Part shown: piece after piece, positions 1 to 61,882 of the stretch
Layout: the number at the start of each line of letters is the position of its first letter
How positions within the stretch are numbered: position 1 is the first letter of the stretch
IMG/VR virus record: IMGVR_UViG_3300033148_008145
Coordinates: 1 to 61,882 of that record
Length of the DNA: 61,882 nt
Origin: a virus
Lineage: Duplodnaviria > Caudoviricetes
Reading direction: 5' to 3' (one strand)
Translations under genes and position numbers: made by a program
The notes under the pieces: generated by a model
What the model saw: only the letters and a program-made list of their open reading frames with translations
What the model was told of the DNA's origin: nothing
Database searches by the model: none

Positions 1-3
1 GAG

Positions 4-321
4 ATGAAAGACGTAAATCAAAAACATAAAAATTATATTTCTGATTTCACAGGTGTTTTTTATCCACGAATAATGGAAGCCAGCCGCATCAAAACCAAGA
101 TTCCGAGGAAGTTAAATGAAGAAAACGCGCAGTATTTCTTTATTTTAGCCTGTTTTTTCGAAGAGGATATGGTAGCCCAAATGGACGTTAAGCAAATTCA
201 CGAAATGCTAAAATACACAATGGACTCATTTGTAAAATTTAAAGGTAGCGAATATGTGGAGAGTATTTCCAAGAGTTTTGAGTATTTTAATATTATTAAA
301 AAAAAATGGATGCGCGGGTGA
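4..321 (+). CDS. hypothetical protein
   Basis: 105-aa ORF with no recognised motif; the start may lie outside the window. Confidence 0.55.
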   Translation: MKDVNQKHKNYISDFTGVFYPRIMEASRIKTKIPRKLNEENAQYFFILACFFEEDMVAQMDVKQIHEMLKYTMDSFVKFKGSEYVESISKSFEYFNIIKKKWMRG

Positions 322-326
322 AAAAT

Positions 327-332
327 GTGTAA
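327..332 (+). promoter_or_regulatory. GTGTAA putative late promoter motif
   Basis: GTGTAA 16 nt upstream of ATG 343; the motif recurs before many structural genes. Confidence 0.55.
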
Positions 333-342
333 AATAAGCTGT

Positions 343-540
343 ATGAAAAAATTATCGGGTAAGAAAACTTACTTTACTGCCGCCGCTGCCGTCATAACCG
401 CATTAGGTGCGTATTTTGCTGGCGGGGTTGATTTGACCGTTACTATTCAGTCTGTTTTTGCAGCTCTGATGGTAGTGTTCCTGCGCAAGGGCGTTACGTC
501 AGAAGCAGCAAAAGCTGCCACGGAGAAACCGGCCGAGTAA
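343..540 (+). CDS. putative holin (two transmembrane segments)
   Basis: KKTYF followed by two hydrophobic helices and a charged C-terminus; ATG 343 (MKKLSGKKTY) preferred over 325; adjacent to spanin-like genes. Confidence 0.55.
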   Translation: MKKLSGKKTYFTAAAAVITALGAYFAGGVDLTVTIQSVFAALMVVFLRKGVTSEAAKAATEKPAE

Positions 541-749
541 TGGGATGGCTCTCATCTATCCTAGGTATCCTCAAATCTTTCTTCAGTTTTTTGGACAAAA
601 AAACCTTGACAGAGGAGGAAAGGGTTGCTAAGGAAAAGAGGAGCCGCAAGGAGCAGGTGAAAGATGATTGGAAAGATACCCAAAATGAGATTGATAACGC
701 TTTTGAGCGCGCTAAGTCTCGTAATAGGGTGCGCGACTCCAAAGAGTAG
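540..749 (+). CDS. putative inner-membrane spanin (Rz-like)
   Basis: Hydrophobic/amphipathic N-terminus plus a charged coiled-coil; 3' end overlapped by a lipoprotein ORF. Confidence 0.4.
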   Translation: MGWLSSILGILKSFFSFLDKKTLTEEERVAKEKRSRKEQVKDDWKDTQNEIDNAFERAKSRNRVRDSKE

Positions 750-909
750 CGTAATATCTATTCCGAGTGTCCCCCAAGACATTGTCCAAAGGATGTTGAG
801 TCATTACCAGATCGACAAGGCTTGGGATGCTGCTCCAGAATTTACGCGTGATGCGTTAAAAATAATTTCAGATCAGGCTGCACAGCTTGAACTGAGAAAC
901 ACAGAGTAA
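685..909 (+). CDS. lipoprotein, putative outer-membrane spanin (Rz1-like)
   Basis: MRLITLLSALSLVIG-C lipobox signal from ATG 685, Pro-rich linker, overlaps the upstream gene in another frame. Confidence 0.55.
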   Translation: MRLITLLSALSLVIGCATPKSSVISIPSVPQDIVQRMLSHYQIDKAWDAAPEFTRDALKIISDQAAQLELRNTE

Positions 910-915
910 TATATT

Positions 916-1221
916 ATGAAGAAAATAATCGTTATTGGTCTGCTTTTAGGCTTGAGTACCCTCAGTCTTCAGGCAGAAGAGACAAAGGAAAAGTGGTTTG
1001 ATTTAGGTGTTAAGCCGGATCCACATATCACTCTTCCTTTCATTGGGGTAAAGACCCCCCTTCCTACCGTTTGCGCGGGAAAAGGTGTTTCGACATCGTT
1101 CGACGTCAAGGTTAGTAAGGAAAGTTTCATGTTGAAGCTTCCTTATTTTAAGATTGATTGGAGCTTCCCTGCGTTGTCTGTGGGAAGAGGCAAAGCTAAG
1201 GTTACTTTGGGTACGGAGTAA
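916..1221 (+). CDS. signal-peptide-bearing hypothetical protein
   Basis: MKKIIVIGLLLGLSTLSLQA|EE Sec-type signal; beta-strand-like mature part. Confidence 0.65.
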   Translation: MKKIIVIGLLLGLSTLSLQAEETKEKWFDLGVKPDPHITLPFIGVKTPLPTVCAGKGVSTSFDVKVSKESFMLKLPYFKIDWSFPALSVGRGKAKVTLGTE

Positions 1222-1259
1222 TCCTTTCTAAATAACGTAAGCTAATAAGCTTTAACGTG

Positions 1260-1294
1260 GCCCTAGGTTTAATCCCCTAGGGCTTTCTTTTTTT
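1260..1294 (+). terminator. Rho-independent terminator
   Basis: GCCCTAGG-loop-CCTAGGGC stem followed by TTTCTTTTTTT. Confidence 0.8.
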
Positions 1295-1330
1295 CCATTT
1301 CTATAAAAGAATGTGTAGAATTATATAGTA

Positions 1331-1816
1331 ATGTCAGATAATTTGGACAAATTAGATTTCGATATATCTTATAGTATTATTTTCGGGAAAGAAGAAGTAG
1401 ATCTAATTGACATTTATGAACCTAAGGTCTCCTCTTTTGAGGTGGATATGCCGGAAGACAAATTCGTTACCTTCTCATCTAATTTAATTAAATGTTTTAA
1501 GTCTAAAATTAAAGACAGTCCCAACAAAATAAGGACCGATGCTCTTATCGAAGTCTATCGTAATGCAGAAGACAACTACGAAAAGCCTGAGGACTGTAAT
1601 CTTTCCTTGTGGTGTATGGCTTCGGTTAATGCCTTTCTAGGAATTGCAAGAGCCTCTACTTTTAATACTATTCCATCTTCCGAGCAAATTGAAGCTGCTA
1701 AAAAGGATTTGGAGGAATTTGAACTTAATTTGGATTTTGGTAGTATAGCGGATCTCTATCTGGAAACTCGGCGCGAAGCCCTCGCGGAAAGAGCTTTAAG
1801 TTGGGTAGAAATTTAA
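1331..1816 (+). CDS. hypothetical protein (head module)
   Basis: 161-aa acidic ORF preceded by GTGTA at 1313; EVYRN...LWCMASVNAFL loosely resembles a VYRRG...WAxARVN motif of viral proteins. Confidence 0.65.
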   Translation: MSDNLDKLDFDISYSIIFGKEEVDLIDIYEPKVSSFEVDMPEDKFVTFSSNLIKCFKSKIKDSPNKIRTDALIEVYRNAEDNYEKPEDCNLSLWCMASVNAFLGIARASTFNTIPSSEQIEAAKKDLEEFELNLDFGSIADLYLETRREALAERALSWVEI

Positions 1817-1817
1817 T

Positions 1818-3362
1818 ATGAAAAATCACAAATATACCACGACCTTTAGTTCGGTTATTAAACCGGTGGTGTCAGAAGAAAAAGATAAATACCTTGCTCT
1901 CGCTTCGATGGTGGAGCTTGAGAAGTTTTTACCGGATGTAGATATAGAAAAGAATATAGATCTTCTTCCGGTCGCTTTTAACGCTTTCGTTGCCAACAGG
2001 GTAAACAAGAATGGTGATGTTGTTGATACCGAAACGGCAGTAGCCATGCATGAGAATTTCATCAACAAGCCTATTAATATAGAGCACAACAGAAAATCAA
2101 TAGTTGGTACTATCCTCACTGCGGGATTTTCGAGCTTCGGAACTGACGAATCGCTTACCAAAGAGCAAGTCAAAGACTCGAAGGAACCTTTTAATGTTAC
2201 GCTGGGGGGAGTGATTTGGAAAATTGCGGATCAATCTTTGGCAGATAAAATTGAAAGTTCAAGTGATCCAACCAGCGAAGATTACATGGGTATTAGCGCA
2301 AGTTGGGAATTAGGATTTAGTGATTATAATTTAGTAATTTTAGAGGGAGACGAGAAGAATATAGAGAACGCCACCGAAATCAGCGACCCAGATGAGGTCG
2401 AGAAACATATGGATAAATTGAAAGGTTTCGGGGGAAAAGGAAAATTTGATGATAACTCGAGTGTCTACAGGAAAGTTATCAATGATGTAGTACCATTAGG
2501 TATAGGATTAACCGAAAACCCTGCCGCAGATGTCAAGGGAGTCCTTACGGAAAATGGCGCTACAGAACAAAAAGCTTTGGCGAAAGAGGCTCTTGAAAAA
2601 GAAACGATTTCCCAAAATACAAAAAATACTGTAAAAATAAGGAAAGTAGAAGCTATGAAAATAGAAAACTTGAAAGACATAACGGATGAGTCTTTGCAAA
2701 CGCTAACCGCTTCTGCTATTCATGAGTTTATTCAGGAGAGCCTCAAAAAAGCTTCAGAGGAGTATTCCTCCAAGAAGACTGAACAAGAGGATTCCTTGAA
2801 CGACGCTCGTGAACAGCACGAGACGCTCTCCAAGGAACACGATTCCTTGAAGACACAGTTAGAGGATGTAGTGGCTCAATTGAAAAAACTCGAGGCCGAA
2901 AAGGCCGAAAAAGAGAAGCAGGAAGCGTTTAATCAGCGTATGGCCTCTTTTGATGAGCGCTTTAATTTGGATGACGAAGACCGGAAGGTCCTAGCCTCAC
3001 AGATTAAGGATCTCGATGAAGAGCAATTTGTTGATTTGGATAAAACGGTTTCCGTTCTTCTTTCTTCTAAGGCTCGTTCTGACGAAGACGAACCGGCTCC
3101 AGAGGCTCCCGCAGATGAAGCAGCTCCGGCTGAAGCTCCTGCAGAAGAGGCTCCGGCTCCGGCTGAAGCTCCGGCAGAGGAACCTGCACCGGCGGAAGCT
3201 AGCGCTTCTGTGGTAAAAGAGGTTCTTGAGCAGGCAGTAGATAACGCTAAGGATGAGATTGTTAACATCCCGTCATCTGCTCCGGCTGAAGACCCAACTA
3301 TCTTTGAGAAATATGGCAAGGCTTTTGCCATGGATCAATTTGATATTAATTGTAAATTCTAA
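1818..3362 (+). CDS. prohead maturation protease fused to scaffold protein
   Basis: NKNGD, NIEH...VG and SASWELGF motifs typical of phage prohead proteases; C-terminal acidic coiled-coil; directly upstream of the capsid genes. Confidence 0.7.
   Translation: MKNHKYTTTFSSVIKPVVSEEKDKYLALASMVELEKFLPDVDIEKNIDLLPVAFNAFVANRVNKNGDVVDTETAVAMHENFINKPINIEHNRKSIVGTILTAGFSSFGTDESLTKEQVKDSKEPFNVTLGGVIWKIADQSLADKIESSSDPTSEDYMGISASWELGFSDYNLVILEGDEKNIENATEISDPDEVEKHMDKLKGFGGKGKFDDNSSVYRKVINDVVPLGIGLTENPAADVKGVLTENGATEQKALAKEALEKETISQNTKNTVKIRKVEAMKIENLKDITDESLQTLTASAIHEFIQESLKKASEEYSSKKTEQEDSLNDAREQHETLSKEHDSLKTQLEDVVAQLKKLEAEKAEKEKQEAFNQRMASFDERFNLDDEDRKVLASQIKDLDEEQFVDLDKTVSVLLSSKARSDEDEPAPEAPADEAAPAEAPAEEAPAPAEAPAEEPAPAEASASVVKEVLEQAVDNAKDEIVNIPSSAPAEDPTIFEKYGKAFAMDQFDINCKF
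3088..3202 (+). repeat. low-complexity Pro-Ala-Glu tandem repeats in scaffold
   Basis: EPAPEAPADEAAPAEAPAEEAPAPAEAPAEEPAPAEAS; recurrent GCTCCGGCTGAA. Confidence 0.8.
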
Positions 3363-3389
3363 TTACAGAAAAATAGGAAATAAAATATT

Positions 3390-3980
3390 ATGGCTAGATT
3401 AAAACCCTTTAGGGATTATAGCGAGCACGATGTTATTAACTTGTTTTCGTTTAACGACACAGCCATCATTCTTGATGCGAATGCGGCCGGCATAGTACAT
3501 GCCGGATCATGCGTAAAGGTCAAGACAGGATGGTCGAATGACGCTGAAACGACAGACATGATTGCTGACGTGGGTGCTGCGTACAACAACACCGTCTCGC
3601 AGAGATGGGGAGTCGCGGCAAACGTTCAACTCACCGATGGTGGGAACGACGAGACCGTATTAGGGATTACCCTCTACGATGTTAGAGAGTATGATGAAAA
3701 TGGTGAAGCACTGAAGTTTAACCCGCGCAAGCAGGATGAGCTACAGTGCAGTTTGAGCGGGCAGGCTGTTCCAATAGCAACGCGAGGTCTTTTCCTTACG
3801 GCTACTGGAGCATGGATTGCCGCACAATCTGTAGCCATCAACATGGATGTTTTTGCTACCGGTGACGGTCAGCTTACAACCGCTGGTGTGAAAGCCAATG
3901 ATAATAGAATTGGCAGAACTTTGGGCGCTCCGGATTCGGACGGCTCAGTTTTGGTTAAGTTTGACTTCAAACAAGGTTAA
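3390..3980 (+). CDS. putative capsid decoration/cement protein
   Basis: 196 aa between scaffold and major capsid; LGITL...GQAVPIATRG...GDGQL...IGRTLG pattern resembles beta-tulip decoration proteins. Confidence 0.55.
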   Translation: MARLKPFRDYSEHDVINLFSFNDTAIILDANAAGIVHAGSCVKVKTGWSNDAETTDMIADVGAAYNNTVSQRWGVAANVQLTDGGNDETVLGITLYDVREYDENGEALKFNPRKQDELQCSLSGQAVPIATRGLFLTATGAWIAAQSVAINMDVFATGDGQLTTAGVKANDNRIGRTLGAPDSDGSVLVKFDFKQG

Positions 3981-3998
3981 TAAAGGAGAATATATATA

Positions 3999-5111
3999 AT
4001 GAAAATTAAACTTAAAAATACTCCAGAGCAAGTTGAACTAATTAAAGCTATGGGCTCCAAGAGCCCGGAGGTTTCTCGTCCGGCAACTGAGGCTTTTGCC
4101 GCATTTATCGGACCGGTTGTTCAACAGGTTTTAAATCAGGCCAATACGGCCTCCTACATCTATACGGATGTAGAGTATGATGAGGATGACAGCCCCAGTT
4201 ACCCACTTGATCTTTTTTATGATCAAAACGGTAAAGATCCGTATGTGACCATTTGGTCTCAACAGATGGCTGGTGGTCTTCCTTCATCTCAAATCGCAGG
4301 CAACGCAGAACTCAAGGTTGCAACTTACAAATTGGATAGTGCCATTAGCTTCTTGAAGAAGTATGCGCGCAAGAGCCGTTTGGATGTTGTGAGCAAGGGT
4401 ATTGAGCGCATGGCTAACGAAATCTTGGTAAAACAAGATCGTAATGCATGGGCAGTTGCCTTAAAAGGCTTGGCTGAGGCCAAGGGTAAGTGGGGCACTG
4501 GTTCTGCTGGCGACAATTTGGTGAATCAACCGTACGTTGACGCAGCAAGTTCAGCTTTCAGTCTTGCCGACTTGAATGCTTTGATGACCAAAATGAAGAG
4601 GCTTAACGCTTCTTACGCGAATGGTACTCCTCAGGCAGCTTATTCAAAGGGTATTACTGATCTCTTTGTTTCGGCTGAAGTGGTGGAAGACATTCGCGCC
4701 ATTGCGTTCAATCCGTACAATACCACCTCTGATCAGGTGGGTGACGGTGTGAAAGACGAGATGTATCGTACCGCTGGTTTTGGCAATCTCTTCGGTGTCA
4801 ACGTAGTTGACCTTTACGAGCTTGGTAGCGGCCAGAAGTATAACACGTTGTTTAGTGGTTATGCGGAGTCATCGATTACGGCGAAGCCATTTACCACGAA
4901 AGCGCAGGTCATGGTTGGTGTTGATCGTTCTGTTGAGGCGTTTGTGCGTCCTGTTGCTCGGAATTCCGACACGGGTGGTACATTTACCGCGCTTCCGGAT
5001 GACCAATATGCTCTCCGTCAAGACAAGGTTGGTTTCTACGGCGGTGTTGAAGAGGGACGTGTCCTTCTTGATGCACGCGCTATCGTAGGATTAACTAAGG
5101 ATATCGGTTAA
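3999..5111 (+). CDS. major capsid protein (HK97-fold, inferred)
   Basis: 370 aa, strong SD (AAAGGAG), follows protease/decoration genes and is followed by a terminator; NLFGVNVV and KVGFYG...EEG...LDARAIVG capsid-like C-terminus. Confidence 0.8.
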   Translation: MKIKLKNTPEQVELIKAMGSKSPEVSRPATEAFAAFIGPVVQQVLNQANTASYIYTDVEYDEDDSPSYPLDLFYDQNGKDPYVTIWSQQMAGGLPSSQIAGNAELKVATYKLDSAISFLKKYARKSRLDVVSKGIERMANEILVKQDRNAWAVALKGLAEAKGKWGTGSAGDNLVNQPYVDAASSAFSLADLNALMTKMKRLNASYANGTPQAAYSKGITDLFVSAEVVEDIRAIAFNPYNTTSDQVGDGVKDEMYRTAGFGNLFGVNVVDLYELGSGQKYNTLFSGYAESSITAKPFTTKAQVMVGVDRSVEAFVRPVARNSDTGGTFTALPDDQYALRQDKVGFYGGVEEGRVLLDARAIVGLTKDIG

Positions 5112-5133
5112 TAGCCTTTATATATCTTTTTGC

Positions 5134-5170
5134 AGCCCCGGCCCGAAAGGGTCGGGGTTTTCTATTTTTT
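5134..5170 (+). terminator. Rho-independent terminator
   Basis: AGCCCCGGCCC-GAAA-GGGTCGGGGTT hairpin followed by a T tract. Confidence 0.85.
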
Positions 5171-5211
5171 GGAAAAAATGTGTATCTCCCTTTAATATAA
5201 GGTGTAAGATT

Positions 5212-5592
5212 ATGGCCGTAAAAAGAAAAACAGCTAAAAAGGCAACAGCTAAAAAGAAAAGTGTAAAAAATCTTTCTCAAACACACGGAAAAGAAGAAAA
5301 ATTCGAGCCAACTACCCTCGATCAGATCTGGGGAGATGACGGACTTAACGTGTATGGGACGATGGTGGAAGACCAATACGAAGATCAAATAGATGAGATG
5401 AATATTTCTGATCTGCAGACTCACGCCTCAAGAGTGGGAATTATTCCTATAGATAATAGAAAGACTCTTCGGGAAAGACTCCTAAGAGAGTTTCGCAAGC
5501 ATGTCGCCTCTTACAGAAAACCCGTAGACAATCCTTCTCCAGAACCTGTCCTTAGCGACGAGATGATGAAGATTCTATCCGAGGGAAGATAA
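5212..5592 (+). CDS. hypothetical protein with Lys-rich N-terminus
   Basis: 126-aa ORF; GTGTA motifs at 5180 and 5202. Confidence 0.7.
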   Translation: MAVKRKTAKKATAKKKSVKNLSQTHGKEEKFEPTTLDQIWGDDGLNVYGTMVEDQYEDQIDEMNISDLQTHASRVGIIPIDNRKTLRERLLREFRKHVASYRKPVDNPSPEPVLSDEMMKILSEGR

Positions 5593-5634
5593 GATTTTTT
5601 CTGAAAAAACCCCATATAGTGTAATCAACTCTAT

Positions 5635-6003
5635 ATGGCAACGGTTTATAATTTCAGCGCGACTCAAGGCTCCCAACTTAGTGTTCGTTTGAATATCAAG
5701 GACGCGAGTGGAGACGCTATTAATTTGAGCGGATACAACGCTAGGGGAGTTGTAAAGTATCGATATTCTAGCGCTAATACGTTAGTTGATCTAAATCCCA
5801 CTATTGTTTCCGGCGAAACAGGAAGCGCTTACGTAAGTGGCTTAATGGACGTTTATTTAAGTGGATCTCAAACTTCTGGCCTTCCTGTGGGAGATTTTGT
5901 TTACGATATAGAGAAGTATCCCAGTGGAGCCTCTAATATTGAAGGAGCCGTAGACAAAATTTTAGCGGGCAGCTTTCTTGTCTATCCTCAGGTAACCACT
6001 TAA
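5635..6003 (+). CDS. virion structural protein, BppU-N-like fibre attachment domain
   Basis: QGS..VRLNIKD..G..INLSGY.ARG...L.GSQT..LP.GDFVYDIE...KIL.GSF.V.PQVT pattern; directly precedes the fibre gene. Confidence 0.55.
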   Translation: MATVYNFSATQGSQLSVRLNIKDASGDAINLSGYNARGVVKYRYSSANTLVDLNPTIVSGETGSAYVSGLMDVYLSGSQTSGLPVGDFVYDIEKYPSGASNIEGAVDKILAGSFLVYPQVTT

Positions 6004-6007
6004 TACA

Positions 6008-9000
6008 ATGAGCAGCCAGACTGTAGTTGATGTCGTCATAAGCGGGACTACTGCTACGGTAGTAGATGCCCGAGTAGATGGTATCACTACAATTGCTGGT
6101 CCAGCTCCTATTGCTAATGTAAGTGGACAGGTGCCCGATCTCGGGGTGACTACTAGTTATTTGGCGGGACAAGGAGCAATACTGTCTTTAACCAATGATA
6201 TAGCTAACCTAAGGGCTAACGTTATAATAACCGGGCAAACTCTTACCGACGAAATTGGAGTTTTAAGTGGTGTCCTTATTTCCACCGGAAACTATTTAGA
6301 GTCAAACATCTTAACTTTAAGCGGGAATCTCATAGCTTCTGGTAACAATTTAGATTCTCTTAGAGATGTACTGAGCGGCAATCTCATCACAACGGGTCAG
6401 ACTTTAGAGGCCCAAATTACGAATAACGATACAGATATAGCCGACTTACTCACCAATTTAATAACAACTGGCCAGACTCTCCAAACTCAAATTACAAGCA
6501 ATGATGGAGATATTTCTACCATCACCAGTAATCTAGTTACTACAGGTGAAACCCTCACAACCGACATAAATAATGTGTCTGCAAATATCGTCTCAACTGG
6601 TAAGCTCGTAGATGATATAAGCGGAAATTTAATTGTTACTGGTCAGACGTTGCAAACTGAAATAACATCAAATCTTTCTACCCTCACAACTAATTTAATT
6701 ATAACAGGTAAGACCCTGCAGAGCCAAGTTACCAGTAATGATACTGACATTACTAATGTTAACTTAAGGTGTGACGCTATTGAAACGAGCGTTGCTACAA
6801 CTGGAAGTACGTTAACTAGCGAAATAAATATAGTCTCTGGATTGACGACTGGTAACGATGAAGATATCGTCGCTCTACAAACAGCGACGGGAATACTCAG
6901 GGCGGCAACTGATTCTAATGCCGCTAACCTTGTATTAACAGGTAGGTTTCTTGATTCTGAAATAGCTATTGTTTCTGGGATAGCTGGAGGGCAAGACCTT
7001 GTAAACCTGAGTGGAAGAGTGAATGTTATTAGTGGCAATTTAATTACTACTGGTCAAACCTTAACTACCGATATAAATGCCGTTTCTTCTAATTTAATAT
7101 TTACTGGAAGTATAGTAGATGATATAAGCGGAAATTTAATAGCAACGGGAAATACGCTTACCTCAGAAATAGCGATAGTATCTGGAATAGCTACAGGAGG
7201 TTCCGCTCAAGACTTTAGTGAGTTAAGTGGGAACCTGATAACAACAGGACAAACGTTGACCACTGATGTCAACACGCTCCAAACCCAGATTACCTCTAAT
7301 GATGGAGATATTACTAGTCTAAATTTGAGAGCTGATTCAATCGAAACGAATTTAATTTCTACTGGGAGCTTTGTTGATGATATTAGTGGAAATCTAATTA
7401 CCACCGGACAAACATTACAAACCCAGATTACTTCGAATGATTCTGATATCACTGATTTAACTAGCAATTTAATTACCACGGGCCAAACGCTTACAACCAG
7501 CATCAACAACGTTAGTTCTAACCTCATAACCACTGGACAAACACTTACTTCTGAGATAGCAATTGTGTCGGGGTTAACAACAGGTTCAGCCTCAGACCCC
7601 GCCTTAAGTGGAAAGGTAGATACATTAAGTGGTAATTTAATTACCACAGGGCAAACTCTTCAAGTACAAATCACTTCGAACGATAGCGATATCTCTACGT
7701 TAACTTCTAATCTCGTAACTACGGGTCAAACATTGACGGATGAAAAATTTGACAAAAGTGGGGGCACTATATCTGGAAACATTCTTCCTGATGTTACGGA
7801 AACATTAGATCTTGGTTCTTCCGCAAAGAAATGGGACAACCTTTGGGCAAAAGATGCTCATATCGATAGCGGTACATTATTTCTGGGTGAAGCCGGAGCT
7901 AACATAAAAGTAGTAGATAATAGAATTCAACTAGAAGGAGATTCAGCCGCAAAAGGGCCTCAATTCCAAGGTGATGTAATTATCACGGACGGGACATTAA
8001 CCGTAAGTGGAAACTTGGCAGTTACCGCAAATCAAACAGGAGTTCTAGCTACTTCTGCCAATTTGATTACTACGGGTGGAAACTTAGAAGCCCAGATAGC
8101 ATCCAACGACACTGATATTTCCAACCTCACGAGTAATCTGATAACCACTGGACAGACCCTCCAAACCCAGATCACTTCAAATGATGGGGATATAACTACC
8201 TTAACCAGCAATTTAATAACGACTGGTCAGACTTTAACTTCAGAAATAGCTATCGTTTCCGGAATAGCTACAGGAGGTTCAGCCGAAGACTTCGCTGCTT
8301 TAAGCGGGGACTTAATCACAACAGGTCAGACTTTACAAACGCAGATTACGAGCAACGACTCGGATATTTCGACGTTAACATCTAATTTAATTACCACAGG
8401 ACAAACGTTACAGACTCAGATTACCTCTAATGATGGAGACATTACCAATCTAACCACCAATCTCATTACTACTGGTCAGACGCTCACGAGTGAGTTAGGT
8501 ACAGTATCGGGGCTCATTACTGATAATGATGCAGAAATTGCTGCTTTGTTGGCGGCTACCGGAGAACTTAAGACGGATACTAACACAAACGCTTCTAATC
8601 TCGTAACGACAGGACAGACTTTAACTACAAACATAAATACTGTATCCACTAATTTAGTTTCCACGGAAAGCGTAGTGGACGACATCAGTGGCAATCTGAT
8701 AACAACTGGGCAAACTTTGCAGACCCAGATTACATCGAATGATGGAGACATAACCTCACTCACGAGTAACTTGATAACTACTGGACAGACATTACAAACG
8801 CAGATTACAAGTAACGATGCAGATATCGCCACCTTAGATTCCACAACAGTTAAAATTACAACTGATCAAAGTGTCGCCGGAAACAAAATCTTTACCGATA
8901 AGGTAATCATTAACAACCTTACCGTAACAGGTACAGAGGTAATTGTTGATGTAGAGAATTTAGCAGTTAGGGATAATATAATTCATATTAACAGCGGCGA

Positions 9001-12000
9001 AAGCGGCGCTGGGATTAGCCGCATATCCGGGGGCATAACGATAGATCGAGGTACAGAACCTTCGGCGAACATTTTATATAACGACGCTAACGATAGATTC
9101 GAGTTGAACTTTCCTTTGGCGACAGAGGGGAATGTGGTAGCAGCCGCAGCTAACTTAATTACCACAGGTCAGACTCTCACCACAAGCATAAACACCGTAT
9201 CCACCAACCTTGTCTCGACGGGCAAAGTTGTTGACGATATTAGCGGGAATTTAATCACGACGGGTCAAACACTGCAAACGCAGATTACCGCCAACGATGC
9301 TGATATTTCAACCAATGTGGGTAACATTGCTACCAATGTTAGTGATATATCATCCCTTACAACCAATCTTGTTGCAACGGGTCAAACACTACAAACACAG
9401 ATCACATCGAATGATGGTGACATATCCACACTTACAAGTAATCTGGTGACCACGGGTCAGACCCTTACAACCAACGTTAACACCGTCTCATCCAATTTGG
9501 TTTCTACCGGTGCGATTGTTGATGACGTTAGTGGGAACCTGATTACAACTGGGCAGACATTACAAACCCAGATTACGTCCAATGATACGGACATTACGAA
9601 TTTAAGTAGTAACCTAGTTACTACTGGTCAGACGCTCACTACAAACATAGATACTGTTGCCACTAATCTTGTGACGACTGGCCAGACTTTAACTTCGGAG
9701 ATAAATACCGTCTCGGGATTGATTCCTCCTACTGTTGTGGATGGGGCGGGAGTTACGGGGTATACCGCGAGATGGTATGATGGTAACACATTAACGACGG
9801 GTGTTTTATATGATAATGGAACTAATGTCGGTATCGGTACCTCAAGCCCGCAACGTCTTCTTCACGTAAATGGGGATGCCATAATTAGCGGTAAACTTTA
9901 CGATCAAACCAATTCGACGGGAGATAAAGGTTACGTCCTCACAAGCGACGACAACGGTCCGCTCTGGAAAGCTTCGGGAGACTTTGACGGGTTAAGTGTA
10001 AACTTGATTACGACCGGTCAAACGTTGACTACGAACCTGATCGCAACTGGCGTGTTCGTGGATACGAACACGGCCGGTGTCGCCACCAATGTAGCGAACC
10101 TAATCGCAACGGGTGCGTTTGTCGATACGAACACGGCCGGTGTCGCCACCAATGTAGCGAACCTAATCGCAACGAACGCATCGAACCTAATCGCAACGGG
10201 TGCGTTTGTCGATACGAACACGTTGGGAATCGCTACCAACGTAACGGCTATCGCCCTTAACGCATCGAACCTAGTCTTAACGGGTGCGTTTGTCGATACG
10301 AACACGGCTGGTGTCGCCACCAATGTAGCGAACATCGCCACTAACGCATCGAACCTAGTCTCAACGGGTGCGTATTTGACTTCCGAAATAGCTATCGTTT
10401 CCGGTATCGCCGAAGCTCATACGGATTTGACCGCGACCGGTCACATCATCGACTTGTTAAGCGGGGACTTGATTACGACCGGTCAAACGCTGACGACGGA
10501 CATCAATGCGGTTGCGTCGAACCTAGTCTTAACGGGTGCGTTTGTCGATACGAACACGGCTGGTGTCGCCACCAACGTAACGAACCTAATTACGACCGGT
10601 CAATATTTAACCGATGAGATAATTACTGTCTCCGGATTGATTCCCGCGACTGTTGTCGATGGAGCGGGGGTTACAGGGTATACTGCGAGATGGTTTGATG
10701 GTAACACATTAACGACAGGAGCTTTATACGACAACGGAACTAGGATTGGTATAGGGAATGATGCGCCCGACTATACTCTTGATGTTGCTGGCACCGTGGG
10801 CATCGACAACTACATCTACCATAATGGGGATAACGATACTTACCTAAAATTCGACACCGATGAAGTTAATTTAGTTGCTGGTAATTGGTCTGCTTTAAAG
10901 CTTGATAAAGCAACCGGAAAAATTCAGTTGAATAATACAAATGCCGATCTTGATTTGCAAGTGATGGCAGATGATGGTGAAGTAATTTTACACACAGATG
11001 CGGGTACGAACAAAGTAGGTATTGTTGCTGGTGGTGATGTTCAAATTCTTTCGGTAGACCCGGGTCCCGGCACTTCCAATCCTACAGATGGCAGATTACT
11101 TTTTGATAAAGTATTTGATAATAGCGGCGAAGCCACTGCTAACAAGATTGTTCTTTACGATGATGGTGGAGTGGGGGCTCAATGGAAGGGCGGTATTGGT
11201 GTTAGTTCAAGCGATATAGATTTCTTTTCGGGAGATAATTTCAGATTTTGGACAAATCATGGGTCAACTACTGAAGGTGACAACAGGCTTACAATTTTGG
11301 CTGACGGCAAAGTTGGCATCGGAACCACTACGCCAGCCACAACCCTTCATCTTTATACTACTTCTGGTAATAATTATCTAAAAATAGAAAACCAATCAAC
11401 AAGCCAAGCGGCTTTATGGTGGAAAACGGGTACAACAGACGCTAGTTGGATAGCTTACATTCCTTCGTCGTCTTCGGATTTAAGGTTATACGCTGGGGCA
11501 GATAAGGTTACTTTTAAAACTGACGGCAAAGTTGGTATCGGGACTATTACGCCAGCTGGATTACTTCACTTAAGAGTAAGTAGCGGTGCTTTAAATACAT
11601 ATTATGATGGAGATGGAGATAAGATTTTATGGTTCCGTACCGCGTCTGGGACTGCTCAATCAGAGTGGAAAGTAGACGCGGCCAAAACTTGGATAACAAC
11701 AAGAGGGACACTGCCGCTAAAATTTGGTACAAACGATACCCTTGCTCTAACTATTGATGGCTCGTCTCAAGCAGCCACATTCAGCGGTACGTTAACGGGT
11801 ACAAGTGCTACGTTCACGGGCGTAATTACCGCTGACGCTGGTTTAGTCCTCAATGATAATGATAAGATTAAGCTAGGGACTAGCGGTGATCTGGAGATTT
11901 ACCATGATGGAAACAATTCATTCATAAAAGATGCCGGAACAGGTGGGTTATATATTTATACAAATACTCTTGCTGTAACAAATGCTGCTGGTAATGAAAA

Positions 12001-15000
12001 CATGATATACGCCACCGAAAACGGCGCTGTAACTCTTTATCATGATAACGCTGTAAGACTAGCCACTACTTCAACTGGCGTAGCTGTTACTGGTGGCGTT
12101 GTAGCTACCTCCACAATTCAAGTGAGCCGTTCCAGTGCCTCACCGTTGTTTCAAGTAACTGACGCTGACGCTGGTGGTGGAGCTAAAAGTCGTTGGTTTG
12201 GGTTAGTGGATGGGACAAGTCGGTTCGCCATTTATGGCACTAATGGTACAACTGAAGAATTTAAGTTGGATGATGGAGGCGCAGCCACATTCAGCGATAC
12301 GCTCAACATAGCCAGCGGCAATCTCCAAATAGGGGGGACCAATATAATCAACTCTGGTCTGGCTATGTACAACTTGGAATCATTCAAGTTGGCCGATACC
12401 AAGAAAGCGTATTTTGGGTCGAGTAATGATTTAGAAATTTATCATGATGGTTCTCACTCTTATATTTCAGATCAAGGTGCAGGGTATTTAAGAATAAAAG
12501 CATCCAGTTATTTGCAGTTGATGGCTAGTGATGGCGAAGTATATATAAACTGCGAGGCTAATGGGGCAGTATATTTATCATACGACAACTCTACTAAACT
12601 AGCTACAACTTCAACAGGCGTAACTGTTACTGGAGCTTTAAAGACTACAACAATTTTAGATACTAATAACAGCGCCGGAACTAATGGACAAGTTTTAACC
12701 ACTACCGGCTCCGCTCTGGATTGGAAGACTTTGGCTGAGATTTCTGGTGTCGATGGAACTGGTACTGCAAACTACCTTTCGAAGTGGACAGATACAGATA
12801 CGATAGGCAACTCGAGCATTTTTGATAATGGAACAAATGTCGGCATCGGGACGGCTTCACCTAACTACAAACTGGAACTTTCATTTGCGGCTGGAAATCA
12901 TACTACTGGCATGGCGATTACGAATACCCAAGCTGGTGGCTATGGTAATGCACTTAATTTCGTATCCAAAAGAAGTGACGATAGCTCGCTCAATATTGCG
13001 GCACGAATCCGAACTGAAGGTGCTTCTTCTTGGAATACTGACGCTTCAACAAGCACCAATTTGAAATTTGAGACTGTATCCGCAGATACTGTGGCTACAA
13101 GAATGACCCTTCTTCATAACGGCAATATTGGCATGGGAACTCCTTCGCCTTCTGAAAGGTTGGATATAGAGTGGACTGATGGAGCCAACTATTCATCAAG
13201 TAGCGTTACTGAAGGAGTAAACATAAAACTCTCCAATGTTCAGAGTAATACGAATGGAGTCGCAGGGTTAATTTTTGGTGCAAGGTCAACTACCACTAGT
13301 TATGCTAAAGTTGGAGCAGAGGTAACTGGTAATGGAAATATAGATTTATTCTTTCAGACGGAAGGTAGTGGTACTATTGGTGAAAGAATGCGTATTAAAG
13401 CTGACGGCAATGTTGGCATCGGGACTACTGCGCCATCCGTCAAGCTTCATGTTGCTGGAGCGGTGACGGTTGATGGTGGCGGTGCTGCGCAAGCAGCGAA
13501 TACTAACGCTGATGATCTAGTGATTAGAGGCGACGACAACCGGGGTATCTCGATAATAACAGGAACAAACAAAGACGGGCGAATAGTTTTTAGCGACACA
13601 GCAGATACGGTAGTAGGTGGTTTACGGTACGATCATGGTGTCCCCCATATGCAGTTGCTAACTGAAGGTTCAGTTGCCCTTACGCTTAATGGTTCTCAAA
13701 ACGCCACATTCAGCGGCGCGGTGGTGGCTACAGGAGCGCTGACGGCTAACGGACTGTTTTACGTAAACAATTTAGCACAGATAGCGCAGTCAAAGAGTAG
13801 CACAACTGATCCAACTAGCAACATAATGCTTCAGTTGAAGAACACCAATACCACAAACAATGTTTATAACACCCTGATGTTCAAGGATGCGCAGGGTAAT
13901 GATGGTGCGTGTCTTTCAGCAAGGCATACAGACCATACTGGCAACAAGGCGGGTATAGGGTTATGGACTAGGGACGGAAGCAACTTGATTGAAAGGATGA
14001 CCATTGCTCCGGGTGGAGCAGCCACGTTTAGTGGAACATTAGGAGTTACAGGTGCTATTACTGCATCTTCTATGACAAATACTCTAGGGAGTGCAGTAGC
14101 GTCTACCAATCTTCAAACTATATTAAATGGGGTAGCCAGTAAGGCCAATAGGATTAAATTTCAAGAGGGTGGTGTTGACAAATGGCTTCTTGGTCAAGGT
14201 GCAGCATCAGAAACAAGTGCGTTTGAACTATACAACGCAGTTGGCGTTATAGCTATTAGTGTCAATAGGACTTCAAGCCTTACAACATTAGGGGCGGGAC
14301 TAGCAGTTACAGGAACGGGTACGTTCAGCGGTGCGCTGACGGGCACTAGTGCTACGTTCAAATTAGATGCAGGGCTTACCCTTGAACGCACATCAGTTGA
14401 TTCAAGACTGCGGATGTTCAATACGGGCGGTGAATGGATTATTGCTTCGACCTACGGGTCTACTGGAGCGTATGACCCAATTAAATTTCAAACAAGTGAT
14501 GTCACTAGACTTACGATTGCTGCTAATGGAGCATCCACATTCAGCAGCACGGTTCGGGCCGAGGACAGGTTTGATCTTTATGACGGGACAAAGGTTTGGC
14601 AAATTAAAAATGTTAGCGGAACTTTTAGTTTGCGAAACGGAAATACGGGAGCGATTCCTATATCTATTACTAGCGCAGGAGTATCCACATTCAGCGGTGA
14701 TATTAAAATAATAAAAAGTGATGCGCAACTTTTCCTTGATGGAGGAAATGTTGAGGGATATTTCTATATGGCAAGTAGCGCAGCTTACCTAAGAACAACA
14801 ACCGCTCACCCATTATATATTGGAACAAACAATTCTATTGACCTTACGATTATCTCTGACGGCAATGTTGGCATCGGGACAACTGCGCCAAGTGCGGATC
14901 TTGAAGTGTCAACAGCATCTGGAGGAGAATTCTTAGTAACAAAATCTGGTAGCTCTGGTGTCACTTTACAGCAAGTCAATGGCGGTGATGCGACCTCTGG

Positions 15001-17896
15001 TTCTTTAGCTATAAAAGCTGGTACGGCGATGGCATTTTATACCAACGGTACTGGTCAAGCTGTATACATTGATAATTCACAAAACATCGGGATTGGGGTG
15101 ACTCCAGAAACTTGGCACTCAAGCTATACGGCATTACAATTTGCAGGCAATGGAGCATTGAGTGGGTGGGGTAATCAGCAAGCTGGTGCCGCGATATTCT
15201 TATCCCAAAACTCTTACCTTGACCAGACAGCTTGGAAATACATCTCAACAGACGAAGCTAGTAGATACGAACAGGTTAATGGTGCGCATACATTCTCAGT
15301 AGCTCCAAGCGGCACAGCAGATGCAGCAATAACTTGGACAACCGCTCTCACTATTAATACAAGTGGCAATGTCGGTATCGGGATTGCTGCGCCAACTCAG
15401 CACCTTCATGTAGCAGGTAACATGCGCTTAACGGGAGGATTCTATGATAAAGATAATTCCCTCGGAAGTGCTGGACAAATTTTAACAACAAATGGAAGTG
15501 CAACTTATTGGAGCGCCGCGGGTTCAGGGACTGTCACCGGAAGTGGTACGGATAATTATGTACCAAGATGGAATGGTACTACTGCTTTAGAGAATTCGAC
15601 CATAACTGATGATGGAACCACGGTCACAGTTGGCGGTTTAATAACTAGTACAGGGAATAGCAACGGACGCGTAACCAACTGGAAAGCAAACGGTTCTGGA
15701 TGGGCCGTTAATGTATTTCAAACTAATGGTGGTGCTGATAAATGGGCGCACGGCATAAATAATAGTAATGAATATTATATTTATAACTACGCCACTAGTA
15801 CGACGGACTTTATTATCAAAGCTGACGGCAAAGTCGGCATCGGGACTACTGCTCCAAGTATGACGGATGGGGGCTTGCAAGTTCATTCTACGGCAAGCAC
15901 GGGTCGCATTAAGTTAACTTCAGCAACAACTGGAGCGGGTTCGACTGATGGATTTGCCTTGGTAACTGATGCAAGCGGAAATATTTACTACTACAACCGG
16001 GAGCAAACCTATCAAGGTTTTTACAACCACAACGGTACTACAGTTGCGGAAGTATGCCGAATGACATCAGACGGCAAAGTCGGCATCGGTAGTACTTCGC
16101 CGGAGATGCCGCTGGTTGTTAAAACAACGGCTGCGATTCAGACGATGAAATTGAAGGGCGGTCATACCGGGTATGGCTCTTCACTTCAGTTTGACGCTAC
16201 GGATGCTGGCGGTTTGAATTTTGAGTTGGTTAGCGGCGGGTCTGGGACAGGTGGAGGGATGAATAGTAAGTTCTCCATTCGGGATGTTGCTAATAATGCG
16301 TCTCGCCTGACCATAGATAGCGTAGGCAACGTCGGCCTCGGGATAACTACTCCGTCCGAGCACCTTCATATTGCCGAATCAACTTCTGCTTCAGCTAGTA
16401 TACGTATCACCAACTCAACTACGGGCACAGGTAGCTCAAGCGGTTTAAGGGTCTCGCTAGAGGCGGACGAGAATACTACAATCATGAACCATAGCAACAC
16501 CAATTTGAATTTGGGTGTTAATGGTCTGAATGTAATATCTATAAAAGATGCCAAAGTCGGCATCGGGACTACTGCGCCAAACTCAAAGCTAGAAATTGCA
16601 GGGTTTGATTCAACTACCACTTTGGGAGACAGCATTGATCTGTTGATAGAAGGAGGAGGGAACACAAATAAACTTGTTCAATTGGGAATGGGATGGACGG
16701 GTCATAGTTCAGGAGTGAAGCCACCCGTTGTGTTGGCAGCAAAAACCATACTCGCAAGTGGCCATACCTATGCTGATTTTATTATAGCAAACCGAGAATC
16801 TACGGTAGGAGGAACAGCTCCCGTAGAGCATATGCGGGTTACTTATGACGGCAAAGTCGGTATCGGTACTACTGCGCCGGGAGCCAAGTTAGATGTTAGA
16901 GGAGCAGATGGTTATTTGAAATTTGATACTAGTGGCTCAGACGGCACAATTAAATCAGATTATAATTTAAAACTGTACGCAGATGATACTGGCGACAACA
17001 GTAGTGGTTATCAAAATATTCAATTTTATACTGCTGGTGCTAATGAACGGATGCGGATTGCTTTTGACGGCAAGATACAAATAGGTAACAACGTTCCGAT
17101 GTGGTCGGGTTCATACGGAGGCGCGCTATTCTTAAAAGGTAATAACGCAACAAGCGATAGATACGCCCAACTTACTATAGTTGATTCTACTGGGTCTAGC
17201 GTAACTACTGGACTTGTAGTGAGCAATGCTGGAGATGTCGGAATAGGTACCGTATCTCCTAATAATGTTAGTAATAAGGCTACTCTAGAATTGAATGCCG
17301 TTTGGGGTGGGGTTATAGAAAGCAGCGTTTCAGGAACAGTTAAGTCGCGCTGGGATTGGTCTACTGGGGGTATTACTCAATTCGGCACTTACGTTAATGA
17401 GCCGTTACATTTAATAACAAACTCGTCAATGGCGGTGACTATACTGGGTGACGGCAATGTCGGTATCGGCTCTGCTTCTCCGGCCGCACCTCTTGATGTC
17501 CCAAGAGCATCAGACTATAAGGTAATAAAACTTGGTGATGATATTACATCTCACTATGTACTAACCGGCAACCAAGATCACACTTTAACTTTAACTTGCG
17601 CGTCTTATTTCCAAGCTGAAATAGTTATTACAGCTCATCAAACAAATGGAGGAACATATAATAATTTATACATAAGGGGAATTTGGTCTAATAATGATAC
17701 ATCACACCATTGGGACGAAATAGAAAACGTTGGAAGCCTTACGAACAGCACCTTTACTATTACAAACGGACAAAACGGAGCCACGACTAACTCGGGTGAG
17801 TGGAAAATAGTTCACGATTATGTTAGCGGTACATTTGTCAAATTTACCGTAAGGATAACGGACTTTTACGGCACCCATGCATATACAATATCATAA
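6008..17896 (+). CDS. giant modular fibre protein 1 (3962 aa)
   Basis: N-terminal ~1500 aa of NLITTGQTLQTQITSND coiled-coil-like repeats, then many G(N/K)VGIGT-delimited beta modules typical of phage fibres. Confidence 0.85.
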   Translation: MSSQTVVDVVISGTTATVVDARVDGITTIAGPAPIANVSGQVPDLGVTTSYLAGQGAILSLTNDIANLRANVIITGQTLTDEIGVLSGVLISTGNYLESNILTLSGNLIASGNNLDSLRDVLSGNLITTGQTLEAQITNNDTDIADLLTNLITTGQTLQTQITSNDGDISTITSNLVTTGETLTTDINNVSANIVSTGKLVDDISGNLIVTGQTLQTEITSNLSTLTTNLIITGKTLQSQVTSNDTDITNVNLRCDAIETSVATTGSTLTSEINIVSGLTTGNDEDIVALQTATGILRAATDSNAANLVLTGRFLDSEIAIVSGIAGGQDLVNLSGRVNVISGNLITTGQTLTTDINAVSSNLIFTGSIVDDISGNLIATGNTLTSEIAIVSGIATGGSAQDFSELSGNLITTGQTLTTDVNTLQTQITSNDGDITSLNLRADSIETNLISTGSFVDDISGNLITTGQTLQTQITSNDSDITDLTSNLITTGQTLTTSINNVSSNLITTGQTLTSEIAIVSGLTTGSASDPALSGKVDTLSGNLITTGQTLQVQITSNDSDISTLTSNLVTTGQTLTDEKFDKSGGTISGNILPDVTETLDLGSSAKKWDNLWAKDAHIDSGTLFLGEAGANIKVVDNRIQLEGDSAAKGPQFQGDVIITDGTLTVSGNLAVTANQTGVLATSANLITTGGNLEAQIASNDTDISNLTSNLITTGQTLQTQITSNDGDITTLTSNLITTGQTLTSEIAIVSGIATGGSAEDFAALSGDLITTGQTLQTQITSNDSDISTLTSNLITTGQTLQTQITSNDGDITNLTTNLITTGQTLTSELGTVSGLITDNDAEIAALLAATGELKTDTNTNASNLVTTGQTLTTNINTVSTNLVSTESVVDDISGNLITTGQTLQTQITSNDGDITSLTSNLITTGQTLQTQITSNDADIATLDSTTVKITTDQSVAGNKIFTDKVIINNLTVTGTEVIVDVENLAVRDNIIHINSGESGAGISRISGGITIDRGTEPSANILYNDANDRFELNFPLATEGNVVAAAANLITTGQTLTTSINTVSTNLVSTGKVVDDISGNLITTGQTLQTQITANDADISTNVGNIATNVSDISSLTTNLVATGQTLQTQITSNDGDISTLTSNLVTTGQTLTTNVNTVSSNLVSTGAIVDDVSGNLITTGQTLQTQITSNDTDITNLSSNLVTTGQTLTTNIDTVATNLVTTGQTLTSEINTVSGLIPPTVVDGAGVTGYTARWYDGNTLTTGVLYDNGTNVGIGTSSPQRLLHVNGDAIISGKLYDQTNSTGDKGYVLTSDDNGPLWKASGDFDGLSVNLITTGQTLTTNLIATGVFVDTNTAGVATNVANLIATGAFVDTNTAGVATNVANLIATNASNLIATGAFVDTNTLGIATNVTAIALNASNLVLTGAFVDTNTAGVATNVANIATNASNLVSTGAYLTSEIAIVSGIAEAHTDLTATGHIIDLLSGDLITTGQTLTTDINAVASNLVLTGAFVDTNTAGVATNVTNLITTGQYLTDEIITVSGLIPATVVDGAGVTGYTARWFDGNTLTTGALYDNGTRIGIGNDAPDYTLDVAGTVGIDNYIYHNGDNDTYLKFDTDEVNLVAGNWSALKLDKATGKIQLNNTNADLDLQVMADDGEVILHTDAGTNKVGIVAGGDVQILSVDPGPGTSNPTDGRLLFDKVFDNSGEATANKIVLYDDGGVGAQWKGGIGVSSSDIDFFSGDNFRFWTNHGSTTEGDNRLTILADGKVGIGTTTPATTLHLYTTSGNNYLKIENQSTSQAALWWKTGTTDASWIAYIPSSSSDLRLYAGADKVTFKTDGKVGIGTITPAGLLHLRVSSGALNTYYDGDGDKILWFRTASGTAQSEWKVDAAKTWITTRGTLPLKFGTNDTLALTIDGSSQAATFSGTLTGTSATFTGVITADAGLVLNDNDKIKLGTSGDLEIYHDGNNSFIKDAGTGGLYIYTNTLAVTNAAGNENMIYATENGAVTLYHDNAVRLATTSTGVAVTGGVVATSTIQVSRSSASPLFQVTDADAGGGAKSRWFGLVDGTSRFAIYGTNGTTEEFKLDDGGAATFSDTLNIASGNLQIGGTNIINSGLAMYNLESFKLADTKKAYFGSSNDLEIYHDGSHSYISDQGAGYLRIKASSYLQLMASDGEVYINCEANGAVYLSYDNSTKLATTSTGVTVTGALKTTTILDTNNSAGTNGQVLTTTGSALDWKTLAEISGVDGTGTANYLSKWTDTDTIGNSSIFDNGTNVGIGTASPNYKLELSFAAGNHTTGMAITNTQAGGYGNALNFVSKRSDDSSLNIAARIRTEGASSWNTDASTSTNLKFETVSADTVATRMTLLHNGNIGMGTPSPSERLDIEWTDGANYSSSSVTEGVNIKLSNVQSNTNGVAGLIFGARSTTTSYAKVGAEVTGNGNIDLFFQTEGSGTIGERMRIKADGNVGIGTTAPSVKLHVAGAVTVDGGGAAQAANTNADDLVIRGDDNRGISIITGTNKDGRIVFSDTADTVVGGLRYDHGVPHMQLLTEGSVALTLNGSQNATFSGAVVATGALTANGLFYVNNLAQIAQSKSSTTDPTSNIMLQLKNTNTTNNVYNTLMFKDAQGNDGACLSARHTDHTGNKAGIGLWTRDGSNLIERMTIAPGGAATFSGTLGVTGAITASSMTNTLGSAVASTNLQTILNGVASKANRIKFQEGGVDKWLLGQGAASETSAFELYNAVGVIAISVNRTSSLTTLGAGLAVTGTGTFSGALTGTSATFKLDAGLTLERTSVDSRLRMFNTGGEWIIASTYGSTGAYDPIKFQTSDVTRLTIAANGASTFSSTVRAEDRFDLYDGTKVWQIKNVSGTFSLRNGNTGAIPISITSAGVSTFSGDIKIIKSDAQLFLDGGNVEGYFYMASSAAYLRTTTAHPLYIGTNNSIDLTIISDGNVGIGTTAPSADLEVSTASGGEFLVTKSGSSGVTLQQVNGGDATSGSLAIKAGTAMAFYTNGTGQAVYIDNSQNIGIGVTPETWHSSYTALQFAGNGALSGWGNQQAGAAIFLSQNSYLDQTAWKYISTDEASRYEQVNGAHTFSVAPSGTADAAITWTTALTINTSGNVGIGIAAPTQHLHVAGNMRLTGGFYDKDNSLGSAGQILTTNGSATYWSAAGSGTVTGSGTDNYVPRWNGTTALENSTITDDGTTVTVGGLITSTGNSNGRVTNWKANGSGWAVNVFQTNGGADKWAHGINNSNEYYIYNYATSTTDFIIKADGKVGIGTTAPSMTDGGLQVHSTASTGRIKLTSATTGAGSTDGFALVTDASGNIYYYNREQTYQGFYNHNGTTVAEVCRMTSDGKVGIGSTSPEMPLVVKTTAAIQTMKLKGGHTGYGSSLQFDATDAGGLNFELVSGGSGTGGGMNSKFSIRDVANNASRLTIDSVGNVGLGITTPSEHLHIAESTSASASIRITNSTTGTGSSSGLRVSLEADENTTIMNHSNTNLNLGVNGLNVISIKDAKVGIGTTAPNSKLEIAGFDSTTTLGDSIDLLIEGGGNTNKLVQLGMGWTGHSSGVKPPVVLAAKTILASGHTYADFIIANRESTVGGTAPVEHMRVTYDGKVGIGTTAPGAKLDVRGADGYLKFDTSGSDGTIKSDYNLKLYADDTGDNSSGYQNIQFYTAGANERMRIAFDGKIQIGNNVPMWSGSYGGALFLKGNNATSDRYAQLTIVDSTGSSVTTGLVVSNAGDVGIGTVSPNNVSNKATLELNAVWGGVIESSVSGTVKSRWDWSTGGITQFGTYVNEPLHLITNSSMAVTILGDGNVGIGSASPAAPLDVPRASDYKVIKLGDDITSHYVLTGNQDHTLTLTCASYFQAEIVITAHQTNGGTYNNLYIRGIWSNNDTSHHWDEIENVGSLTNSTFTITNGQNGATTNSGEWKIVHDYVSGTFVKFTVRITDFYGTHAYTIS
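6230..9705 (+). repeat. degenerate coding repeats (SNLITTGQTLQTQITSNDxDI)
   Basis: Dozens of protein-level copies with diverged synonymous codons. Confidence 0.85.
10032..10600 (+). repeat. 63-nt near-identical coding repeats (DTNTAGVATNVANLIATGAFV)
   Basis: GATACGAACACG copies at 10061, 10124, 10211, 10295 and 10547. Confidence 0.9.
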
Positions 17897-17930
17897 AAAA
17901 TGAAAATATACAATATCATAAAAAATGAAA
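17881..17930 (+). repeat. perfect 25-bp tandem duplication at the fibre gene junction
   Basis: ATATACAATATCATAAAAAATGAAA at 17881-17905 and 17906-17930. Confidence 0.95.
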
Positions 17931-20900
17931 TTCTCAGGATTTAACACTACGACAAAGATAGGCGTCGGAACTACTGCGCCAGCAAGAACTCTTGATGTGC
18001 AGGGACCAGCGGGTAACGATGATGTTATAGCTATTCGTCACCCATCTGGTGGTAGTTCGTGGCTTAAGTTGGGGTTTTGGAATGGAACCACAGAGAGGGC
18101 TTCAATAAGAACTCAAGATGACGCCAGCCATGTGAGTATTTTTTGTAGTACGACCGAACGGATGCGGATTATGTCCGACGGCAATGTTGGCATCGGGACT
18201 ACTGCGCCAGCAACTTTGTTTGATGCAAAATCATCAAGAACTCACAATTTTATTGGGCGATTTGTAAATACAAGCACGGTGGGGTGGGGAGCCTATATAG
18301 AGGGCGGCGGGGATAGCGCTGATTATTCGTTATTGATTCGTAACCAAGCCAGTAGTGATTTATTTGCTATAATGGGGGGTGGTGAAATTCGTGTGGCCAA
18401 CCAAACATTAGTTGATAGTGCTTACACAAACTACAATATGACATTCCCTGACTTGGGAGGCATAGCAATAGGGAGCGCTTACACTTATGCAAATATTTAT
18501 GCAACCAGTGGCAACCTTCATTTAAGAGCAAATGCATATGTTGCGAATACAGGATCAACCTCTAAAATATTTTTACAAACTGCCAATAGTGGAGGAGGTC
18601 AAGCGGCAGATGTAGTGGTTAATAACGGCAATCTCGGCCTCGGCTATGGTAACCCAGATTATACGCTCAAAATTGCAGGAGATTTTTATGTTCGCGACGG
18701 TTCCACTTTTGGCGGCAACGTCACCCTTGCAACTGGTGGAAGCAATACTGCCCCAAGATTAGCTTTTGGTGATGGGAATACTGGGTTTTTTGAACTCGGC
18801 GACAATGACCTGTATATTACCATTGGAGGCACGCGGAGTTTTATTATTGAGGAAAACGCATTTTATGGAGCCAACGCTACTGCGGCAATGATGCGAGGTG
18901 CTATAGCTTCGGCAGCAACCACAGCTTCGTTTTGTTTCAACTCGGATACGGATACAGGTATCGGGAGGGCAGCCGCCGATAAGCTTTCTCTTGTGGCTGG
19001 AGGGGTTGGTACAGTTACTGTTACATCCACTTCGGTTGGCATCGGGACAACTTCGCCAGCAGATGAACTGCATGTATACGGGTCGGGCAATATTGCGCTA
19101 TTCCAATCTAGTTCTGTCAATGTATGGCTTCAATTGAAAGGAAGCACAACATATAGTTGGCAAATAGGAGCAACAGGCAATGGGCTTCAGTTTTACAACG
19201 ATGAGACATCAGCTTATAGAGTAGTCTTTAAAAAAGACGGCAATGTCGGCATCGGGACAAATACGCCAAGTGAGAAGCTAGAGATATCTGGGGCAAGTGG
19301 TTTAGACGGAGCCACCCCTATTACTTTAAGGCTTCATTCAACAAACGACGGAAATTGGTCAAATCAAGTAGACGCAACAAGGATTGATTTTTCTACTGCT
19401 GATACTGGTGGTTATGTTGGGGCTGGAACAAAAGCCAGAATAAGTTCGTACCATAGAACACCAACAAATGTTTCTTCTGGTGGCCCAATGGGGCTTAAAT
19501 TCTATACTGCAGGTGATGCGACTGCAACCGCCCTAACTTCAAGGATGGTGATTGATCCAGACGGCAGTGTCGGCATCGGAACTACTACGCCAGCTAATAT
19601 TGTTGATGTACGAAGTAGCGGAACCCCTACTCTTGCCGTTAGGAATACTGGTACTAGCGCAAACGCTACGCTTCATCTCGGTGAAGTAAACCAGACGGCT
19701 TATGGAGTAGAATTGAGGTACGAGGGTAATTTAGGAAATCTCTTTTTGGAGAACCGTTATAATCACGCGACACGACCTCATATGTATTTCAGGATGAGAG
19801 TGGCTGGTACTCCGATTACTGCCATGACGATTGATCCAGCGGGTAATGTCGGCATCGGGACTACTGCGCCAGCTATGCCCCTTCATGTCTATTCGACTGC
19901 TAACGATGTTCTAAAGATTCAAGGTGCTGACCACGTTAGGGTGCATATTGACGGAACGGACTCGTCAGAAAAATCTTTAAACTTTTCGGAAGCGGGTAGT
20001 TTGATGTGGAAGTTGGGGATGGAGAATATCGCCCCATTCGAAGCTTTTGTTATTAAGAATAACGACAATGGTGCTCCCCAGTTTGTGATAGATTATAGCA
20101 GCGGCTATGTCGGTATCGGAAATACTACGCCTAATAATGGTCAAAACGTTACGGATAGGGTTCAACTTGCAATAGGGAATACGGCGCAGGTTGGTGGACG
20201 TGCAAGTGGTACTCCAAGTTGGTTTAATATTAGTCATGGAACTTATTTTAATGGAACTAATTGGAAATATTATTCAGCGGCAGATGAAGCTGCACTGATT
20301 GAAGGTTATAATGGTGGTCTGTACGCCCGGATGGCTGTAGCTGGTACCAATGCGGGAGACAATATTAGTTGGGTTACAGCATTAACCGTATTGAATACAG
20401 GCTACGTCCATATGGATGGAGCATCCCAAGTGAGATTGACCCTTGGAAGTCAAGGAACACCGGGAACTAATGACGCCAACTGGATAAGAGGAAATGCTAC
20501 TAATTTAAACTCTAACTCTGCGGGTGGAATACACTCTTGGGAGGTAAGCGGTGTAGAGAAAATGAAGCTGGACGCGTCGGGCAATCTGACGATTAACGGC
20601 AACATAAGCAATACTGCCGACGCGGGTTATTATTACCTTAACAATGCCGGGACAGGAAATAGCGGAGTTTATATTGCGGGATTTAGTACCGACATTATGA
20701 GATGCCATGTTCCCGCTGCTAAATATTTTCAATGGGAGGTTGGCGGCGCTGAGAGAATGAAACTTGATTCATCAGGTTTATTGACAATTACGGAATCGGG
20801 CAATGCTGGTGGTATAAATTTCCCTATTGCCAATTCTCGAATTTATTTTGGAGGTACTAGAGCAATAGAGGGCACTCCCGGTAATGCAAGTGGCAACTTA

Positions 20901-23900
20901 ACTTTTGGTGAAGGATACACGAGCGGAAAAGTTAGGCTTATAGCTGGGACAACAGAAGTAACTGGTGCGCTGACGGGTACTACGGCTACGTTTAGTGGCA
21001 ACTTAAGTGCCGGGGGGGCTAGCAGCACTTGGGTGGGTTACTCCGTAATTCAAGTAAAAGCTGCATCAATGGCATCCTCTGGCGTTGAATGTGAGTTGGG
21101 AGCTAACGTTTACTATAATTCTGGATGGAAATATTATAACGGCACGGTCGGAGCCACCCTGTACGAAGCTTACAACGGGGTTCACAAGTGGAAAACCGCA
21201 CCGAGCGGCACAGTAAACACGGCGGTGGCACTCACGGATAGAATGAACCTATCCTCCACAGGACTAACAATCACAGGAACGGGTACATTCAGCGGAAGTT
21301 TAAAAGCCGTAACAATTTTAGATACTAATAACAGCGCCGGAACTAATGGACAAGTTTTGACCACTACCGGCTCCGCTTTGGATTGGAAAACTTTAAGTGA
21401 GATTTCTGGGGTAGATGGCAGCGGTACTGCCAATTACATTCCGAAATGGACTGATGGTGATACTATTGGGAATTCTCAAATATTTGATAATGGAACCAAT
21501 GTCGGCATCAACGATGCAACTCCCACTTACAAACTAGATGTTAATGGAACATTTAGGGCAACTGGAGCAGGGACGTTTGGCGGTGCGATCACGGGTTATT
21601 CGCTTGCAGTCACGGCTGATAATAGCGGCTGGAATCCGGGGATAGCCTTAATAAACACCAACGCAGACTCCTCCCCAGCTTATATGAAGCTGGAAAAGAT
21701 TAGTGCCAGCCCAGCAGACAATGATTTCATCGGCGGTATCACATTCAGGGGTAGAAATGATGCTGCTGAAATTCACACCTATATGGAGATGTGGGGTGTC
21801 GCTACAGATGTTTCAAATGGAAACGAGTCAAGCAAGCTAAACATACACACTTTTAAACATGGTGTGGAATATCCCACCAGTCTTATCCTTGTTGGCAACG
21901 ATGTCGGCATGGGAGTTACCCCAACTGCCGTTAACACTTCGCATAGAAGTCTACAGATCGGCGGCAACGCCAACATCCAAAGTTACGGAACCAAAGGTGC
22001 GAGTGGTGAGGTGGATTACTGCCACAATGTTTATCTCAACCAAGATGGTAACTACAAGTTAATAAGTGCAGATGAAGCTACTATGTATCGTCAGAGCTCG
22101 GGCAAGCATATATTTTATAGTTGGGCTAGTGCTGCCGCTGGTTCAAATGTAAGCGTCAACGCTGCCGCAACTAAGCTCATCATTTTGGCTGACGGCAATG
22201 TCGGCATCGGGAGTGCTACGCCGGGTAAAACGCTGGATGTTGCTGGAACCTTCAGGGTTTCGAATGAGGTAACCCTCAGCGACCCCAACACGGCTGTTGA
22301 TAAAATAGGTGACGCTACAACCACAGGGTATCGGGTAAGACATTCAAATTTAAGTCAGGGAATATATATTGGTTACAACACTATCATGGGGGCGGGTTCA
22401 AGTGCAAATCAAGATATAACAATAAACGCAAAGGGAACGGGCGATTTATTATTAAATTCTACTGACGGCGGCAAAGTTGGCATCGGGACCGATACCTGTT
22501 CTTCAATCCTCCACGTTGACGCGGAAATGTCTTTAGGTCAAGACGGTAACAACCGGTCCATGCTTGGTTACTCAAATTCTACGAATCGTTTATATATTGG
22601 GACGAGGCAAAGTAGTACTAATTATTTCGACACTGTTTCGGTTACAAGCGGCAAAGTCGGCCTTGGGGGGAGAACTGCTCCGTCAACGACTTTGGTAATA
22701 CAAGGTATTTTTGATGGTTCTGCAACTCCAAGTGTTTCCGCCCCTAGCAACAACACAGCCAATAAGGGAATAGAAATTATAAAAGAACAATCGTCTGGCT
22801 GGGGGATTGGCGAGACATACGGAATAGATTTTGCCGCCACTAGCTCTGTTAACTCCACAAACCAATATAAGGTAGCTGCCATATATGGCGCAGTAGAGTC
22901 AGTACCATATTATGTTGCTGGCAAGTTGGGGTTTTATACGACTACAGGTGGGAATGGTGCATTATTATTAGAAAGAATGACGATAAAGGCTAGCGGCAGT
23001 GTCGGCATCGGTACTACTGCGCCAGTTCAAAAATTAGATGTGGCAGGAAACATTAATATAACTGGTGCCAATACTAATACTGGTTATGATAGGTATTTCA
23101 AAATGTACGGGAATAGCGATCCGGCGACAAATACCAACAGGTGGGCTGGTATTGGACTTTATAATAATGGAGGCAATAACGTCAACGAATTAGCATTTTT
23201 TACGGGAGCCGGTGATGGCGCACGAACAGAAAAGGTTCGTATTAATAATCAAGGCAATGTCGGCATCGGGACTACTACGCCAAGTTCTATTTTACATACA
23301 CGAATAGCAAACTCAGATTACGCAAACTCCGTAACTGGTGCTTCATTGATTGCTGAATCCACGGGTAGCCAAGCAAAAATTGTCATGAAAGTTGGCTCCA
23401 AGCATGCAGTAATAAGAACTGACAGCGGCGGGGCGATAGCTATTACGCCCCATTCTAGTGATATATATCTACAAAATTCAACTACAATGGTTGTTAAGGC
23501 TGACGGCAAAGTCGGCATCGGGACTGCTTCGCCATCACAAGTATTTGAGGTTTACGATGGAACATCTCACATGATGTATAACGGCAACATCAATATGTAC
23601 AAGGATGATTGCGGGTTATATGTGCGAGATTTATCGGGGACAGTAGGAATTCAGCTATTAGAAGGGACAAGCAATAGTTTTATAAGAGAGGGTAACTTCG
23701 GCATCGGGGATACTGCGCCGGGCGGTCTTTTATCTATAGGTACAAATGGTTCTTCCTATTTCAGTTCTAGCGCTCCAAATACGTTAAACTTTTTTTACAA
23801 TATAAACAGCGACACGGGCGGGTGGATTAATTATAGAGGGTATCAGGACGGAACCACTCAAACGAGAGATTTGATAATCGGTGACGGGAAGGGTGCGAAA

Positions 23901-25259
23901 ATAGCAACCTTTGACGGATCTACCAAAAGACTCGGCATCGGGATTGATGCTCCGGCTTATAAATTAGAAGTTTCAGATTCTGTAACGGGCGATTGGTTGT
24001 GTAGAATCAACAACACAGCAACCACCAGCACTCCCTCTGGTCTTATAGTTAGAACCGGTTACAATTCTGCAACTGCCACAGGTGGTTATTTATTAGGTTT
24101 ATTGGCAGGCCCTGATTATAGACTCGTAGTTCAGAATGATGGCAATGTCGGCATAGGGACTATTACGCCAGCACAAAAGCTCCACGTGATGGGTCAAATA
24201 AGTGCTGACAATGCAACTGGGGTATCAATGGCATGGTATAATACTGGTTCGATTCGTGGTCATCTTGGGATGACAGGCAACGAAGGTGACTTATCAATTT
24301 ATAGATCAAGTGCTGCAAAGCACGTTTATTTAAGTTCTTATTACGATTGTTATATAAACCCAGCAATCGGCAATGTCGGCATCGGTGATACTACTCCCAC
24401 TTACAAATTGGATGTTAATGGAACATTCAGAGCAACTGGCGCGGCGAATTTGGATAGCTCATTAACGGTTAGCGGCAACACAACGCTTGGTAACGATGAC
24501 ATGACCGACAGTTGGCAGTATTACGGCAGAAACACAAATACGCAGCTTACAACAAAGTATTTTTACATAGCGGCAAGCGGTACACAGGGAAAATCGGCAG
24601 AGGTGTGTAGGTTGTTTTTTAATTTGGTTCATTGGGGGACTTATGGGGCTGTTACAGTAGAGTTGTACGACCTCTATTACGGAGGCGATGGCTACTTGAA
24701 ATATGGTTGCAAGGCGGGCAACGGCAACGCTTGCGGAATTGAGCTAATTGAAGCGAGGGGAAACACAAGCGGGATGAAGGCAGACTTTGGTGCTGCCGTT
24801 GATACCGGGGGGGTGTATTCTGGGTACGCCAACTATTATGTCCCGGTTGTTGTTTATGCCAATGACTACAGACAACTCAAGGTTGTTGTTAGCACTACAA
24901 GATCCATTACAGCTTGGACAAACACCTCGTCCTACGGTGCATTGGCCTTTGCTCCATCAATATCTTATTCCAATATAAGTGATTTTAACCATACCGCGGT
25001 TCCAGAGCTAAACCCAACGCTATCTGGAGGTAACGCCACAACTCCAAACGCCACTTCTTCCCTGTACTCCACCCGTATGCAGATTCGAGAAGCCTTTCGA
25101 GATGATGGCGCGCAGATTTTAAGCAGCGCCGGTGCTTTGCTAAACATAACTACGCTGACAACCAGCAGCAGCATAGTTCAATCAGGAACAGGAGCTAACA
25201 TAGACCTTGGTACTAGGCTCAAACTCAACATACAACTGGAGGCTCAGACAAAACGATAA
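17925..25259 (+). CDS. giant modular fibre protein 2 (2444 aa; probably continues by +1 frameshift)
   Basis: About 20 GNVGIGT-delimited modules; the last ~17 codons look out of register and overlap the next ORF. Confidence 0.8.
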   Translation: MKFSGFNTTTKIGVGTTAPARTLDVQGPAGNDDVIAIRHPSGGSSWLKLGFWNGTTERASIRTQDDASHVSIFCSTTERMRIMSDGNVGIGTTAPATLFDAKSSRTHNFIGRFVNTSTVGWGAYIEGGGDSADYSLLIRNQASSDLFAIMGGGEIRVANQTLVDSAYTNYNMTFPDLGGIAIGSAYTYANIYATSGNLHLRANAYVANTGSTSKIFLQTANSGGGQAADVVVNNGNLGLGYGNPDYTLKIAGDFYVRDGSTFGGNVTLATGGSNTAPRLAFGDGNTGFFELGDNDLYITIGGTRSFIIEENAFYGANATAAMMRGAIASAATTASFCFNSDTDTGIGRAAADKLSLVAGGVGTVTVTSTSVGIGTTSPADELHVYGSGNIALFQSSSVNVWLQLKGSTTYSWQIGATGNGLQFYNDETSAYRVVFKKDGNVGIGTNTPSEKLEISGASGLDGATPITLRLHSTNDGNWSNQVDATRIDFSTADTGGYVGAGTKARISSYHRTPTNVSSGGPMGLKFYTAGDATATALTSRMVIDPDGSVGIGTTTPANIVDVRSSGTPTLAVRNTGTSANATLHLGEVNQTAYGVELRYEGNLGNLFLENRYNHATRPHMYFRMRVAGTPITAMTIDPAGNVGIGTTAPAMPLHVYSTANDVLKIQGADHVRVHIDGTDSSEKSLNFSEAGSLMWKLGMENIAPFEAFVIKNNDNGAPQFVIDYSSGYVGIGNTTPNNGQNVTDRVQLAIGNTAQVGGRASGTPSWFNISHGTYFNGTNWKYYSAADEAALIEGYNGGLYARMAVAGTNAGDNISWVTALTVLNTGYVHMDGASQVRLTLGSQGTPGTNDANWIRGNATNLNSNSAGGIHSWEVSGVEKMKLDASGNLTINGNISNTADAGYYYLNNAGTGNSGVYIAGFSTDIMRCHVPAAKYFQWEVGGAERMKLDSSGLLTITESGNAGGINFPIANSRIYFGGTRAIEGTPGNASGNLTFGEGYTSGKVRLIAGTTEVTGALTGTTATFSGNLSAGGASSTWVGYSVIQVKAASMASSGVECELGANVYYNSGWKYYNGTVGATLYEAYNGVHKWKTAPSGTVNTAVALTDRMNLSSTGLTITGTGTFSGSLKAVTILDTNNSAGTNGQVLTTTGSALDWKTLSEISGVDGSGTANYIPKWTDGDTIGNSQIFDNGTNVGINDATPTYKLDVNGTFRATGAGTFGGAITGYSLAVTADNSGWNPGIALINTNADSSPAYMKLEKISASPADNDFIGGITFRGRNDAAEIHTYMEMWGVATDVSNGNESSKLNIHTFKHGVEYPTSLILVGNDVGMGVTPTAVNTSHRSLQIGGNANIQSYGTKGASGEVDYCHNVYLNQDGNYKLISADEATMYRQSSGKHIFYSWASAAAGSNVSVNAAATKLIILADGNVGIGSATPGKTLDVAGTFRVSNEVTLSDPNTAVDKIGDATTTGYRVRHSNLSQGIYIGYNTIMGAGSSANQDITINAKGTGDLLLNSTDGGKVGIGTDTCSSILHVDAEMSLGQDGNNRSMLGYSNSTNRLYIGTRQSSTNYFDTVSVTSGKVGLGGRTAPSTTLVIQGIFDGSATPSVSAPSNNTANKGIEIIKEQSSGWGIGETYGIDFAATSSVNSTNQYKVAAIYGAVESVPYYVAGKLGFYTTTGGNGALLLERMTIKASGSVGIGTTAPVQKLDVAGNINITGANTNTGYDRYFKMYGNSDPATNTNRWAGIGLYNNGGNNVNELAFFTGAGDGARTEKVRINNQGNVGIGTTTPSSILHTRIANSDYANSVTGASLIAESTGSQAKIVMKVGSKHAVIRTDSGGAIAITPHSSDIYLQNSTTMVVKADGKVGIGTASPSQVFEVYDGTSHMMYNGNINMYKDDCGLYVRDLSGTVGIQLLEGTSNSFIREGNFGIGDTAPGGLLSIGTNGSSYFSSSAPNTLNFFYNINSDTGGWINYRGYQDGTTQTRDLIIGDGKGAKIATFDGSTKRLGIGIDAPAYKLEVSDSVTGDWLCRINNTATTSTPSGLIVRTGYNSATATGGYLLGLLAGPDYRLVVQNDGNVGIGTITPAQKLHVMGQISADNATGVSMAWYNTGSIRGHLGMTGNEGDLSIYRSSAAKHVYLSSYYDCYINPAIGNVGIGDTTPTYKLDVNGTFRATGAANLDSSLTVSGNTTLGNDDMTDSWQYYGRNTNTQLTTKYFYIAASGTQGKSAEVCRLFFNLVHWGTYGAVTVELYDLYYGGDGYLKYGCKAGNGNACGIELIEARGNTSGMKADFGAAVDTGGVYSGYANYYVPVVVYANDYRQLKVVVSTTRSITAWTNTSSYGALAFAPSISYSNISDFNHTAVPELNPTLSGGNATTPNATSSLYSTRMQIREAFRDDGAQILSSAGALLNITTLTTSSSIVQSGTGANIDLGTRLKLNIQLEAQTKR

Positions 25260-27399
25260 TAATGGTGGCGACTTTACCATCAAGCGTTCCACCGCTGGGG
25301 GTGGCACAACTTTTGAATCTGTCCCTACGCTACAATTTCTTTCGGACCATAAGGCTATATTCAGAGGTGATATTGTAAGCGGTACCGGAAGCATTGCTTG
25401 GGCAACATTAGGAGGAATTAGAATAGCAAACGGCGCAAGTGCTTACAGTTTCTTTTCTGCCAGCGACCAGACTAAAACATGGTTTGCTGGAATAGACCAC
25501 CATATGGCGGGTGGTAAAATGGGTATGGGTAGCAGTCATGATTTGACGATTGTAACAGGAAATGTTGAAGCTATAAAAGTTGACACATCTCAAAACACCA
25601 TATTCAGCGGAGATATTGCTGCGGGGACAAACAATGTCTACGACATTGGGGCAAGTAATAAGTTCTTCAGACATTGTTATCTTTATTATCTTCACGCCAG
25701 CACCCTTACAGCCACGGGGAACTGCACATTGGGCGACTCAACCTCCGCTGACTCACACACCATAAACGGCAGATTGCTAGTTAAGCCCGCCTCAATAGGC
25801 TATATTGATTTTTTAAGTAATGGTAGTTACGCCTGCCGAATAAAAAACCCGAATGGGAATCTTCATATTGGCGGCGGCAAGATATTTTTGGAGTATGGGG
25901 CGGGGGATGTTGTTGCTGCTACAATTGACGGTGCGACGGGCAGAGTCGGCATTGGGAGCGATACACCGATTCGGCAATTAGATGTATTAGGGGCAGTCGC
26001 TGGTCAATATTCTGCAGCTCTAATAAACACAAGTGCAACAGGGCATGGTCTATATATAAAAGCCGCGGCGAATAGTGCGTCTTATTTTTCGCTTGCGGTG
26101 GATGATAAAGATGGTACTACAAATTTTGTGATTCGTGGTGACGGCAAAGTCGGCATCGGGACTAATCCAACAGCGAGACTTTACGTAGTGGAAACTGCAA
26201 ATAATGCGTGGGCACTCCAAGTCAAAGGCACAGGTACAAGCGCTAATTATGGATTGGAAGTTAATTGTTCGGCGGGATATGCTTTATCTTCTCAACCATT
26301 TAAAGTTCAGACACCTAGCGGCGGCCCATTTTTTATAGATGGAAATGGCAATGTCGGTATCGGGGATGGTTCCCCTGATTACAAACTAGAGGTTGCAGGA
26401 ACATTGAGAATAGATGGAACTAGCTCATTGGCTGGTGCGGTGGAGGTTCACAGTGCGTTCTCGGCTTACCAATCGGGGTATTTTAAGCACGCTACAACTG
26501 GCTCAAAAAAGGGTGCTATATCAACTGGAGGTGCGCTAACTACTTGGCCGTTCCCAAGTGAAACAGCCTATGGTTCGCTGCAAAGCTGCGTAGGTAATGC
26601 CTCACTTACAGATTGCGCGTTTCCCTCAATTCACGCCTACGGTGGTGCGGGTGTTATAGGCGTAGGCGGCACGGATACTGGAGGAAGGCAAAATATTGGG
26701 GTGTTAGGCTACCAGCGGTTTACTCAAGATATGTCCACCAACACCTCTAACTACGGGTTTGGGGGCTACTTCATGGCTAAAGGTCTTGGCGCTTGTACTG
26801 ATTTCAAGGGGCATTATGTTGGGGTATATGGTAGGGGCGATACAGGATCAGATGCTGTAGAAACTCCTTACGGGACTGTTACGGGAGGATGGTTTCAGGC
26901 TGAAGGTAAAAGCGGTCAGACGACTTACGGGATTAAGGTGGCTGCTTCGAGCGGATCAACCAATTATGCAATAAGAAGCACTGCTGGGGAGGTTGCCATC
27001 ACTGGCGGCAGTGTCGGCATCGGGACTACTTCTCCGGGTTACTTGTTGGAAGTTAACGGCTCGTTTGCCGCGACTAGCAAGTCTTTTGTTATCGATCACC
27101 CTCTCAAGCCTGACCACAAGCTTGAACACGGAGCTTTAGAGGGACCTGAGTTTGGCGTTTATCACCGAGGAAGGGCTCAATCCGATACTATAACTCTCCC
27201 CGATTACTGGAGTGGCTTAGTAAGGGATGGCACAATCACGGTGCAATTGACACCAAACGGATCATTCCAGCATCTATATGTAGTGAGTACTTCATTGACT
27301 GAAATCAAAATCGGCGCTGCTGATGGCGAAACAATCGACTGTTACTATGTAATTTACGGAGAAAGAGCCGATGTAGATAGACTTATCGTGGAAAAATAG
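25207..27399 (+). CDS. fibre protein C-terminal part (730 aa)
   Basis: GKVGIGT modules and terminal KSFVIDHP...LEHGALEGPEFGVYHRG...ITLPDYW...VQLTP...YGERADV domain typical of phage fibre ends; TTG start in the +1 frame of the upstream ORF. Confidence 0.75.
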   Translation: MVLGSNSTYNWRLRQNDNNGGDFTIKRSTAGGGTTFESVPTLQFLSDHKAIFRGDIVSGTGSIAWATLGGIRIANGASAYSFFSASDQTKTWFAGIDHHMAGGKMGMGSSHDLTIVTGNVEAIKVDTSQNTIFSGDIAAGTNNVYDIGASNKFFRHCYLYYLHASTLTATGNCTLGDSTSADSHTINGRLLVKPASIGYIDFLSNGSYACRIKNPNGNLHIGGGKIFLEYGAGDVVAATIDGATGRVGIGSDTPIRQLDVLGAVAGQYSAALINTSATGHGLYIKAAANSASYFSLAVDDKDGTTNFVIRGDGKVGIGTNPTARLYVVETANNAWALQVKGTGTSANYGLEVNCSAGYALSSQPFKVQTPSGGPFFIDGNGNVGIGDGSPDYKLEVAGTLRIDGTSSLAGAVEVHSAFSAYQSGYFKHATTGSKKGAISTGGALTTWPFPSETAYGSLQSCVGNASLTDCAFPSIHAYGGAGVIGVGGTDTGGRQNIGVLGYQRFTQDMSTNTSNYGFGGYFMAKGLGACTDFKGHYVGVYGRGDTGSDAVETPYGTVTGGWFQAEGKSGQTTYGIKVAASSGSTNYAIRSTAGEVAITGGSVGIGTTSPGYLLEVNGSFAATSKSFVIDHPLKPDHKLEHGALEGPEFGVYHRGRAQSDTITLPDYWSGLVRDGTITVQLTPNGSFQHLYVVSTSLTEIKIGAADGETIDCYYVIYGERADVDRLIVEK

Positions 27400-27415
27400 T
27401 GTAATTTCTATAAAT

Positions 27416-28036
27416 ATGAAAATTGTTGATATTGCAGACGAAATTTTCAGGGAACTCGGAGAACCTTCAACGATTTCTATTCCCGCAATCTCTTTTTGGA
27501 TCAGGAGTAATGTAGGCGAATTGAATAATAGAATAAATACCACCTTTAAAATCGTGGATTATGGAGCTGACGCCTATGAGTTTTCGGGAAGTTTTGTTTC
27601 TCCCGAGTACGAACCTCAGGCTTTTAATGAGGCAACCGGCGCTCTGGGTCTTTCGATTGACTCGAATAAGGGAAGTACGACTACGCCAGTTATAGTTTCT
27701 ATTCAAGCTGAAGAAGCTTCTGTTTTGAAAAAAATGTATATAGTTCATTATTACGACCAGCAAATTAGAGCGACCGTAGGCGCTGCTTCCAGCGATCCTG
27801 TCGTAGAGGTCGCATCTGATGGCTCTCGAGTAAGGAAAATTAATAAAAACGAATTAAGCAAAACTTACCTTTCTTTAAAGCGGGAAGAATATAATGAATT
27901 GACTGATTTAATTAACGCTTACAAATTAAGGAAGGCTTCTCCGGTGCAAGTTGCTGGAGACGATACTCAAGTGGGACAGTATTCGATCAATTATGATGGC
28001 TATCCTTACAATAGAATTTCACCGAATTATATCTAA
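27416..28036 (+). CDS. putative head-tail adaptor
   Basis: Synteny (first of four coupled genes before the tail tube); GTGTAA at 27399. Confidence 0.5.
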   Translation: MKIVDIADEIFRELGEPSTISIPAISFWIRSNVGELNNRINTTFKIVDYGADAYEFSGSFVSPEYEPQAFNEATGALGLSIDSNKGSTTTPVIVSIQAEEASVLKKMYIVHYYDQQIRATVGAASSDPVVEVASDGSRVRKINKNELSKTYLSLKREEYNELTDLINAYKLRKASPVQVAGDDTQVGQYSINYDGYPYNRISPNYI

Positions 28037-28473
28037 TGGCATCTTTAGTATCAGCAGCAGAAGCGACCATATTGGAGGCGGCGCTTGGAGATCATTTTGA
28101 CACCTTTAAAGCAACCATTACGGTCAACAAGGAGCCTAAAAAAACGGTTACGCTATCTGCTTCTCAAAATATTTATGCTGGATACAGCGCTCCGAAAGAG
28201 CAGGTGACCTATACTCCAGTGAGCGCAACTTTCAGCGCGATTGTTAATTACAAGGAAAACCAACCGCTCGACTACCAAGACGAGTTAAAAGCCAATATTG
28301 AGAAGGGTGATGTGAGAATTAAAGTAGAGTTAGAGTGCAGAGACTACATAGAGAAGGGGAAAACACTTTCTATTGATATAGGCGGAAATCCTTTCAATGT
28401 AGTTAGCTCCGAGGGAGTGAGGTATTTCTTGGGAAAAACTTATTACGTATTTTATTTGGAGGCAACCACCTAA
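28036..28473 (+). CDS. putative head closure/stopper protein
   Basis: 145-aa beta-rich ORF, TAATG-coupled, synteny. Confidence 0.5.
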   Translation: MASLVSAAEATILEAALGDHFDTFKATITVNKEPKKTVTLSASQNIYAGYSAPKEQVTYTPVSATFSAIVNYKENQPLDYQDELKANIEKGDVRIKVELECRDYIEKGKTLSIDIGGNPFNVVSSEGVRYFLGKTYYVFYLEATT

Positions 28474-29069
28474 TGGCTGTTAGAGGAAAAATAACAATCG
28501 ATCAAGTAACGAAAAAAGCATTTTCTAATTCTAAGGTTTTTCAAAATTTAGCTTACGGAGCGGTCAAGAAAAAAGCCGACGCTTTAAAAAAGAAAACCAT
28601 GGCTGAATTTGAGAAACATGAGGTTACCAAGGAGCTGGAAAGAGGAACGTCAGGAAGAAACAGTCTCCTTTTGGGCGGTCGTGGGAACTTTTTTGGGTTT
28701 TTGGGTTTTAATCAAGGAGAAAGGCCCGTGGAAATCGTTAGGGATACTCTAGAACGAAAAATATTCCTTAAAAGTAAAAGAGGAAGATTGAAAAAGGTTA
28801 GCAAAACTACCTTTCAGTGGGATTTTGATATAAACATTCCCTCCAAAGAGGATATATATTTGGTTACCCCAATGGCTTGGAGCAGCAAGAGTTGGGTGAA
28901 GGGGGTAGAAGGAGGGATTACAAACTACACGCAGACTATTTTTAAGGACACCAAACGTAGTCGTTCAGGTATTGCACTGCAAACCCAGAGAAATATTGGA
29001 TTTATCACTTTTAGCCCAACACCATATATTACAGCACTGCTAGATAAACTGCGGAGAGAACTAAAATGA
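28473..29069 (+). CDS. putative neck/tail completion protein
   Basis: Basic 198-aa ORF ending PTPYITALLDKL, similar in style to HK97 gp10-like proteins; synteny. Confidence 0.45.
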   Translation: MAVRGKITIDQVTKKAFSNSKVFQNLAYGAVKKKADALKKKTMAEFEKHEVTKELERGTSGRNSLLLGGRGNFFGFLGFNQGERPVEIVRDTLERKIFLKSKRGRLKKVSKTTFQWDFDINIPSKEDIYLVTPMAWSSKSWVKGVEGGITNYTQTIFKDTKRSRSGIALQTQRNIGFITFSPTPYITALLDKLRRELK

Positions 29070-29932
29070 AACCCCAATTCGACAACCAAGTAATGTCCAG
29101 CTTGCTGCTTTGGTTCGATAACACGATTTTGACCAAAGGGGAGGCTTTTCAGAATACTACAGGTCAATTTTATAATGTTTCGGCGGAATATGCCGGATTA
29201 GACACTTATTCAAGCTCCTATTCGCAGATAGTAGCGGACGCTTCTGTTGCGGGAGCTACCATTCCTACAGGTTTATATGTGGGTAGTAACCTTGTTAACG
29301 TAGGAGAAGGGGGCGCGACAGGTTTATACTCTATTGACTACAATAATGGACGTTCGTATTGGTCAGGAACACAGGGTAATGATATTACGGGAAGTTTTGC
29401 TATTAAAGATTTTAATACTTTCCTTACCAACAGCACCGAGGATGAAATTTTGTTCCAAACCCAATACACAAACAGGAATAAAGTTTCCACCGTAGTGCCT
29501 ACCGGCTTGGAGCCGGGCACCAAAACTTATCCAGTGGTGTATTTAAAGAATGATGGAAGTCATAACGACCCCTTTGCTTTTGGTGGCCAAGACAATACTA
29601 TCTTCAGGGCGAGAGCTATTGTAATAGCCGACAGCCAGTTTGAAATTGATGCAATAGGGTCTCTTTTTAGAGACCAAGTTCATAGTAATATTGGTTTATT
29701 TACAGCTGCGGAGATGCCTTTTAATCAATACGGTTATTACAGAAATGATACTCAATTTAATTATACGGGTGTCGTGAATGGTAAAGGGGATGCCGAGTTG
29801 ATGTTCTTGGAAGAAGTGAATATTTCGCGTTTTGATAGGGTTATGGAAAACGAAGTGAGAAAGTTTAACCCTAATGTTTACTCTACTTTAATTGATTTTG
29901 AGATTAATAAAGTCAGATTCCCCCGACAATGA
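29066..29932 (+). CDS. putative tail terminator protein
   Basis: Directly upstream of the tail tube; TYPVVYL and PFAFGG motifs; synteny. Confidence 0.45.
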   Translation: MKPQFDNQVMSSLLLWFDNTILTKGEAFQNTTGQFYNVSAEYAGLDTYSSSYSQIVADASVAGATIPTGLYVGSNLVNVGEGGATGLYSIDYNNGRSYWSGTQGNDITGSFAIKDFNTFLTNSTEDEILFQTQYTNRNKVSTVVPTGLEPGTKTYPVVYLKNDGSHNDPFAFGGQDNTIFRARAIVIADSQFEIDAIGSLFRDQVHSNIGLFTAAEMPFNQYGYYRNDTQFNYTGVVNGKGDAELMFLEEVNISRFDRVMENEVRKFNPNVYSTLIDFEINKVRFPRQ

Positions 29933-29995
29933 CAAAATAATTTCACTTTCGCCCATATTAACTGTAAATTAGTATACTAAGAAGGAATTTTTAAA

Positions 29996-31246
29996 ATGGC
30001 AAGAAATCGAGTAATTTATCAAAGTCAGTCTGTTTATTGCAGTCAGTCCGCCTATAATGAGGACCAAACCACTTCAGGTGATGTTTTGGATCTGAGCCGC
30101 GTGCAAAGTTGTAACTACAGCTTTAACGTAGCTCGGCAGGATGTCAACCAATTTGGCGAGCTAGCTTCTATAGACAGGATCATTACGGAATCTCCGACGG
30201 TATCTTTTGATACGTCATATTATTTGGCTAACTTCTTTAACGAGGATCGTTTGGGATTTTATGTGACGCCGAGTGGTAATGAGGACTTCAGATCGGCTAT
30301 TTCTGGTATTATTGACAGCGCCTCTACCGCAAACCAAAAAAACTATTATATTCTGACTACCAAGGAGGGTAAAGATTCTGTTGCAGATTTTACCTCGGGG
30401 GATTATGAGAGTATTATAGGAGTAGGTAACGGATTCTTGACTTCTTACAGTTCCGAAGGTTCTGTTGGAGGTTTACCTACAGTTTCTATTGGCGTCGAAG
30501 GGCAGAATATGAATTTTGTTAATATCCCCTACGTTGCTCAAGGCGGCGGAACGACTTTGCCGGCGTCCGCTGGATTTGTAATGAGTGACGGAAAACTTAT
30601 TGAGATTTCCGGAGAGTCTCCCGCAATCGATCCTACAAATGGAGAGAAACTTAATCAGTATGTTACGGTTCCTGTAGCCAAATCGGATCCTTCGGGAGCG
30701 GGAGCCGCTACTATCTCAGCGCTTAGGCCCGGAGATATAACCCTTACCCTTGCGGAAAAGACAGATAGCGCTGTGGGTACGGCTGCTGTTGCCGGAGATT
30801 CTCTTCCGGCGGATTATGCAGGTGTGGATATTGCAGATGCTCACATTCAAAGTTATACTTTGGGCTTCGACTTGTCTCGGACTCCTATTCAGAAGTTGGG
30901 TAGCAAGTTCGCTTTTGCCCGTGTGGTTGATTTCCCAGTTAGTGTTAGCTTGAGTGTTGATGCTGTTCTTGCTGATTTAACCACTGGTTCATTAGCTGAT
31001 ATTATTGATTGCGATAAAGAGTATGATGCACGCGTCTCTATTAAGGAACCAACTTGCGGCAATACGCATGTTGCAGCGACCATTTGTAACTATATCGTTA
31101 AGGGGTTGAAGTTGGATAGCGAATCATTTACTTCTTCTATCGGCGACAACAAGTCCGTAACATTAGACTTCTCCTGTCAAATTGGTGGACCTACACAGTC
31201 TGGTGTGGGGTTATTCATGAGTGGTCAAAATGATATTGGGGAGTGA
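29996..31246 (+). CDS. major tail (tube) protein
   Basis: LSRVQSCNYSFNVARQDVNQFGE and IQSYTLGFDLSRTPIQKLG tube-type motifs (two tube domains); SD AAGGA; followed by terminator, chaperones and tape measure. Confidence 0.7.
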   Translation: MARNRVIYQSQSVYCSQSAYNEDQTTSGDVLDLSRVQSCNYSFNVARQDVNQFGELASIDRIITESPTVSFDTSYYLANFFNEDRLGFYVTPSGNEDFRSAISGIIDSASTANQKNYYILTTKEGKDSVADFTSGDYESIIGVGNGFLTSYSSEGSVGGLPTVSIGVEGQNMNFVNIPYVAQGGGTTLPASAGFVMSDGKLIEISGESPAIDPTNGEKLNQYVTVPVAKSDPSGAGAATISALRPGDITLTLAEKTDSAVGTAAVAGDSLPADYAGVDIADAHIQSYTLGFDLSRTPIQKLGSKFAFARVVDFPVSVSLSVDAVLADLTTGSLADIIDCDKEYDARVSIKEPTCGNTHVAATICNYIVKGLKLDSESFTSSIGDNKSVTLDFSCQIGGPTQSGVGLFMSGQNDIGE

Positions 31247-31269
31247 TTAAACCTCCTTTTATATTTTTC

Positions 31270-31299
31270 AAAAGTCCCTCTCACGAGGGACTTTTTTTT
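31270..31299 (+). terminator. Rho-independent terminator
   Basis: AAAAGTCCCTC-TCAC-GAGGGACTTTT followed by a T tract. Confidence 0.85.
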
Positions 31300-31340
31300 G
31301 TATTTTAGTGTAATTTTAAGTAAGATATAAGGTATAAGGC

Positions 31341-31595
31341 ATGGAAAAGGAAGAAGGTCCAGATAGGGATATTATCAATAATTTTTTCGCGTTTCAAACT
31401 CGGCGAAAGATAACAAACCTTTATAAACAATTCTTTTTCATTCTCGAAGATCTCCAAGTCAACGGAATAAAAATCCCCGAAGAAACACACCAAAGAATTC
31501 GCAAGAGAATTCTCGATTTAGGCAATGATACTATTCGAGAATTAGAAGAATACTTTGAAAAATTCATAGAATATAACAATAATAAACCGAAATGA
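31341..31595 (+). CDS. hypothetical protein
   Basis: 84-aa helical ORF preceded by GTGTAA at 31308. Confidence 0.7.
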   Translation: MEKEEGPDRDIINNFFAFQTRRKITNLYKQFFFILEDLQVNGIKIPEETHQRIRKRILDLGNDTIRELEEYFEKFIEYNNNKPK

Positions 31596-32386
31596 AGCGT
31601 ATATACGAGTTCACCGTCAATAAGGAAGAAATAGTTAAAGAAGAGTCCGTAGAGAAGAAAAAGGACGGTACGGAAGTTACTACCGCAAAGGATATTACGA
31701 AGGAGGTACCACATAAGTTCTTCCTGCGACGCCCCACCCGGGCAATGACAGACGAGGCCGAGCTATATTACGGTGTGAGGCTTGCCGAGGGGATAAAAGC
31801 AGGTCTTTTAACCCGTGCTTTGTTGGAAAAAAGGTTCGAAAACGATGGTGGGACCAGAAGTGACGACGAAAACGCGGAATATCAAAAAATAATTGCAAAA
31901 TTGCAGGGGTTTCACAGGGAACAGTCCAAAATGTTGGATATTGATGAAAAAAAGAGGACTCCGGCGCAAAAAAAGAGACTCAAGGAGCTAGATAGCGAAA
32001 TTAAGCCCACTAGGAGGGCCCTGAGGGACTTACAATTGGTTGAGGATAGTCTTTACGAGGAAACAGCCGAAAGTCGCGCTAGGAACAAGGTTATACTGTG
32101 GTGGATGCTTCATTTAGCTCACATAGAGGAAGGCGACAAGGAAAATGAGTTTTTTGGTGAAGGGGATTTGGAGAAAAAGTTGGAACGTTATGACGAAATT
32201 GACGAAGGAGAAGACTTTTTTGACATTGTCGTAGCTAGAAAGTTCGCTTACTATGTCAGTTTCTGGTTTGTGGGGCGTCCCAACTCACAAAAGGAGTTTC
32301 AGGAGATGATTGACTTAGCTTTGAAGCTCGACGAGGAAGAAACCGAGCCCGAAGAGAAGAAAAAAGAAACAAAAAAAAAGAGTTAA
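31592..32386 (+). CDS. putative tail assembly chaperone
   Basis: Charged helical protein between tail tube and tape measure. Confidence 0.5.
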   Translation: MKRIYEFTVNKEEIVKEESVEKKKDGTEVTTAKDITKEVPHKFFLRRPTRAMTDEAELYYGVRLAEGIKAGLLTRALLEKRFENDGGTRSDDENAEYQKIIAKLQGFHREQSKMLDIDEKKRTPAQKKRLKELDSEIKPTRRALRDLQLVEDSLYEETAESRARNKVILWWMLHLAHIEEGDKENEFFGEGDLEKKLERYDEIDEGEDFFDIVVARKFAYYVSFWFVGRPNSQKEFQEMIDLALKLDEEETEPEEKKKETKKKS

Positions 32387-32435
32387 GTAAAAAGCTTTTT
32401 GGCGTTTCCATGCGTCGAGTAGACGCTAAGATTTA

Positions 32436-33431
32436 ATGGAGGAGGGAAATTTAAAGGTTGTTTTTTCTGAAATTTTACGTGGTTATACGCTCGTAACTAT
32501 TCCCGATTCCGGTGAGGTAAAAATAAAGCACTTTAATAATTTTGATGCGGCCGAATTGGATATTAAAAATCGTTTCTTTTACGATAAAGCCGTATCCCAA
32601 GGTCTTCCAACAAGAAAGCAACGAATTGATCATCTATTAGAAGAGGACATATGGACCGAGGAAAAGAATAAAGAGATATTAAACCTTCAAAGTCTTATCG
32701 CGGGCTTAAAAGTTTCCAAATCAAAAGTTTTTCTTCAGGCACACATCGAGCAGATAAATAACGACTTAAAAAAAAATCAAGCACAGCTCTCCGCTCTGAG
32801 TTTAAAAAAAGAGGAGCTAATTGGTTTTTCCGCCGAAGCATATGCAGCAAGAAGAATAAATGAACGCTATATGCACAACGCTTTTCTTAGGGGGAACGGA
32901 GAAAAACTTTTTACTGAAGAGGAATTTGAGGAATTAGAAGAGGGAAAGTTGGTAAATTTGATAGGGACTTACAATAAAAGCGCTAAAAAATTTAATTCTA
33001 GTGATTTAAAAAAACTTTCTGTTTCAGGTTTCTTCACCAACCTTTTCTATCTTTGTGAAAATAATGCCTACTCTTTTTTCGGGAAGCCTTTGATTCAATT
33101 AACCTTTTATCAGATCGAACTATTTGGTTACGGAAGATATTATAAAAGCCTGATAGAAAATTCAGACAACAAACTACCTAATGAAATATCCAGTGACCCC
33201 GAAAAAATAGTAGAGTGGTTTGAGTCCTCCAAGAGCGCACAAGCGACACTGGATAAGTCAAAAAATGCCGGTGCGGAAGGGTCGGCGACATCTTTAGTTG
33301 GAGCAACAAAAGAAGACCTCAAACGTCTTGGGTTAGACAATCCTAACGAAACCATAAACATGGCAAAAAAAGCCTCTGAAAAAGGCGGAAAGCTTAATAT
33401 GGACGATATGATGAAACTTCACGGAATGTAA
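32436..33431 (+). CDS. putative tail assembly chaperone 2
   Basis: Directly upstream of the tape measure; FGKPLIQLTFYQ resembles gpT-like chaperone motifs. Confidence 0.45.
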   Translation: MEEGNLKVVFSEILRGYTLVTIPDSGEVKIKHFNNFDAAELDIKNRFFYDKAVSQGLPTRKQRIDHLLEEDIWTEEKNKEILNLQSLIAGLKVSKSKVFLQAHIEQINNDLKKNQAQLSALSLKKEELIGFSAEAYAARRINERYMHNAFLRGNGEKLFTEEEFEELEEGKLVNLIGTYNKSAKKFNSSDLKKLSVSGFFTNLFYLCENNAYSFFGKPLIQLTFYQIELFGYGRYYKSLIENSDNKLPNEISSDPEKIVEWFESSKSAQATLDKSKNAGAEGSATSLVGATKEDLKRLGLDNPNETINMAKKASEKGGKLNMDDMMKLHGM

Positions 33432-33461
33432 GTTAAAATTAGTGTAATTATCCCTAGGAAT

Positions 33462-36400
33462 ATGGCTCGGGATAAAATAACGGTCGATCTTTTACTACAA
33501 ACCAAGCAGGCGGAACGAGAGATCGCAAGACTTAACCGCAAAATAGCGGAAGTCGGAAAAGGTCTGGGGAAAACTTTTGGGGGAGGTGCTGGAGGGGGCG
33601 ACAAAGTTCGCGCTCTAGGCACTGGCCTTTCAAAAGCTACAGTCAAGGCCGATGAATTCAACAAATCCTTAGAAGCTTCTAATGCCCGTGTTATAGCCTT
33701 CGGCGCATCCGCTGGTCTTATAATGGGAATTGACCGGGCGTTAAAGGCAATGGTTGCTTCGGCTATAAAAGTAGAGAAGGCAATGTTGGACGTTAACGTT
33801 GTCATGAACGTTTCCAACAAGCAAATGCAAGAGTTTGGTAAGGGAATGTTCAAGGTAGCAAAGGATACCGCCCAAAGCTTTGATACCGTAGCGGAAGCAG
33901 CCGTAGAATTAGCTCGTCAAGGTTTGGGGATGGAAAGGACTCTGACTCGCGCAAAAGACGCCCTTATTCTAACCCGATTAACCGGAATGAACGCAGCCGA
34001 TGCTGTAAAAAATCTTACTGCTGCGGTTAACTCATTTAATAAAGAAGGCGTTACTTCTGCTCAAGTTATCAATAGAATGGCCAAGGTGGATGCTGCCTTT
34101 GCTGTTAGTTCGGATGATTTAGCAAAATCTATTTCTCGTGTGGGCGCTTCTGCTGTTTCGGCTGGGGTAAGTATGAATGAGCTGATGGCTATTACCACTT
34201 CGGTTCAGCAACGTACGGCTCGAGGGGGAGCGGTTATAGGTAATGCTTTTAAAACAATATTCACCCGTTTACAAAGAAAAGATGTTTTACAGAACCTTAG
34301 GAATTTGGGGGTAGCAGTCACAGATAATAATGGCGTTATGCTGTCCGGCATTCAGGTTTTACAAAACTTAGCAAATAATTTTGATAACTTGTCCAAAGCT
34401 ACCCAATCGAGTACGGCAGAACAAGTAGCGGGTGTATTCCAAGTTAACATATTAAAAGCAGCTTTGGCTGATTTATCTTCTCAAACTTCCGATTACGGAA
34501 GAGCTTTAAGAACAGCTAATCAAGCCACTGACGAAGCTTACCAAAGAAATGAACAATTAAATCAAAGTTTGGACGCTTTGATTAACAAAACGCTTGCTAA
34601 TCTAACAGCAGCGGGTGCGGGCCTTGGGGGGGCGTTGGAGCCCGCTCTGAGGAATATTTTAGGGACTGTTAATAACGTAATTGAAGCGTTTGGTAAAGGG
34701 GGAACATTTGAGGATTTCGGGAAGACTTGGGGCAAGGGAATAATAAGCGGCTTGGGAAGCTTTATAGGAGGTCCCGGTTTATTGTTGGTAACGGCAGTTT
34801 TTGGTAAACTCGCTTTAAGTTTGGGTCGTTTTGCGGGGAAAGCTATTCAGGACGTCTTGGGTATCAATGAAGCAACCAAGCAGAGAGCAGCATTAGAGGA
34901 AGCGGTTGTAGCTCTCATAGCTTCAGAGCCTACCCTTCTCCAAAAAGTCAAGACGGGCACCATGAGTATTCTTCAGGTGGAAAAAGATATTCTTGCTACT
35001 GTAAAGCTAGCTAATTATGAAAGAGCTAGAATACAAGCCTATGCAGGGCCTGTTACGGGACGTTTAATGTCTTCGGGGATGGGTGTGGGGCCCAAAGGGG
35101 CAACAATGGGGCGCGCAGGAGGATTCGTTCCCAATTTTGCAAATGCTGGTGCTGAAAGAATGGCGGCAGCGGCAGGAGGTTATAGAGCCGGGACAATAAA
35201 AACAATGAACCAGCCGGGAGCTGGTGCAGTGATGTATAATTCGGCTGAAACCGTTAAACGTTTCCCGGGAATGAAGCAATCGGCTATAATGCCTCCTCAA
35301 GGGAGTCCTGCGGGAGCAGGTTATAAGGCTGCTTTTGGTAGTGCCCACGGTTTTGATCCTTACGCTGGGGGAGGTTTTGTTCCTAACTTCATGGCGCTTT
35401 ATCAAATGGCAGGAAGGCAAGTAACTGGCGCAGGGATGGCGGCAGGTTTGAAGTCGGGGAAAATTTCTCCCGCTGCTGCTACTGCTGCTGGTTATGCAAA
35501 GGGTCAATCCAAGAGAAAAACGGGCCCGAAAGAACACGTGTATCCAGCTTCTCATTTGGGCGTGTTGGGTATTGAGGGAACGCACACCGGTAATGCCTCG
35601 ACAACTTTTGGCCAGTTAGCTCGGTTCAAAAGTTTCCCAGCTCATCTTAAGAAACAGAAAGTCACGTTTGCGGGAATGCAAATGAGAACGATAAATGCGG
35701 CAAAGAAAAATCTTACGGTTCAAAGTTTTTCAAATAAAATAAGCCAACTCATGACAGATCCCGTGGCGAAGCTCGCCCATAACATTTTTGGGAAGTCTTT
35801 GGGGAATGACTGGGGTGCTAGCGTTAGTGGTCTCAAAAGTAAGTGGGGGGGCAAAAAACAACTACTACCTCCCGGCGCGGAGGGAAGTATATTTGAAGCT
35901 GCTGTTAATTTAGGATTAAAAGCTACACGAGGGGGTGCCACACTCGCAAAGACTTTTGATCAAGGGATCGGGGGTTCACAAAAACCGTTTGATTTCGAAG
36001 AAAAAGGAAGAGCGAAACCTCCATTTAAAAAAGCTTTCGGTTTTGGAGCCAATCTGCAGCTGGCTGATGCCAAACGCTCCATTAATCATGAAAACGTAAG
36101 AACCATCATCAAGAAGGCATATAACCAAAAACCTCCACTTAAAGGGTTACCTATACCTTCAGGGCTCGGGTTTGTTCCAAACTTTGTCATGGGAACTGGG
36201 GCTGCTGATCCGGGCGGCCCCGCAGGATTTTTCCCACGGGGGAATCCACAGAATATTTTGGATGCGGTAGAAGCTTCACGCGAAAAGTCATTAGATCAAG
36301 AAGGGAAACCGAGTGCCAAGGCGATAGAGAAACAGTTCAAGGGGGCTGGCCCCAAGTGGAAGGACAATTTCGTCGGGCCGAAAGGCATGGGTTGGCCCGG

Positions 36401-39400
36401 CCTCTGGTATCCGAGCCGCAACCCGGGTTTCAAAGTTGGTGATTACCCCGATTGGGAAAGTCTATCGAAGTCTACCGCCACACCTATGGGCGTTGACTTA
36501 ACGGGCAGGCAACTGTCGATAATGAGAAATCAATTCGTGAGTGTTTTTGGTCATCCCGAGGAGTCCGGGCACAAACGCGGCGCAGGCCAGCAGGTCGGGA
36601 GTGAGGGCTCGTATAGTTTTAAAAAGAATTGGCTTAAACTGTCGGCTAAAAGAGCTATGAGTCTTTATGAGGGCGGAGGGAGCGGTAGAGGTGCCTTAGC
36701 TAACGAATTGACTCATTTGATTCAGGATAGGTTCTTAGTTGGAAAAGATTTACACGGGACCAAAGGGCGGGACGGAAAACATTGGGGGTTAGCGGCAGAG
36801 ACGGGTTCTTTCAGGGGAAAATTATTAAAAAGCAGCAGGGAAATGGATGAAGAATGGGTTGCACGTGGAAAACCACTGGCGGATGGTGATCGACGCTACA
36901 TTATAAGCGGAGATCTTGGAAATTTCGGAAGTGCTCCCGCGCCGCCGGGCGGTGGTGGGGGCTGGAAACCCGGCATGGGCATCCCGGGGCCACGTAAACG
37001 GCATGACACATCCGTCCCGGGGCTCCACGATGAGTGGAAGAGGTGGCACGGCGCAACTACTGAAGAAAGAATAAACGCTCTCAAAACAGGCAAAGACAAA
37101 TATGGCAATCCTATTCCGGACGTGGGCAGGATGTTAATAGAATGGCAGTCTACTTTGAGTTCTTACTTATTAAAAGACAAGGACAGGGCATCTCAAGGTT
37201 TTGCTCAGGGTTATATTCCAAACTATTCGCCTTTATCTTCTGCTATAGGAAGGGAAATGCAGGGTGGAGTTCCCGCCTCAGCTATAAGGGTAGGTAGTAA
37301 TGCTGCCCTAAGGTCTGCGGGAAATCCCGGAGGGATGGGAGTTTATAATACAAGAGATGAACCGCGTGGTTTGGGTCAGGGTATTTCACGAGCAAGATCT
37401 CAAGGAATGAATCCTAAAGGTCATGGGGTACCAAATTTCCTTGTAAAACCCGCACCTATGCCATCGACCACATCACCCATGAAGGCTGCCCGTTTCGTCG
37501 CGCCTTCGGTACTTGGGCCACCGCCCGCTGGGGCACCGGGAAGACACACTGGTCCTCCTGTTATCGGCGCATCACCCGCAAGTCGGCTTGGGCTTGGAGG
37601 TGTGGCGAAGGGTATGGATGCCGCCGGTAAGGCTGCTAAAGACGCCGCTAAAGCAAGCACAGAAGCCACAAAACAAACCCGAAAAATGGGTGCGGCAATG
37701 GGTGGTATGATGGTGCAGATGGCAATGGGCGGAATCGCTGCCAACATGGAGGAGGGAGTAGGCCAAACTTCAGTAAAAGGAGTTGGTGGTATAGCTGGTT
37801 ATGCTGGTATGGGTATGATGATGGGCGGTCCTTGGGGGGCGGCTGCTGGTGCTGCTATTGGGGGTCTGCAAATGGGTGCAGAAATGCTTACAAAACATAC
37901 CGACGCCGCCAAACAAAGTTTTGAAGCTTTATCCAAGGAGTTACAGAAGGCTCAGCAGGACGGAGCCAGAGTCAGCGAAACCATAGGCAAGCTTTCAAGT
38001 GCACTGGGTAATTTGGGACAGGAAAGTGACCCAACCAAGAGGGAAGCCGAAGCCAGAAAAGTGGCCTCCCATCTTACACAATTGGTATCCGATCTACCTG
38101 CAGGTTCGGACGCACGAAAAGCTATCCAAGCGCAAAAAAAGAAGTTGTCTAGCGGCGTTCTTCCCACTATGGCGGAGTTGAATCAAGTCGCCAAAGATGC
38201 TGAAATAGAAAACACAAAACACCAAAGATCTCTTGGGTTAAATGTGGCGGGAGCGGGGGCTAAACAGCTGAGTGGGAATGAATCCTCATGGTGGACCGGC
38301 TATATGCCACAGGAGATATCGCAAGAGTGGGGAGAAAGTAAGGGTAGATTTATTGATGCTCTTACGATGCAGGGACCCACACTTATGCAGCCGAAGCGAG
38401 CAGCGGAAAGTGCCTTACAAGGGCTCGGGTTGAGAGATAAACTCCCTAAATGGATGCAGGGAGAAACCTATCAGGAAGAAATAATAAGGGAAGCTGGAGA
38501 ACGAAGACAAGGGAGAGCTGCGGAAAAGGTTCCGGGTTTTTATAAGGCGTTCATGGGAACAAAAACCATTGGACCAACCGGTCAACTGACTGATACCAGC
38601 ATAGGTGAGGCGTTACAACAAAGTCCCGAAGCAATGGCGATAATTGCCAAACTAAGAACTGCCACCGGAGGTAGAGGGGGGACTCAAGGTAAAAACATCG
38701 ACATATGGAAAAAAAGTCCGGCTATGGGAGCCGGGGGCATGTTCGACACTCTAATGGAGCAAGCACTCGCGGCAGCCGATGTCAAAGATGATATGGCGGC
38801 AGCTCTTAAGGAGCAAATGAATACGCCTGAAAATAGAATCGCCTTCCTGAATACGATGGTGGGGCGCGGAGTACAAGGGCTTGATACTGGGTATTTCGAT
38901 TTTTCCTCAGATGTTAAAGGTATTAAAGGGGATCCACTTGGCGCAGCATATTCCGCAGAAACCCAAAAAGAAAATGAGGCTATAGCCAAAGCTGTGGCGG
39001 GAGCCCCGCTGCCCACAAAACCGGTACGCGCTCCTACCGGAATAAAAGAAACCAGAGCTTTCGCCGAAGGCTTAAGAAAAGCTAGTGTAGCAGCATCGAA
39101 CAGCCTGAAAGAAACCCAACTAAGAATCGCTGGAAGCGCAAAAGTAAGGGCACTGGAAACAAAATACGAAATGGCTTTGGCTGGTGCTACCAAAGATACT
39201 CTCGGGGTTGCCGACGCTAAGTTGGCGCAAGCATTAAAAACTGCGGCCAATAATTTTGAAGACGCAAGCGAGATTGCAAGAGGTACTTTTGATGCTAATT
39301 TTAAAAAGGACATGTCTTCCACAGCTGGAAAATTTGAAAAATTTGTACAAGGGGAGAACTTTTTTCAGGGGCAGTGGAGCAACCAGTTTTCCGGCGTTTA

Positions 39401-41471
39401 CTCGACTGGGAAGATTCCGCAAATAGATGTAGCGAGAAATACCTTTAAAGGTCTTCTGGAAGATTATACAGGGGAAGGTGGAGCAGCAGCCTTGGAGGAG
39501 AAAATAATAGGTGTTAGAGAAAAGAAGGAAACTGAAACAACCTTAGGCGTCGAGGACAAAGTCATAGACCAATTTGGTGACGAAGTGTTAGAGAAGCTAA
39601 GAGCGAGAACGGAAACGCTTGATCAGAAAATGAAAGAGTTGGGTATTCAGCATGTTAACGCGCAAGACCATGCAAAAGCCCAAGCTGCGATAGACAAGAA
39701 GATGCTCGAGCTTTCACGAAAGCTTAACACTGAAAAAGCTAAAGAGATTCGATTGACCGCTGTTATACTAGGGAAGCAAAAAGTTGAAGAAGCAGCCAGA
39801 CGTAGGGCCGAGGGGCAAATAGGGGGCAAGGAATATTACAGCGCAGAACAGGATTACTTGAAAGCTCAGATTGCGGAACGAGGTATTCGTCCCAGTGACT
39901 TTGGAAAAGGAATGGAGACAGCTTTCCGGGGGGAAATGGCTTACGATACCGTTGATTATTTTAATGAGCTAACGGATGGTTCGAGGGAATTAGCCTCTAC
40001 TATGAAGTCATCTTTCGCCGATGCATTTAAGTCCATAGCAAGCGGCGCGAATAGTGTTGAGGGAGCTATAGCTAACATGGCTCAAGGTATTCTTGATTCC
40101 ATCTCCAATATGTCCGCCAACATGGCAACAAATATGTTATTTTCCAAAATGTTTCCGGGAAAATCTCAGGGAGGTCACATTTCTAAATTTAATAGCGGTG
40201 GTATAGTTACCGGAGGTTCAGGTTATAGAGATGACGTTCCTGCAATGATGGATGGTGGAGAATATGTAATTAAGAAATCATCAGCTCAAAAAATAGGATA
40301 CGGGACCCTAAATGCTATCAACTCTGGAAACGTGAGAGGATACGGGGGAGGCGGATCCACGGAGGGTCCGGGAATGGGAAGTATGTTTGCTGTTTCGGCA
40401 GGGGCGAGTGCCATTTCAGGCCTCTTGAATAGTGGTAAGGGCTCCAAGAAAAAACCTTGGAGAGGAAAAGATTACGGATTCGGCAGGGGTAAACATGGTT
40501 ATTTCGGTGGACCGGACGCCGACGCCGGAAGAGGGAGCTCTTTTGCAGGTGGAAGTAACGCGGCTCAAGTGTCTTTAAATAAGGCTTATGTTTATTATAG
40601 GAGGGATCCTAAAACCGGAAGGTTGATCAGTGAGAGAGCGCGCCCAACAGAGGGTAGGTATGAGGTAAGCTCTGCGTTATCGTTGGCTGGAAGACTTGGC
40701 TCAGAGGATCCTCAAACAGCACGGATGTTTGGAAAAGAAACAAAGATGGGTTCTTACACGGATTATCTTTTCACTGAAACTGCCCGTAGAAAAGCTGTGC
40801 TTAAAGCTCACGAGAGACAAAAGAGGGGACGTTTGATGAGCGCTTACATGAATGCTGCCATGCTCATGGGAGGAAGTTATTTAATGGGGAAAACCGGCCC
40901 CATGACATCCGAATTAACGGGTGCCAGCGTAAGCGCCCAAGGAAGGAAAGGCTTTAATGCTCTCAGCGCCTCGCAAAGGGGAGGGATGTCCGCGAAGGAA
41001 TGGTTGGATGCTGGAGTAAATATAAATGACAGTGGGCTTCCTGATATGGCAGCGGGAGGTTCCACCAGAGGTTCTTCGGCGGCCATGTTAACTGGCGGCG
41101 AGTTCGTAATGGGCGCTGATACCGTTCGTGAACATGGGTTGGGCTTCATGGGTGAATTAAACCGAGGCAATATGACCGGTATGGCCAATGGGGGTCCCGT
41201 GGGAGGAGTAGCAGGCGGAGGAGTAGCGGGCGGAGGAGTTGGTTCTGTAAACAATAATGTTAGTGTTAATGTCAATATAGACAGACGTGGCAACGCTGAC
41301 GTTAGCGCTTCCCCGGAAACATCTACGGATAATACGGGTTCTGAGAATTCAACAGCCGAAGCTCAAAAGAACAAGGAGCTTGGGGTGGCTCTTCAAACAG
41401 TTGTTCTGCAAGAAATAATGAAACAGCAACGACCCGGAGGTCTCCTTCAAGGAAAACCCCATACCCCTTAA
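33462..41471 (+). CDS. tail tape measure protein (TP901-family core) with accessory domains
   Basis: AAVELARQG, AKVDAAFAVSSDDLA...SRVGASA, ARGGAVIGNAFKTIFTR core; C-terminal GGIVTGGSGYRDDVPAMMDGGEYVI and QQRPGGLL lambda-H-like motifs. Confidence 0.9.
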   Translation: MARDKITVDLLLQTKQAEREIARLNRKIAEVGKGLGKTFGGGAGGGDKVRALGTGLSKATVKADEFNKSLEASNARVIAFGASAGLIMGIDRALKAMVASAIKVEKAMLDVNVVMNVSNKQMQEFGKGMFKVAKDTAQSFDTVAEAAVELARQGLGMERTLTRAKDALILTRLTGMNAADAVKNLTAAVNSFNKEGVTSAQVINRMAKVDAAFAVSSDDLAKSISRVGASAVSAGVSMNELMAITTSVQQRTARGGAVIGNAFKTIFTRLQRKDVLQNLRNLGVAVTDNNGVMLSGIQVLQNLANNFDNLSKATQSSTAEQVAGVFQVNILKAALADLSSQTSDYGRALRTANQATDEAYQRNEQLNQSLDALINKTLANLTAAGAGLGGALEPALRNILGTVNNVIEAFGKGGTFEDFGKTWGKGIISGLGSFIGGPGLLLVTAVFGKLALSLGRFAGKAIQDVLGINEATKQRAALEEAVVALIASEPTLLQKVKTGTMSILQVEKDILATVKLANYERARIQAYAGPVTGRLMSSGMGVGPKGATMGRAGGFVPNFANAGAERMAAAAGGYRAGTIKTMNQPGAGAVMYNSAETVKRFPGMKQSAIMPPQGSPAGAGYKAAFGSAHGFDPYAGGGFVPNFMALYQMAGRQVTGAGMAAGLKSGKISPAAATAAGYAKGQSKRKTGPKEHVYPASHLGVLGIEGTHTGNASTTFGQLARFKSFPAHLKKQKVTFAGMQMRTINAAKKNLTVQSFSNKISQLMTDPVAKLAHNIFGKSLGNDWGASVSGLKSKWGGKKQLLPPGAEGSIFEAAVNLGLKATRGGATLAKTFDQGIGGSQKPFDFEEKGRAKPPFKKAFGFGANLQLADAKRSINHENVRTIIKKAYNQKPPLKGLPIPSGLGFVPNFVMGTGAADPGGPAGFFPRGNPQNILDAVEASREKSLDQEGKPSAKAIEKQFKGAGPKWKDNFVGPKGMGWPGLWYPSRNPGFKVGDYPDWESLSKSTATPMGVDLTGRQLSIMRNQFVSVFGHPEESGHKRGAGQQVGSEGSYSFKKNWLKLSAKRAMSLYEGGGSGRGALANELTHLIQDRFLVGKDLHGTKGRDGKHWGLAAETGSFRGKLLKSSREMDEEWVARGKPLADGDRRYIISGDLGNFGSAPAPPGGGGGWKPGMGIPGPRKRHDTSVPGLHDEWKRWHGATTEERINALKTGKDKYGNPIPDVGRMLIEWQSTLSSYLLKDKDRASQGFAQGYIPNYSPLSSAIGREMQGGVPASAIRVGSNAALRSAGNPGGMGVYNTRDEPRGLGQGISRARSQGMNPKGHGVPNFLVKPAPMPSTTSPMKAARFVAPSVLGPPPAGAPGRHTGPPVIGASPASRLGLGGVAKGMDAAGKAAKDAAKASTEATKQTRKMGAAMGGMMVQMAMGGIAANMEEGVGQTSVKGVGGIAGYAGMGMMMGGPWGAAAGAAIGGLQMGAEMLTKHTDAAKQSFEALSKELQKAQQDGARVSETIGKLSSALGNLGQESDPTKREAEARKVASHLTQLVSDLPAGSDARKAIQAQKKKLSSGVLPTMAELNQVAKDAEIENTKHQRSLGLNVAGAGAKQLSGNESSWWTGYMPQEISQEWGESKGRFIDALTMQGPTLMQPKRAAESALQGLGLRDKLPKWMQGETYQEEIIREAGERRQGRAAEKVPGFYKAFMGTKTIGPTGQLTDTSIGEALQQSPEAMAIIAKLRTATGGRGGTQGKNIDIWKKSPAMGAGGMFDTLMEQALAAADVKDDMAAALKEQMNTPENRIAFLNTMVGRGVQGLDTGYFDFSSDVKGIKGDPLGAAYSAETQKENEAIAKAVAGAPLPTKPVRAPTGIKETRAFAEGLRKASVAASNSLKETQLRIAGSAKVRALETKYEMALAGATKDTLGVADAKLAQALKTAANNFEDASEIARGTFDANFKKDMSSTAGKFEKFVQGENFFQGQWSNQFSGVYSTGKIPQIDVARNTFKGLLEDYTGEGGAAALEEKIIGVREKKETETTLGVEDKVIDQFGDEVLEKLRARTETLDQKMKELGIQHVNAQDHAKAQAAIDKKMLELSRKLNTEKAKEIRLTAVILGKQKVEEAARRRAEGQIGGKEYYSAEQDYLKAQIAERGIRPSDFGKGMETAFRGEMAYDTVDYFNELTDGSRELASTMKSSFADAFKSIASGANSVEGAIANMAQGILDSISNMSANMATNMLFSKMFPGKSQGGHISKFNSGGIVTGGSGYRDDVPAMMDGGEYVIKKSSAQKIGYGTLNAINSGNVRGYGGGGSTEGPGMGSMFAVSAGASAISGLLNSGKGSKKKPWRGKDYGFGRGKHGYFGGPDADAGRGSSFAGGSNAAQVSLNKAYVYYRRDPKTGRLISERARPTEGRYEVSSALSLAGRLGSEDPQTARMFGKETKMGSYTDYLFTETARRKAVLKAHERQKRGRLMSAYMNAAMLMGGSYLMGKTGPMTSELTGASVSAQGRKGFNALSASQRGGMSAKEWLDAGVNINDSGLPDMAAGGSTRGSSAAMLTGGEFVMGADTVREHGLGFMGELNRGNMTGMANGGPVGGVAGGGVAGGGVGSVNNNVSVNVNIDRRGNADVSASPETSTDNTGSENSTAEAQKNKELGVALQTVVLQEIMKQQRPGGLLQGKPHTP

Positions 41472-42334
41472 TTTCTATTCTCTAATCGGGTTAGACGTTT
41501 CTCCATCTCTTGGAATCTTTGATCAATAGTTTCCATTGCTTTATTATAGATGGAGTGGGCAGATATGGTTCTTGGGGGCATCAGGGGTATTTTATTAATG
41601 GGCGAAAAATCTTCACATGTCTGGCATGGGACATTGGTAACAGAGGAGGCTGCGTATTCCCTGCTTAAATGAATAACACTCTTTGAGAGTATGAGTTCCC
41701 CGCTTTTAATTTCCGCTGGAAAGGAGTAATTTAGGTAAAGGAAAGTTTTCCCGTCCTTGTAATGCACACTTTTAAAGTCTCGCTCGAAAATAGAAGTTTC
41801 CGCCGCTTGATCAAACTCCATTTCTATTTGAATGACGTTTCCGTCTTCATCTTTTGCTGTGACAGGATTTTCCGGAGGAGTAAGGTATCGACCCGGATTT
41901 TCTATTTTGAGTTCTTGAACCGATTTGTCTTTGTTTGCGCTGGTAACCCTTAACGTGGTTGGTTGGCCGTTCAAATTATCCGAAGTGTTGGAAAGGAACC
42001 CTCCTTTTACAAGAAAAGTATCATCAAATTGGTGTTTTTTTCCTCCGTCAACTATCTTGGTTACAGAAACCGCTTCACTTTCGCTGAAATATAATTTTGC
42101 ATTGTCGCCCGGGGAAATTTTGTAGCTATAATCTCCTTTTATGGTGAGGTGATTAACGCAAGACTCAAACCTTTTTTTTAAATTAAGTTTCTTCGATGTT
42201 TCTATCTGGTAAAATATTTCATTTTTTCCAATCTTTACAAAGGTTCCGTTGCCAGCAACCACATCGTATTCACTGGAAGCATAGAGTTCGTTGGATCCTT
42301 CGTTGATTGTCCCCTTAAAAAATTGGGATTTCAT
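41468..42334 (-). CDS. hypothetical tail-associated protein
   Basis: 288-aa ORF downstream of the J-like gene; C-terminal coiled-coil. Confidence 0.65.
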   Translation of the reverse strand: MKSQFFKGTINEGSNELYASSEYDVVAGNGTFVKIGKNEIFYQIETSKKLNLKKRFESCVNHLTIKGDYSYKISPGDNAKLYFSESEAVSVTKIVDGGKKHQFDDTFLVKGGFLSNTSDNLNGQPTTLRVTSANKDKSVQELKIENPGRYLTPPENPVTAKDEDGNVIQIEMEFDQAAETSIFERDFKSVHYKDGKTFLYLNYSFPAEIKSGELILSKSVIHLSREYAASSVTNVPCQTCEDFSPINKIPLMPPRTISAHSIYNKAMETIDQRFQEMEKRLTRLENRN

Positions 42335-42382
42335 TGGTTAATTATAGACTTTGAAACCTCGTTATTCAAATTTTTACCCTGC

Positions 42383-45300
42383 TTAATTTACTTTGCCGCC
42401 GAGCTTGTCACTTAAAAGAATGCCTCCGCGCAGTTTGATGATGTTCCCTATGAACGCATTTCTGTTTGTGTCATAATCGGTATCTGTATATCCCGCCACA
42501 TTTTTTAAAAAGGTACCGACTTCGTAGCCTTTTTGTCCTGCTTTTAACTGTTCAACAAATACGTTTCCTACTCTGTCGGGAAGGTGTATATTGGGTAGAG
42601 TTCCATTGGCTAGGTATCCGAAATATATATTTTGGATTATTTCCGTCCCATTTTGTTTTTGGACTCCCCCCATGAAGTCAATTGTTGCTCCTAGAGGTTT
42701 GCCCCAAGCCAAGACTTTTTGAGTACCGGTATCCCAAAAATAAGAAGCGATTTTAATGTTGGCGGAACGGGTTAAGTCATCTAAATTACCTTCCACGCCC
42801 TTATATCTTGAATACGTTACTTTTTCGATGGTATTGTAGCCTCCCCGCGCGGCAGCGCCGAGCTTCTGATAAGGGTAAAAGTCGTGGATCCTTCTGCATG
42901 ATGTAACTACTGCTTGACCATTGAAATTTTTAATGTAGGGGTATATGTACTCGCCGTCGGAGTTCTTTTCTGGGTTGGGGTAACTTAAGAAAGCATCACA
43001 ATTTAAACCCGCACAACCTGCTGTATTGTAGTTGTTATCTTGCCCGACGTAAAAAGCTTCAACACACCAGTCGACTTGGCCTGATCTCATCCTATCCATG
43101 ATATAAGTACTATACGATTTTAACATAAAAGGTGCGAGATAGAATGTTATGTATCCTCTACCTTTTTCGTATAGATAACATCGGGGAAGGTCGGTGCTGC
43201 TCGTGACGAAATCTCTCGTGTTGGGATTTAGTTGGTTTTCTTCAGCTAAAGGGTCTCTACTATCACTTATTTTTAGGACATTGTACCTTCTGTTACCTAG
43301 ATAAGCGGAAGCAATGTCGCATTGGGAAAATTCAACGTCGACCGTGTACTGTTCGGGGTCGAAACCAACTGTATCATCAAAATAAAGGGACAATTTACCC
43401 GCGAGCAGGAAAGCGTTCGGTGACGAGCCGGGAGGGTATCTAAGTGACGTTTCTTCAAAAATCATTTTGCTGAAACCTTTTAGTTTATTTTTCTTTGGGT
43501 CGAGAACCACCTCATATTTACCTGCGCTTATCTGTTTTCGTATGTATCCTCCCCGATAAGAGACGTTATCTTTAAAATGATTTTGATCAAAATCCATCAT
43601 AAGTTTTAATTCGCCCGGATCCAAGGTTACATCAAACCACGCTCTATAAGCCAGAGCGTCTTGTCCCTGTGTCTGCAGACTACGTTCCTTAAGAAAGATG
43701 GGACTTCCTTCCGCGTTGGGTCCGAATCCTTCTTCTTCGTCCCCCCACTCCACAGCTGTACCAGTGTCCCCGTCCGTGTATATTTTTTGGGGGAACGTGG
43801 AAAAGTTCATATTTTTGTCCGTAAACAAGGTGGGGATAAGTTCCTTACCGTTCCATGCTGGATAAGGATAGTCAGGGTTGGGGTCAGCATAAGATGAGTT
43901 ATCTATTAGGGTTGTTTTGGGGGTTCCATCACTGTTGAAGTGTTCAAAATAGGTAAGGCTGTCAAACAGCGCTATTGTTAGCTGGATGTTTTGTACGCTT
44001 GGTTCGCCGATGTCGGGGAAAGGTATGGTAATGTTTGCCGCATCTGTAGAATTATCAAATACATAAAAGTTTCTATACGATTGAAAAGCGGCATTGTTCT
44101 CAGCGTTCTTGAGCGAGTCAAAATGGGCTACCCCGGGGACTCCCAAGGCTACATTCCATTGTATGAACTCATTGGGCCCCGGAGCAGGTCCCCAATCGGC
44201 AGCTGTCATATAGTTTACTTCCCCTTGATAACCCAAGATCTGCGAAGTAGGTATATTGTTGGGATAAAGATCAAACCTTGGAGCTTTGTTTTTCGGGTTG
44301 AAAATAACTTCTCCCAAGCCTTCGTCAGTTTTGACTCTCTCATCTATAAGTGTATTGTCTCCTGTAGAGTAATAGTAAACCACTCCCCGAACATCCGAAA
44401 AAGAATTCGAAAGTTGCGTCTCGTTTAAAATTCTGTTTCCGGCCCTGTCTGTGGAGGGTTCTATGGATAGATTCAGTGTACCATCGTTGTATAATGCAGC
44501 CTTCGCTACATATGGATATTTTCTTGCGTACGCTTGGGACGGAGTTAGGAAGAAGTAATCATCCAGTGCGTCTACCTCTGATGAAGAATCCCCCTGCGCG
44601 AAAACTATCCCGCTTGGAATACCTATGTTACAGGACATTTTCTGATATCCTTCAGCGCCATCTGTGTAGGTATCTTTTTGGCCAAAAATAGTGTTATCTC
44701 CTACGTTGTTGCCTGCACTGGTGAGGCCAGCCGGATCGTGAGCTTCTACAACAATATCAAATTCTCTTAAAGGAAAACTATTTTTATCATTCCTAAAAAT
44801 AACGCCGCTTTCTTTTACCTCCCACCACTGGTGACCGCCTGCGCTATGAGAGACTGCACCTGCAACATTGGGAAGATCCTCAATAACGTGGGGGCTGTTA
44901 TAGTCTCTAAAAAAAACAAAAGAACCTTCTGTTGGTTTGTATCCTGTAATTTCCACATAAATCTCATTGGAGGGGGTGTTGGGACTCAGATTTGAATCAT
45001 GCTTCCTAATAGTAATTCGATACTCATGGTAACTGGGAATATCCATTAATTGATTGTAGTCGTCTGCGAGGGTATACTCGGAGCTTGCGTCCCAGCTAAA
45101 AGAGGGTTGAGTGGAAGACAGTTGGTTTAATGTATTGACCTGAGTATCACCTATAAGATCGTCTGATGTCAAGCTGGTGACGTTTATACCGTCTATAAAT
45201 GAAAAGGCGGAGTCTCCTTGTATTTGGTGTTTTCCAATGGTGGTGTCTTGAGCACTTGCGATGTTACTATTGGAAGCTGGAATTAGTCCTATTAAAGCTT

Positions 45301-48300
45301 TGGCCGAACGCCTTTGATTATTAAAAGCAAAGACGGCTACCCAATAATTAGTATCTTTATTAAGAAATTCCTCTGCAAAGAAAGCAGATAGGGTTCCGTC
45401 TGAGGAAATTGCGTTGCCTCCATCTGCTATTTTTGAGCCCGGATTGCCATTTATTGTTATAAATTCGCGCCCTTTATAGTTTCCCCACTGGTCGTTGCTA
45501 ACCGGCCAAAGAAGAGTCGAACCTCGTTCAGCAGTAAACAAAGTTGAAAGAAGATTTACATCACCGAAAGGCGGGTGGGTGCCCACGTCATCCAATACTA
45601 ATTGTTCATAAATGAATACTCCATAAGACATTGCGTTAACAACCAAGCTGGATTCTGTGTCGTCAATTTCATAGCTGTCACGATCACCTTGTTGTTCGGG
45701 GGCTTTCGTTTTTAGTCCGGCTTGAGGTATGGTTACTTCAAGAGTATTGAATTTATCTTTTTCGTTACTCGTAAGAGGTAACGATGCAGGCTCATCCTCT
45801 TGGGCGTGAGGACCTCCTTTTTCTATTATGGTTCCCCATGAGTAATAATTACTCCCCTCTTTATAATACGGCCAAATAGGAGGTTCGGATTGAATTGGAT
45901 TGTCAAATTTTAATCGATTTTCAACCTTGTCATACTTTCCTGAGGCGTAAGCCAATGCGGAAACATTATAGGTGGTATCCTCGTCGTTTTCAGCTACGTT
46001 TATAATCCGGTAGTTGGATAGGTTTCCACTAATGAACTCCGGTGCGGTAGGGTCGTTAGGTTCAATGCTCCACACTAGATTTTCGCCGGAGAAACATCCT
46101 CCTGAATACGACATTATAATTGGTGCATCTGGTCCCTGAACGTAGTTGTTTGTATATCCTGTAATTACATAATTCTCGAAATCTAATTGGTTGCCTGTTC
46201 CAATGGGTTCCCCTCCCTCTACTATCAGACCGGTATGAAAATAAATTTGTGTGGCTATTCCGCTGCCGCCTTCCTCGTAATCTGATTTGTAATATCCTGT
46301 TACGGAAAGGGCATGACTTCCTTCGAAGTAAAGGGTTTGAAGTTGTGATCTTCTTATTTCAGTGATATTATTGGAGTCTAGATCAGAGATGTCCGCCGCT
46401 TCGTAATTATAGGTTGGAGTAAGAAGAGAAAACTTATAGACTTGGTTGGTGGTAAACTCAACAACGTTGTCTATTATTACACTGTTACCCGTTATGGAGC
46501 CATCTTGATCTGCGGGGGGAGTTGTCCAATCTATTGAGCTCGGGGCGACGCCCGTTCCAATAACGCTGTTGGTTCTTCCTCCAAGCTTAAGTGGAGTTCT
46601 GTACTGGTCATAAATTTGAACAATGTCTCCCGGTTTTATATAGGCTCCGTCCTGACCTACGGTAAAAGTGACACTTTCGGTTTCGTCGGCTTCGCTGGCC
46701 AACACCCATTGACCAAGCCTGCGCGCCTGCCCGCGGCTGGTTACACCCAAGGCCGACGTTTCTATTTGCCGGATACCGTATCTTTTTATAGACTCCTCGT
46801 TTTCTACATACTCAACGGTGGGAACAAACAGGTTGTGTTTATCAATATACCTAACAATGGCTACGCTGTGACGCGCTTTTTTCGAAGAAGAGGAATAGGA
46901 GAAATTTCCTTCAATTACATTGGTATTATTGAATTGATAGAGGGGTTTTTTGAATGCATCCTGTACTGCAAAGATAAGGCCATTGGCATAATATGCTATA
47001 CCCCGAAAAACAGATGCCAGATTGTTTACTGCCTGATATGCTTCTTCACGGGAAGTCATGATATGATTCATCGTGAACCTTGGTTCGATTGAACCGTAGC
47101 CATCAGGGACAAGAACGTCACAATATTGGGCTATTTCATATAAAGCCCATTTGTCTACTTGGGGTTCGCTTATGTATTCCCCCAAACCATATCTTGGATT
47201 AGTTAGTAAATCATAGAAGCACCATGCTGGGTTATCTGTCCATTCCTTAATTATTAATGGGTCGGTGTCAGTAGCTAAGGCTGCTCCTTCTGGCCACACA
47301 GAAACCTGTTTGAATCCTCCATCCCAAAAGTTATCCACTTCTGTTGTGCCAGAGTAACCTTCTGTGGTTGCTCCGGTTTCGGCAAATACTGGATCAGCGT
47401 GGTTGGAGGTTCCGGCGATTCCCCCCTGCCTTGCTCCAAATTTGTAAGCAGCTCCTGATGTGAGAGTTCCGTAATTTGTGATTTTGTATGGGGTGGGAAA
47501 AGCTGTTGTGGCCGGGGTGAAGTTGGCGGTGTAAGGGGCTTCTCCGATTGTTATGCGGAATTCATCTATGTATCCTTTGAAGTACTGTGAAGAACCCGAC
47601 TCATACTCTCCTATGGTGGAAGCTGCAGTAGCAGTCTTGATGGTGTCTGATGCTGTGGCATTTCCGTAACTGGTTCCATCTATATAAACTTTAAAGTCAT
47701 TACCGTTTCTTACGGCCGCTATGTGGTGCCATGTGTCCACAGTTAAAGCTTGGGTGGTAGTGATGGTTGCAAATTCAGAGCTGTCACTCGCCTTTTTATT
47801 TCGCAAGACTACTTTTCCGTCTGTGTTTATTTGTAAGTAAATTACCCCATTCGAATCAAAAATCATTTGAATAGCAGAAAAAGATCCGCTGTCTGGCCTT
47901 ACCCAACATTCAATTCCCCAACTGGAATTACTCCATGCAAATGAAGAACCGTCGTTTGCCCCTAATGTTGCGCTATCTTCGGTTCCATCTAGGTAAAGGC
48001 TGGAAGCTCCAAATTTCTTTTCTGTCGTGGAAAGTTCAGCGTCTGCATTTAAAGTGATTTGTATTGGGTAAGTACTTGAGTCGACCGTAGTCTCATCGCC
48101 GTTGGCTCCGTCAAAATGCAAAAGGCTGTGGGTGTTAACTTCTTGATAAAAGTTGGCTGGGTAAGTTATATCTGGGGTGTCCCCAGTTAAGTATAGTTTT
48201 GCTCCCCCCTCGAATGTGACTACTTGGCCAGTCTTAAGGCGGGATTTTACTTTTACACTTTGGGGCCACGTAGCGTCATTCACGAGGATGGCGTCGCTTA

Positions 48301-49462
48301 TGCCATAAGTTTTTTTGATAGGGTCGTAATTGTTTGGAACTTTAACCTTTATTAATTGGGTGTCATATGACCTACTAGGGATGCGGTTAAAAAATTCCGC
48401 GTCAAATTTAGAGTAGACCATTGCGCTATACGGATAGCGAAGTTTTGTCCCATATATTTCCACTAAAGACTCTACGTATGATTGGTTCTTAAGATAGGCT
48501 GTTAATGACTCGGGGGTAATCCGGATTATTTTTATCCTCCAACCGACAAAGCCGGGTATGGTGGTATAATCTGTTACGTTTTGATTTGTTACACCGCTTC
48601 GGTTTAAGTGGATTTTTGAGTTTCTTATGTATACTTGCTCTACATTACCGATTATCTTTTCGTGTCGGGGACCCTCCCATTTTTGCGGGGTTGTATCAGC
48701 GGCAGGCGTAGAGGTTGAGGAAACTAGGTTGAACCTGTCATCAAAGATAGGCTGCCAATAAATATAATACTCTATGGTGCGAGCCTTGACATCTCCATAT
48801 CCTACTGGGGCGGGTTTTCTTCCCACCTTTTGGTCGCGAGGGGCATCCTCGTTTCTTATTTGTTCAAAAAGCTGGGTGACTTTTATTCTTACTTCAACGG
48901 TGGTGCATTCTTTATTAAGGATCGTATAAGTTTTGGCTACTGTATCCACAGCAGTGCTATCTGCCAAGCCATCAAGGTTAGATGTATAGGAGCCTCCCTG
49001 AGTAGAGAGTCCGTAAAGCCTCTCCCCGATGGGTCTTTCAACGGTAAGGTCGAGGGTTTCACTTGCAGGTAAATCACTTCGTAATTCAGGCAGATTTCCT
49101 TCCGGGTCCCCCTTGTGGTATTCGACGTTTATGCTGGAATAGTTGTAATATCCGTTTTGATCCACAACTGGCAAGTCGTTCCAATAAACTGAGCGCAAAA
49201 ACCCCAGCTCGGTGGAGAGTGTTCCAGACGTTCCTGTTGTTGCGTAAGGGGTAAAACCTGTTTCATAGAAGCCTGTGTCACCTTGAGTGCCGTTGTAGGT
49301 ATAGGAGCCGCTGACAAGACCTTCCATTACTCCTTCGCAAAGTAAGTCAACTACCTCCGCTGAGGAATCCACAACTTGTAGATTGCCGTTAACAGAAACC
49401 CCGCGTTGGTCCGTAATTACGTTCCGCGCTTCCTTTTCGTCTCCTCCGCCAAATAAACCCAT
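42383..49462 (-). CDS. tail tip / host specificity protein (lambda gpJ-like) with LamG insertion
   Basis: DLLCEGVMEGLV, LRYPYSAMV...FDAEFF..IPSRSY, WTDNPAWCFYDLLTNPRYGLG, DKWALYEIAQYCDVLVPDG...EPRF, GVTSRGQARRLGQW. Confidence 0.9.
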   Translation of the reverse strand: MGLFGGGDEKEARNVITDQRGVSVNGNLQVVDSSAEVVDLLCEGVMEGLVSGSYTYNGTQGDTGFYETGFTPYATTGTSGTLSTELGFLRSVYWNDLPVVDQNGYYNYSSINVEYHKGDPEGNLPELRSDLPASETLDLTVERPIGERLYGLSTQGGSYTSNLDGLADSTAVDTVAKTYTILNKECTTVEVRIKVTQLFEQIRNEDAPRDQKVGRKPAPVGYGDVKARTIEYYIYWQPIFDDRFNLVSSTSTPAADTTPQKWEGPRHEKIIGNVEQVYIRNSKIHLNRSGVTNQNVTDYTTIPGFVGWRIKIIRITPESLTAYLKNQSYVESLVEIYGTKLRYPYSAMVYSKFDAEFFNRIPSRSYDTQLIKVKVPNNYDPIKKTYGISDAILVNDATWPQSVKVKSRLKTGQVVTFEGGAKLYLTGDTPDITYPANFYQEVNTHSLLHFDGANGDETTVDSSTYPIQITLNADAELSTTEKKFGASSLYLDGTEDSATLGANDGSSFAWSNSSWGIECWVRPDSGSFSAIQMIFDSNGVIYLQINTDGKVVLRNKKASDSSEFATITTTQALTVDTWHHIAAVRNGNDFKVYIDGTSYGNATASDTIKTATAASTIGEYESGSSQYFKGYIDEFRITIGEAPYTANFTPATTAFPTPYKITNYGTLTSGAAYKFGARQGGIAGTSNHADPVFAETGATTEGYSGTTEVDNFWDGGFKQVSVWPEGAALATDTDPLIIKEWTDNPAWCFYDLLTNPRYGLGEYISEPQVDKWALYEIAQYCDVLVPDGYGSIEPRFTMNHIMTSREEAYQAVNNLASVFRGIAYYANGLIFAVQDAFKKPLYQFNNTNVIEGNFSYSSSSKKARHSVAIVRYIDKHNLFVPTVEYVENEESIKRYGIRQIETSALGVTSRGQARRLGQWVLASEADETESVTFTVGQDGAYIKPGDIVQIYDQYRTPLKLGGRTNSVIGTGVAPSSIDWTTPPADQDGSITGNSVIIDNVVEFTTNQVYKFSLLTPTYNYEAADISDLDSNNITEIRRSQLQTLYFEGSHALSVTGYYKSDYEEGGSGIATQIYFHTGLIVEGGEPIGTGNQLDFENYVITGYTNNYVQGPDAPIIMSYSGGCFSGENLVWSIEPNDPTAPEFISGNLSNYRIINVAENDEDTTYNVSALAYASGKYDKVENRLKFDNPIQSEPPIWPYYKEGSNYYSWGTIIEKGGPHAQEDEPASLPLTSNEKDKFNTLEVTIPQAGLKTKAPEQQGDRDSYEIDDTESSLVVNAMSYGVFIYEQLVLDDVGTHPPFGDVNLLSTLFTAERGSTLLWPVSNDQWGNYKGREFITINGNPGSKIADGGNAISSDGTLSAFFAEEFLNKDTNYWVAVFAFNNQRRSAKALIGLIPASNSNIASAQDTTIGKHQIQGDSAFSFIDGINVTSLTSDDLIGDTQVNTLNQLSSTQPSFSWDASSEYTLADDYNQLMDIPSYHEYRITIRKHDSNLSPNTPSNEIYVEITGYKPTEGSFVFFRDYNSPHVIEDLPNVAGAVSHSAGGHQWWEVKESGVIFRNDKNSFPLREFDIVVEAHDPAGLTSAGNNVGDNTIFGQKDTYTDGAEGYQKMSCNIGIPSGIVFAQGDSSSEVDALDDYFFLTPSQAYARKYPYVAKAALYNDGTLNLSIEPSTDRAGNRILNETQLSNSFSDVRGVVYYYSTGDNTLIDERVKTDEGLGEVIFNPKNKAPRFDLYPNNIPTSQILGYQGEVNYMTAADWGPAPGPNEFIQWNVALGVPGVAHFDSLKNAENNAAFQSYRNFYVFDNSTDAANITIPFPDIGEPSVQNIQLTIALFDSLTYFEHFNSDGTPKTTLIDNSSYADPNPDYPYPAWNGKELIPTLFTDKNMNFSTFPQKIYTDGDTGTAVEWGDEEEGFGPNAEGSPIFLKERSLQTQGQDALAYRAWFDVTLDPGELKLMMDFDQNHFKDNVSYRGGYIRKQISAGKYEVVLDPKKNKLKGFSKMIFEETSLRYPPGSSPNAFLLAGKLSLYFDDTVGFDPEQYTVDVEFSQCDIASAYLGNRRYNVLKISDSRDPLAEENQLNPNTRDFVTSSTDLPRCYLYEKGRGYITFYLAPFMLKSYSTYIMDRMRSGQVDWCVEAFYVGQDNNYNTAGCAGLNCDAFLSYPNPEKNSDGEYIYPYIKNFNGQAVVTSCRRIHDFYPYQKLGAAARGGYNTIEKVTYSRYKGVEGNLDDLTRSANIKIASYFWDTGTQKVLAWGKPLGATIDFMGGVQKQNGTEIIQNIYFGYLANGTLPNIHLPDRVGNVFVEQLKAGQKGYEVGTFLKNVAGYTDTDYDTNRNAFIGNIIKLRGGILLSDKLGGKVN

Positions 49463-49463
49463 A

Positions 49464-50234
49464 TTATACCCCTGTTATTTCCTTTTCATATTGATCAACC
49501 CGAGAATCAATACTTTTACCTATTCCCTTGATATTGTAGTATAAACCGTAATCAGAAGAACCCCAATAATCATTTTTCGGCACTCCAGCCAACTCATCGA
49601 AGTAATCTGTAGCGGCCTGTATAACTTGGCTCCCAACCAAAAGCCTACCATAGGCTATAAAGACGGGGCCCCCTTCTTTTACGACATTTTGAGGGCCAGA
49701 AAAAACATAAGAAGGTCTGCCTCCTCCTTCTACTTCTCTGAAATCGTCAAACTCCGGGTCTTCCGCAAGTAGGTTGGCCACCCCTGCCGCCAGTAAACCA
49801 ATACCTGCCACAACAGCCATTCCATACATGCTACCCCATGCTGCTCCAGCCATTATGGCGGCTCCCCCCACCCAAATTAAGGCAACCGCCAGTATAACAG
49901 TAAACCAGTCAAAAAAATCGCTTGACCCTTCTATAACAGGAACTATATCTATAGATTTAAGACTTGAAATTTTTTCCAAGCATAATTCTGAGGATCTTAA
50001 TCCCGCTTTGGTGTTGGGATCTTTTCCTTCTTCTACCATGAAATCATCACCGTTTATTAATACTCTATATTTTATATGCTTTTTATCATTTTTAATCAAA
50101 GATGAATAAAATTCTTTCCATTGAGATTGAATGCCTCTTATTGCTTCGCTTACGTTTTTTACTTTCAGGTTCCATTCGTTACGATTGGCTTGCTCTGCAA
50201 GTATTCCGTGTAGTGTTATTTTAACCTTATTCAT
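49464..50234 (-). CDS. tail assembly protein (lambda gpI-like)
   Basis: ITLHGIL, IDIVPVIEGS, SYVFSGPQN...GGPVFIAYGRLLVGSQVI. Confidence 0.85.
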   Translation of the reverse strand: MNKVKITLHGILAEQANRNEWNLKVKNVSEAIRGIQSQWKEFYSSLIKNDKKHIKYRVLINGDDFMVEEGKDPNTKAGLRSSELCLEKISSLKSIDIVPVIEGSSDFFDWFTVILAVALIWVGGAAIMAGAAWGSMYGMAVVAGIGLLAAGVANLLAEDPEFDDFREVEGGGRPSYVFSGPQNVVKEGGPVFIAYGRLLVGSQVIQAATDYFDELAGVPKNDYWGSSDYGLYYNIKGIGKSIDSRVDQYEKEITGV

Positions 50235-50949
50235 TTAGTCCTTGGTGTCTATATATCTTATAAATTTTTCTGTGGATTGCCTTATTTAATTTTTCAGTGG
50301 TTGGGAACTGGTCCCTAGGGTGATGATACATTATACTATCTCCCAGATACACTCCTACATGGCACGGCCCCTCCCCTTTTATCATTTCAAAAACTATTAA
50401 ATCATGTTTTTTAAGTGCTTCGATACATTGGGTGTCAAACTTGTCCCATTCTTTTTTTATATTAGATTTATTCAATTCGAAAAGTTCTTTGGCTAAGGTG
50501 AACAATTTTGGATTTGAAGTATCAGAACCCGTCAAAGTTATTCCAAGTTTTTTATAATAATCTTTAACTAACGTGTAGCAATCAGATTCCCCGAGAATAA
50601 ACTTTTTATCTATCTGTACAGTTTTTTCCTTTGTCGGGTCGTAAGTAAAAAAACCTCCCGTGGGATTGTGGTACATAAGGAACTTTAGGTTATGGTTATG
50701 ACTTGCTTGTCTGTCACAAACTGAAAAAGAGGGCTTTCCGGAAACGTGCGAATGGTATACAGCCTTTATGGTTCCTTTGCGGGAGGCTTTTAAATATTCG
50801 TAGGGAGATATGTTAAAGTGACGGGCTGGTTTTTCGGAATAGTTACGGCACCGGAAGACTTTTTTATCGACAACAAGACCACAGCACTCTTTGGATACGT
50901 CTTCTAGGGCGTGAGACTTGATTTTTTCTTTAATTATTTCTGAAAACAT
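50227..50949 (-). CDS. tail assembly protein (lambda gpK-like; JAB + NlpC/P60)
   Basis: ECCG...YHSH...S..D JAB motif; DCYTLVKDYY...HVGVYLG...HH NlpC/P60 motif. Confidence 0.9.
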   Translation of the reverse strand: MFSEIIKEKIKSHALEDVSKECCGLVVDKKVFRCRNYSEKPARHFNISPYEYLKASRKGTIKAVYHSHVSGKPSFSVCDRQASHNHNLKFLMYHNPTGGFFTYDPTKEKTVQIDKKFILGESDCYTLVKDYYKKLGITLTGSDTSNPKLFTLAKELFELNKSNIKKEWDKFDTQCIEALKKHDLIVFEMIKGEGPCHVGVYLGDSIMYHHPRDQFPTTEKLNKAIHRKIYKIYRHQGLNE

Positions 50950-50950
50950 T

Positions 50951-52222
50951 TTATCTCCCTCCCCCTACTTTTCTAGCGGCCGGAAACCCTCCGTATGGAA
51001 GACCGTTCGCTAATCCTATGGGGCACCCACCGTTGTCTCTTACGGCTCCTGTGCCGCTTGCCCAACGTAAACGGCATCCATGTAAACTTTTCGAACATTC
51101 ATCCGCTATCCAATAGGTGGAGTTGGGGGGTGGGGTAGCAACTGGAATGGGATCTTCTTCATCATAACCTTCTGCGGAGGAGTCAAGTTGAGCCTTTGAT
51201 CCTCCTTTAGCTACAAAATAAAATTTTATATTGTTTTTTAAAATGAAAACAAACTCGTTCTTTTTGTATTTCTTGTCGCTTACCCATTTGCCTTGGTCCC
51301 CTCCGCTGCTGTATTGCCCTACTTTCCCTGTGATGGAAGCTATTAGCTCATCATTATCAGTTGCAACAGGAGCAGCAAAGCTGGGAAGGGTGAGTTGCGC
51401 CGTGGTGAGTTGAGCTTTTCTAAGGGCCGGAACGTTTTCTAGAGGCTCATTAACACCCTCCAAAGGCCTTGTTCTTACTTCGTTTTCGTCTACATGCTGA
51501 TACCAACACCCCGGTCCTCGGTATTCCCATTGGCATCGGTCTGAAATTATAGTTCTGCGGGGAACCTTTACCCCTTCCAAATCAAGAACTGAAGAAAGTT
51601 GGTACTGTATAGTAGATTTGTTTTCCCCAGTTTTCCTTTCTATAAAATAAATATCTAAAGGGAGTTCGGCGTTAGGGTCGGGCTCATATCCATCCGGAAG
51701 CTCTTGTATGCGTGGGGAAAATGGTTGCTTTTGTGTGAGCTCGGTCTCGAATTGAAAATTAGTCCAGTCTAAATATTTGGCAAAGGTGCGGCGACGTGTC
51801 ACTTTAGCTCCAATTATATCACCGAAAGAGAGAATTTGGTGTTTCAGCAAGGAAAGGATGTCGTTTCCTTTTTCTGACTGACTAGAAATGGTGAGCATCG
51901 GGGTAGGAAGTGTTCCTTTGCTGGAGTTTTCAAACCCAGAAGCCTGAATGGGGGCGGGGAAATAGGTGTTACCTTGCCACGTTATTTGGGAATTAAATAC
52001 TTTTATATTATTGTGAAAGCGTAATATTTGGTCTACGTGCGGGGTAAACCCCACCTTTTCAGCGCTGGCAGTGAGGTTGGGGAGCGATTTAGAGTCCAGT
52101 AAATTGGTAAGATCAATATCAAAAAGAGTTACTACCGCGGAGGGGGTGAGGTTGCTCAGCTCAAAGATCAGAGATTTTATTGAGGACTCTGCTTGGCTTT
52201 TCGTTATTGATCCTTGTGCCAT
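50951..52222 (-). CDS. minor tail protein (lambda gpL-like)
   Basis: WQGNTY..PIQASGFE...GTLPTP.L, GAKVTRRRTFAKYLD, CQWEYRGPGC...DECSKSLHGC..R four-Cys motif, LPYGGFP; start ATG 52222 (MAQGS) preferred. Confidence 0.9.
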   Translation of the reverse strand: MAQGSITKSQAESSIKSLIFELSNLTPSAVVTLFDIDLTNLLDSKSLPNLTASAEKVGFTPHVDQILRFHNNIKVFNSQITWQGNTYFPAPIQASGFENSSKGTLPTPMLTISSQSEKGNDILSLLKHQILSFGDIIGAKVTRRRTFAKYLDWTNFQFETELTQKQPFSPRIQELPDGYEPDPNAELPLDIYFIERKTGENKSTIQYQLSSVLDLEGVKVPRRTIISDRCQWEYRGPGCWYQHVDENEVRTRPLEGVNEPLENVPALRKAQLTTAQLTLPSFAAPVATDNDELIASITGKVGQYSSGGDQGKWVSDKKYKKNEFVFILKNNIKFYFVAKGGSKAQLDSSAEGYDEEDPIPVATPPPNSTYWIADECSKSLHGCRLRWASGTGAVRDNGGCPIGLANGLPYGGFPAARKVGGGR

Positions 52223-52223
52223 T

Positions 52224-52814
52224 TTAGTTGTTTTCTTGGGAGATGGAGACCGTAATGGTATAGTTGTTGAAGAAAACGTAATTACTGCTAAAATTGGGAC
52301 ACACAAACCGTTTTACGAATCCTCCGGCAGTGTTGTCGGCATAGAGGTCCGGCAACTCCTTGATCGAAAAACTTTCGACGCCTTTTCTGGCCTTCAGAAA
52401 GTGAAGAATGGCGCGGGTTTCTTTTTCTGTTCTCTTTTCGAAAGTTATATCTAGTTGGATGAGACCGGCAAACAAACCGTCTTGATTTCTCTGCTCGTAC
52501 CCATTACCGAATTTGACAACATTAACCCGAGGATTGTGTTTCGTTGAGATATTATAAGAGGGTTTCCATAAAAAGAGAGGTACAAATTTGTCTTTTCCTA
52601 CCGTGGTGTATCCTCCCCAGTTGGCGGTATCGCTTTCTGGGTAAGTAGCGCCGCTGGTGTCAGCAAGCGCGTAATAATATTTAATGGATGTTGGGACTTT
52701 ATTAGGGGAAGAAGGCACTCCGGCATAACTTATGCGCGCTACTATGTCGTTTTTAGAGTAGCTCGCTCCAGAGACCCAATTCTCTACATTGTAAATGCTA
52801 TTGTTAAATGCCAT
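52224..52814 (-). CDS. minor tail protein (lambda gpM-like)
   Basis: FLWKPSY...PRVNVVKFGNGYEQR..DG...ILHFLKARKGVESF. Confidence 0.85.
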   Translation of the reverse strand: MAFNNSIYNVENWVSGASYSKNDIVARISYAGVPSSPNKVPTSIKYYYALADTSGATYPESDTANWGGYTTVGKDKFVPLFLWKPSYNISTKHNPRVNVVKFGNGYEQRNQDGLFAGLIQLDITFEKRTEKETRAILHFLKARKGVESFSIKELPDLYADNTAGGFVKRFVCPNFSSNYVFFNNYTITVSISQENN

Positions 52815-52840
52815 TTTCCCTTAATCCTTTATTTATTATA

Positions 52841-52862
52841 TTACACTTAAAAACAAGTGTAA
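52841..52862. promoter_or_regulatory. back-to-back GTGTAA motifs (divergent putative late promoters)
   Basis: TTACAC (52841-52846) and GTGTAA (52857-52862) in the 63-bp gap between divergent tail genes. Confidence 0.65.
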
Positions 52863-52877
52863 AATAAAGATAAGGTA

Positions 52878-53717
52878 ATGTTAGGGAGAATTAGGAGAGA
52901 AGCGGAAAGTATCACCATTAACGGTAGTGGGATACAGGGAGTTCAGTCGGTAGGTATGGAGTACAATTCTGTGGTCCGGCCTTTGTCGAGCCTAGGAATT
53001 CAGGGGGTTAATGGGCCGGTTTATGCCCCCGAAGGTCCTCAAACGGCCAGTTTAAATGTAAATACACTTTTTTCACATAAAATACCCAGTTCCGCAAATA
53101 CCCTTTCCGAAAACTTTTTTTTGAATTTCACGGGAGATGTCCCTTTTAGTGGCCAAGTGAAGTACGGGACCAAAAATTTTCTTTTTAAGAGGGCGTATGT
53201 AAACAGTTATGGCGTTTCCTGTGCTATAGGGCAAATACCTCAAATTTCAACAAACTCAACTGTCTTTGGGGAGTTGGGAACAGGAGATATAAGTTTTCCT
53301 TCTGACGCACCTTCTCCTCAGGAATTGGCTATACCCGGGTATAGTAGTATAGAGATCAATCTTGATGAATTTACCACCAACCGTGTGAATTCTTTTGATG
53401 TGAATATAAACACCCCCCGCGTCCCTATTTACGCCCTCAATGGGGATGAGCCAACCGCTGTGATAGCTGGCAATCCTGTTGTAGTGAGGGTTAACTTCTC
53501 TCTAGAGGTGGACGATTACGAAATAAAAAATATGAGGTTCACACCAAACGAGACAGTTTTCAGAAACACCACAATAACTTTGAAAAAGAACAACTCTGAT
53601 ACTACATTATTAACATATTCTTTTGATAATATGCTTTTAACAGCAGAATCTTTCAATGGAGCGGTTGATTCTAATGCGGCAGTTAATTTCAGCTTGAGTT
53701 CTTCCATAATAACATGA
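52878..53717 (+). CDS. tail tube-like protein (paralogue)
   Basis: IQGVQSV, AYVNSYGVSCAIGQIP, RVNSFDVNINTPRVPIYAL match the tube motifs of 29996-31246. Confidence 0.6.
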   Translation: MLGRIRREAESITINGSGIQGVQSVGMEYNSVVRPLSSLGIQGVNGPVYAPEGPQTASLNVNTLFSHKIPSSANTLSENFFLNFTGDVPFSGQVKYGTKNFLFKRAYVNSYGVSCAIGQIPQISTNSTVFGELGTGDISFPSDAPSPQELAIPGYSSIEINLDEFTTNRVNSFDVNINTPRVPIYALNGDEPTAVIAGNPVVVRVNFSLEVDDYEIKNMRFTPNETVFRNTTITLKKNNSDTTLLTYSFDNMLLTAESFNGAVDSNAAVNFSLSSSIIT

Positions 53718-53741
53718 TAGTGTAATAAAAAGTATAGGTTT

Positions 53742-54611
53742 ATGGCAACGGTATTCTATGATAGAGCGGCAGTGGAGGTAACGCACAATGGCGTTACCGA
53801 ACAGCTTTTAGCTACCAATTGCTCTCTCAATTTTTCCAATACCCAACAACCTCTTTACATGATAGGCGCGAAGGGTTCTTTGGGACAGTTTCCAAGCGCT
53901 GCGAGAGCTGGAGATTTGTCTTTTGGCTTTTTGACGACAATTACGGGTGAGTATTTTGGGCAAATTGGAAACTTGATTAATACTGTAGCAAGTGGGGTTA
54001 AAAATAATGTCTCTAATGGTTCGGAGACGAGTGGTGTTACGGTAAAGTTTGCAGGTGTTAGTGGATTGGGTTTTCTGACGTCTTATAGTTTGGGTGTTGC
54101 GAGTAATACACTTTCTTCTTCCTCCGCAGCTTTTACCTTCTATGGATCAGGAACCCAGCTTCCTATGAGCGGAAGATTAACAGGAGTTGCAGGACAACTT
54201 ATTAATACAGGAACCTTAACAACGGGAATTGCTCATGGAAGACATACCAATTTAAATAATTTTGCGACTATTATTTCAGCCCCTTCTGATGGCGCCGAAA
54301 CAGGTACAGTTTTTAGCGCAGACTATTCTTTGTCGTTAGCGTATAAACCGGTTTATAAAATTGGACAAGAATTTCCTACAACATGCTTCTACACAAGCGC
54401 ACAAGAATCTGTGGATGTTACAGAGGATGTATTTAACTCTGGATTGGCTTTTAAAGCGGTTAGTCAGGACCTAGTGATGACCGTAAGTGGCTTAGGGGGA
54501 AGTTATGGGATGGAAATAGGACTATCAGGGGCACAGCAAGTGGGTACATCTATGCAGGCTGGGTTGGATGATATAGTGAGAACTCGAAAAACCTTAACGA
54601 CTGCATATTAG
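53742..54611 (+). CDS. tail tube-like protein (paralogue)
   Basis: QPLYMIG, GFLTSYSLGV, YKPVYKIGQEFP; GTGTAA at 53720. Confidence 0.6.
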   Translation: MATVFYDRAAVEVTHNGVTEQLLATNCSLNFSNTQQPLYMIGAKGSLGQFPSAARAGDLSFGFLTTITGEYFGQIGNLINTVASGVKNNVSNGSETSGVTVKFAGVSGLGFLTSYSLGVASNTLSSSSAAFTFYGSGTQLPMSGRLTGVAGQLINTGTLTTGIAHGRHTNLNNFATIISAPSDGAETGTVFSADYSLSLAYKPVYKIGQEFPTTCFYTSAQESVDVTEDVFNSGLAFKAVSQDLVMTVSGLGGSYGMEIGLSGAQQVGTSMQAGLDDIVRTRKTLTTAY

Positions 54612-54615
54612 TAAA

Positions 54616-55890
54616 ATGTTATACTCCGCAAACAACGCCAAGCTGAAGCTTAACAATAAAGAGGTCCTTGCTTCGAACGCAGAATTATCGTTGGGGGCTT
54701 CTCTTGCTGCTAGCTATCTAATGCAAGATAGACATACCACTACTTTCGCATCTTCGAATGGGATAGGGGGGACGTTAAACTTTAACTTTTATCTTACCGG
54801 AAAAGATTTCATTAAGTCGTTTGTTACGGGGCAAGGGGAGATTCCTCAAGGCGAAAGCCAAAAAATTTCAGGGAATTTCGGGGGGTTGAATTTTGATAGC
54901 GGTTATTTGACGTCTTATTCAGTTAATTTCTCCCCCAATTCTCCGGCTGTTGCCTCCGCTAGCATAGCTTTTTTTTCTGATTTAGAAGGGGAATTCAGTT
55001 CGACCAGTTCGGCACCGCCTTCAGATGTGGACGTATTGAATTTTTCTAATGCCGCTATTACATCACAGCTGGGAGAAAATATAGTCAATGATTTTATAGC
55101 CGGTACTTATAATTACAGCGCAAGCGTAGCTCCCGTTTATTTAATGAACGAAACTAAACCAAGCCGGGTAAGTTTTGGGGAGAAAACCATAAGCGCGAAT
55201 TTTGAAATCGATAACCCCACGGGAACTCTACCTTTTACTGGGTCAGATGCTAAAATTGAGGTGGGGTTGAAAAAATTTGACAACGAACAAATTAGCATGG
55301 GGAATTGGACTTTAAGGGCTGGGGCAGCTAATGATAATTATGATCCTTTTAATTCTTCTTCTGATAATGGAGATGTTTCTGCGACTTGGGATGGCCCCGG
55401 TTATGGTATAGCTGATTCGACTCCCTTTGTAGTCAACCCGAGTGAGGTTTTTACCGTTTCTTTTGATTTAGCTTTAGAGAATGCTGCCCCACAATTTCAA
55501 CTCATTAATTATGATGGAACTTTAAAAAAGGGATGGTCAACCGCTCAAACGTTGTCTAACGGTTCAAACTCTTTTACTGTTACTGTAAGCCCTACGGATG
55601 AAAGCGTAATAATAAACAGGGGTGAGTACGCTGCATTTCAAATATGGAATTCAAGTACTTCGGAGTGGACGTTAACCAACTTAAAAGTAGTTCGTACAAC
55701 TTCTCAGCCCTCGGAGGTTTTCTCGTGTTCGGGAGTAATGCAGAGTCGAAGCGTAGCTTCTGCAGCGGGAGATTACATTAAACAGAGTATAAATATTATA
55801 GAAAATAACGTTGAGGAAACGAATTTTTTTGCATCTTATATTATTGACGCAAGTAATAACGCAGAAACCTTGGATGTCGAGGAACCCTAA
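54616..55890 (+). CDS. tail tube-like protein (paralogue) with inserted domain
   Basis: GYLTSYSVNF, APVYLMNETKP; ~140-aa aromatic-rich insert near the C-terminus. Confidence 0.55.
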   Translation: MLYSANNAKLKLNNKEVLASNAELSLGASLAASYLMQDRHTTTFASSNGIGGTLNFNFYLTGKDFIKSFVTGQGEIPQGESQKISGNFGGLNFDSGYLTSYSVNFSPNSPAVASASIAFFSDLEGEFSSTSSAPPSDVDVLNFSNAAITSQLGENIVNDFIAGTYNYSASVAPVYLMNETKPSRVSFGEKTISANFEIDNPTGTLPFTGSDAKIEVGLKKFDNEQISMGNWTLRAGAANDNYDPFNSSSDNGDVSATWDGPGYGIADSTPFVVNPSEVFTVSFDLALENAAPQFQLINYDGTLKKGWSTAQTLSNGSNSFTVTVSPTDESVIINRGEYAAFQIWNSSTSEWTLTNLKVVRTTSQPSEVFSCSGVMQSRSVASAAGDYIKQSINIIENNVEETNFFASYIIDASNNAETLDVEEP

Positions 55891-55896
55891 TTAACA

Positions 55897-58800
55897 ATGC
55901 CTACCTTTAGCCCAAAGCAACCTTTTTCAATAAGCGGAAAAAATTTAAACTTTATTTCGGATATAAAGTTTGGCGACTTATTCGTCGAAGACTTGTCTTA
56001 TATGGATACTACGGGAATTTCAGGTACTATTCCTCCCCCCGCTTACACTACGGGGGTGTACGCTGTAGCATCGAGAGGAGAGTTCTTCTTAGGGTCTCCT
56101 TATATTATATTAAATTCTGATGATCAGGTTACGGTAGGAAAGCTTCCTTCGGTAAGCGGGCAAGCTGGCGATAGTATCAACATAACAGGAAGTAACTTCT
56201 ACCAAATTACAGATGTTAAGTTTGGTACAGTGTTTGGGGATTTTGAATTGGTGGATGAGAATACAATAGAAACTCAAGTTCCTCAAAACGCAGACTATAC
56301 GGGGATAACTGTGTTTTCTTCGTTACGTACAGGAGCAAATGGTGACACTACATTAGCAAGCGGTATTAGTATAGATGAATTTTTTCCTATTCCTGAAATA
56401 TCCGGCCTAAAGGAATCCCAGCTGGTGTCGGGAGAGACTATTTCTATCACTGGATTTTCATTGAAGGGCGTTACCGGTATAAAATACGCTAATGATGATT
56501 CACTCATAACCGGACTATCACTGACAGATACCAATACTCTAGAGGGAACCGTTCCTTCTGGAAATATAAGGGGAGAGGCTTCATTGCTTTTGCCGAGCGG
56601 ACAAGTAACCTCGCTAGGAGCAAATTTCTGGCTATCTCCTTACGCTAAAGTAACGGGGGTTGGTGGTTCTAGCGTAGGGATCAGCACGGAAAAGCCCATT
56701 GGTTCCACGGGAAGTTTTTTATTGGTGTCTGGGGATAATTTTGTTTCCGGAATACTCAGTCCGACGGGAGATAATTATCTTGGAACCATAATGGGGGAGA
56801 CCGCGGAGTTTAAAATAATCAGTGACAAGGTGGTGTCCGGGATGATTCCCACCGGTATTGGGATTACTGTTAGCGGAGGACAAGGGAACGTAGGGGTTTC
56901 TCCGGTCATATCTTCTGGAGTGGTTAGTTTGTTTTCGGACAACTACCCCGAGGCTTATCCTTCCGATGTTTTTTTTACCCCTACTATAGGTCTTCCCAAA
57001 ATAACAACCATCGTTCCTTTGTCGGGGGTGATGGGGGATACCGTTTCTATAAAAGGTAACGATTTGTATGGTATTACCGGTGTTAATTTTCTACCTAGTG
57101 CTTCCGCCAATGTGGGTATAGGTACTTACGATGCGGGTACTGTTGCCGAGGTGGTTCCGGGATTTGAGCTAAGTTTTGAGATAGGAACCTCCGCTACACT
57201 TGGTACCGTAGGAGAACCTTACGACGTGGTGTTGTCTGGGTTTTATGGTTCGGTTACGGGTGTAGCTGGATTCTTTTGTCTGGGAACACCTTCAATATCA
57301 TCGATTGATCCGTCTTCCAATGTTGTTCCGGGGGTTACAGGTTTAGTTGAGGGTTCGCGTCTTTATTCGGGATCTTATGTTGAACTGTGGACGGGTGAAG
57401 ACAACATGAGTACTTACAAGTATTTCAAAACCCTTCCTTCCAGCGGGTATGACACGGTCAATCACGACACTATAGAATTTGTCTATCCTAATGCTTTTAC
57501 CACAGGGGTCAAAAATTATAAAATAAGAGTAAAAAATAAAAGGTCTACGACTCCAATTTCAAACGCTGATTCTCCGTTGTTTGTACCCTTCAGAACTCCC
57601 TTTCTTAGTGGGTTCGATCCATTAAGTGGGGAATTTGGGGACACCATAACGGTTTCAGGTTATTTTGAAGACTTCTACGATGGCGGACTTTCAGTAGGGA
57701 ACATTAATGTAACTTCATTTAATAAGCCAGACTCAACAGGATTTAACTTTGTTATACCTAATAATTCTTCAAGTGATTTGATAAACGTGTCTACCAGTGG
57801 GGGAGCTACATCTTCAAGTGGGCTACTAGGAATCACTCCGAGTAAGCCTTCCATAGGTGGTTTTTATAGCGGTACGAGATCTCCGGATGCTATTAATTAC
57901 GAACAAGTATTTAAGGGTACCGATACCGTTACGGTTTCTGGGGAGAGAATGGACTTGGTTACGGGAGTTCAGTTTTCGGGATCTGCAGGATCTTTTATAG
58001 AGAAGAATTTTAATACACAGGGTTATTCGTCGATAAATTTCAATGCTCCGGAAACTATCAATCCTGTAAGCGGCAAGTTTAAGTTGTTGGACTTTTTGGG
58101 GAGGGAAACAGAAAGCAATTCTACCGGCATTAAGATGGTGTCGGTTTCTGGTTTTAGCAACTACCTTCTTCCTGCTGAGACTATGGACGTTACCGGGTTT
58201 AACATAAGTGGAATGGACGTGTTGTTTCCTTATGCTACTGGAGGGTTTACCGGTATCACTCCTTTCTCCACCTCTTTAGTGGGTGATGGGTCAGAAAAAG
58301 TATCGTTACAGCTTCCTACGGGGGTAACATTTGGGATTCTGGAAATGTCTGGAAGAGAAAATAGGGTTGCTATCGATAATCAAGAGTTCAAACCGTTGGG
58401 GGTTATCACGGGAATAAGTTCTTCTGACCTTGTCAATGGCGAAATAGAAAGTGGGAAAACAATTTCGGTAACGGGAATTAATATTTTTTCTCTGGCGATG
58501 ACAACGGGAGATAATGTGTTGTCAACAGGTTTTTCTGGGACACTTTTGATGGGTTTTAGCGGAACGCAAAGTTTGAATATTCCCTTAACCGAGGGGGCTA
58601 GTGGAGATCCGGTGTTTCCTGATCAAGTGCGTAAAATACAACAGATTGAAATAGATTCTTATGCTACGGGTATAGGTTCGGTCGATGCAGCAAGTGATGT
58701 CTTTTACTCAAAGATAGATTTTAGGTTTCCTTCCACTCTAATGGCGACAGGGAATATTTTCTTGATTGATCCGTGGTGGGCTACCGTAGAAGATCCAGCG

Positions 58801-59481
58801 CTGGAAACATATAGACTCCTTAGTTTAAGTATGGGTATTCAAGAAGGTCCGATGTTCTCTTACGATGGTTTTATTTTCCCTGACTCGGGTGTCTATCCCC
58901 AGTCTTATGTTAATTTGAGTAATAAAATTTCTTATTTTCCAGAGGGGATAAAGTCTACGGGTATTGTAACTTTCGTTTCCGGCTATGGTCCTGTATTGGG
59001 GGCAGCGGCTGATCTGGTTAGAGTAAGCGGTTCGGGTTTAAATTTGGTGGAGAATGTTTTGTTTGAGTCTTATCAGAACGGACAGCAGACGTCTGCGGTT
59101 GATTTTACAGGAACCTCAACAGAGCTAGAGATAACAGTTCCCACAATGCCCAACGCTCATTTGGGGGGGAATGCTATTATATTTCGCGGTAACTCTCCCG
59201 AAGTTAAAGCTTACCATACAGGCATTAATACGTCCGGTATCAGAACTGGTTTCGGAGACGGGGTACCTCTTTCTACTTTTGACTATTTTGTAAAAAGCGT
59301 AGGGGTTGCTTATGACGCTTCTCCGGTTTCCACAGGGTACGACCTCTCTCCAGTCGCGCCGGTGGGTGGAGTTGTAAATTATACGTCTGAAGAAGAGGTG
59401 GGAGGGACTGTGTTCTTAGTGACTCGAACCAAATTCCCTGACGGATCAACGCTTATCGTAAGCAGTATTCCCAAACCTTAA
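55897..59481 (+). CDS. IPT/TIG (Ig-like) repeat virion protein
   Basis: Repeated P.SG..GD.(I/V).I.G.N(F/L)....V.FG units. Confidence 0.75.
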   Translation: MPTFSPKQPFSISGKNLNFISDIKFGDLFVEDLSYMDTTGISGTIPPPAYTTGVYAVASRGEFFLGSPYIILNSDDQVTVGKLPSVSGQAGDSINITGSNFYQITDVKFGTVFGDFELVDENTIETQVPQNADYTGITVFSSLRTGANGDTTLASGISIDEFFPIPEISGLKESQLVSGETISITGFSLKGVTGIKYANDDSLITGLSLTDTNTLEGTVPSGNIRGEASLLLPSGQVTSLGANFWLSPYAKVTGVGGSSVGISTEKPIGSTGSFLLVSGDNFVSGILSPTGDNYLGTIMGETAEFKIISDKVVSGMIPTGIGITVSGGQGNVGVSPVISSGVVSLFSDNYPEAYPSDVFFTPTIGLPKITTIVPLSGVMGDTVSIKGNDLYGITGVNFLPSASANVGIGTYDAGTVAEVVPGFELSFEIGTSATLGTVGEPYDVVLSGFYGSVTGVAGFFCLGTPSISSIDPSSNVVPGVTGLVEGSRLYSGSYVELWTGEDNMSTYKYFKTLPSSGYDTVNHDTIEFVYPNAFTTGVKNYKIRVKNKRSTTPISNADSPLFVPFRTPFLSGFDPLSGEFGDTITVSGYFEDFYDGGLSVGNINVTSFNKPDSTGFNFVIPNNSSSDLINVSTSGGATSSSGLLGITPSKPSIGGFYSGTRSPDAINYEQVFKGTDTVTVSGERMDLVTGVQFSGSAGSFIEKNFNTQGYSSINFNAPETINPVSGKFKLLDFLGRETESNSTGIKMVSVSGFSNYLLPAETMDVTGFNISGMDVLFPYATGGFTGITPFSTSLVGDGSEKVSLQLPTGVTFGILEMSGRENRVAIDNQEFKPLGVITGISSSDLVNGEIESGKTISVTGINIFSLAMTTGDNVLSTGFSGTLLMGFSGTQSLNIPLTEGASGDPVFPDQVRKIQQIEIDSYATGIGSVDAASDVFYSKIDFRFPSTLMATGNIFLIDPWWATVEDPALETYRLLSLSMGIQEGPMFSYDGFIFPDSGVYPQSYVNLSNKISYFPEGIKSTGIVTFVSGYGPVLGAAADLVRVSGSGLNLVENVLFESYQNGQQTSAVDFTGTSTELEITVPTMPNAHLGGNAIIFRGNSPEVKAYHTGINTSGIRTGFGDGVPLSTFDYFVKSVGVAYDASPVSTGYDLSPVAPVGGVVNYTSEEEVGGTVFLVTRTKFPDGSTLIVSSIPKP

Positions 59482-59696
59482 AGGTCCGCTTCCCCTATAT
59501 CTATAAAATAAAGCAGTCGGAGTATCTTCTCCCTTCCCGCTTGGGTGTTTACAAGCTCTATGGGGGCTTCTTTGTTGAGGTCAGAATTGGGTTTGGTTAA
59601 CCATTCGGCAACATGGTCGTCATCCATAACCGCACAGCAATCATTTACGATATTAACAAACGGGATTAGGTTTTCCTTATCTACTTTCATCTGCAA
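59478..59696 (-). CDS. Xre/MbcA/ParS antitoxin C-terminal (toxin-binding) domain protein
   Basis: AEWLTKPNSDLNKEAPIELVNTQAGREKILRLLYFIDIG matches the family pattern WL..PN..L....P..L.....G...V...L..I..G. Confidence 0.75.
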   Translation of the reverse strand: MQMKVDKENLIPFVNIVNDCCAVMDDDHVAEWLTKPNSDLNKEAPIELVNTQAGREKILRLLYFIDIGEADL

Positions 59697-60275
59697 CTAT
59701 AAATCTTTATACAAATCCAAACAGTGGGGATCTTTTTTGAGTCGGCCCGATTTTTCATATGCTTCTTTGCGGATTTCAAGCGGAAGACAGTGCTTGTTTC
59801 TCGCCCAATTTGTCATTTTCCGGAAGCAGTTTTCCGTTCGAGAGAAGAACCTGTATTTAAAGGAGTGTCCTCGGTAGGCGTCGAATATTTCTTGTTCTGT
59901 GTCCCACATTTTTTGTGTTTCTTCTGATTCTTCTTTGGTTGACTCCAGACGAAAGCTAATAAGCTCTTTTTTGTCTACTTTTCCGTTTTTGAAAGTGAAT
60001 TGGCATTCGAGTCCGTATGCGTCTCCTTTTTTGTTTTGTAGGTGGTCGTAAAAACGAATGGTGACATTCTTTTTTACTTTTTCCCACTCTTCAAAAGGCA
60101 GCGCTTCCTTCTTTTTCTTATAGAGGTATTGGCGGTAGATCTTGTAAAGATCCATTAGGTTGTCTAGGTCTTTCGTTTGGAAGGTGTGGTTTTTGTCCAG
60201 CAGCTTCTCGTCTTCTTTGTTTAGTAGGCTCCGCAGATACCCCTTCGGCACCATTATCTCGTCGAACATTCCCAT
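59697..60275 (-). CDS. conserved phage hypothetical protein
   Basis: MGMFDEI...FQTKDLDNLMDLY pattern seen in many phage proteins; SD AAGGA. Confidence 0.7.
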   Translation of the reverse strand: MGMFDEIMVPKGYLRSLLNKEDEKLLDKNHTFQTKDLDNLMDLYKIYRQYLYKKKKEALPFEEWEKVKKNVTIRFYDHLQNKKGDAYGLECQFTFKNGKVDKKELISFRLESTKEESEETQKMWDTEQEIFDAYRGHSFKYRFFSRTENCFRKMTNWARNKHCLPLEIRKEAYEKSGRLKKDPHCLDLYKDL

Positions 60276-60465
60276 TTTTTTCCTTGTATGTGACTCCGCA
60301 TCCTTCTGATGCAGTGTATAAAGTTTCGTTTATGATTAAATTTGCTTTTTCAGAAAGGGGGTAGCTGTTTTTTAGCATCTCGTCAGCTATTGTTAGGGCC
60401 TCGTATTCATTGGTATTTTCTATTTCGAGGCTGCACAAGCAAGTAATTATGGTTTTTTTACTCAC
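60118..60465 (-). CDS. hypothetical protein
   Basis: Start coupled to the upstream stop; the 3' half overlaps the next gene, so the C-terminus is doubtful. Confidence 0.4.
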   Translation of the reverse strand: MSKKTIITCLCSLEIENTNEYEALTIADEMLKNSYPLSEKANLIINETLYTASEGCGVTYKEKNGNVRRDNGAEGVSAEPTKQRRREAAGQKPHLPNERPRQPNGSLQDLPPIPL

Positions 60466-60676
60466 CGCCTTCGTTGAGTAGGGCTTCTGTGATGGAGGCG
60501 ATTTCGGTTACAGGGTCGTTTTCGTGCCCTACGTTAGCCAGTGGGACGATGTATTGGGCAATTTCGGGAGAAACCCCTTTGTTTATTAGAGAACGGTAGA
60601 GACTGTCTCCCTTCGCAAGGTATTCCCTTACCTCGGCTAGTAAAAGAGAATTGCCCCTTGTATGTTTGTTGTTCAA
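60458..60676 (-). CDS. small protein resembling a ThyX fragment
   Basis: LYRSLINKGVSPEIAQYIVPLA resembles the ThyX Y..L...G...E.AR..LP helix; only 72 aa. Confidence 0.45.
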   Translation of the reverse strand: MNNKHTRGNSLLLAEVREYLAKGDSLYRSLINKGVSPEIAQYIVPLANVGHENDPVTEIASITEALLNEGGE

Positions 60677-60695
60677 TTATGGTTATGGTAGGGAA

Positions 60696-60890
60696 TTATT
60701 CCCCCTTTTCAAAAATTTTTTTTAAGCTTTCTAGTTCTTTCGCAAAATCTGCAGCCATCTCCACCCTTACAGCGTCTTCGTCGTCCATCATCGGCATGTC
60801 CATTATTATTTTTTTATATTTTTTAATTAAATTGGCAATGGCTTGGTGTGTCTTACGGGGTTTTTTCCTTTCAAATTCTGAAATGTTCAT
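60696..60890 (-). CDS. hypothetical protein
   Basis: 64-aa ORF in a tightly packed minus-strand run. Confidence 0.55.
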   Translation of the reverse strand: MNISEFERKKPRKTHQAIANLIKKYKKIIMDMPMMDDEDAVRVEMAADFAKELESLKKIFEKGE

Positions 60891-61068
60891 TCTTTTTCTC
60901 CATATTGTTTCTGACCCTGCTTATTAGCCCTAAAAGCTCGTCTACTTTTACGAATTCTCCGTTAAGGACGCTTCCGCGATTGTTTCCCAGCTCTAGAGAG
61001 ACCTCCATGAGCTTGCATACAGCTTGTTTTAACATAACGGATTCTTCGCTATAGAGGAAATCTGACAT
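60871..61068 (-). CDS. hypothetical protein
   Basis: 65-aa ORF in a tightly packed minus-strand run. Confidence 0.5.
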   Translation of the reverse strand: MSDFLYSEESVMLKQAVCKLMEVSLELGNNRGSVLNGEFVKVDELLGLISRVRNNMEKKNEHFRI

Positions 61069-61118
61069 GCTTGTCTAAACTCTATTACATTTAAGAAGCT
61101 CATCTAGGGAATTTTTAA

Positions 61119-61865
61119 TTATAGATTGAAGTAGTTGGCTTGAAATTTGAGATTTCCGTAATAAGTGTTGAACCCTCGGTGGCCTAAGGAGATGTCAGGT
61201 AGAACCGTGATCTCTCCCCCTAAAGACTTCCAAAGCTTGCAAAATCCATAGTCTTCGCTTTCGTACTTCTTGGTCTCAGGGTTTACTTTGCATTGGAAAA
61301 TATCATAAAAGTTGTCTCCGGCATCCATATATCCGTCGATGTCATTGGTGTATTTTATTTCTGGTAGAGCTTGAATAATTTTTTCTATACAGGAACGGCT
61401 AATAAGCATGAAACCAGTAGCTGCGTAGTTAGCCTCCACGGTTTGAGCTGTTTTACTCTTAGTGTACGATTCGGGAGAAAGTTCTGTAGAAAAATCGGTA
61501 GCTAAATGCCGCCATTGTTCGGGGAAACTTCCCGATGATCCCAAAGCCTGCATTTTTTGGTGGCTCCAGTACTTTTTAGGGTAAACCCCAACTACGACTT
61601 CCTTTTGTTGGTCTACAAGCTTCAACACATCCTGAGCGTCAAAGCTTACATCGGTGTCCACGAAGAGCAAGTGGGTATATTCTTTAGCCAGCATGAAGGC
61701 TACCGAGGAGTTCCTTGCTCGGCTTATGAGGCTCTCAAACCAGATAGATCTCATGCCGAGTTTGATGTTTTTCTGACGACAAAGCAAAAGTAGGTTAATA
61801 GTGCTCATCATATAGTCAGAATGCACCATCCCCGTGTAGCCAATGACAGGGTAGAAAATATTCAC
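61119..61865 (-). CDS. glycosyltransferase-like protein (GT-A fold)
   Basis: ESLISRARN...YTHLLFVDTDVSF (DxD), GVYPKK, ATGFMLI, SEDYGFC..W...GG. Confidence 0.8.
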   Translation of the reverse strand: MNIFYPVIGYTGMVHSDYMMSTINLLLLCRQKNIKLGMRSIWFESLISRARNSSVAFMLAKEYTHLLFVDTDVSFDAQDVLKLVDQQKEVVVGVYPKKYWSHQKMQALGSSGSFPEQWRHLATDFSTELSPESYTKSKTAQTVEANYAATGFMLISRSCIEKIIQALPEIKYTNDIDGYMDAGDNFYDIFQCKVNPETKKYESEDYGFCKLWKSLGGEITVLPDISLGHRGFNTYYGNLKFQANYFNL

Positions 61866-61882
61866 TTCTGAATAGTCTGTTA

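What the first reader, a model, noticed from the sequence alone, without database searches (positions are those of the whole stretch)
9820..27040. Fibre genes are arrays of unique modules separated by a DNA-conserved ~30-bp repeat: candidate module-shuffling system
Seen: roughly 35-40 copies of G(N/K/S)VGIGTTxP separate mostly unrelated 70-110 aa modules across three ORFs. The repeat is conserved at synonymous positions. About 20 copies carry exactly GGC ATC GG, and the consensus GAC GGC AAT GTC GGC ATC GGG ACT ACT GCG CCA is GC-rich, whereas the modules between mostly use GGT/GGA and ATT/ATA codons. The consensus can form an imperfect hairpin (GCA(A/G)T-GTC, 8-nt loop, GAC-T-ACTGC, one bulged base). 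Known: GNVGIGT is a common peptide motif of phage fibres, but protein selection alone does not fix third positions. Inference: the repeat is a DNA-level crossover site through which in-frame adhesin modules are gained, lost and reordered, like a coding cassette array. No recombinase is visible in this window.
Basis: partly seen in the sequence, partly recalled or inferred. Interest (0 to 1): 0.85.

Follow-up and report, generated by a model that had tools for sequence, protein, structure and literature searches.

The report
Phage fibre modules joined by DNA-conserved connectors
Three giant tail-fibre genes of an uncultured marine phage are strings of about 40 related beta-helix modules, each opening with the same short motif that is kept alike even at silent DNA positions, and related phages carry single modules swapped at exactly these motifs.

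Summary
There are 40 copies of xG(N/K)VGIGTTxP in three ORFs. Their 33 nt (GAC GGC AAT GTC GGC ATC GGG ACT ACT NCG CCA) use GGC, GTC and ATC, the rarest Gly, Val and Ile codons of this phage. Other conserved residues 11-13 codons downstream show no codon bias.

- The modules are diverged paralogues, not unrelated. They are homologous to the solved trimeric beta-helix domains of Bdellovibrio MAT fibres, where this motif is the 'capping loop'.
- Relatives with saturated backbone dS share single modules at 77-94% nt identity (dS 0.15-0.79 in five measured), in another order and gene. Homology ends at the motif or at a second DNA-conserved junction, ATFSG.
- An unbiased scan shows each phage lineage has its own DNA version of the motif, uniform within a genome.
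- This fits homology-driven exchange and gene conversion, not a sequence-specific recombinase.
- The hairpin is not supported, and no recombinase was found in this half-genome.

The principle is known from T-even gp37/gp38. The scale, the silent-site homogenisation and the lineage-specific versions appear undescribed.

The parts
6008..17896 (+). Fibre ORF A (3962 aa). The first ~1270 aa are a different repeat type; 17 motif-led modules follow from 9821.
17925..25259 (+). Fibre ORF B (2444 aa), 19 motif-led modules
25207..27399 (+). Fibre ORF C (up to 730 aa; the true start is uncertain). It has 4 motif copies and a C-terminal ~110-aa domain shared with cyanophage and Flavobacterium-phage proteins.
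9818..9850 (+). class-1 connector copy (DNGTNVGIGTSSP variant)
10736..10768 (+). class-1 connector copy (divergent)
11303..11335 (+). class-1 connector copy
11522..11554 (+). class-1 connector copy
12830..12862 (+). class-1 connector copy; homology with L035/L115/G001 segments ends here
13118..13150 (+). class-1 connector copy; right end of the module shared with G001
13403..13435 (+). class-1 connector copy
14858..14890 (+). class-1 connector copy
15077..15109 (+). class-1 connector copy (divergent)
15362..15394 (+). class-1 connector copy; left end of homology with L118
15824..15856 (+). class-1 connector copy
16070..16102 (+). class-1 connector copy
16322..16354 (+). class-1 connector copy
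16547..16579 (+). class-1 connector copy
16847..16879 (+). class-1 connector copy; homology with G001 starts just after it
17066..17098 (+). degenerate class-1 copy (DGKIQIGNNVP) missed by the pattern; homology with G001 ends here, where G001 has a canonical copy
17228..17260 (+). class-1 connector copy (divergent codons)
17450..17482 (+). class-1 connector copy
17949..17981 (+). class-1 connector copy (first of ORF B)
18177..18209 (+). class-1 connector copy; left end of module B02 shared with L115
18624..18656 (+). class-1 connector copy; right end of module B02 shared with L115
19026..19058 (+). class-1 connector copy; left end of module B04 shared with L035
19236..19268 (+). class-1 connector copy; the shared B04 segment ends 18 nt after it
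19560..19592 (+). class-1 connector copy
19839..19871 (+). class-1 connector copy
20100..20132 (+). class-1 connector copy
21492..21524 (+). class-1 connector copy at an internal mosaic joint. The left side is paralogous to 12649-12847 (85%). The right side is paralogous to 24371-24442 (86%).
21894..21926 (+). class-1 connector copy (divergent)
22191..22223 (+). class-1 connector copy
22467..22499 (+). class-1 connector copy
22647..22679 (+). class-1 connector copy
22992..23024 (+). class-1 connector copy
23250..23282 (+). class-1 connector copy
23502..23534 (+). class-1 connector copy
23922..23954 (+). class-1 connector copy
24138..24170 (+). class-1 connector copy
24366..24398 (+). class-1 connector copy
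25936..25968 (+). class-1 connector copy
26140..26172 (+). class-1 connector copy
26344..26376 (+). class-1 connector copy
27004..27036 (+). class-1 connector copy (last, before the C-terminal domain)
11771..11788 (+). class-2 junction (AATFSG; GCC ACA TTC AGC GG)
12281..12298 (+). class-2 junction; homology with L115 ends here and homology with G001 starts here
13700..13717 (+). class-2 junction
14018..14035 (+). class-2 junction; the left end of the 94% module lies ~25 nt downstream (14060)
14315..14332 (+). class-2 junction; the right end of the 94% module lies ~26 nt downstream (14358), inside the conserved GALTGTSATF tail
14531..14548 (+). class-2 junction
14681..14698 (+). class-2 junction
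20982..20999 (+). class-2 junction
21279..21296 (+). class-2 junction; left end of the segment shared with L115/G001
14060..14358 (+). module shared with relative G001 at 94% nt (dS 0.15). It lies in ORF A here and in the third fibre ORF of G001.
12884..13149 (+). module A05 shared with G001 at 83% nt (dS 0.37)
12308..12456 (+). segment shared with G001 at 90% nt
16883..17066 (+). module shared with G001 at 84% nt (dS 0.79)
18178..18622 (+). module B02 shared with L115 at 84% nt (dS 0.57), bounded by connectors on both sides
19035..19286 (+). module B04 shared with L035 at 88% nt (dS 0.27). It is also 76-80% aa identical to single modules in proteins P0119 and P0045.
15365..15615 (+). segment shared with L118 at 77% nt, starting at a connector
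21289..21475 (+). segment shared with L115 at 91% nt; its paralogue 12637-12815 matches at 86%
25717..25877 (+). segment shared with L256 at 82% nt
27134..27398 (+). C-terminal domain shared with L260 (85%) and L115 (84%). From here on, both relatives are colinear with the window.

Best explanation
The three ORFs are giant tail fibres of an uncultured siphovirus-like marine phage. Their distal 17 kb is a chain of about 40 diverged paralogous beta-helix modules of the type solved in Bdellovibrio MAT fibres. Each module opens with the 'capping-loop' peptide DG(N/K)VGIGTTAPxxKLxV.

Protein structure fixes the amino acids and so two thirds of the bases. The remaining silent positions of these 33 nt are kept alike by DNA-level processes. 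These are crossovers and short-tract gene conversion between motif copies, within a genome and between co-infecting relatives.

The result is a short, in-frame stretch of near-identity at every domain boundary. Homologous recombination, most plausibly by a mismatch-tolerant phage annealase or host RecA, can then replace, move or delete whole modules there without breaking the fold. A second junction, (A)ATFSGxL, works the same way.

Shown here: the silent-site homogeneity and its sharp limits; its generality and lineage-specific versions; module sharing far younger than the backbones; and homology ends at the connectors.

Inferred: that recombination causes the homogeneity, and which enzyme acts.
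For: (1) The silent-site bias is extreme and limited to codons -3..+7. Conserved Leu+11 and Val+13 have none.

(2) Residue variants keep the DNA. At -1 the residues are N AAT, K AAA, S AGT. At +6 they are GCG, ACG, TCG.

(3) The three Gly positions use different codons consistently. P(same codon) is 0.60 at the same position against 0.29 across positions in the window. In an unbiased set it is 0.52 against 0.37 over 39 loci, 30 of 39 in that direction, P 8e-6.

(4) I ran an unbiased degenerate scan. In 35 loci with 4 or more copies, codon homozygosity exceeds expectation at G+1 (0.61 vs 0.36, 29 of 35, P 1e-5), G+3, T+4, V0 and I+2, but not at L+11, V+13 or P+7. The consensus differs by lineage: GTT GGT ATA GGA, GTA GGT ATT GGT, GTC GGT ATC GGG and others.

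(5) Homogenisation raises exact matches of 20 nt or more between copy pairs from 0.24 expected to 20 of 780.

(6) In relative G001, flanking genes are colinear at 54-58% aa identity in the two genes aligned (41-74% across tblastx HSPs). Third-position identity is 0.35-0.39 and dS is saturated. Yet single modules match at 83-94% nt with dS 0.15-0.79, in a different order. L115 shows the same pattern: backbone about 70% nt, modules 84-91%.

(7) Flanks fall to random identity right at the connectors. 13 of 34 HSP ends lie within 20 nt of a class-1 copy (null 5.7, P 0.002). 19 of 34 lie within 20 nt of either class (null 7.5, P 1e-4).

(8) There is an internal mosaic joint at 21501.

(9) Among the best 120 of 1331 related giant proteins, single modules match at 70-87% aa identity inside otherwise 25-35% identical proteins.

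(10) In contigs of four public metagenome runs, single modules at 95-99% identity lie in records that do not run on colinearly past the connector.
Against: - No recombinant was observed being formed. All evidence is comparative.
- The median exact match between copy pairs is only 8 nt, short for most recombinases.
- Several homology ends are not at a recognised junction (15615, 12456, 25877, 27134).
- Some of the 17 HSPs in the permutation overlap the same region, so the P values are optimistic.
- Selection alone would also enrich surviving breakpoints at domain borders, whatever the joining mechanism.
- The window is a metagenome contig, and the Logan contigs (k = 31, recalled) could be chimeric at the few repeats of 31 nt or more.
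- The excess of GC at silent sites of the motif in the unbiased set is weak (0.33 vs 0.24, P 0.08).
- No recombinase is known for this phage: CheckV rates the record 48% complete.
Confidence: 0.68

Rival explanations
1. Translation-level selection. The codons of the motif are chosen for decoding speed or accuracy, for example a rare-codon pause at each domain border that lets the previous module fold. DNA identity is then a by-product.
For: In this phage the motif uses the rarest codon for Gly (GGC), Val (GTC), Ile (ATC), Ala (GCG) and Pro (CCA), and it lies at a domain border. In the unbiased set the dominant motif codon is usually a common one: rank 1-2 in 30 of 35 loci at G+1. That could reflect accuracy selection.
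Against: The two observations point in opposite directions: rare codons here, common ones elsewhere. Three Gly positions in one motif use different codons consistently. No single best or worst tRNA explains that. Conserved Leu+11 and Val+13 show no bias. When the residue changes, the DNA stays one step away. The window carries no tRNA genes. The host tRNA pool is unknown.
Confidence: 0.1
2. Joining is illegitimate or micro-homology-independent, and selection for intact domains alone places surviving breakpoints at the borders. The silent-site identity has another cause, such as mutation bias or descent.
For: Domain borders would be favoured by selection in any case. Some breakpoints lie 20-45 nt from the motif core or at no recognised motif.
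Against: This does not explain why 33 nt, and only these, are homogenised at silent sites in 40 copies. It does not explain the position-specific codons, or why the same holds with other versions in other lineages. A second junction motif is also biased: AGC 7 of 9 Ser, P 6e-4.
Confidence: 0.1
3. A dedicated site-specific system. A recombinase recognises the 30-bp site, perhaps as a hairpin, and shuffles modules.
For: The site is short, repeated and sharply bounded. Half of the genome is unseen.
Against: - The DNA version differs between lineages.
- A second, unrelated junction is used.
- All 27 close matches are direct repeats on one strand.
- Breakpoints vary in position.
- The hairpin is no more stable than shuffles: z -2.2 to +1.0, and in the most favourable copy 6 of 200 shuffles fold at least as well. 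Structures differ between copies.
- There is no covariation: in the A/T 2x2 table P is 0.59, and control pairs show the same excess.
- None of the 30 other window ORFs scanned matched a recombinase family. 20 went to PHROGs and 20 to Pfam.
Confidence: 0.04
4. Recent tandem duplication. The copies are young duplicates whose bodies diverged fast under diversifying selection, while the motif simply has not had time to change.
For: The modules are paralogues. dN is high in shared modules.
Against: Silent sites just outside the motif, at conserved Leu+11 and Val+13, are already randomised. Only 2 module-sized DNA repeats exist within the module array (12649-12847 ~ 21311-21509 and 21497-21568 ~ 24371-24442). 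The same DNA version is shared by phages whose backbones are saturated at silent sites.
Confidence: 0.05

Closest known systems
T-even phage distal tail-fibre locus (gp37 'His boxes', gp38 glycine-rich motifs): recombination between short conserved motifs swaps adhesin segments. Tetart et al. 1996/1998, as cited in PMC3157838; I read passages of the latter. The term 'His boxes' is recalled.
   Same: Short conserved motifs separate variable segments. [quoted passage not shown] The effect is a new combination of host-recognition parts.
   Different: The protein family is unrelated (no Pfam hit). There are about 40 whole-domain modules over 17 kb and three genes, rather than 4 loops in one small adhesin. 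Two connector classes are used. Here silent-site homogenisation and lineage-specific DNA versions are measured. I found no statement of that in the passages read.
Bdellovibrio bacteriovorus MAT (mosaic adhesive trimer) fibres and S74-type phage fibres (PMC10769870; passages read; PDB 8ond, 8oml, 8ojn, 8ol4, 8on4)
   Same: The module family is the same by sequence. A profile of 102 modules hits Bd2133 at E 1.7e-24 (4 stretches), Bd1334 at 6e-12 and Bd3182 at 1.3e-10. The motif is the same too: in Bd3182, R656-H669 is one of the paper's 'capping loops' and reads RVGVGTTAPTSALH in the aligned chain. The fibres are chimeric, with diversified ends.
   Different: Those are bacterial surface fibres with a few beta-helix domains and a tip. 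The paper treats the motif as a structural feature. In the passages found, 'shuffl' has 0 hits and 'recombin' has 2, which I did not read. ORFs A-C have no S74 domain, although many relatives do (PF13884).
Mosaics formed by relaxed homologous recombination in temperate phages (Rad52-like recombinases; PMC3945230; passages read)
   Same: The exchanged pieces are small: median mosaic length there is 404-494 bp, and here 150-450 bp. Recombination across short, diverged homology is proposed as the mechanism.
   Different: In that work the homology flanks are ordinary diverged genes. Here they are a standard 33-nt coding connector repeated about 40 times. No recombinase has been identified here.
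Programmed variation systems (shufflons, diversity-generating retroelements, silent-cassette gene conversion). Their defining features are recalled, not taken from a call.
   Same: They vary the host-binding parts of a surface or fibre protein through repeated short sequences.
   Different: There are no inverted sites. No recombinase or reverse transcriptase family was matched in the window. No silent cassettes are seen: all modules lie in long open frames.

Membership tests
MAT / S74-type trimeric beta-helix fibre superfamily | Sequence homology of the repeating module to solved beta-helix fibre domains | tested here: met
   A profile of 102 modules searched against PDB hits 8ond E 1.7e-24, 8oml 6e-12, 8ojn 1.3e-10, 8ol4 1.8e-8 and 8on4 6.5e-6. 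Foldseek on the monomer model puts the same entries on top, but weakly (E 0.036, TM 0.3). The model has pLDDT 72.
MAT / S74-type trimeric beta-helix fibre superfamily | Capping-loop motif (VG.G/N..P...L) at the edges of each beta-helix domain | tested here: met
   The motif is aligned residue for residue with the capping loops of Bd3182 and Bd2133. The motif is described in PMC10769870.
MAT / S74-type trimeric beta-helix fibre superfamily | C-terminal S74 intramolecular chaperone/protease domain (S74 subgroup only) | tested here: not met
   ORFs A, B and C have no Pfam family at E <= 0.01. Many relatives carry PF13884. The window's fibres would be of the non-S74 kind.
MAT / S74-type trimeric beta-helix fibre superfamily | Trimeric, intertwined assembly | not tested
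   Only a monomer model of one module was made.
Motif-mediated fibre mosaicism (T-even gp37/gp38 type) | Short conserved motifs delimit variable segments | tested here: met
Motif-mediated fibre mosaicism (T-even gp37/gp38 type) | Homology between relatives breaks at the motifs; segments are reassorted | tested here: met
Motif-mediated fibre mosaicism (T-even gp37/gp38 type) | Crossovers inside the motifs shown by genetic crosses | not testable with these tools
   The phage is uncultured; only comparative data exist.
Motif-mediated fibre mosaicism (T-even gp37/gp38 type) | Protein homology to gp37/gp38 | tested here: not met
   No Pfam family was matched. The resemblance is one of mechanism, not descent.
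Site-specific shuffling systems (shufflon / cassette inversion) | Inverted recombination sites | tested here: not met
   All 27 matches with up to 2 mismatches are on the + strand. GGCATCGG occurs 23 times on + and 0 times on -.
Site-specific shuffling systems (shufflon / cassette inversion) | Adjacent recombinase gene | tested here: inconclusive
   None of the 30 other ORFs scanned matched one: 20 in PHROGs and 20 in Pfam, with 10 scanned in both. The record is about 48% complete.
Site-specific shuffling systems (shufflon / cassette inversion) | One conserved DNA site across systems, or a conserved structure | tested here: not met
   The DNA versions are lineage-specific. The hairpin is not supported.

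The most novel reading that the evidence does not exclude
The silent positions of the capping-loop codons are themselves under second-order selection as a standard recombination connector. Each gene pool of environmental phages would keep its own 'dialect' of the 33-nt joint, here a GC-rich one built from the phage's rarest codons. Only fibres that share the dialect could trade beta-helix modules. The dialect would then define who can exchange host-range parts with whom. The same may hold for MAT-type fibres of bacteria.
Probability: 0.3. Interest if true: 0.8.

Novelty: new variant of a known kind. Interest (0 to 1): 0.62.

Why it matters
Tail-fibre mosaicism is the main route by which phages change host range. 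How in-frame, fold-preserving exchanges arise between sequences with no alignable DNA is still argued: homologous, relaxed-homologous or illegitimate recombination.

This locus and its many relatives offer a large natural data set. At least 1331 giant proteins match. More than 120 viral contigs carry this DNA version of the motif. In this data set the joints are marked by a measurable silent-site signature.

The signature makes the question testable. Silent-site homogeneity of connectors could be used as a read-out of recombination. The lineage-specific versions could be compared with exchange networks.

The connectors also suggest natural splice points for engineering fibres from beta-helix modules in laboratory phage-host pairs.

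Tried and rejected
- Hairpin. DNA and RNA folds of 5 copies (plus one reverse strand as DNA) gave z-scores from -2.2 to +1.0 and different structures. Third-base covariation (Val third base against third-Gly third base) showed Watson-Crick pairs in 46 of 117 loci against 30.8 expected. Non-pairing control columns gave 36-41 against 29-32, and the A/T-only table gave P 0.59. Rejected.
- A universal DNA motif. The biased scan suggested it. The codon-blind scan showed AT-rich lineages use GGT, GTA/GTT and ATA/ATT. Rejected.
- GC-biased conversion as a general signature: weak.
- Close relatives. Megablast against phage records found none. The search for related loci with ORF B found none. L115 and L260 are not held as whole records, so only their stored stretches were compared.
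- Pfam on ORFs A-C gave nothing. phmmer of ORF C against PDB gave only a chance-level oxidoreductase hit.
- Host. A genome-contig scan with the lineage's 24-mer found 6 MAG contigs of unrelated taxa. Only one 63-nt match to the window resulted. No host inference is possible.
- Sequencing runs. 20 marine, vent and sediment runs hold 17-40% of the sampled words of 17900-27400. Many 'joints' between motif copies in the laid contigs have sides of only 20-32 nt. I do not count them as recombinants. Uncovered parts are not interpreted.
- Literature. No paper in the library contains NVGIGT, VGIGTT, GNVGIG or KVGIGT. A search on tail fiber + concerted evolution / gene conversion / synonymous sites returned 12 listed papers, none on fibres. 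Supplements, such as Supplementary Fig. 18 of PMC10769870 with the capping-loop alignment, could not be seen.

Full report
WHAT IS THERE

The window is a whole IMG/VR virus record of 61,882 bases that CheckV rates about 48% complete. Positions 6008-27399 hold three consecutive + strand ORFs of 3962, 2444 and up to 730 aa.

The surrounding genes mark a siphovirus-like structural region:
- a 2669-aa tape-measure protein (PF10145);
- lambda-type tail-tip proteins (phrog_18, phrog_30, phrog_32 and PF05939).

The ORFs themselves hit no Pfam family. PHROGs (run on ORF C only) gives two families of unknown function on its C-terminal ~110 aa and a weak tail-fibre match over its residues 294-405 (phrog_9942, E 1.4e-07).

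A loose peptide pattern finds 43 sites. After dropping 3 weak ones there are 40 copies of xG(N/K)VGIGTTxP: 17 in A, 19 in B and 4 in C.

Their DNA consensus is GAC GGC AAT GTC GGC ATC GGG ACT ACT NCG CCA. Codon choice in the copies, with the rest of the same ORFs in brackets:
- GGC 28 of 30 Gly at -2 (0.20)
- GTC 27 of 34 Val (0.13)
- GGC 30 of 40 (0.20)
- ATC 29 of 34 Ile (0.14)
- GGG 25 of 39 (0.17)

Binomial P values run from 5e-11 to 6e-20. In the 22 other ORFs of the window, GGC, GTC, ATC, GCG and CCA are each the rarest codon for their residue.

The bias stops sharply. Leu at +11 (30 of 40 copies) and Val at +13 (26 of 40) are conserved residues without any codon preference.

Where the residue varies, the DNA stays one step away. 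At -1: AAT/AAA/AGT. At +6: GCG/ACG/TCG, with third base G in 22 of 40. This is the mark of a shared DNA template, not of independent selection on the peptide.

The core 14-mer with up to 2 mismatches occurs 27 times, only on the + strand and only in these ORFs. Shuffles expect 0.26.

WHAT THE MODULES ARE

The modules are not unrelated. Many pairs align over their whole length at 25-45% identity. 102 modules from the window and five relatives align, with the first sequence 20-39% identical to the rest.

A profile of that alignment finds the solved C-terminal fibre domains of Bdellovibrio bacteriovorus:
- Bd2133 (8ond): E 1.7e-24, four stretches
- Bd1334 (8oml): 6e-12
- Bd3182 (8ojn): 1.3e-10
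- Bd2439 (8ol4): 1.8e-8

The paper on these 'mosaic adhesive trimer' fibres describes intertwined trimeric beta-helix domains whose edges carry 'capping loops' with a consensus motif. One of them, R656-H669 of Bd3182 (PMC10769870, passages), reads RVGVGTTAPTSALH in the aligned chain. That is the same motif.

An AlphaFold model of one module is all-beta. It has pLDDT 72, high at both motif ends and low in the middle. Foldseek puts the same Bdellovibrio entries on top, but only weakly.

So the peptide conservation has a structural reason: the motif opens each beta-helix domain.

The family is large. For one 299-aa stretch, 1331 proteins of 1344-4277 aa match at E <= 1e-5. Many carry the S74 chaperone domain and are named 'tail fiber domain-containing protein'.

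IS THE DNA CONSERVATION GENERAL?

In these, other copies often use the same codons. That sample is biased.

A codon-blind scan (GGN AAN GTN GGN ATH GGN ACN AC) gave 118 loci with 299 strict copies in 117 of them. It showed no universal version: AT-rich contigs use GGT, GTA/GTT and ATA/ATT.

Within a genome, however, the copies agree. Codon homozygosity in 35 loci with at least 4 copies, observed against expected:
- G+1: 0.61 vs 0.36 (29 of 35 loci, P 1e-5)
- G+3: 0.53 vs 0.36
- T+4: 0.56 vs 0.35
- V0: 0.54 vs 0.37
- I+2: 0.57 vs 0.43
- L+11: 0.27 vs 0.30; V+13 and P+7 also show no excess

Each lineage has its own version. The three Gly positions of the motif keep different codons. P(same codon) is 0.52 at the same position against 0.37 across positions, with 30 of 39 loci in that direction (P 8e-6). 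In the window it is 0.60 against 0.29.

A tRNA-level preference would treat all Gly positions alike. A recombinase site would not differ by lineage. Homology-driven homogenisation fits both facts.

In the window, homogenisation raises the number of copy pairs with an exact match of 20 nt or more. Re-drawing codons from background expects 0.24 such pairs. The observed number is 20 of 780, with a longest match of 33 nt. The median is still only 8 nt.

DO RELATIVES SHOW SHUFFLING AT THE REPEAT?

The best comparator is G001, a 77.7-kb contig.
- Its genes upstream of the fibres are colinear with window 1815-6000. tblastx HSPs range from 41 to 74% aa identity. The two genes aligned in full are 54% and 58% identical.
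- Only 1099 of 6007 nt align, at 68%.
- Third-position identity is 0.35-0.39, and dS is saturated.
- Single fibre modules nevertheless match at 83-94% nt: 14060-14358 at 94% (dS 0.15); 12308-12456 at 90%; 12884-13149 at 83% (dS 0.37); 16883-17066 at 84% (dS 0.79).
- Read along G001, the six longest matches fall at window positions 21298, 12884, 12308, 15463, 16883 and 14060, so the order differs. They also sit in different ORFs.

L115 is colinear downstream of ORF C at about 70% nt. It shares module B02 (18178-18622, 84%, dS 0.57) and a 187-nt segment at 91%. L035 shares B04 at 88%, and L118 shares a 251-nt stretch at 77%.

L260 is the closest backbone relative, at 80% over 27134-28340. In the 6.2 kb of fibre DNA held for it, it shares no module with the window.

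Flank-by-flank inspection shows identity collapsing to random exactly at the connector. B02 is bounded by copies at both ends. B04 and the L118 segment start at the first base of a copy. The 16883 module starts right after one, and it ends where G001 has a canonical copy and the window a degenerate one.

The same inspection revealed a second junction, (A)ATFSG(A/T)L. It is itself biased at silent sites: AGC 7 of 9 Ser (P 6e-4) and TTC 8 of 13 Phe. It bounds the 94% module and several others.

In a permutation test, 13 of 34 HSP ends lie within 20 nt of a class-1 copy (null mean 5.7, P 0.002). 19 of 34 lie within 20 nt of either class (null 7.5, P 1e-4). Some HSPs overlap, so these values are optimistic.

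Inside the window, the copy at 21501 is a mosaic joint. The DNA to its left is 85% identical to 12649-12847. The DNA to its right is 86% identical to 24371-24442. The further neighbours are unrelated.

At protein level, single modules match at 70-87% identity inside giant proteins that are otherwise 25-35% identical. Examples are P0014 on B10; P0119 on A08 and B04, at other positions; and P0101 on B13-B14.

Contigs of four metagenome runs from four studies carry single modules (A06, A14, B11 and the 20997-21295 segment) at 95-99% identity. These sit in records that do not continue colinearly past the connector. The contigs are short de Bruijn assemblies, so I treat this as supporting evidence only.

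WHAT IS NOT SUPPORTED

The proposed hairpin is no more stable than shuffled sequence, and it folds differently in different copies. The candidate compensatory pair (Val third base against third-Gly third base) shows no excess over control column pairs and no association among A/T versions.

None of the 30 other ORFs scanned matched a recombinase or reverse-transcriptase family. No tRNA gene was found. All copies are direct repeats. Nothing points to a dedicated, programmed cassette system.

MECHANISM

Shown:
- a 33-nt in-frame connector at each domain border, homogenised at silent sites;
- the same phenomenon, with other versions, across lineages;
- modules exchanged much more recently than the backbones diverged;
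- homology ends at the connectors.

Inferred: crossovers and short conversion tracts between connectors both move modules and keep the connectors alike. They probably act through a recombination pathway tolerant of short, imperfect homology. Phage Rad52-like annealases have been shown to make mosaics of about 400-500 bp in temperate coliphages (PMC3945230, passages).

Selection for intact domains then filters the products. Whether connector identity is merely a by-product or is itself selected cannot be decided here.

COMPARISON AND NOVELTY

The principle is established for T-even gp37/gp38 (PMC3157838, passages). The protein module and its motif are structurally known (PMC10769870).

I did not find the following in print: the silent-site homogenisation of the capping-loop codons, its lineage-specific versions, the second junction class, or the scale of about 40 modules in three genes. 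Supplements were closed and subscription papers, including Tetart 1998 itself, were not seen.

I rate it a new variant of a known kind.

Noticed in passing
window 17881-17930: A perfect 25-bp tandem duplication (ATATACAATATCATAAAAAATGAAA x2) spans the stop of ORF A and the start of ORF B. One contig of run X1 lacks one copy (25 letters left out at 17881).
   Followed up: partly
window 6008-9800 and 10032-10373: The N-terminal ~1270 aa of ORF A are a different, highly repetitive fibre type (units like SGNLITTGQTLQTQITSNDxDI). Tandem DNA repeats of period 63 and 84 (81-92% matches) lie at 10032-10373.
   Followed up: no
window 33462-52814: The tape-measure gene (33462-41471, +) runs towards the lambda-type tail-tip genes (M/L/K/I-like, 52814 down to 49464, then a 2359-aa ORF at 42383-49462, all on the - strand). 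The two are convergent rather than colinear, which is an unusual arrangement or an assembly inversion.
   Followed up: no
window 27079-27396: The C-terminal ~110 aa of ORF C are 41-50% identical to hypothetical or tail-fibre-like proteins of Synechococcus, Prochlorococcus and Flavobacterium phages (46 records). They match phrog_17490 and phrog_28536, both of unknown function. This is a non-S74 fibre tip shared across very different phages.
   Followed up: partly
G001 (L248) 40512-42592, minus strand: Two ORFs begin with a hydrophobic GFTLVELLVVIGIIALL-type N-terminus. From memory this resembles prepilin-type leader/methylation domains. It could be a host-derived gene or the flank of a prophage in the relative.
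   Followed up: no
L261-L266 (genome contigs): The lineage's exact 24-nt connector occurs once each in 6 MAG contigs labelled as unrelated taxa (Methanosarcinales, Woesearchaeota, Saccharibacteria, Acidiferrales, Marinamargulisbacteria and an unclassified bacterium). These are probably binned viral contigs. No module is shared with the window.
   Followed up: partly
window 25207-25939: ORF C overlaps the end of ORF B by 53 nt and is open from a TTG. Its first 240 aa carry no connector. The real start, and whether B and C are separate proteins, is not settled.
   Followed up: no
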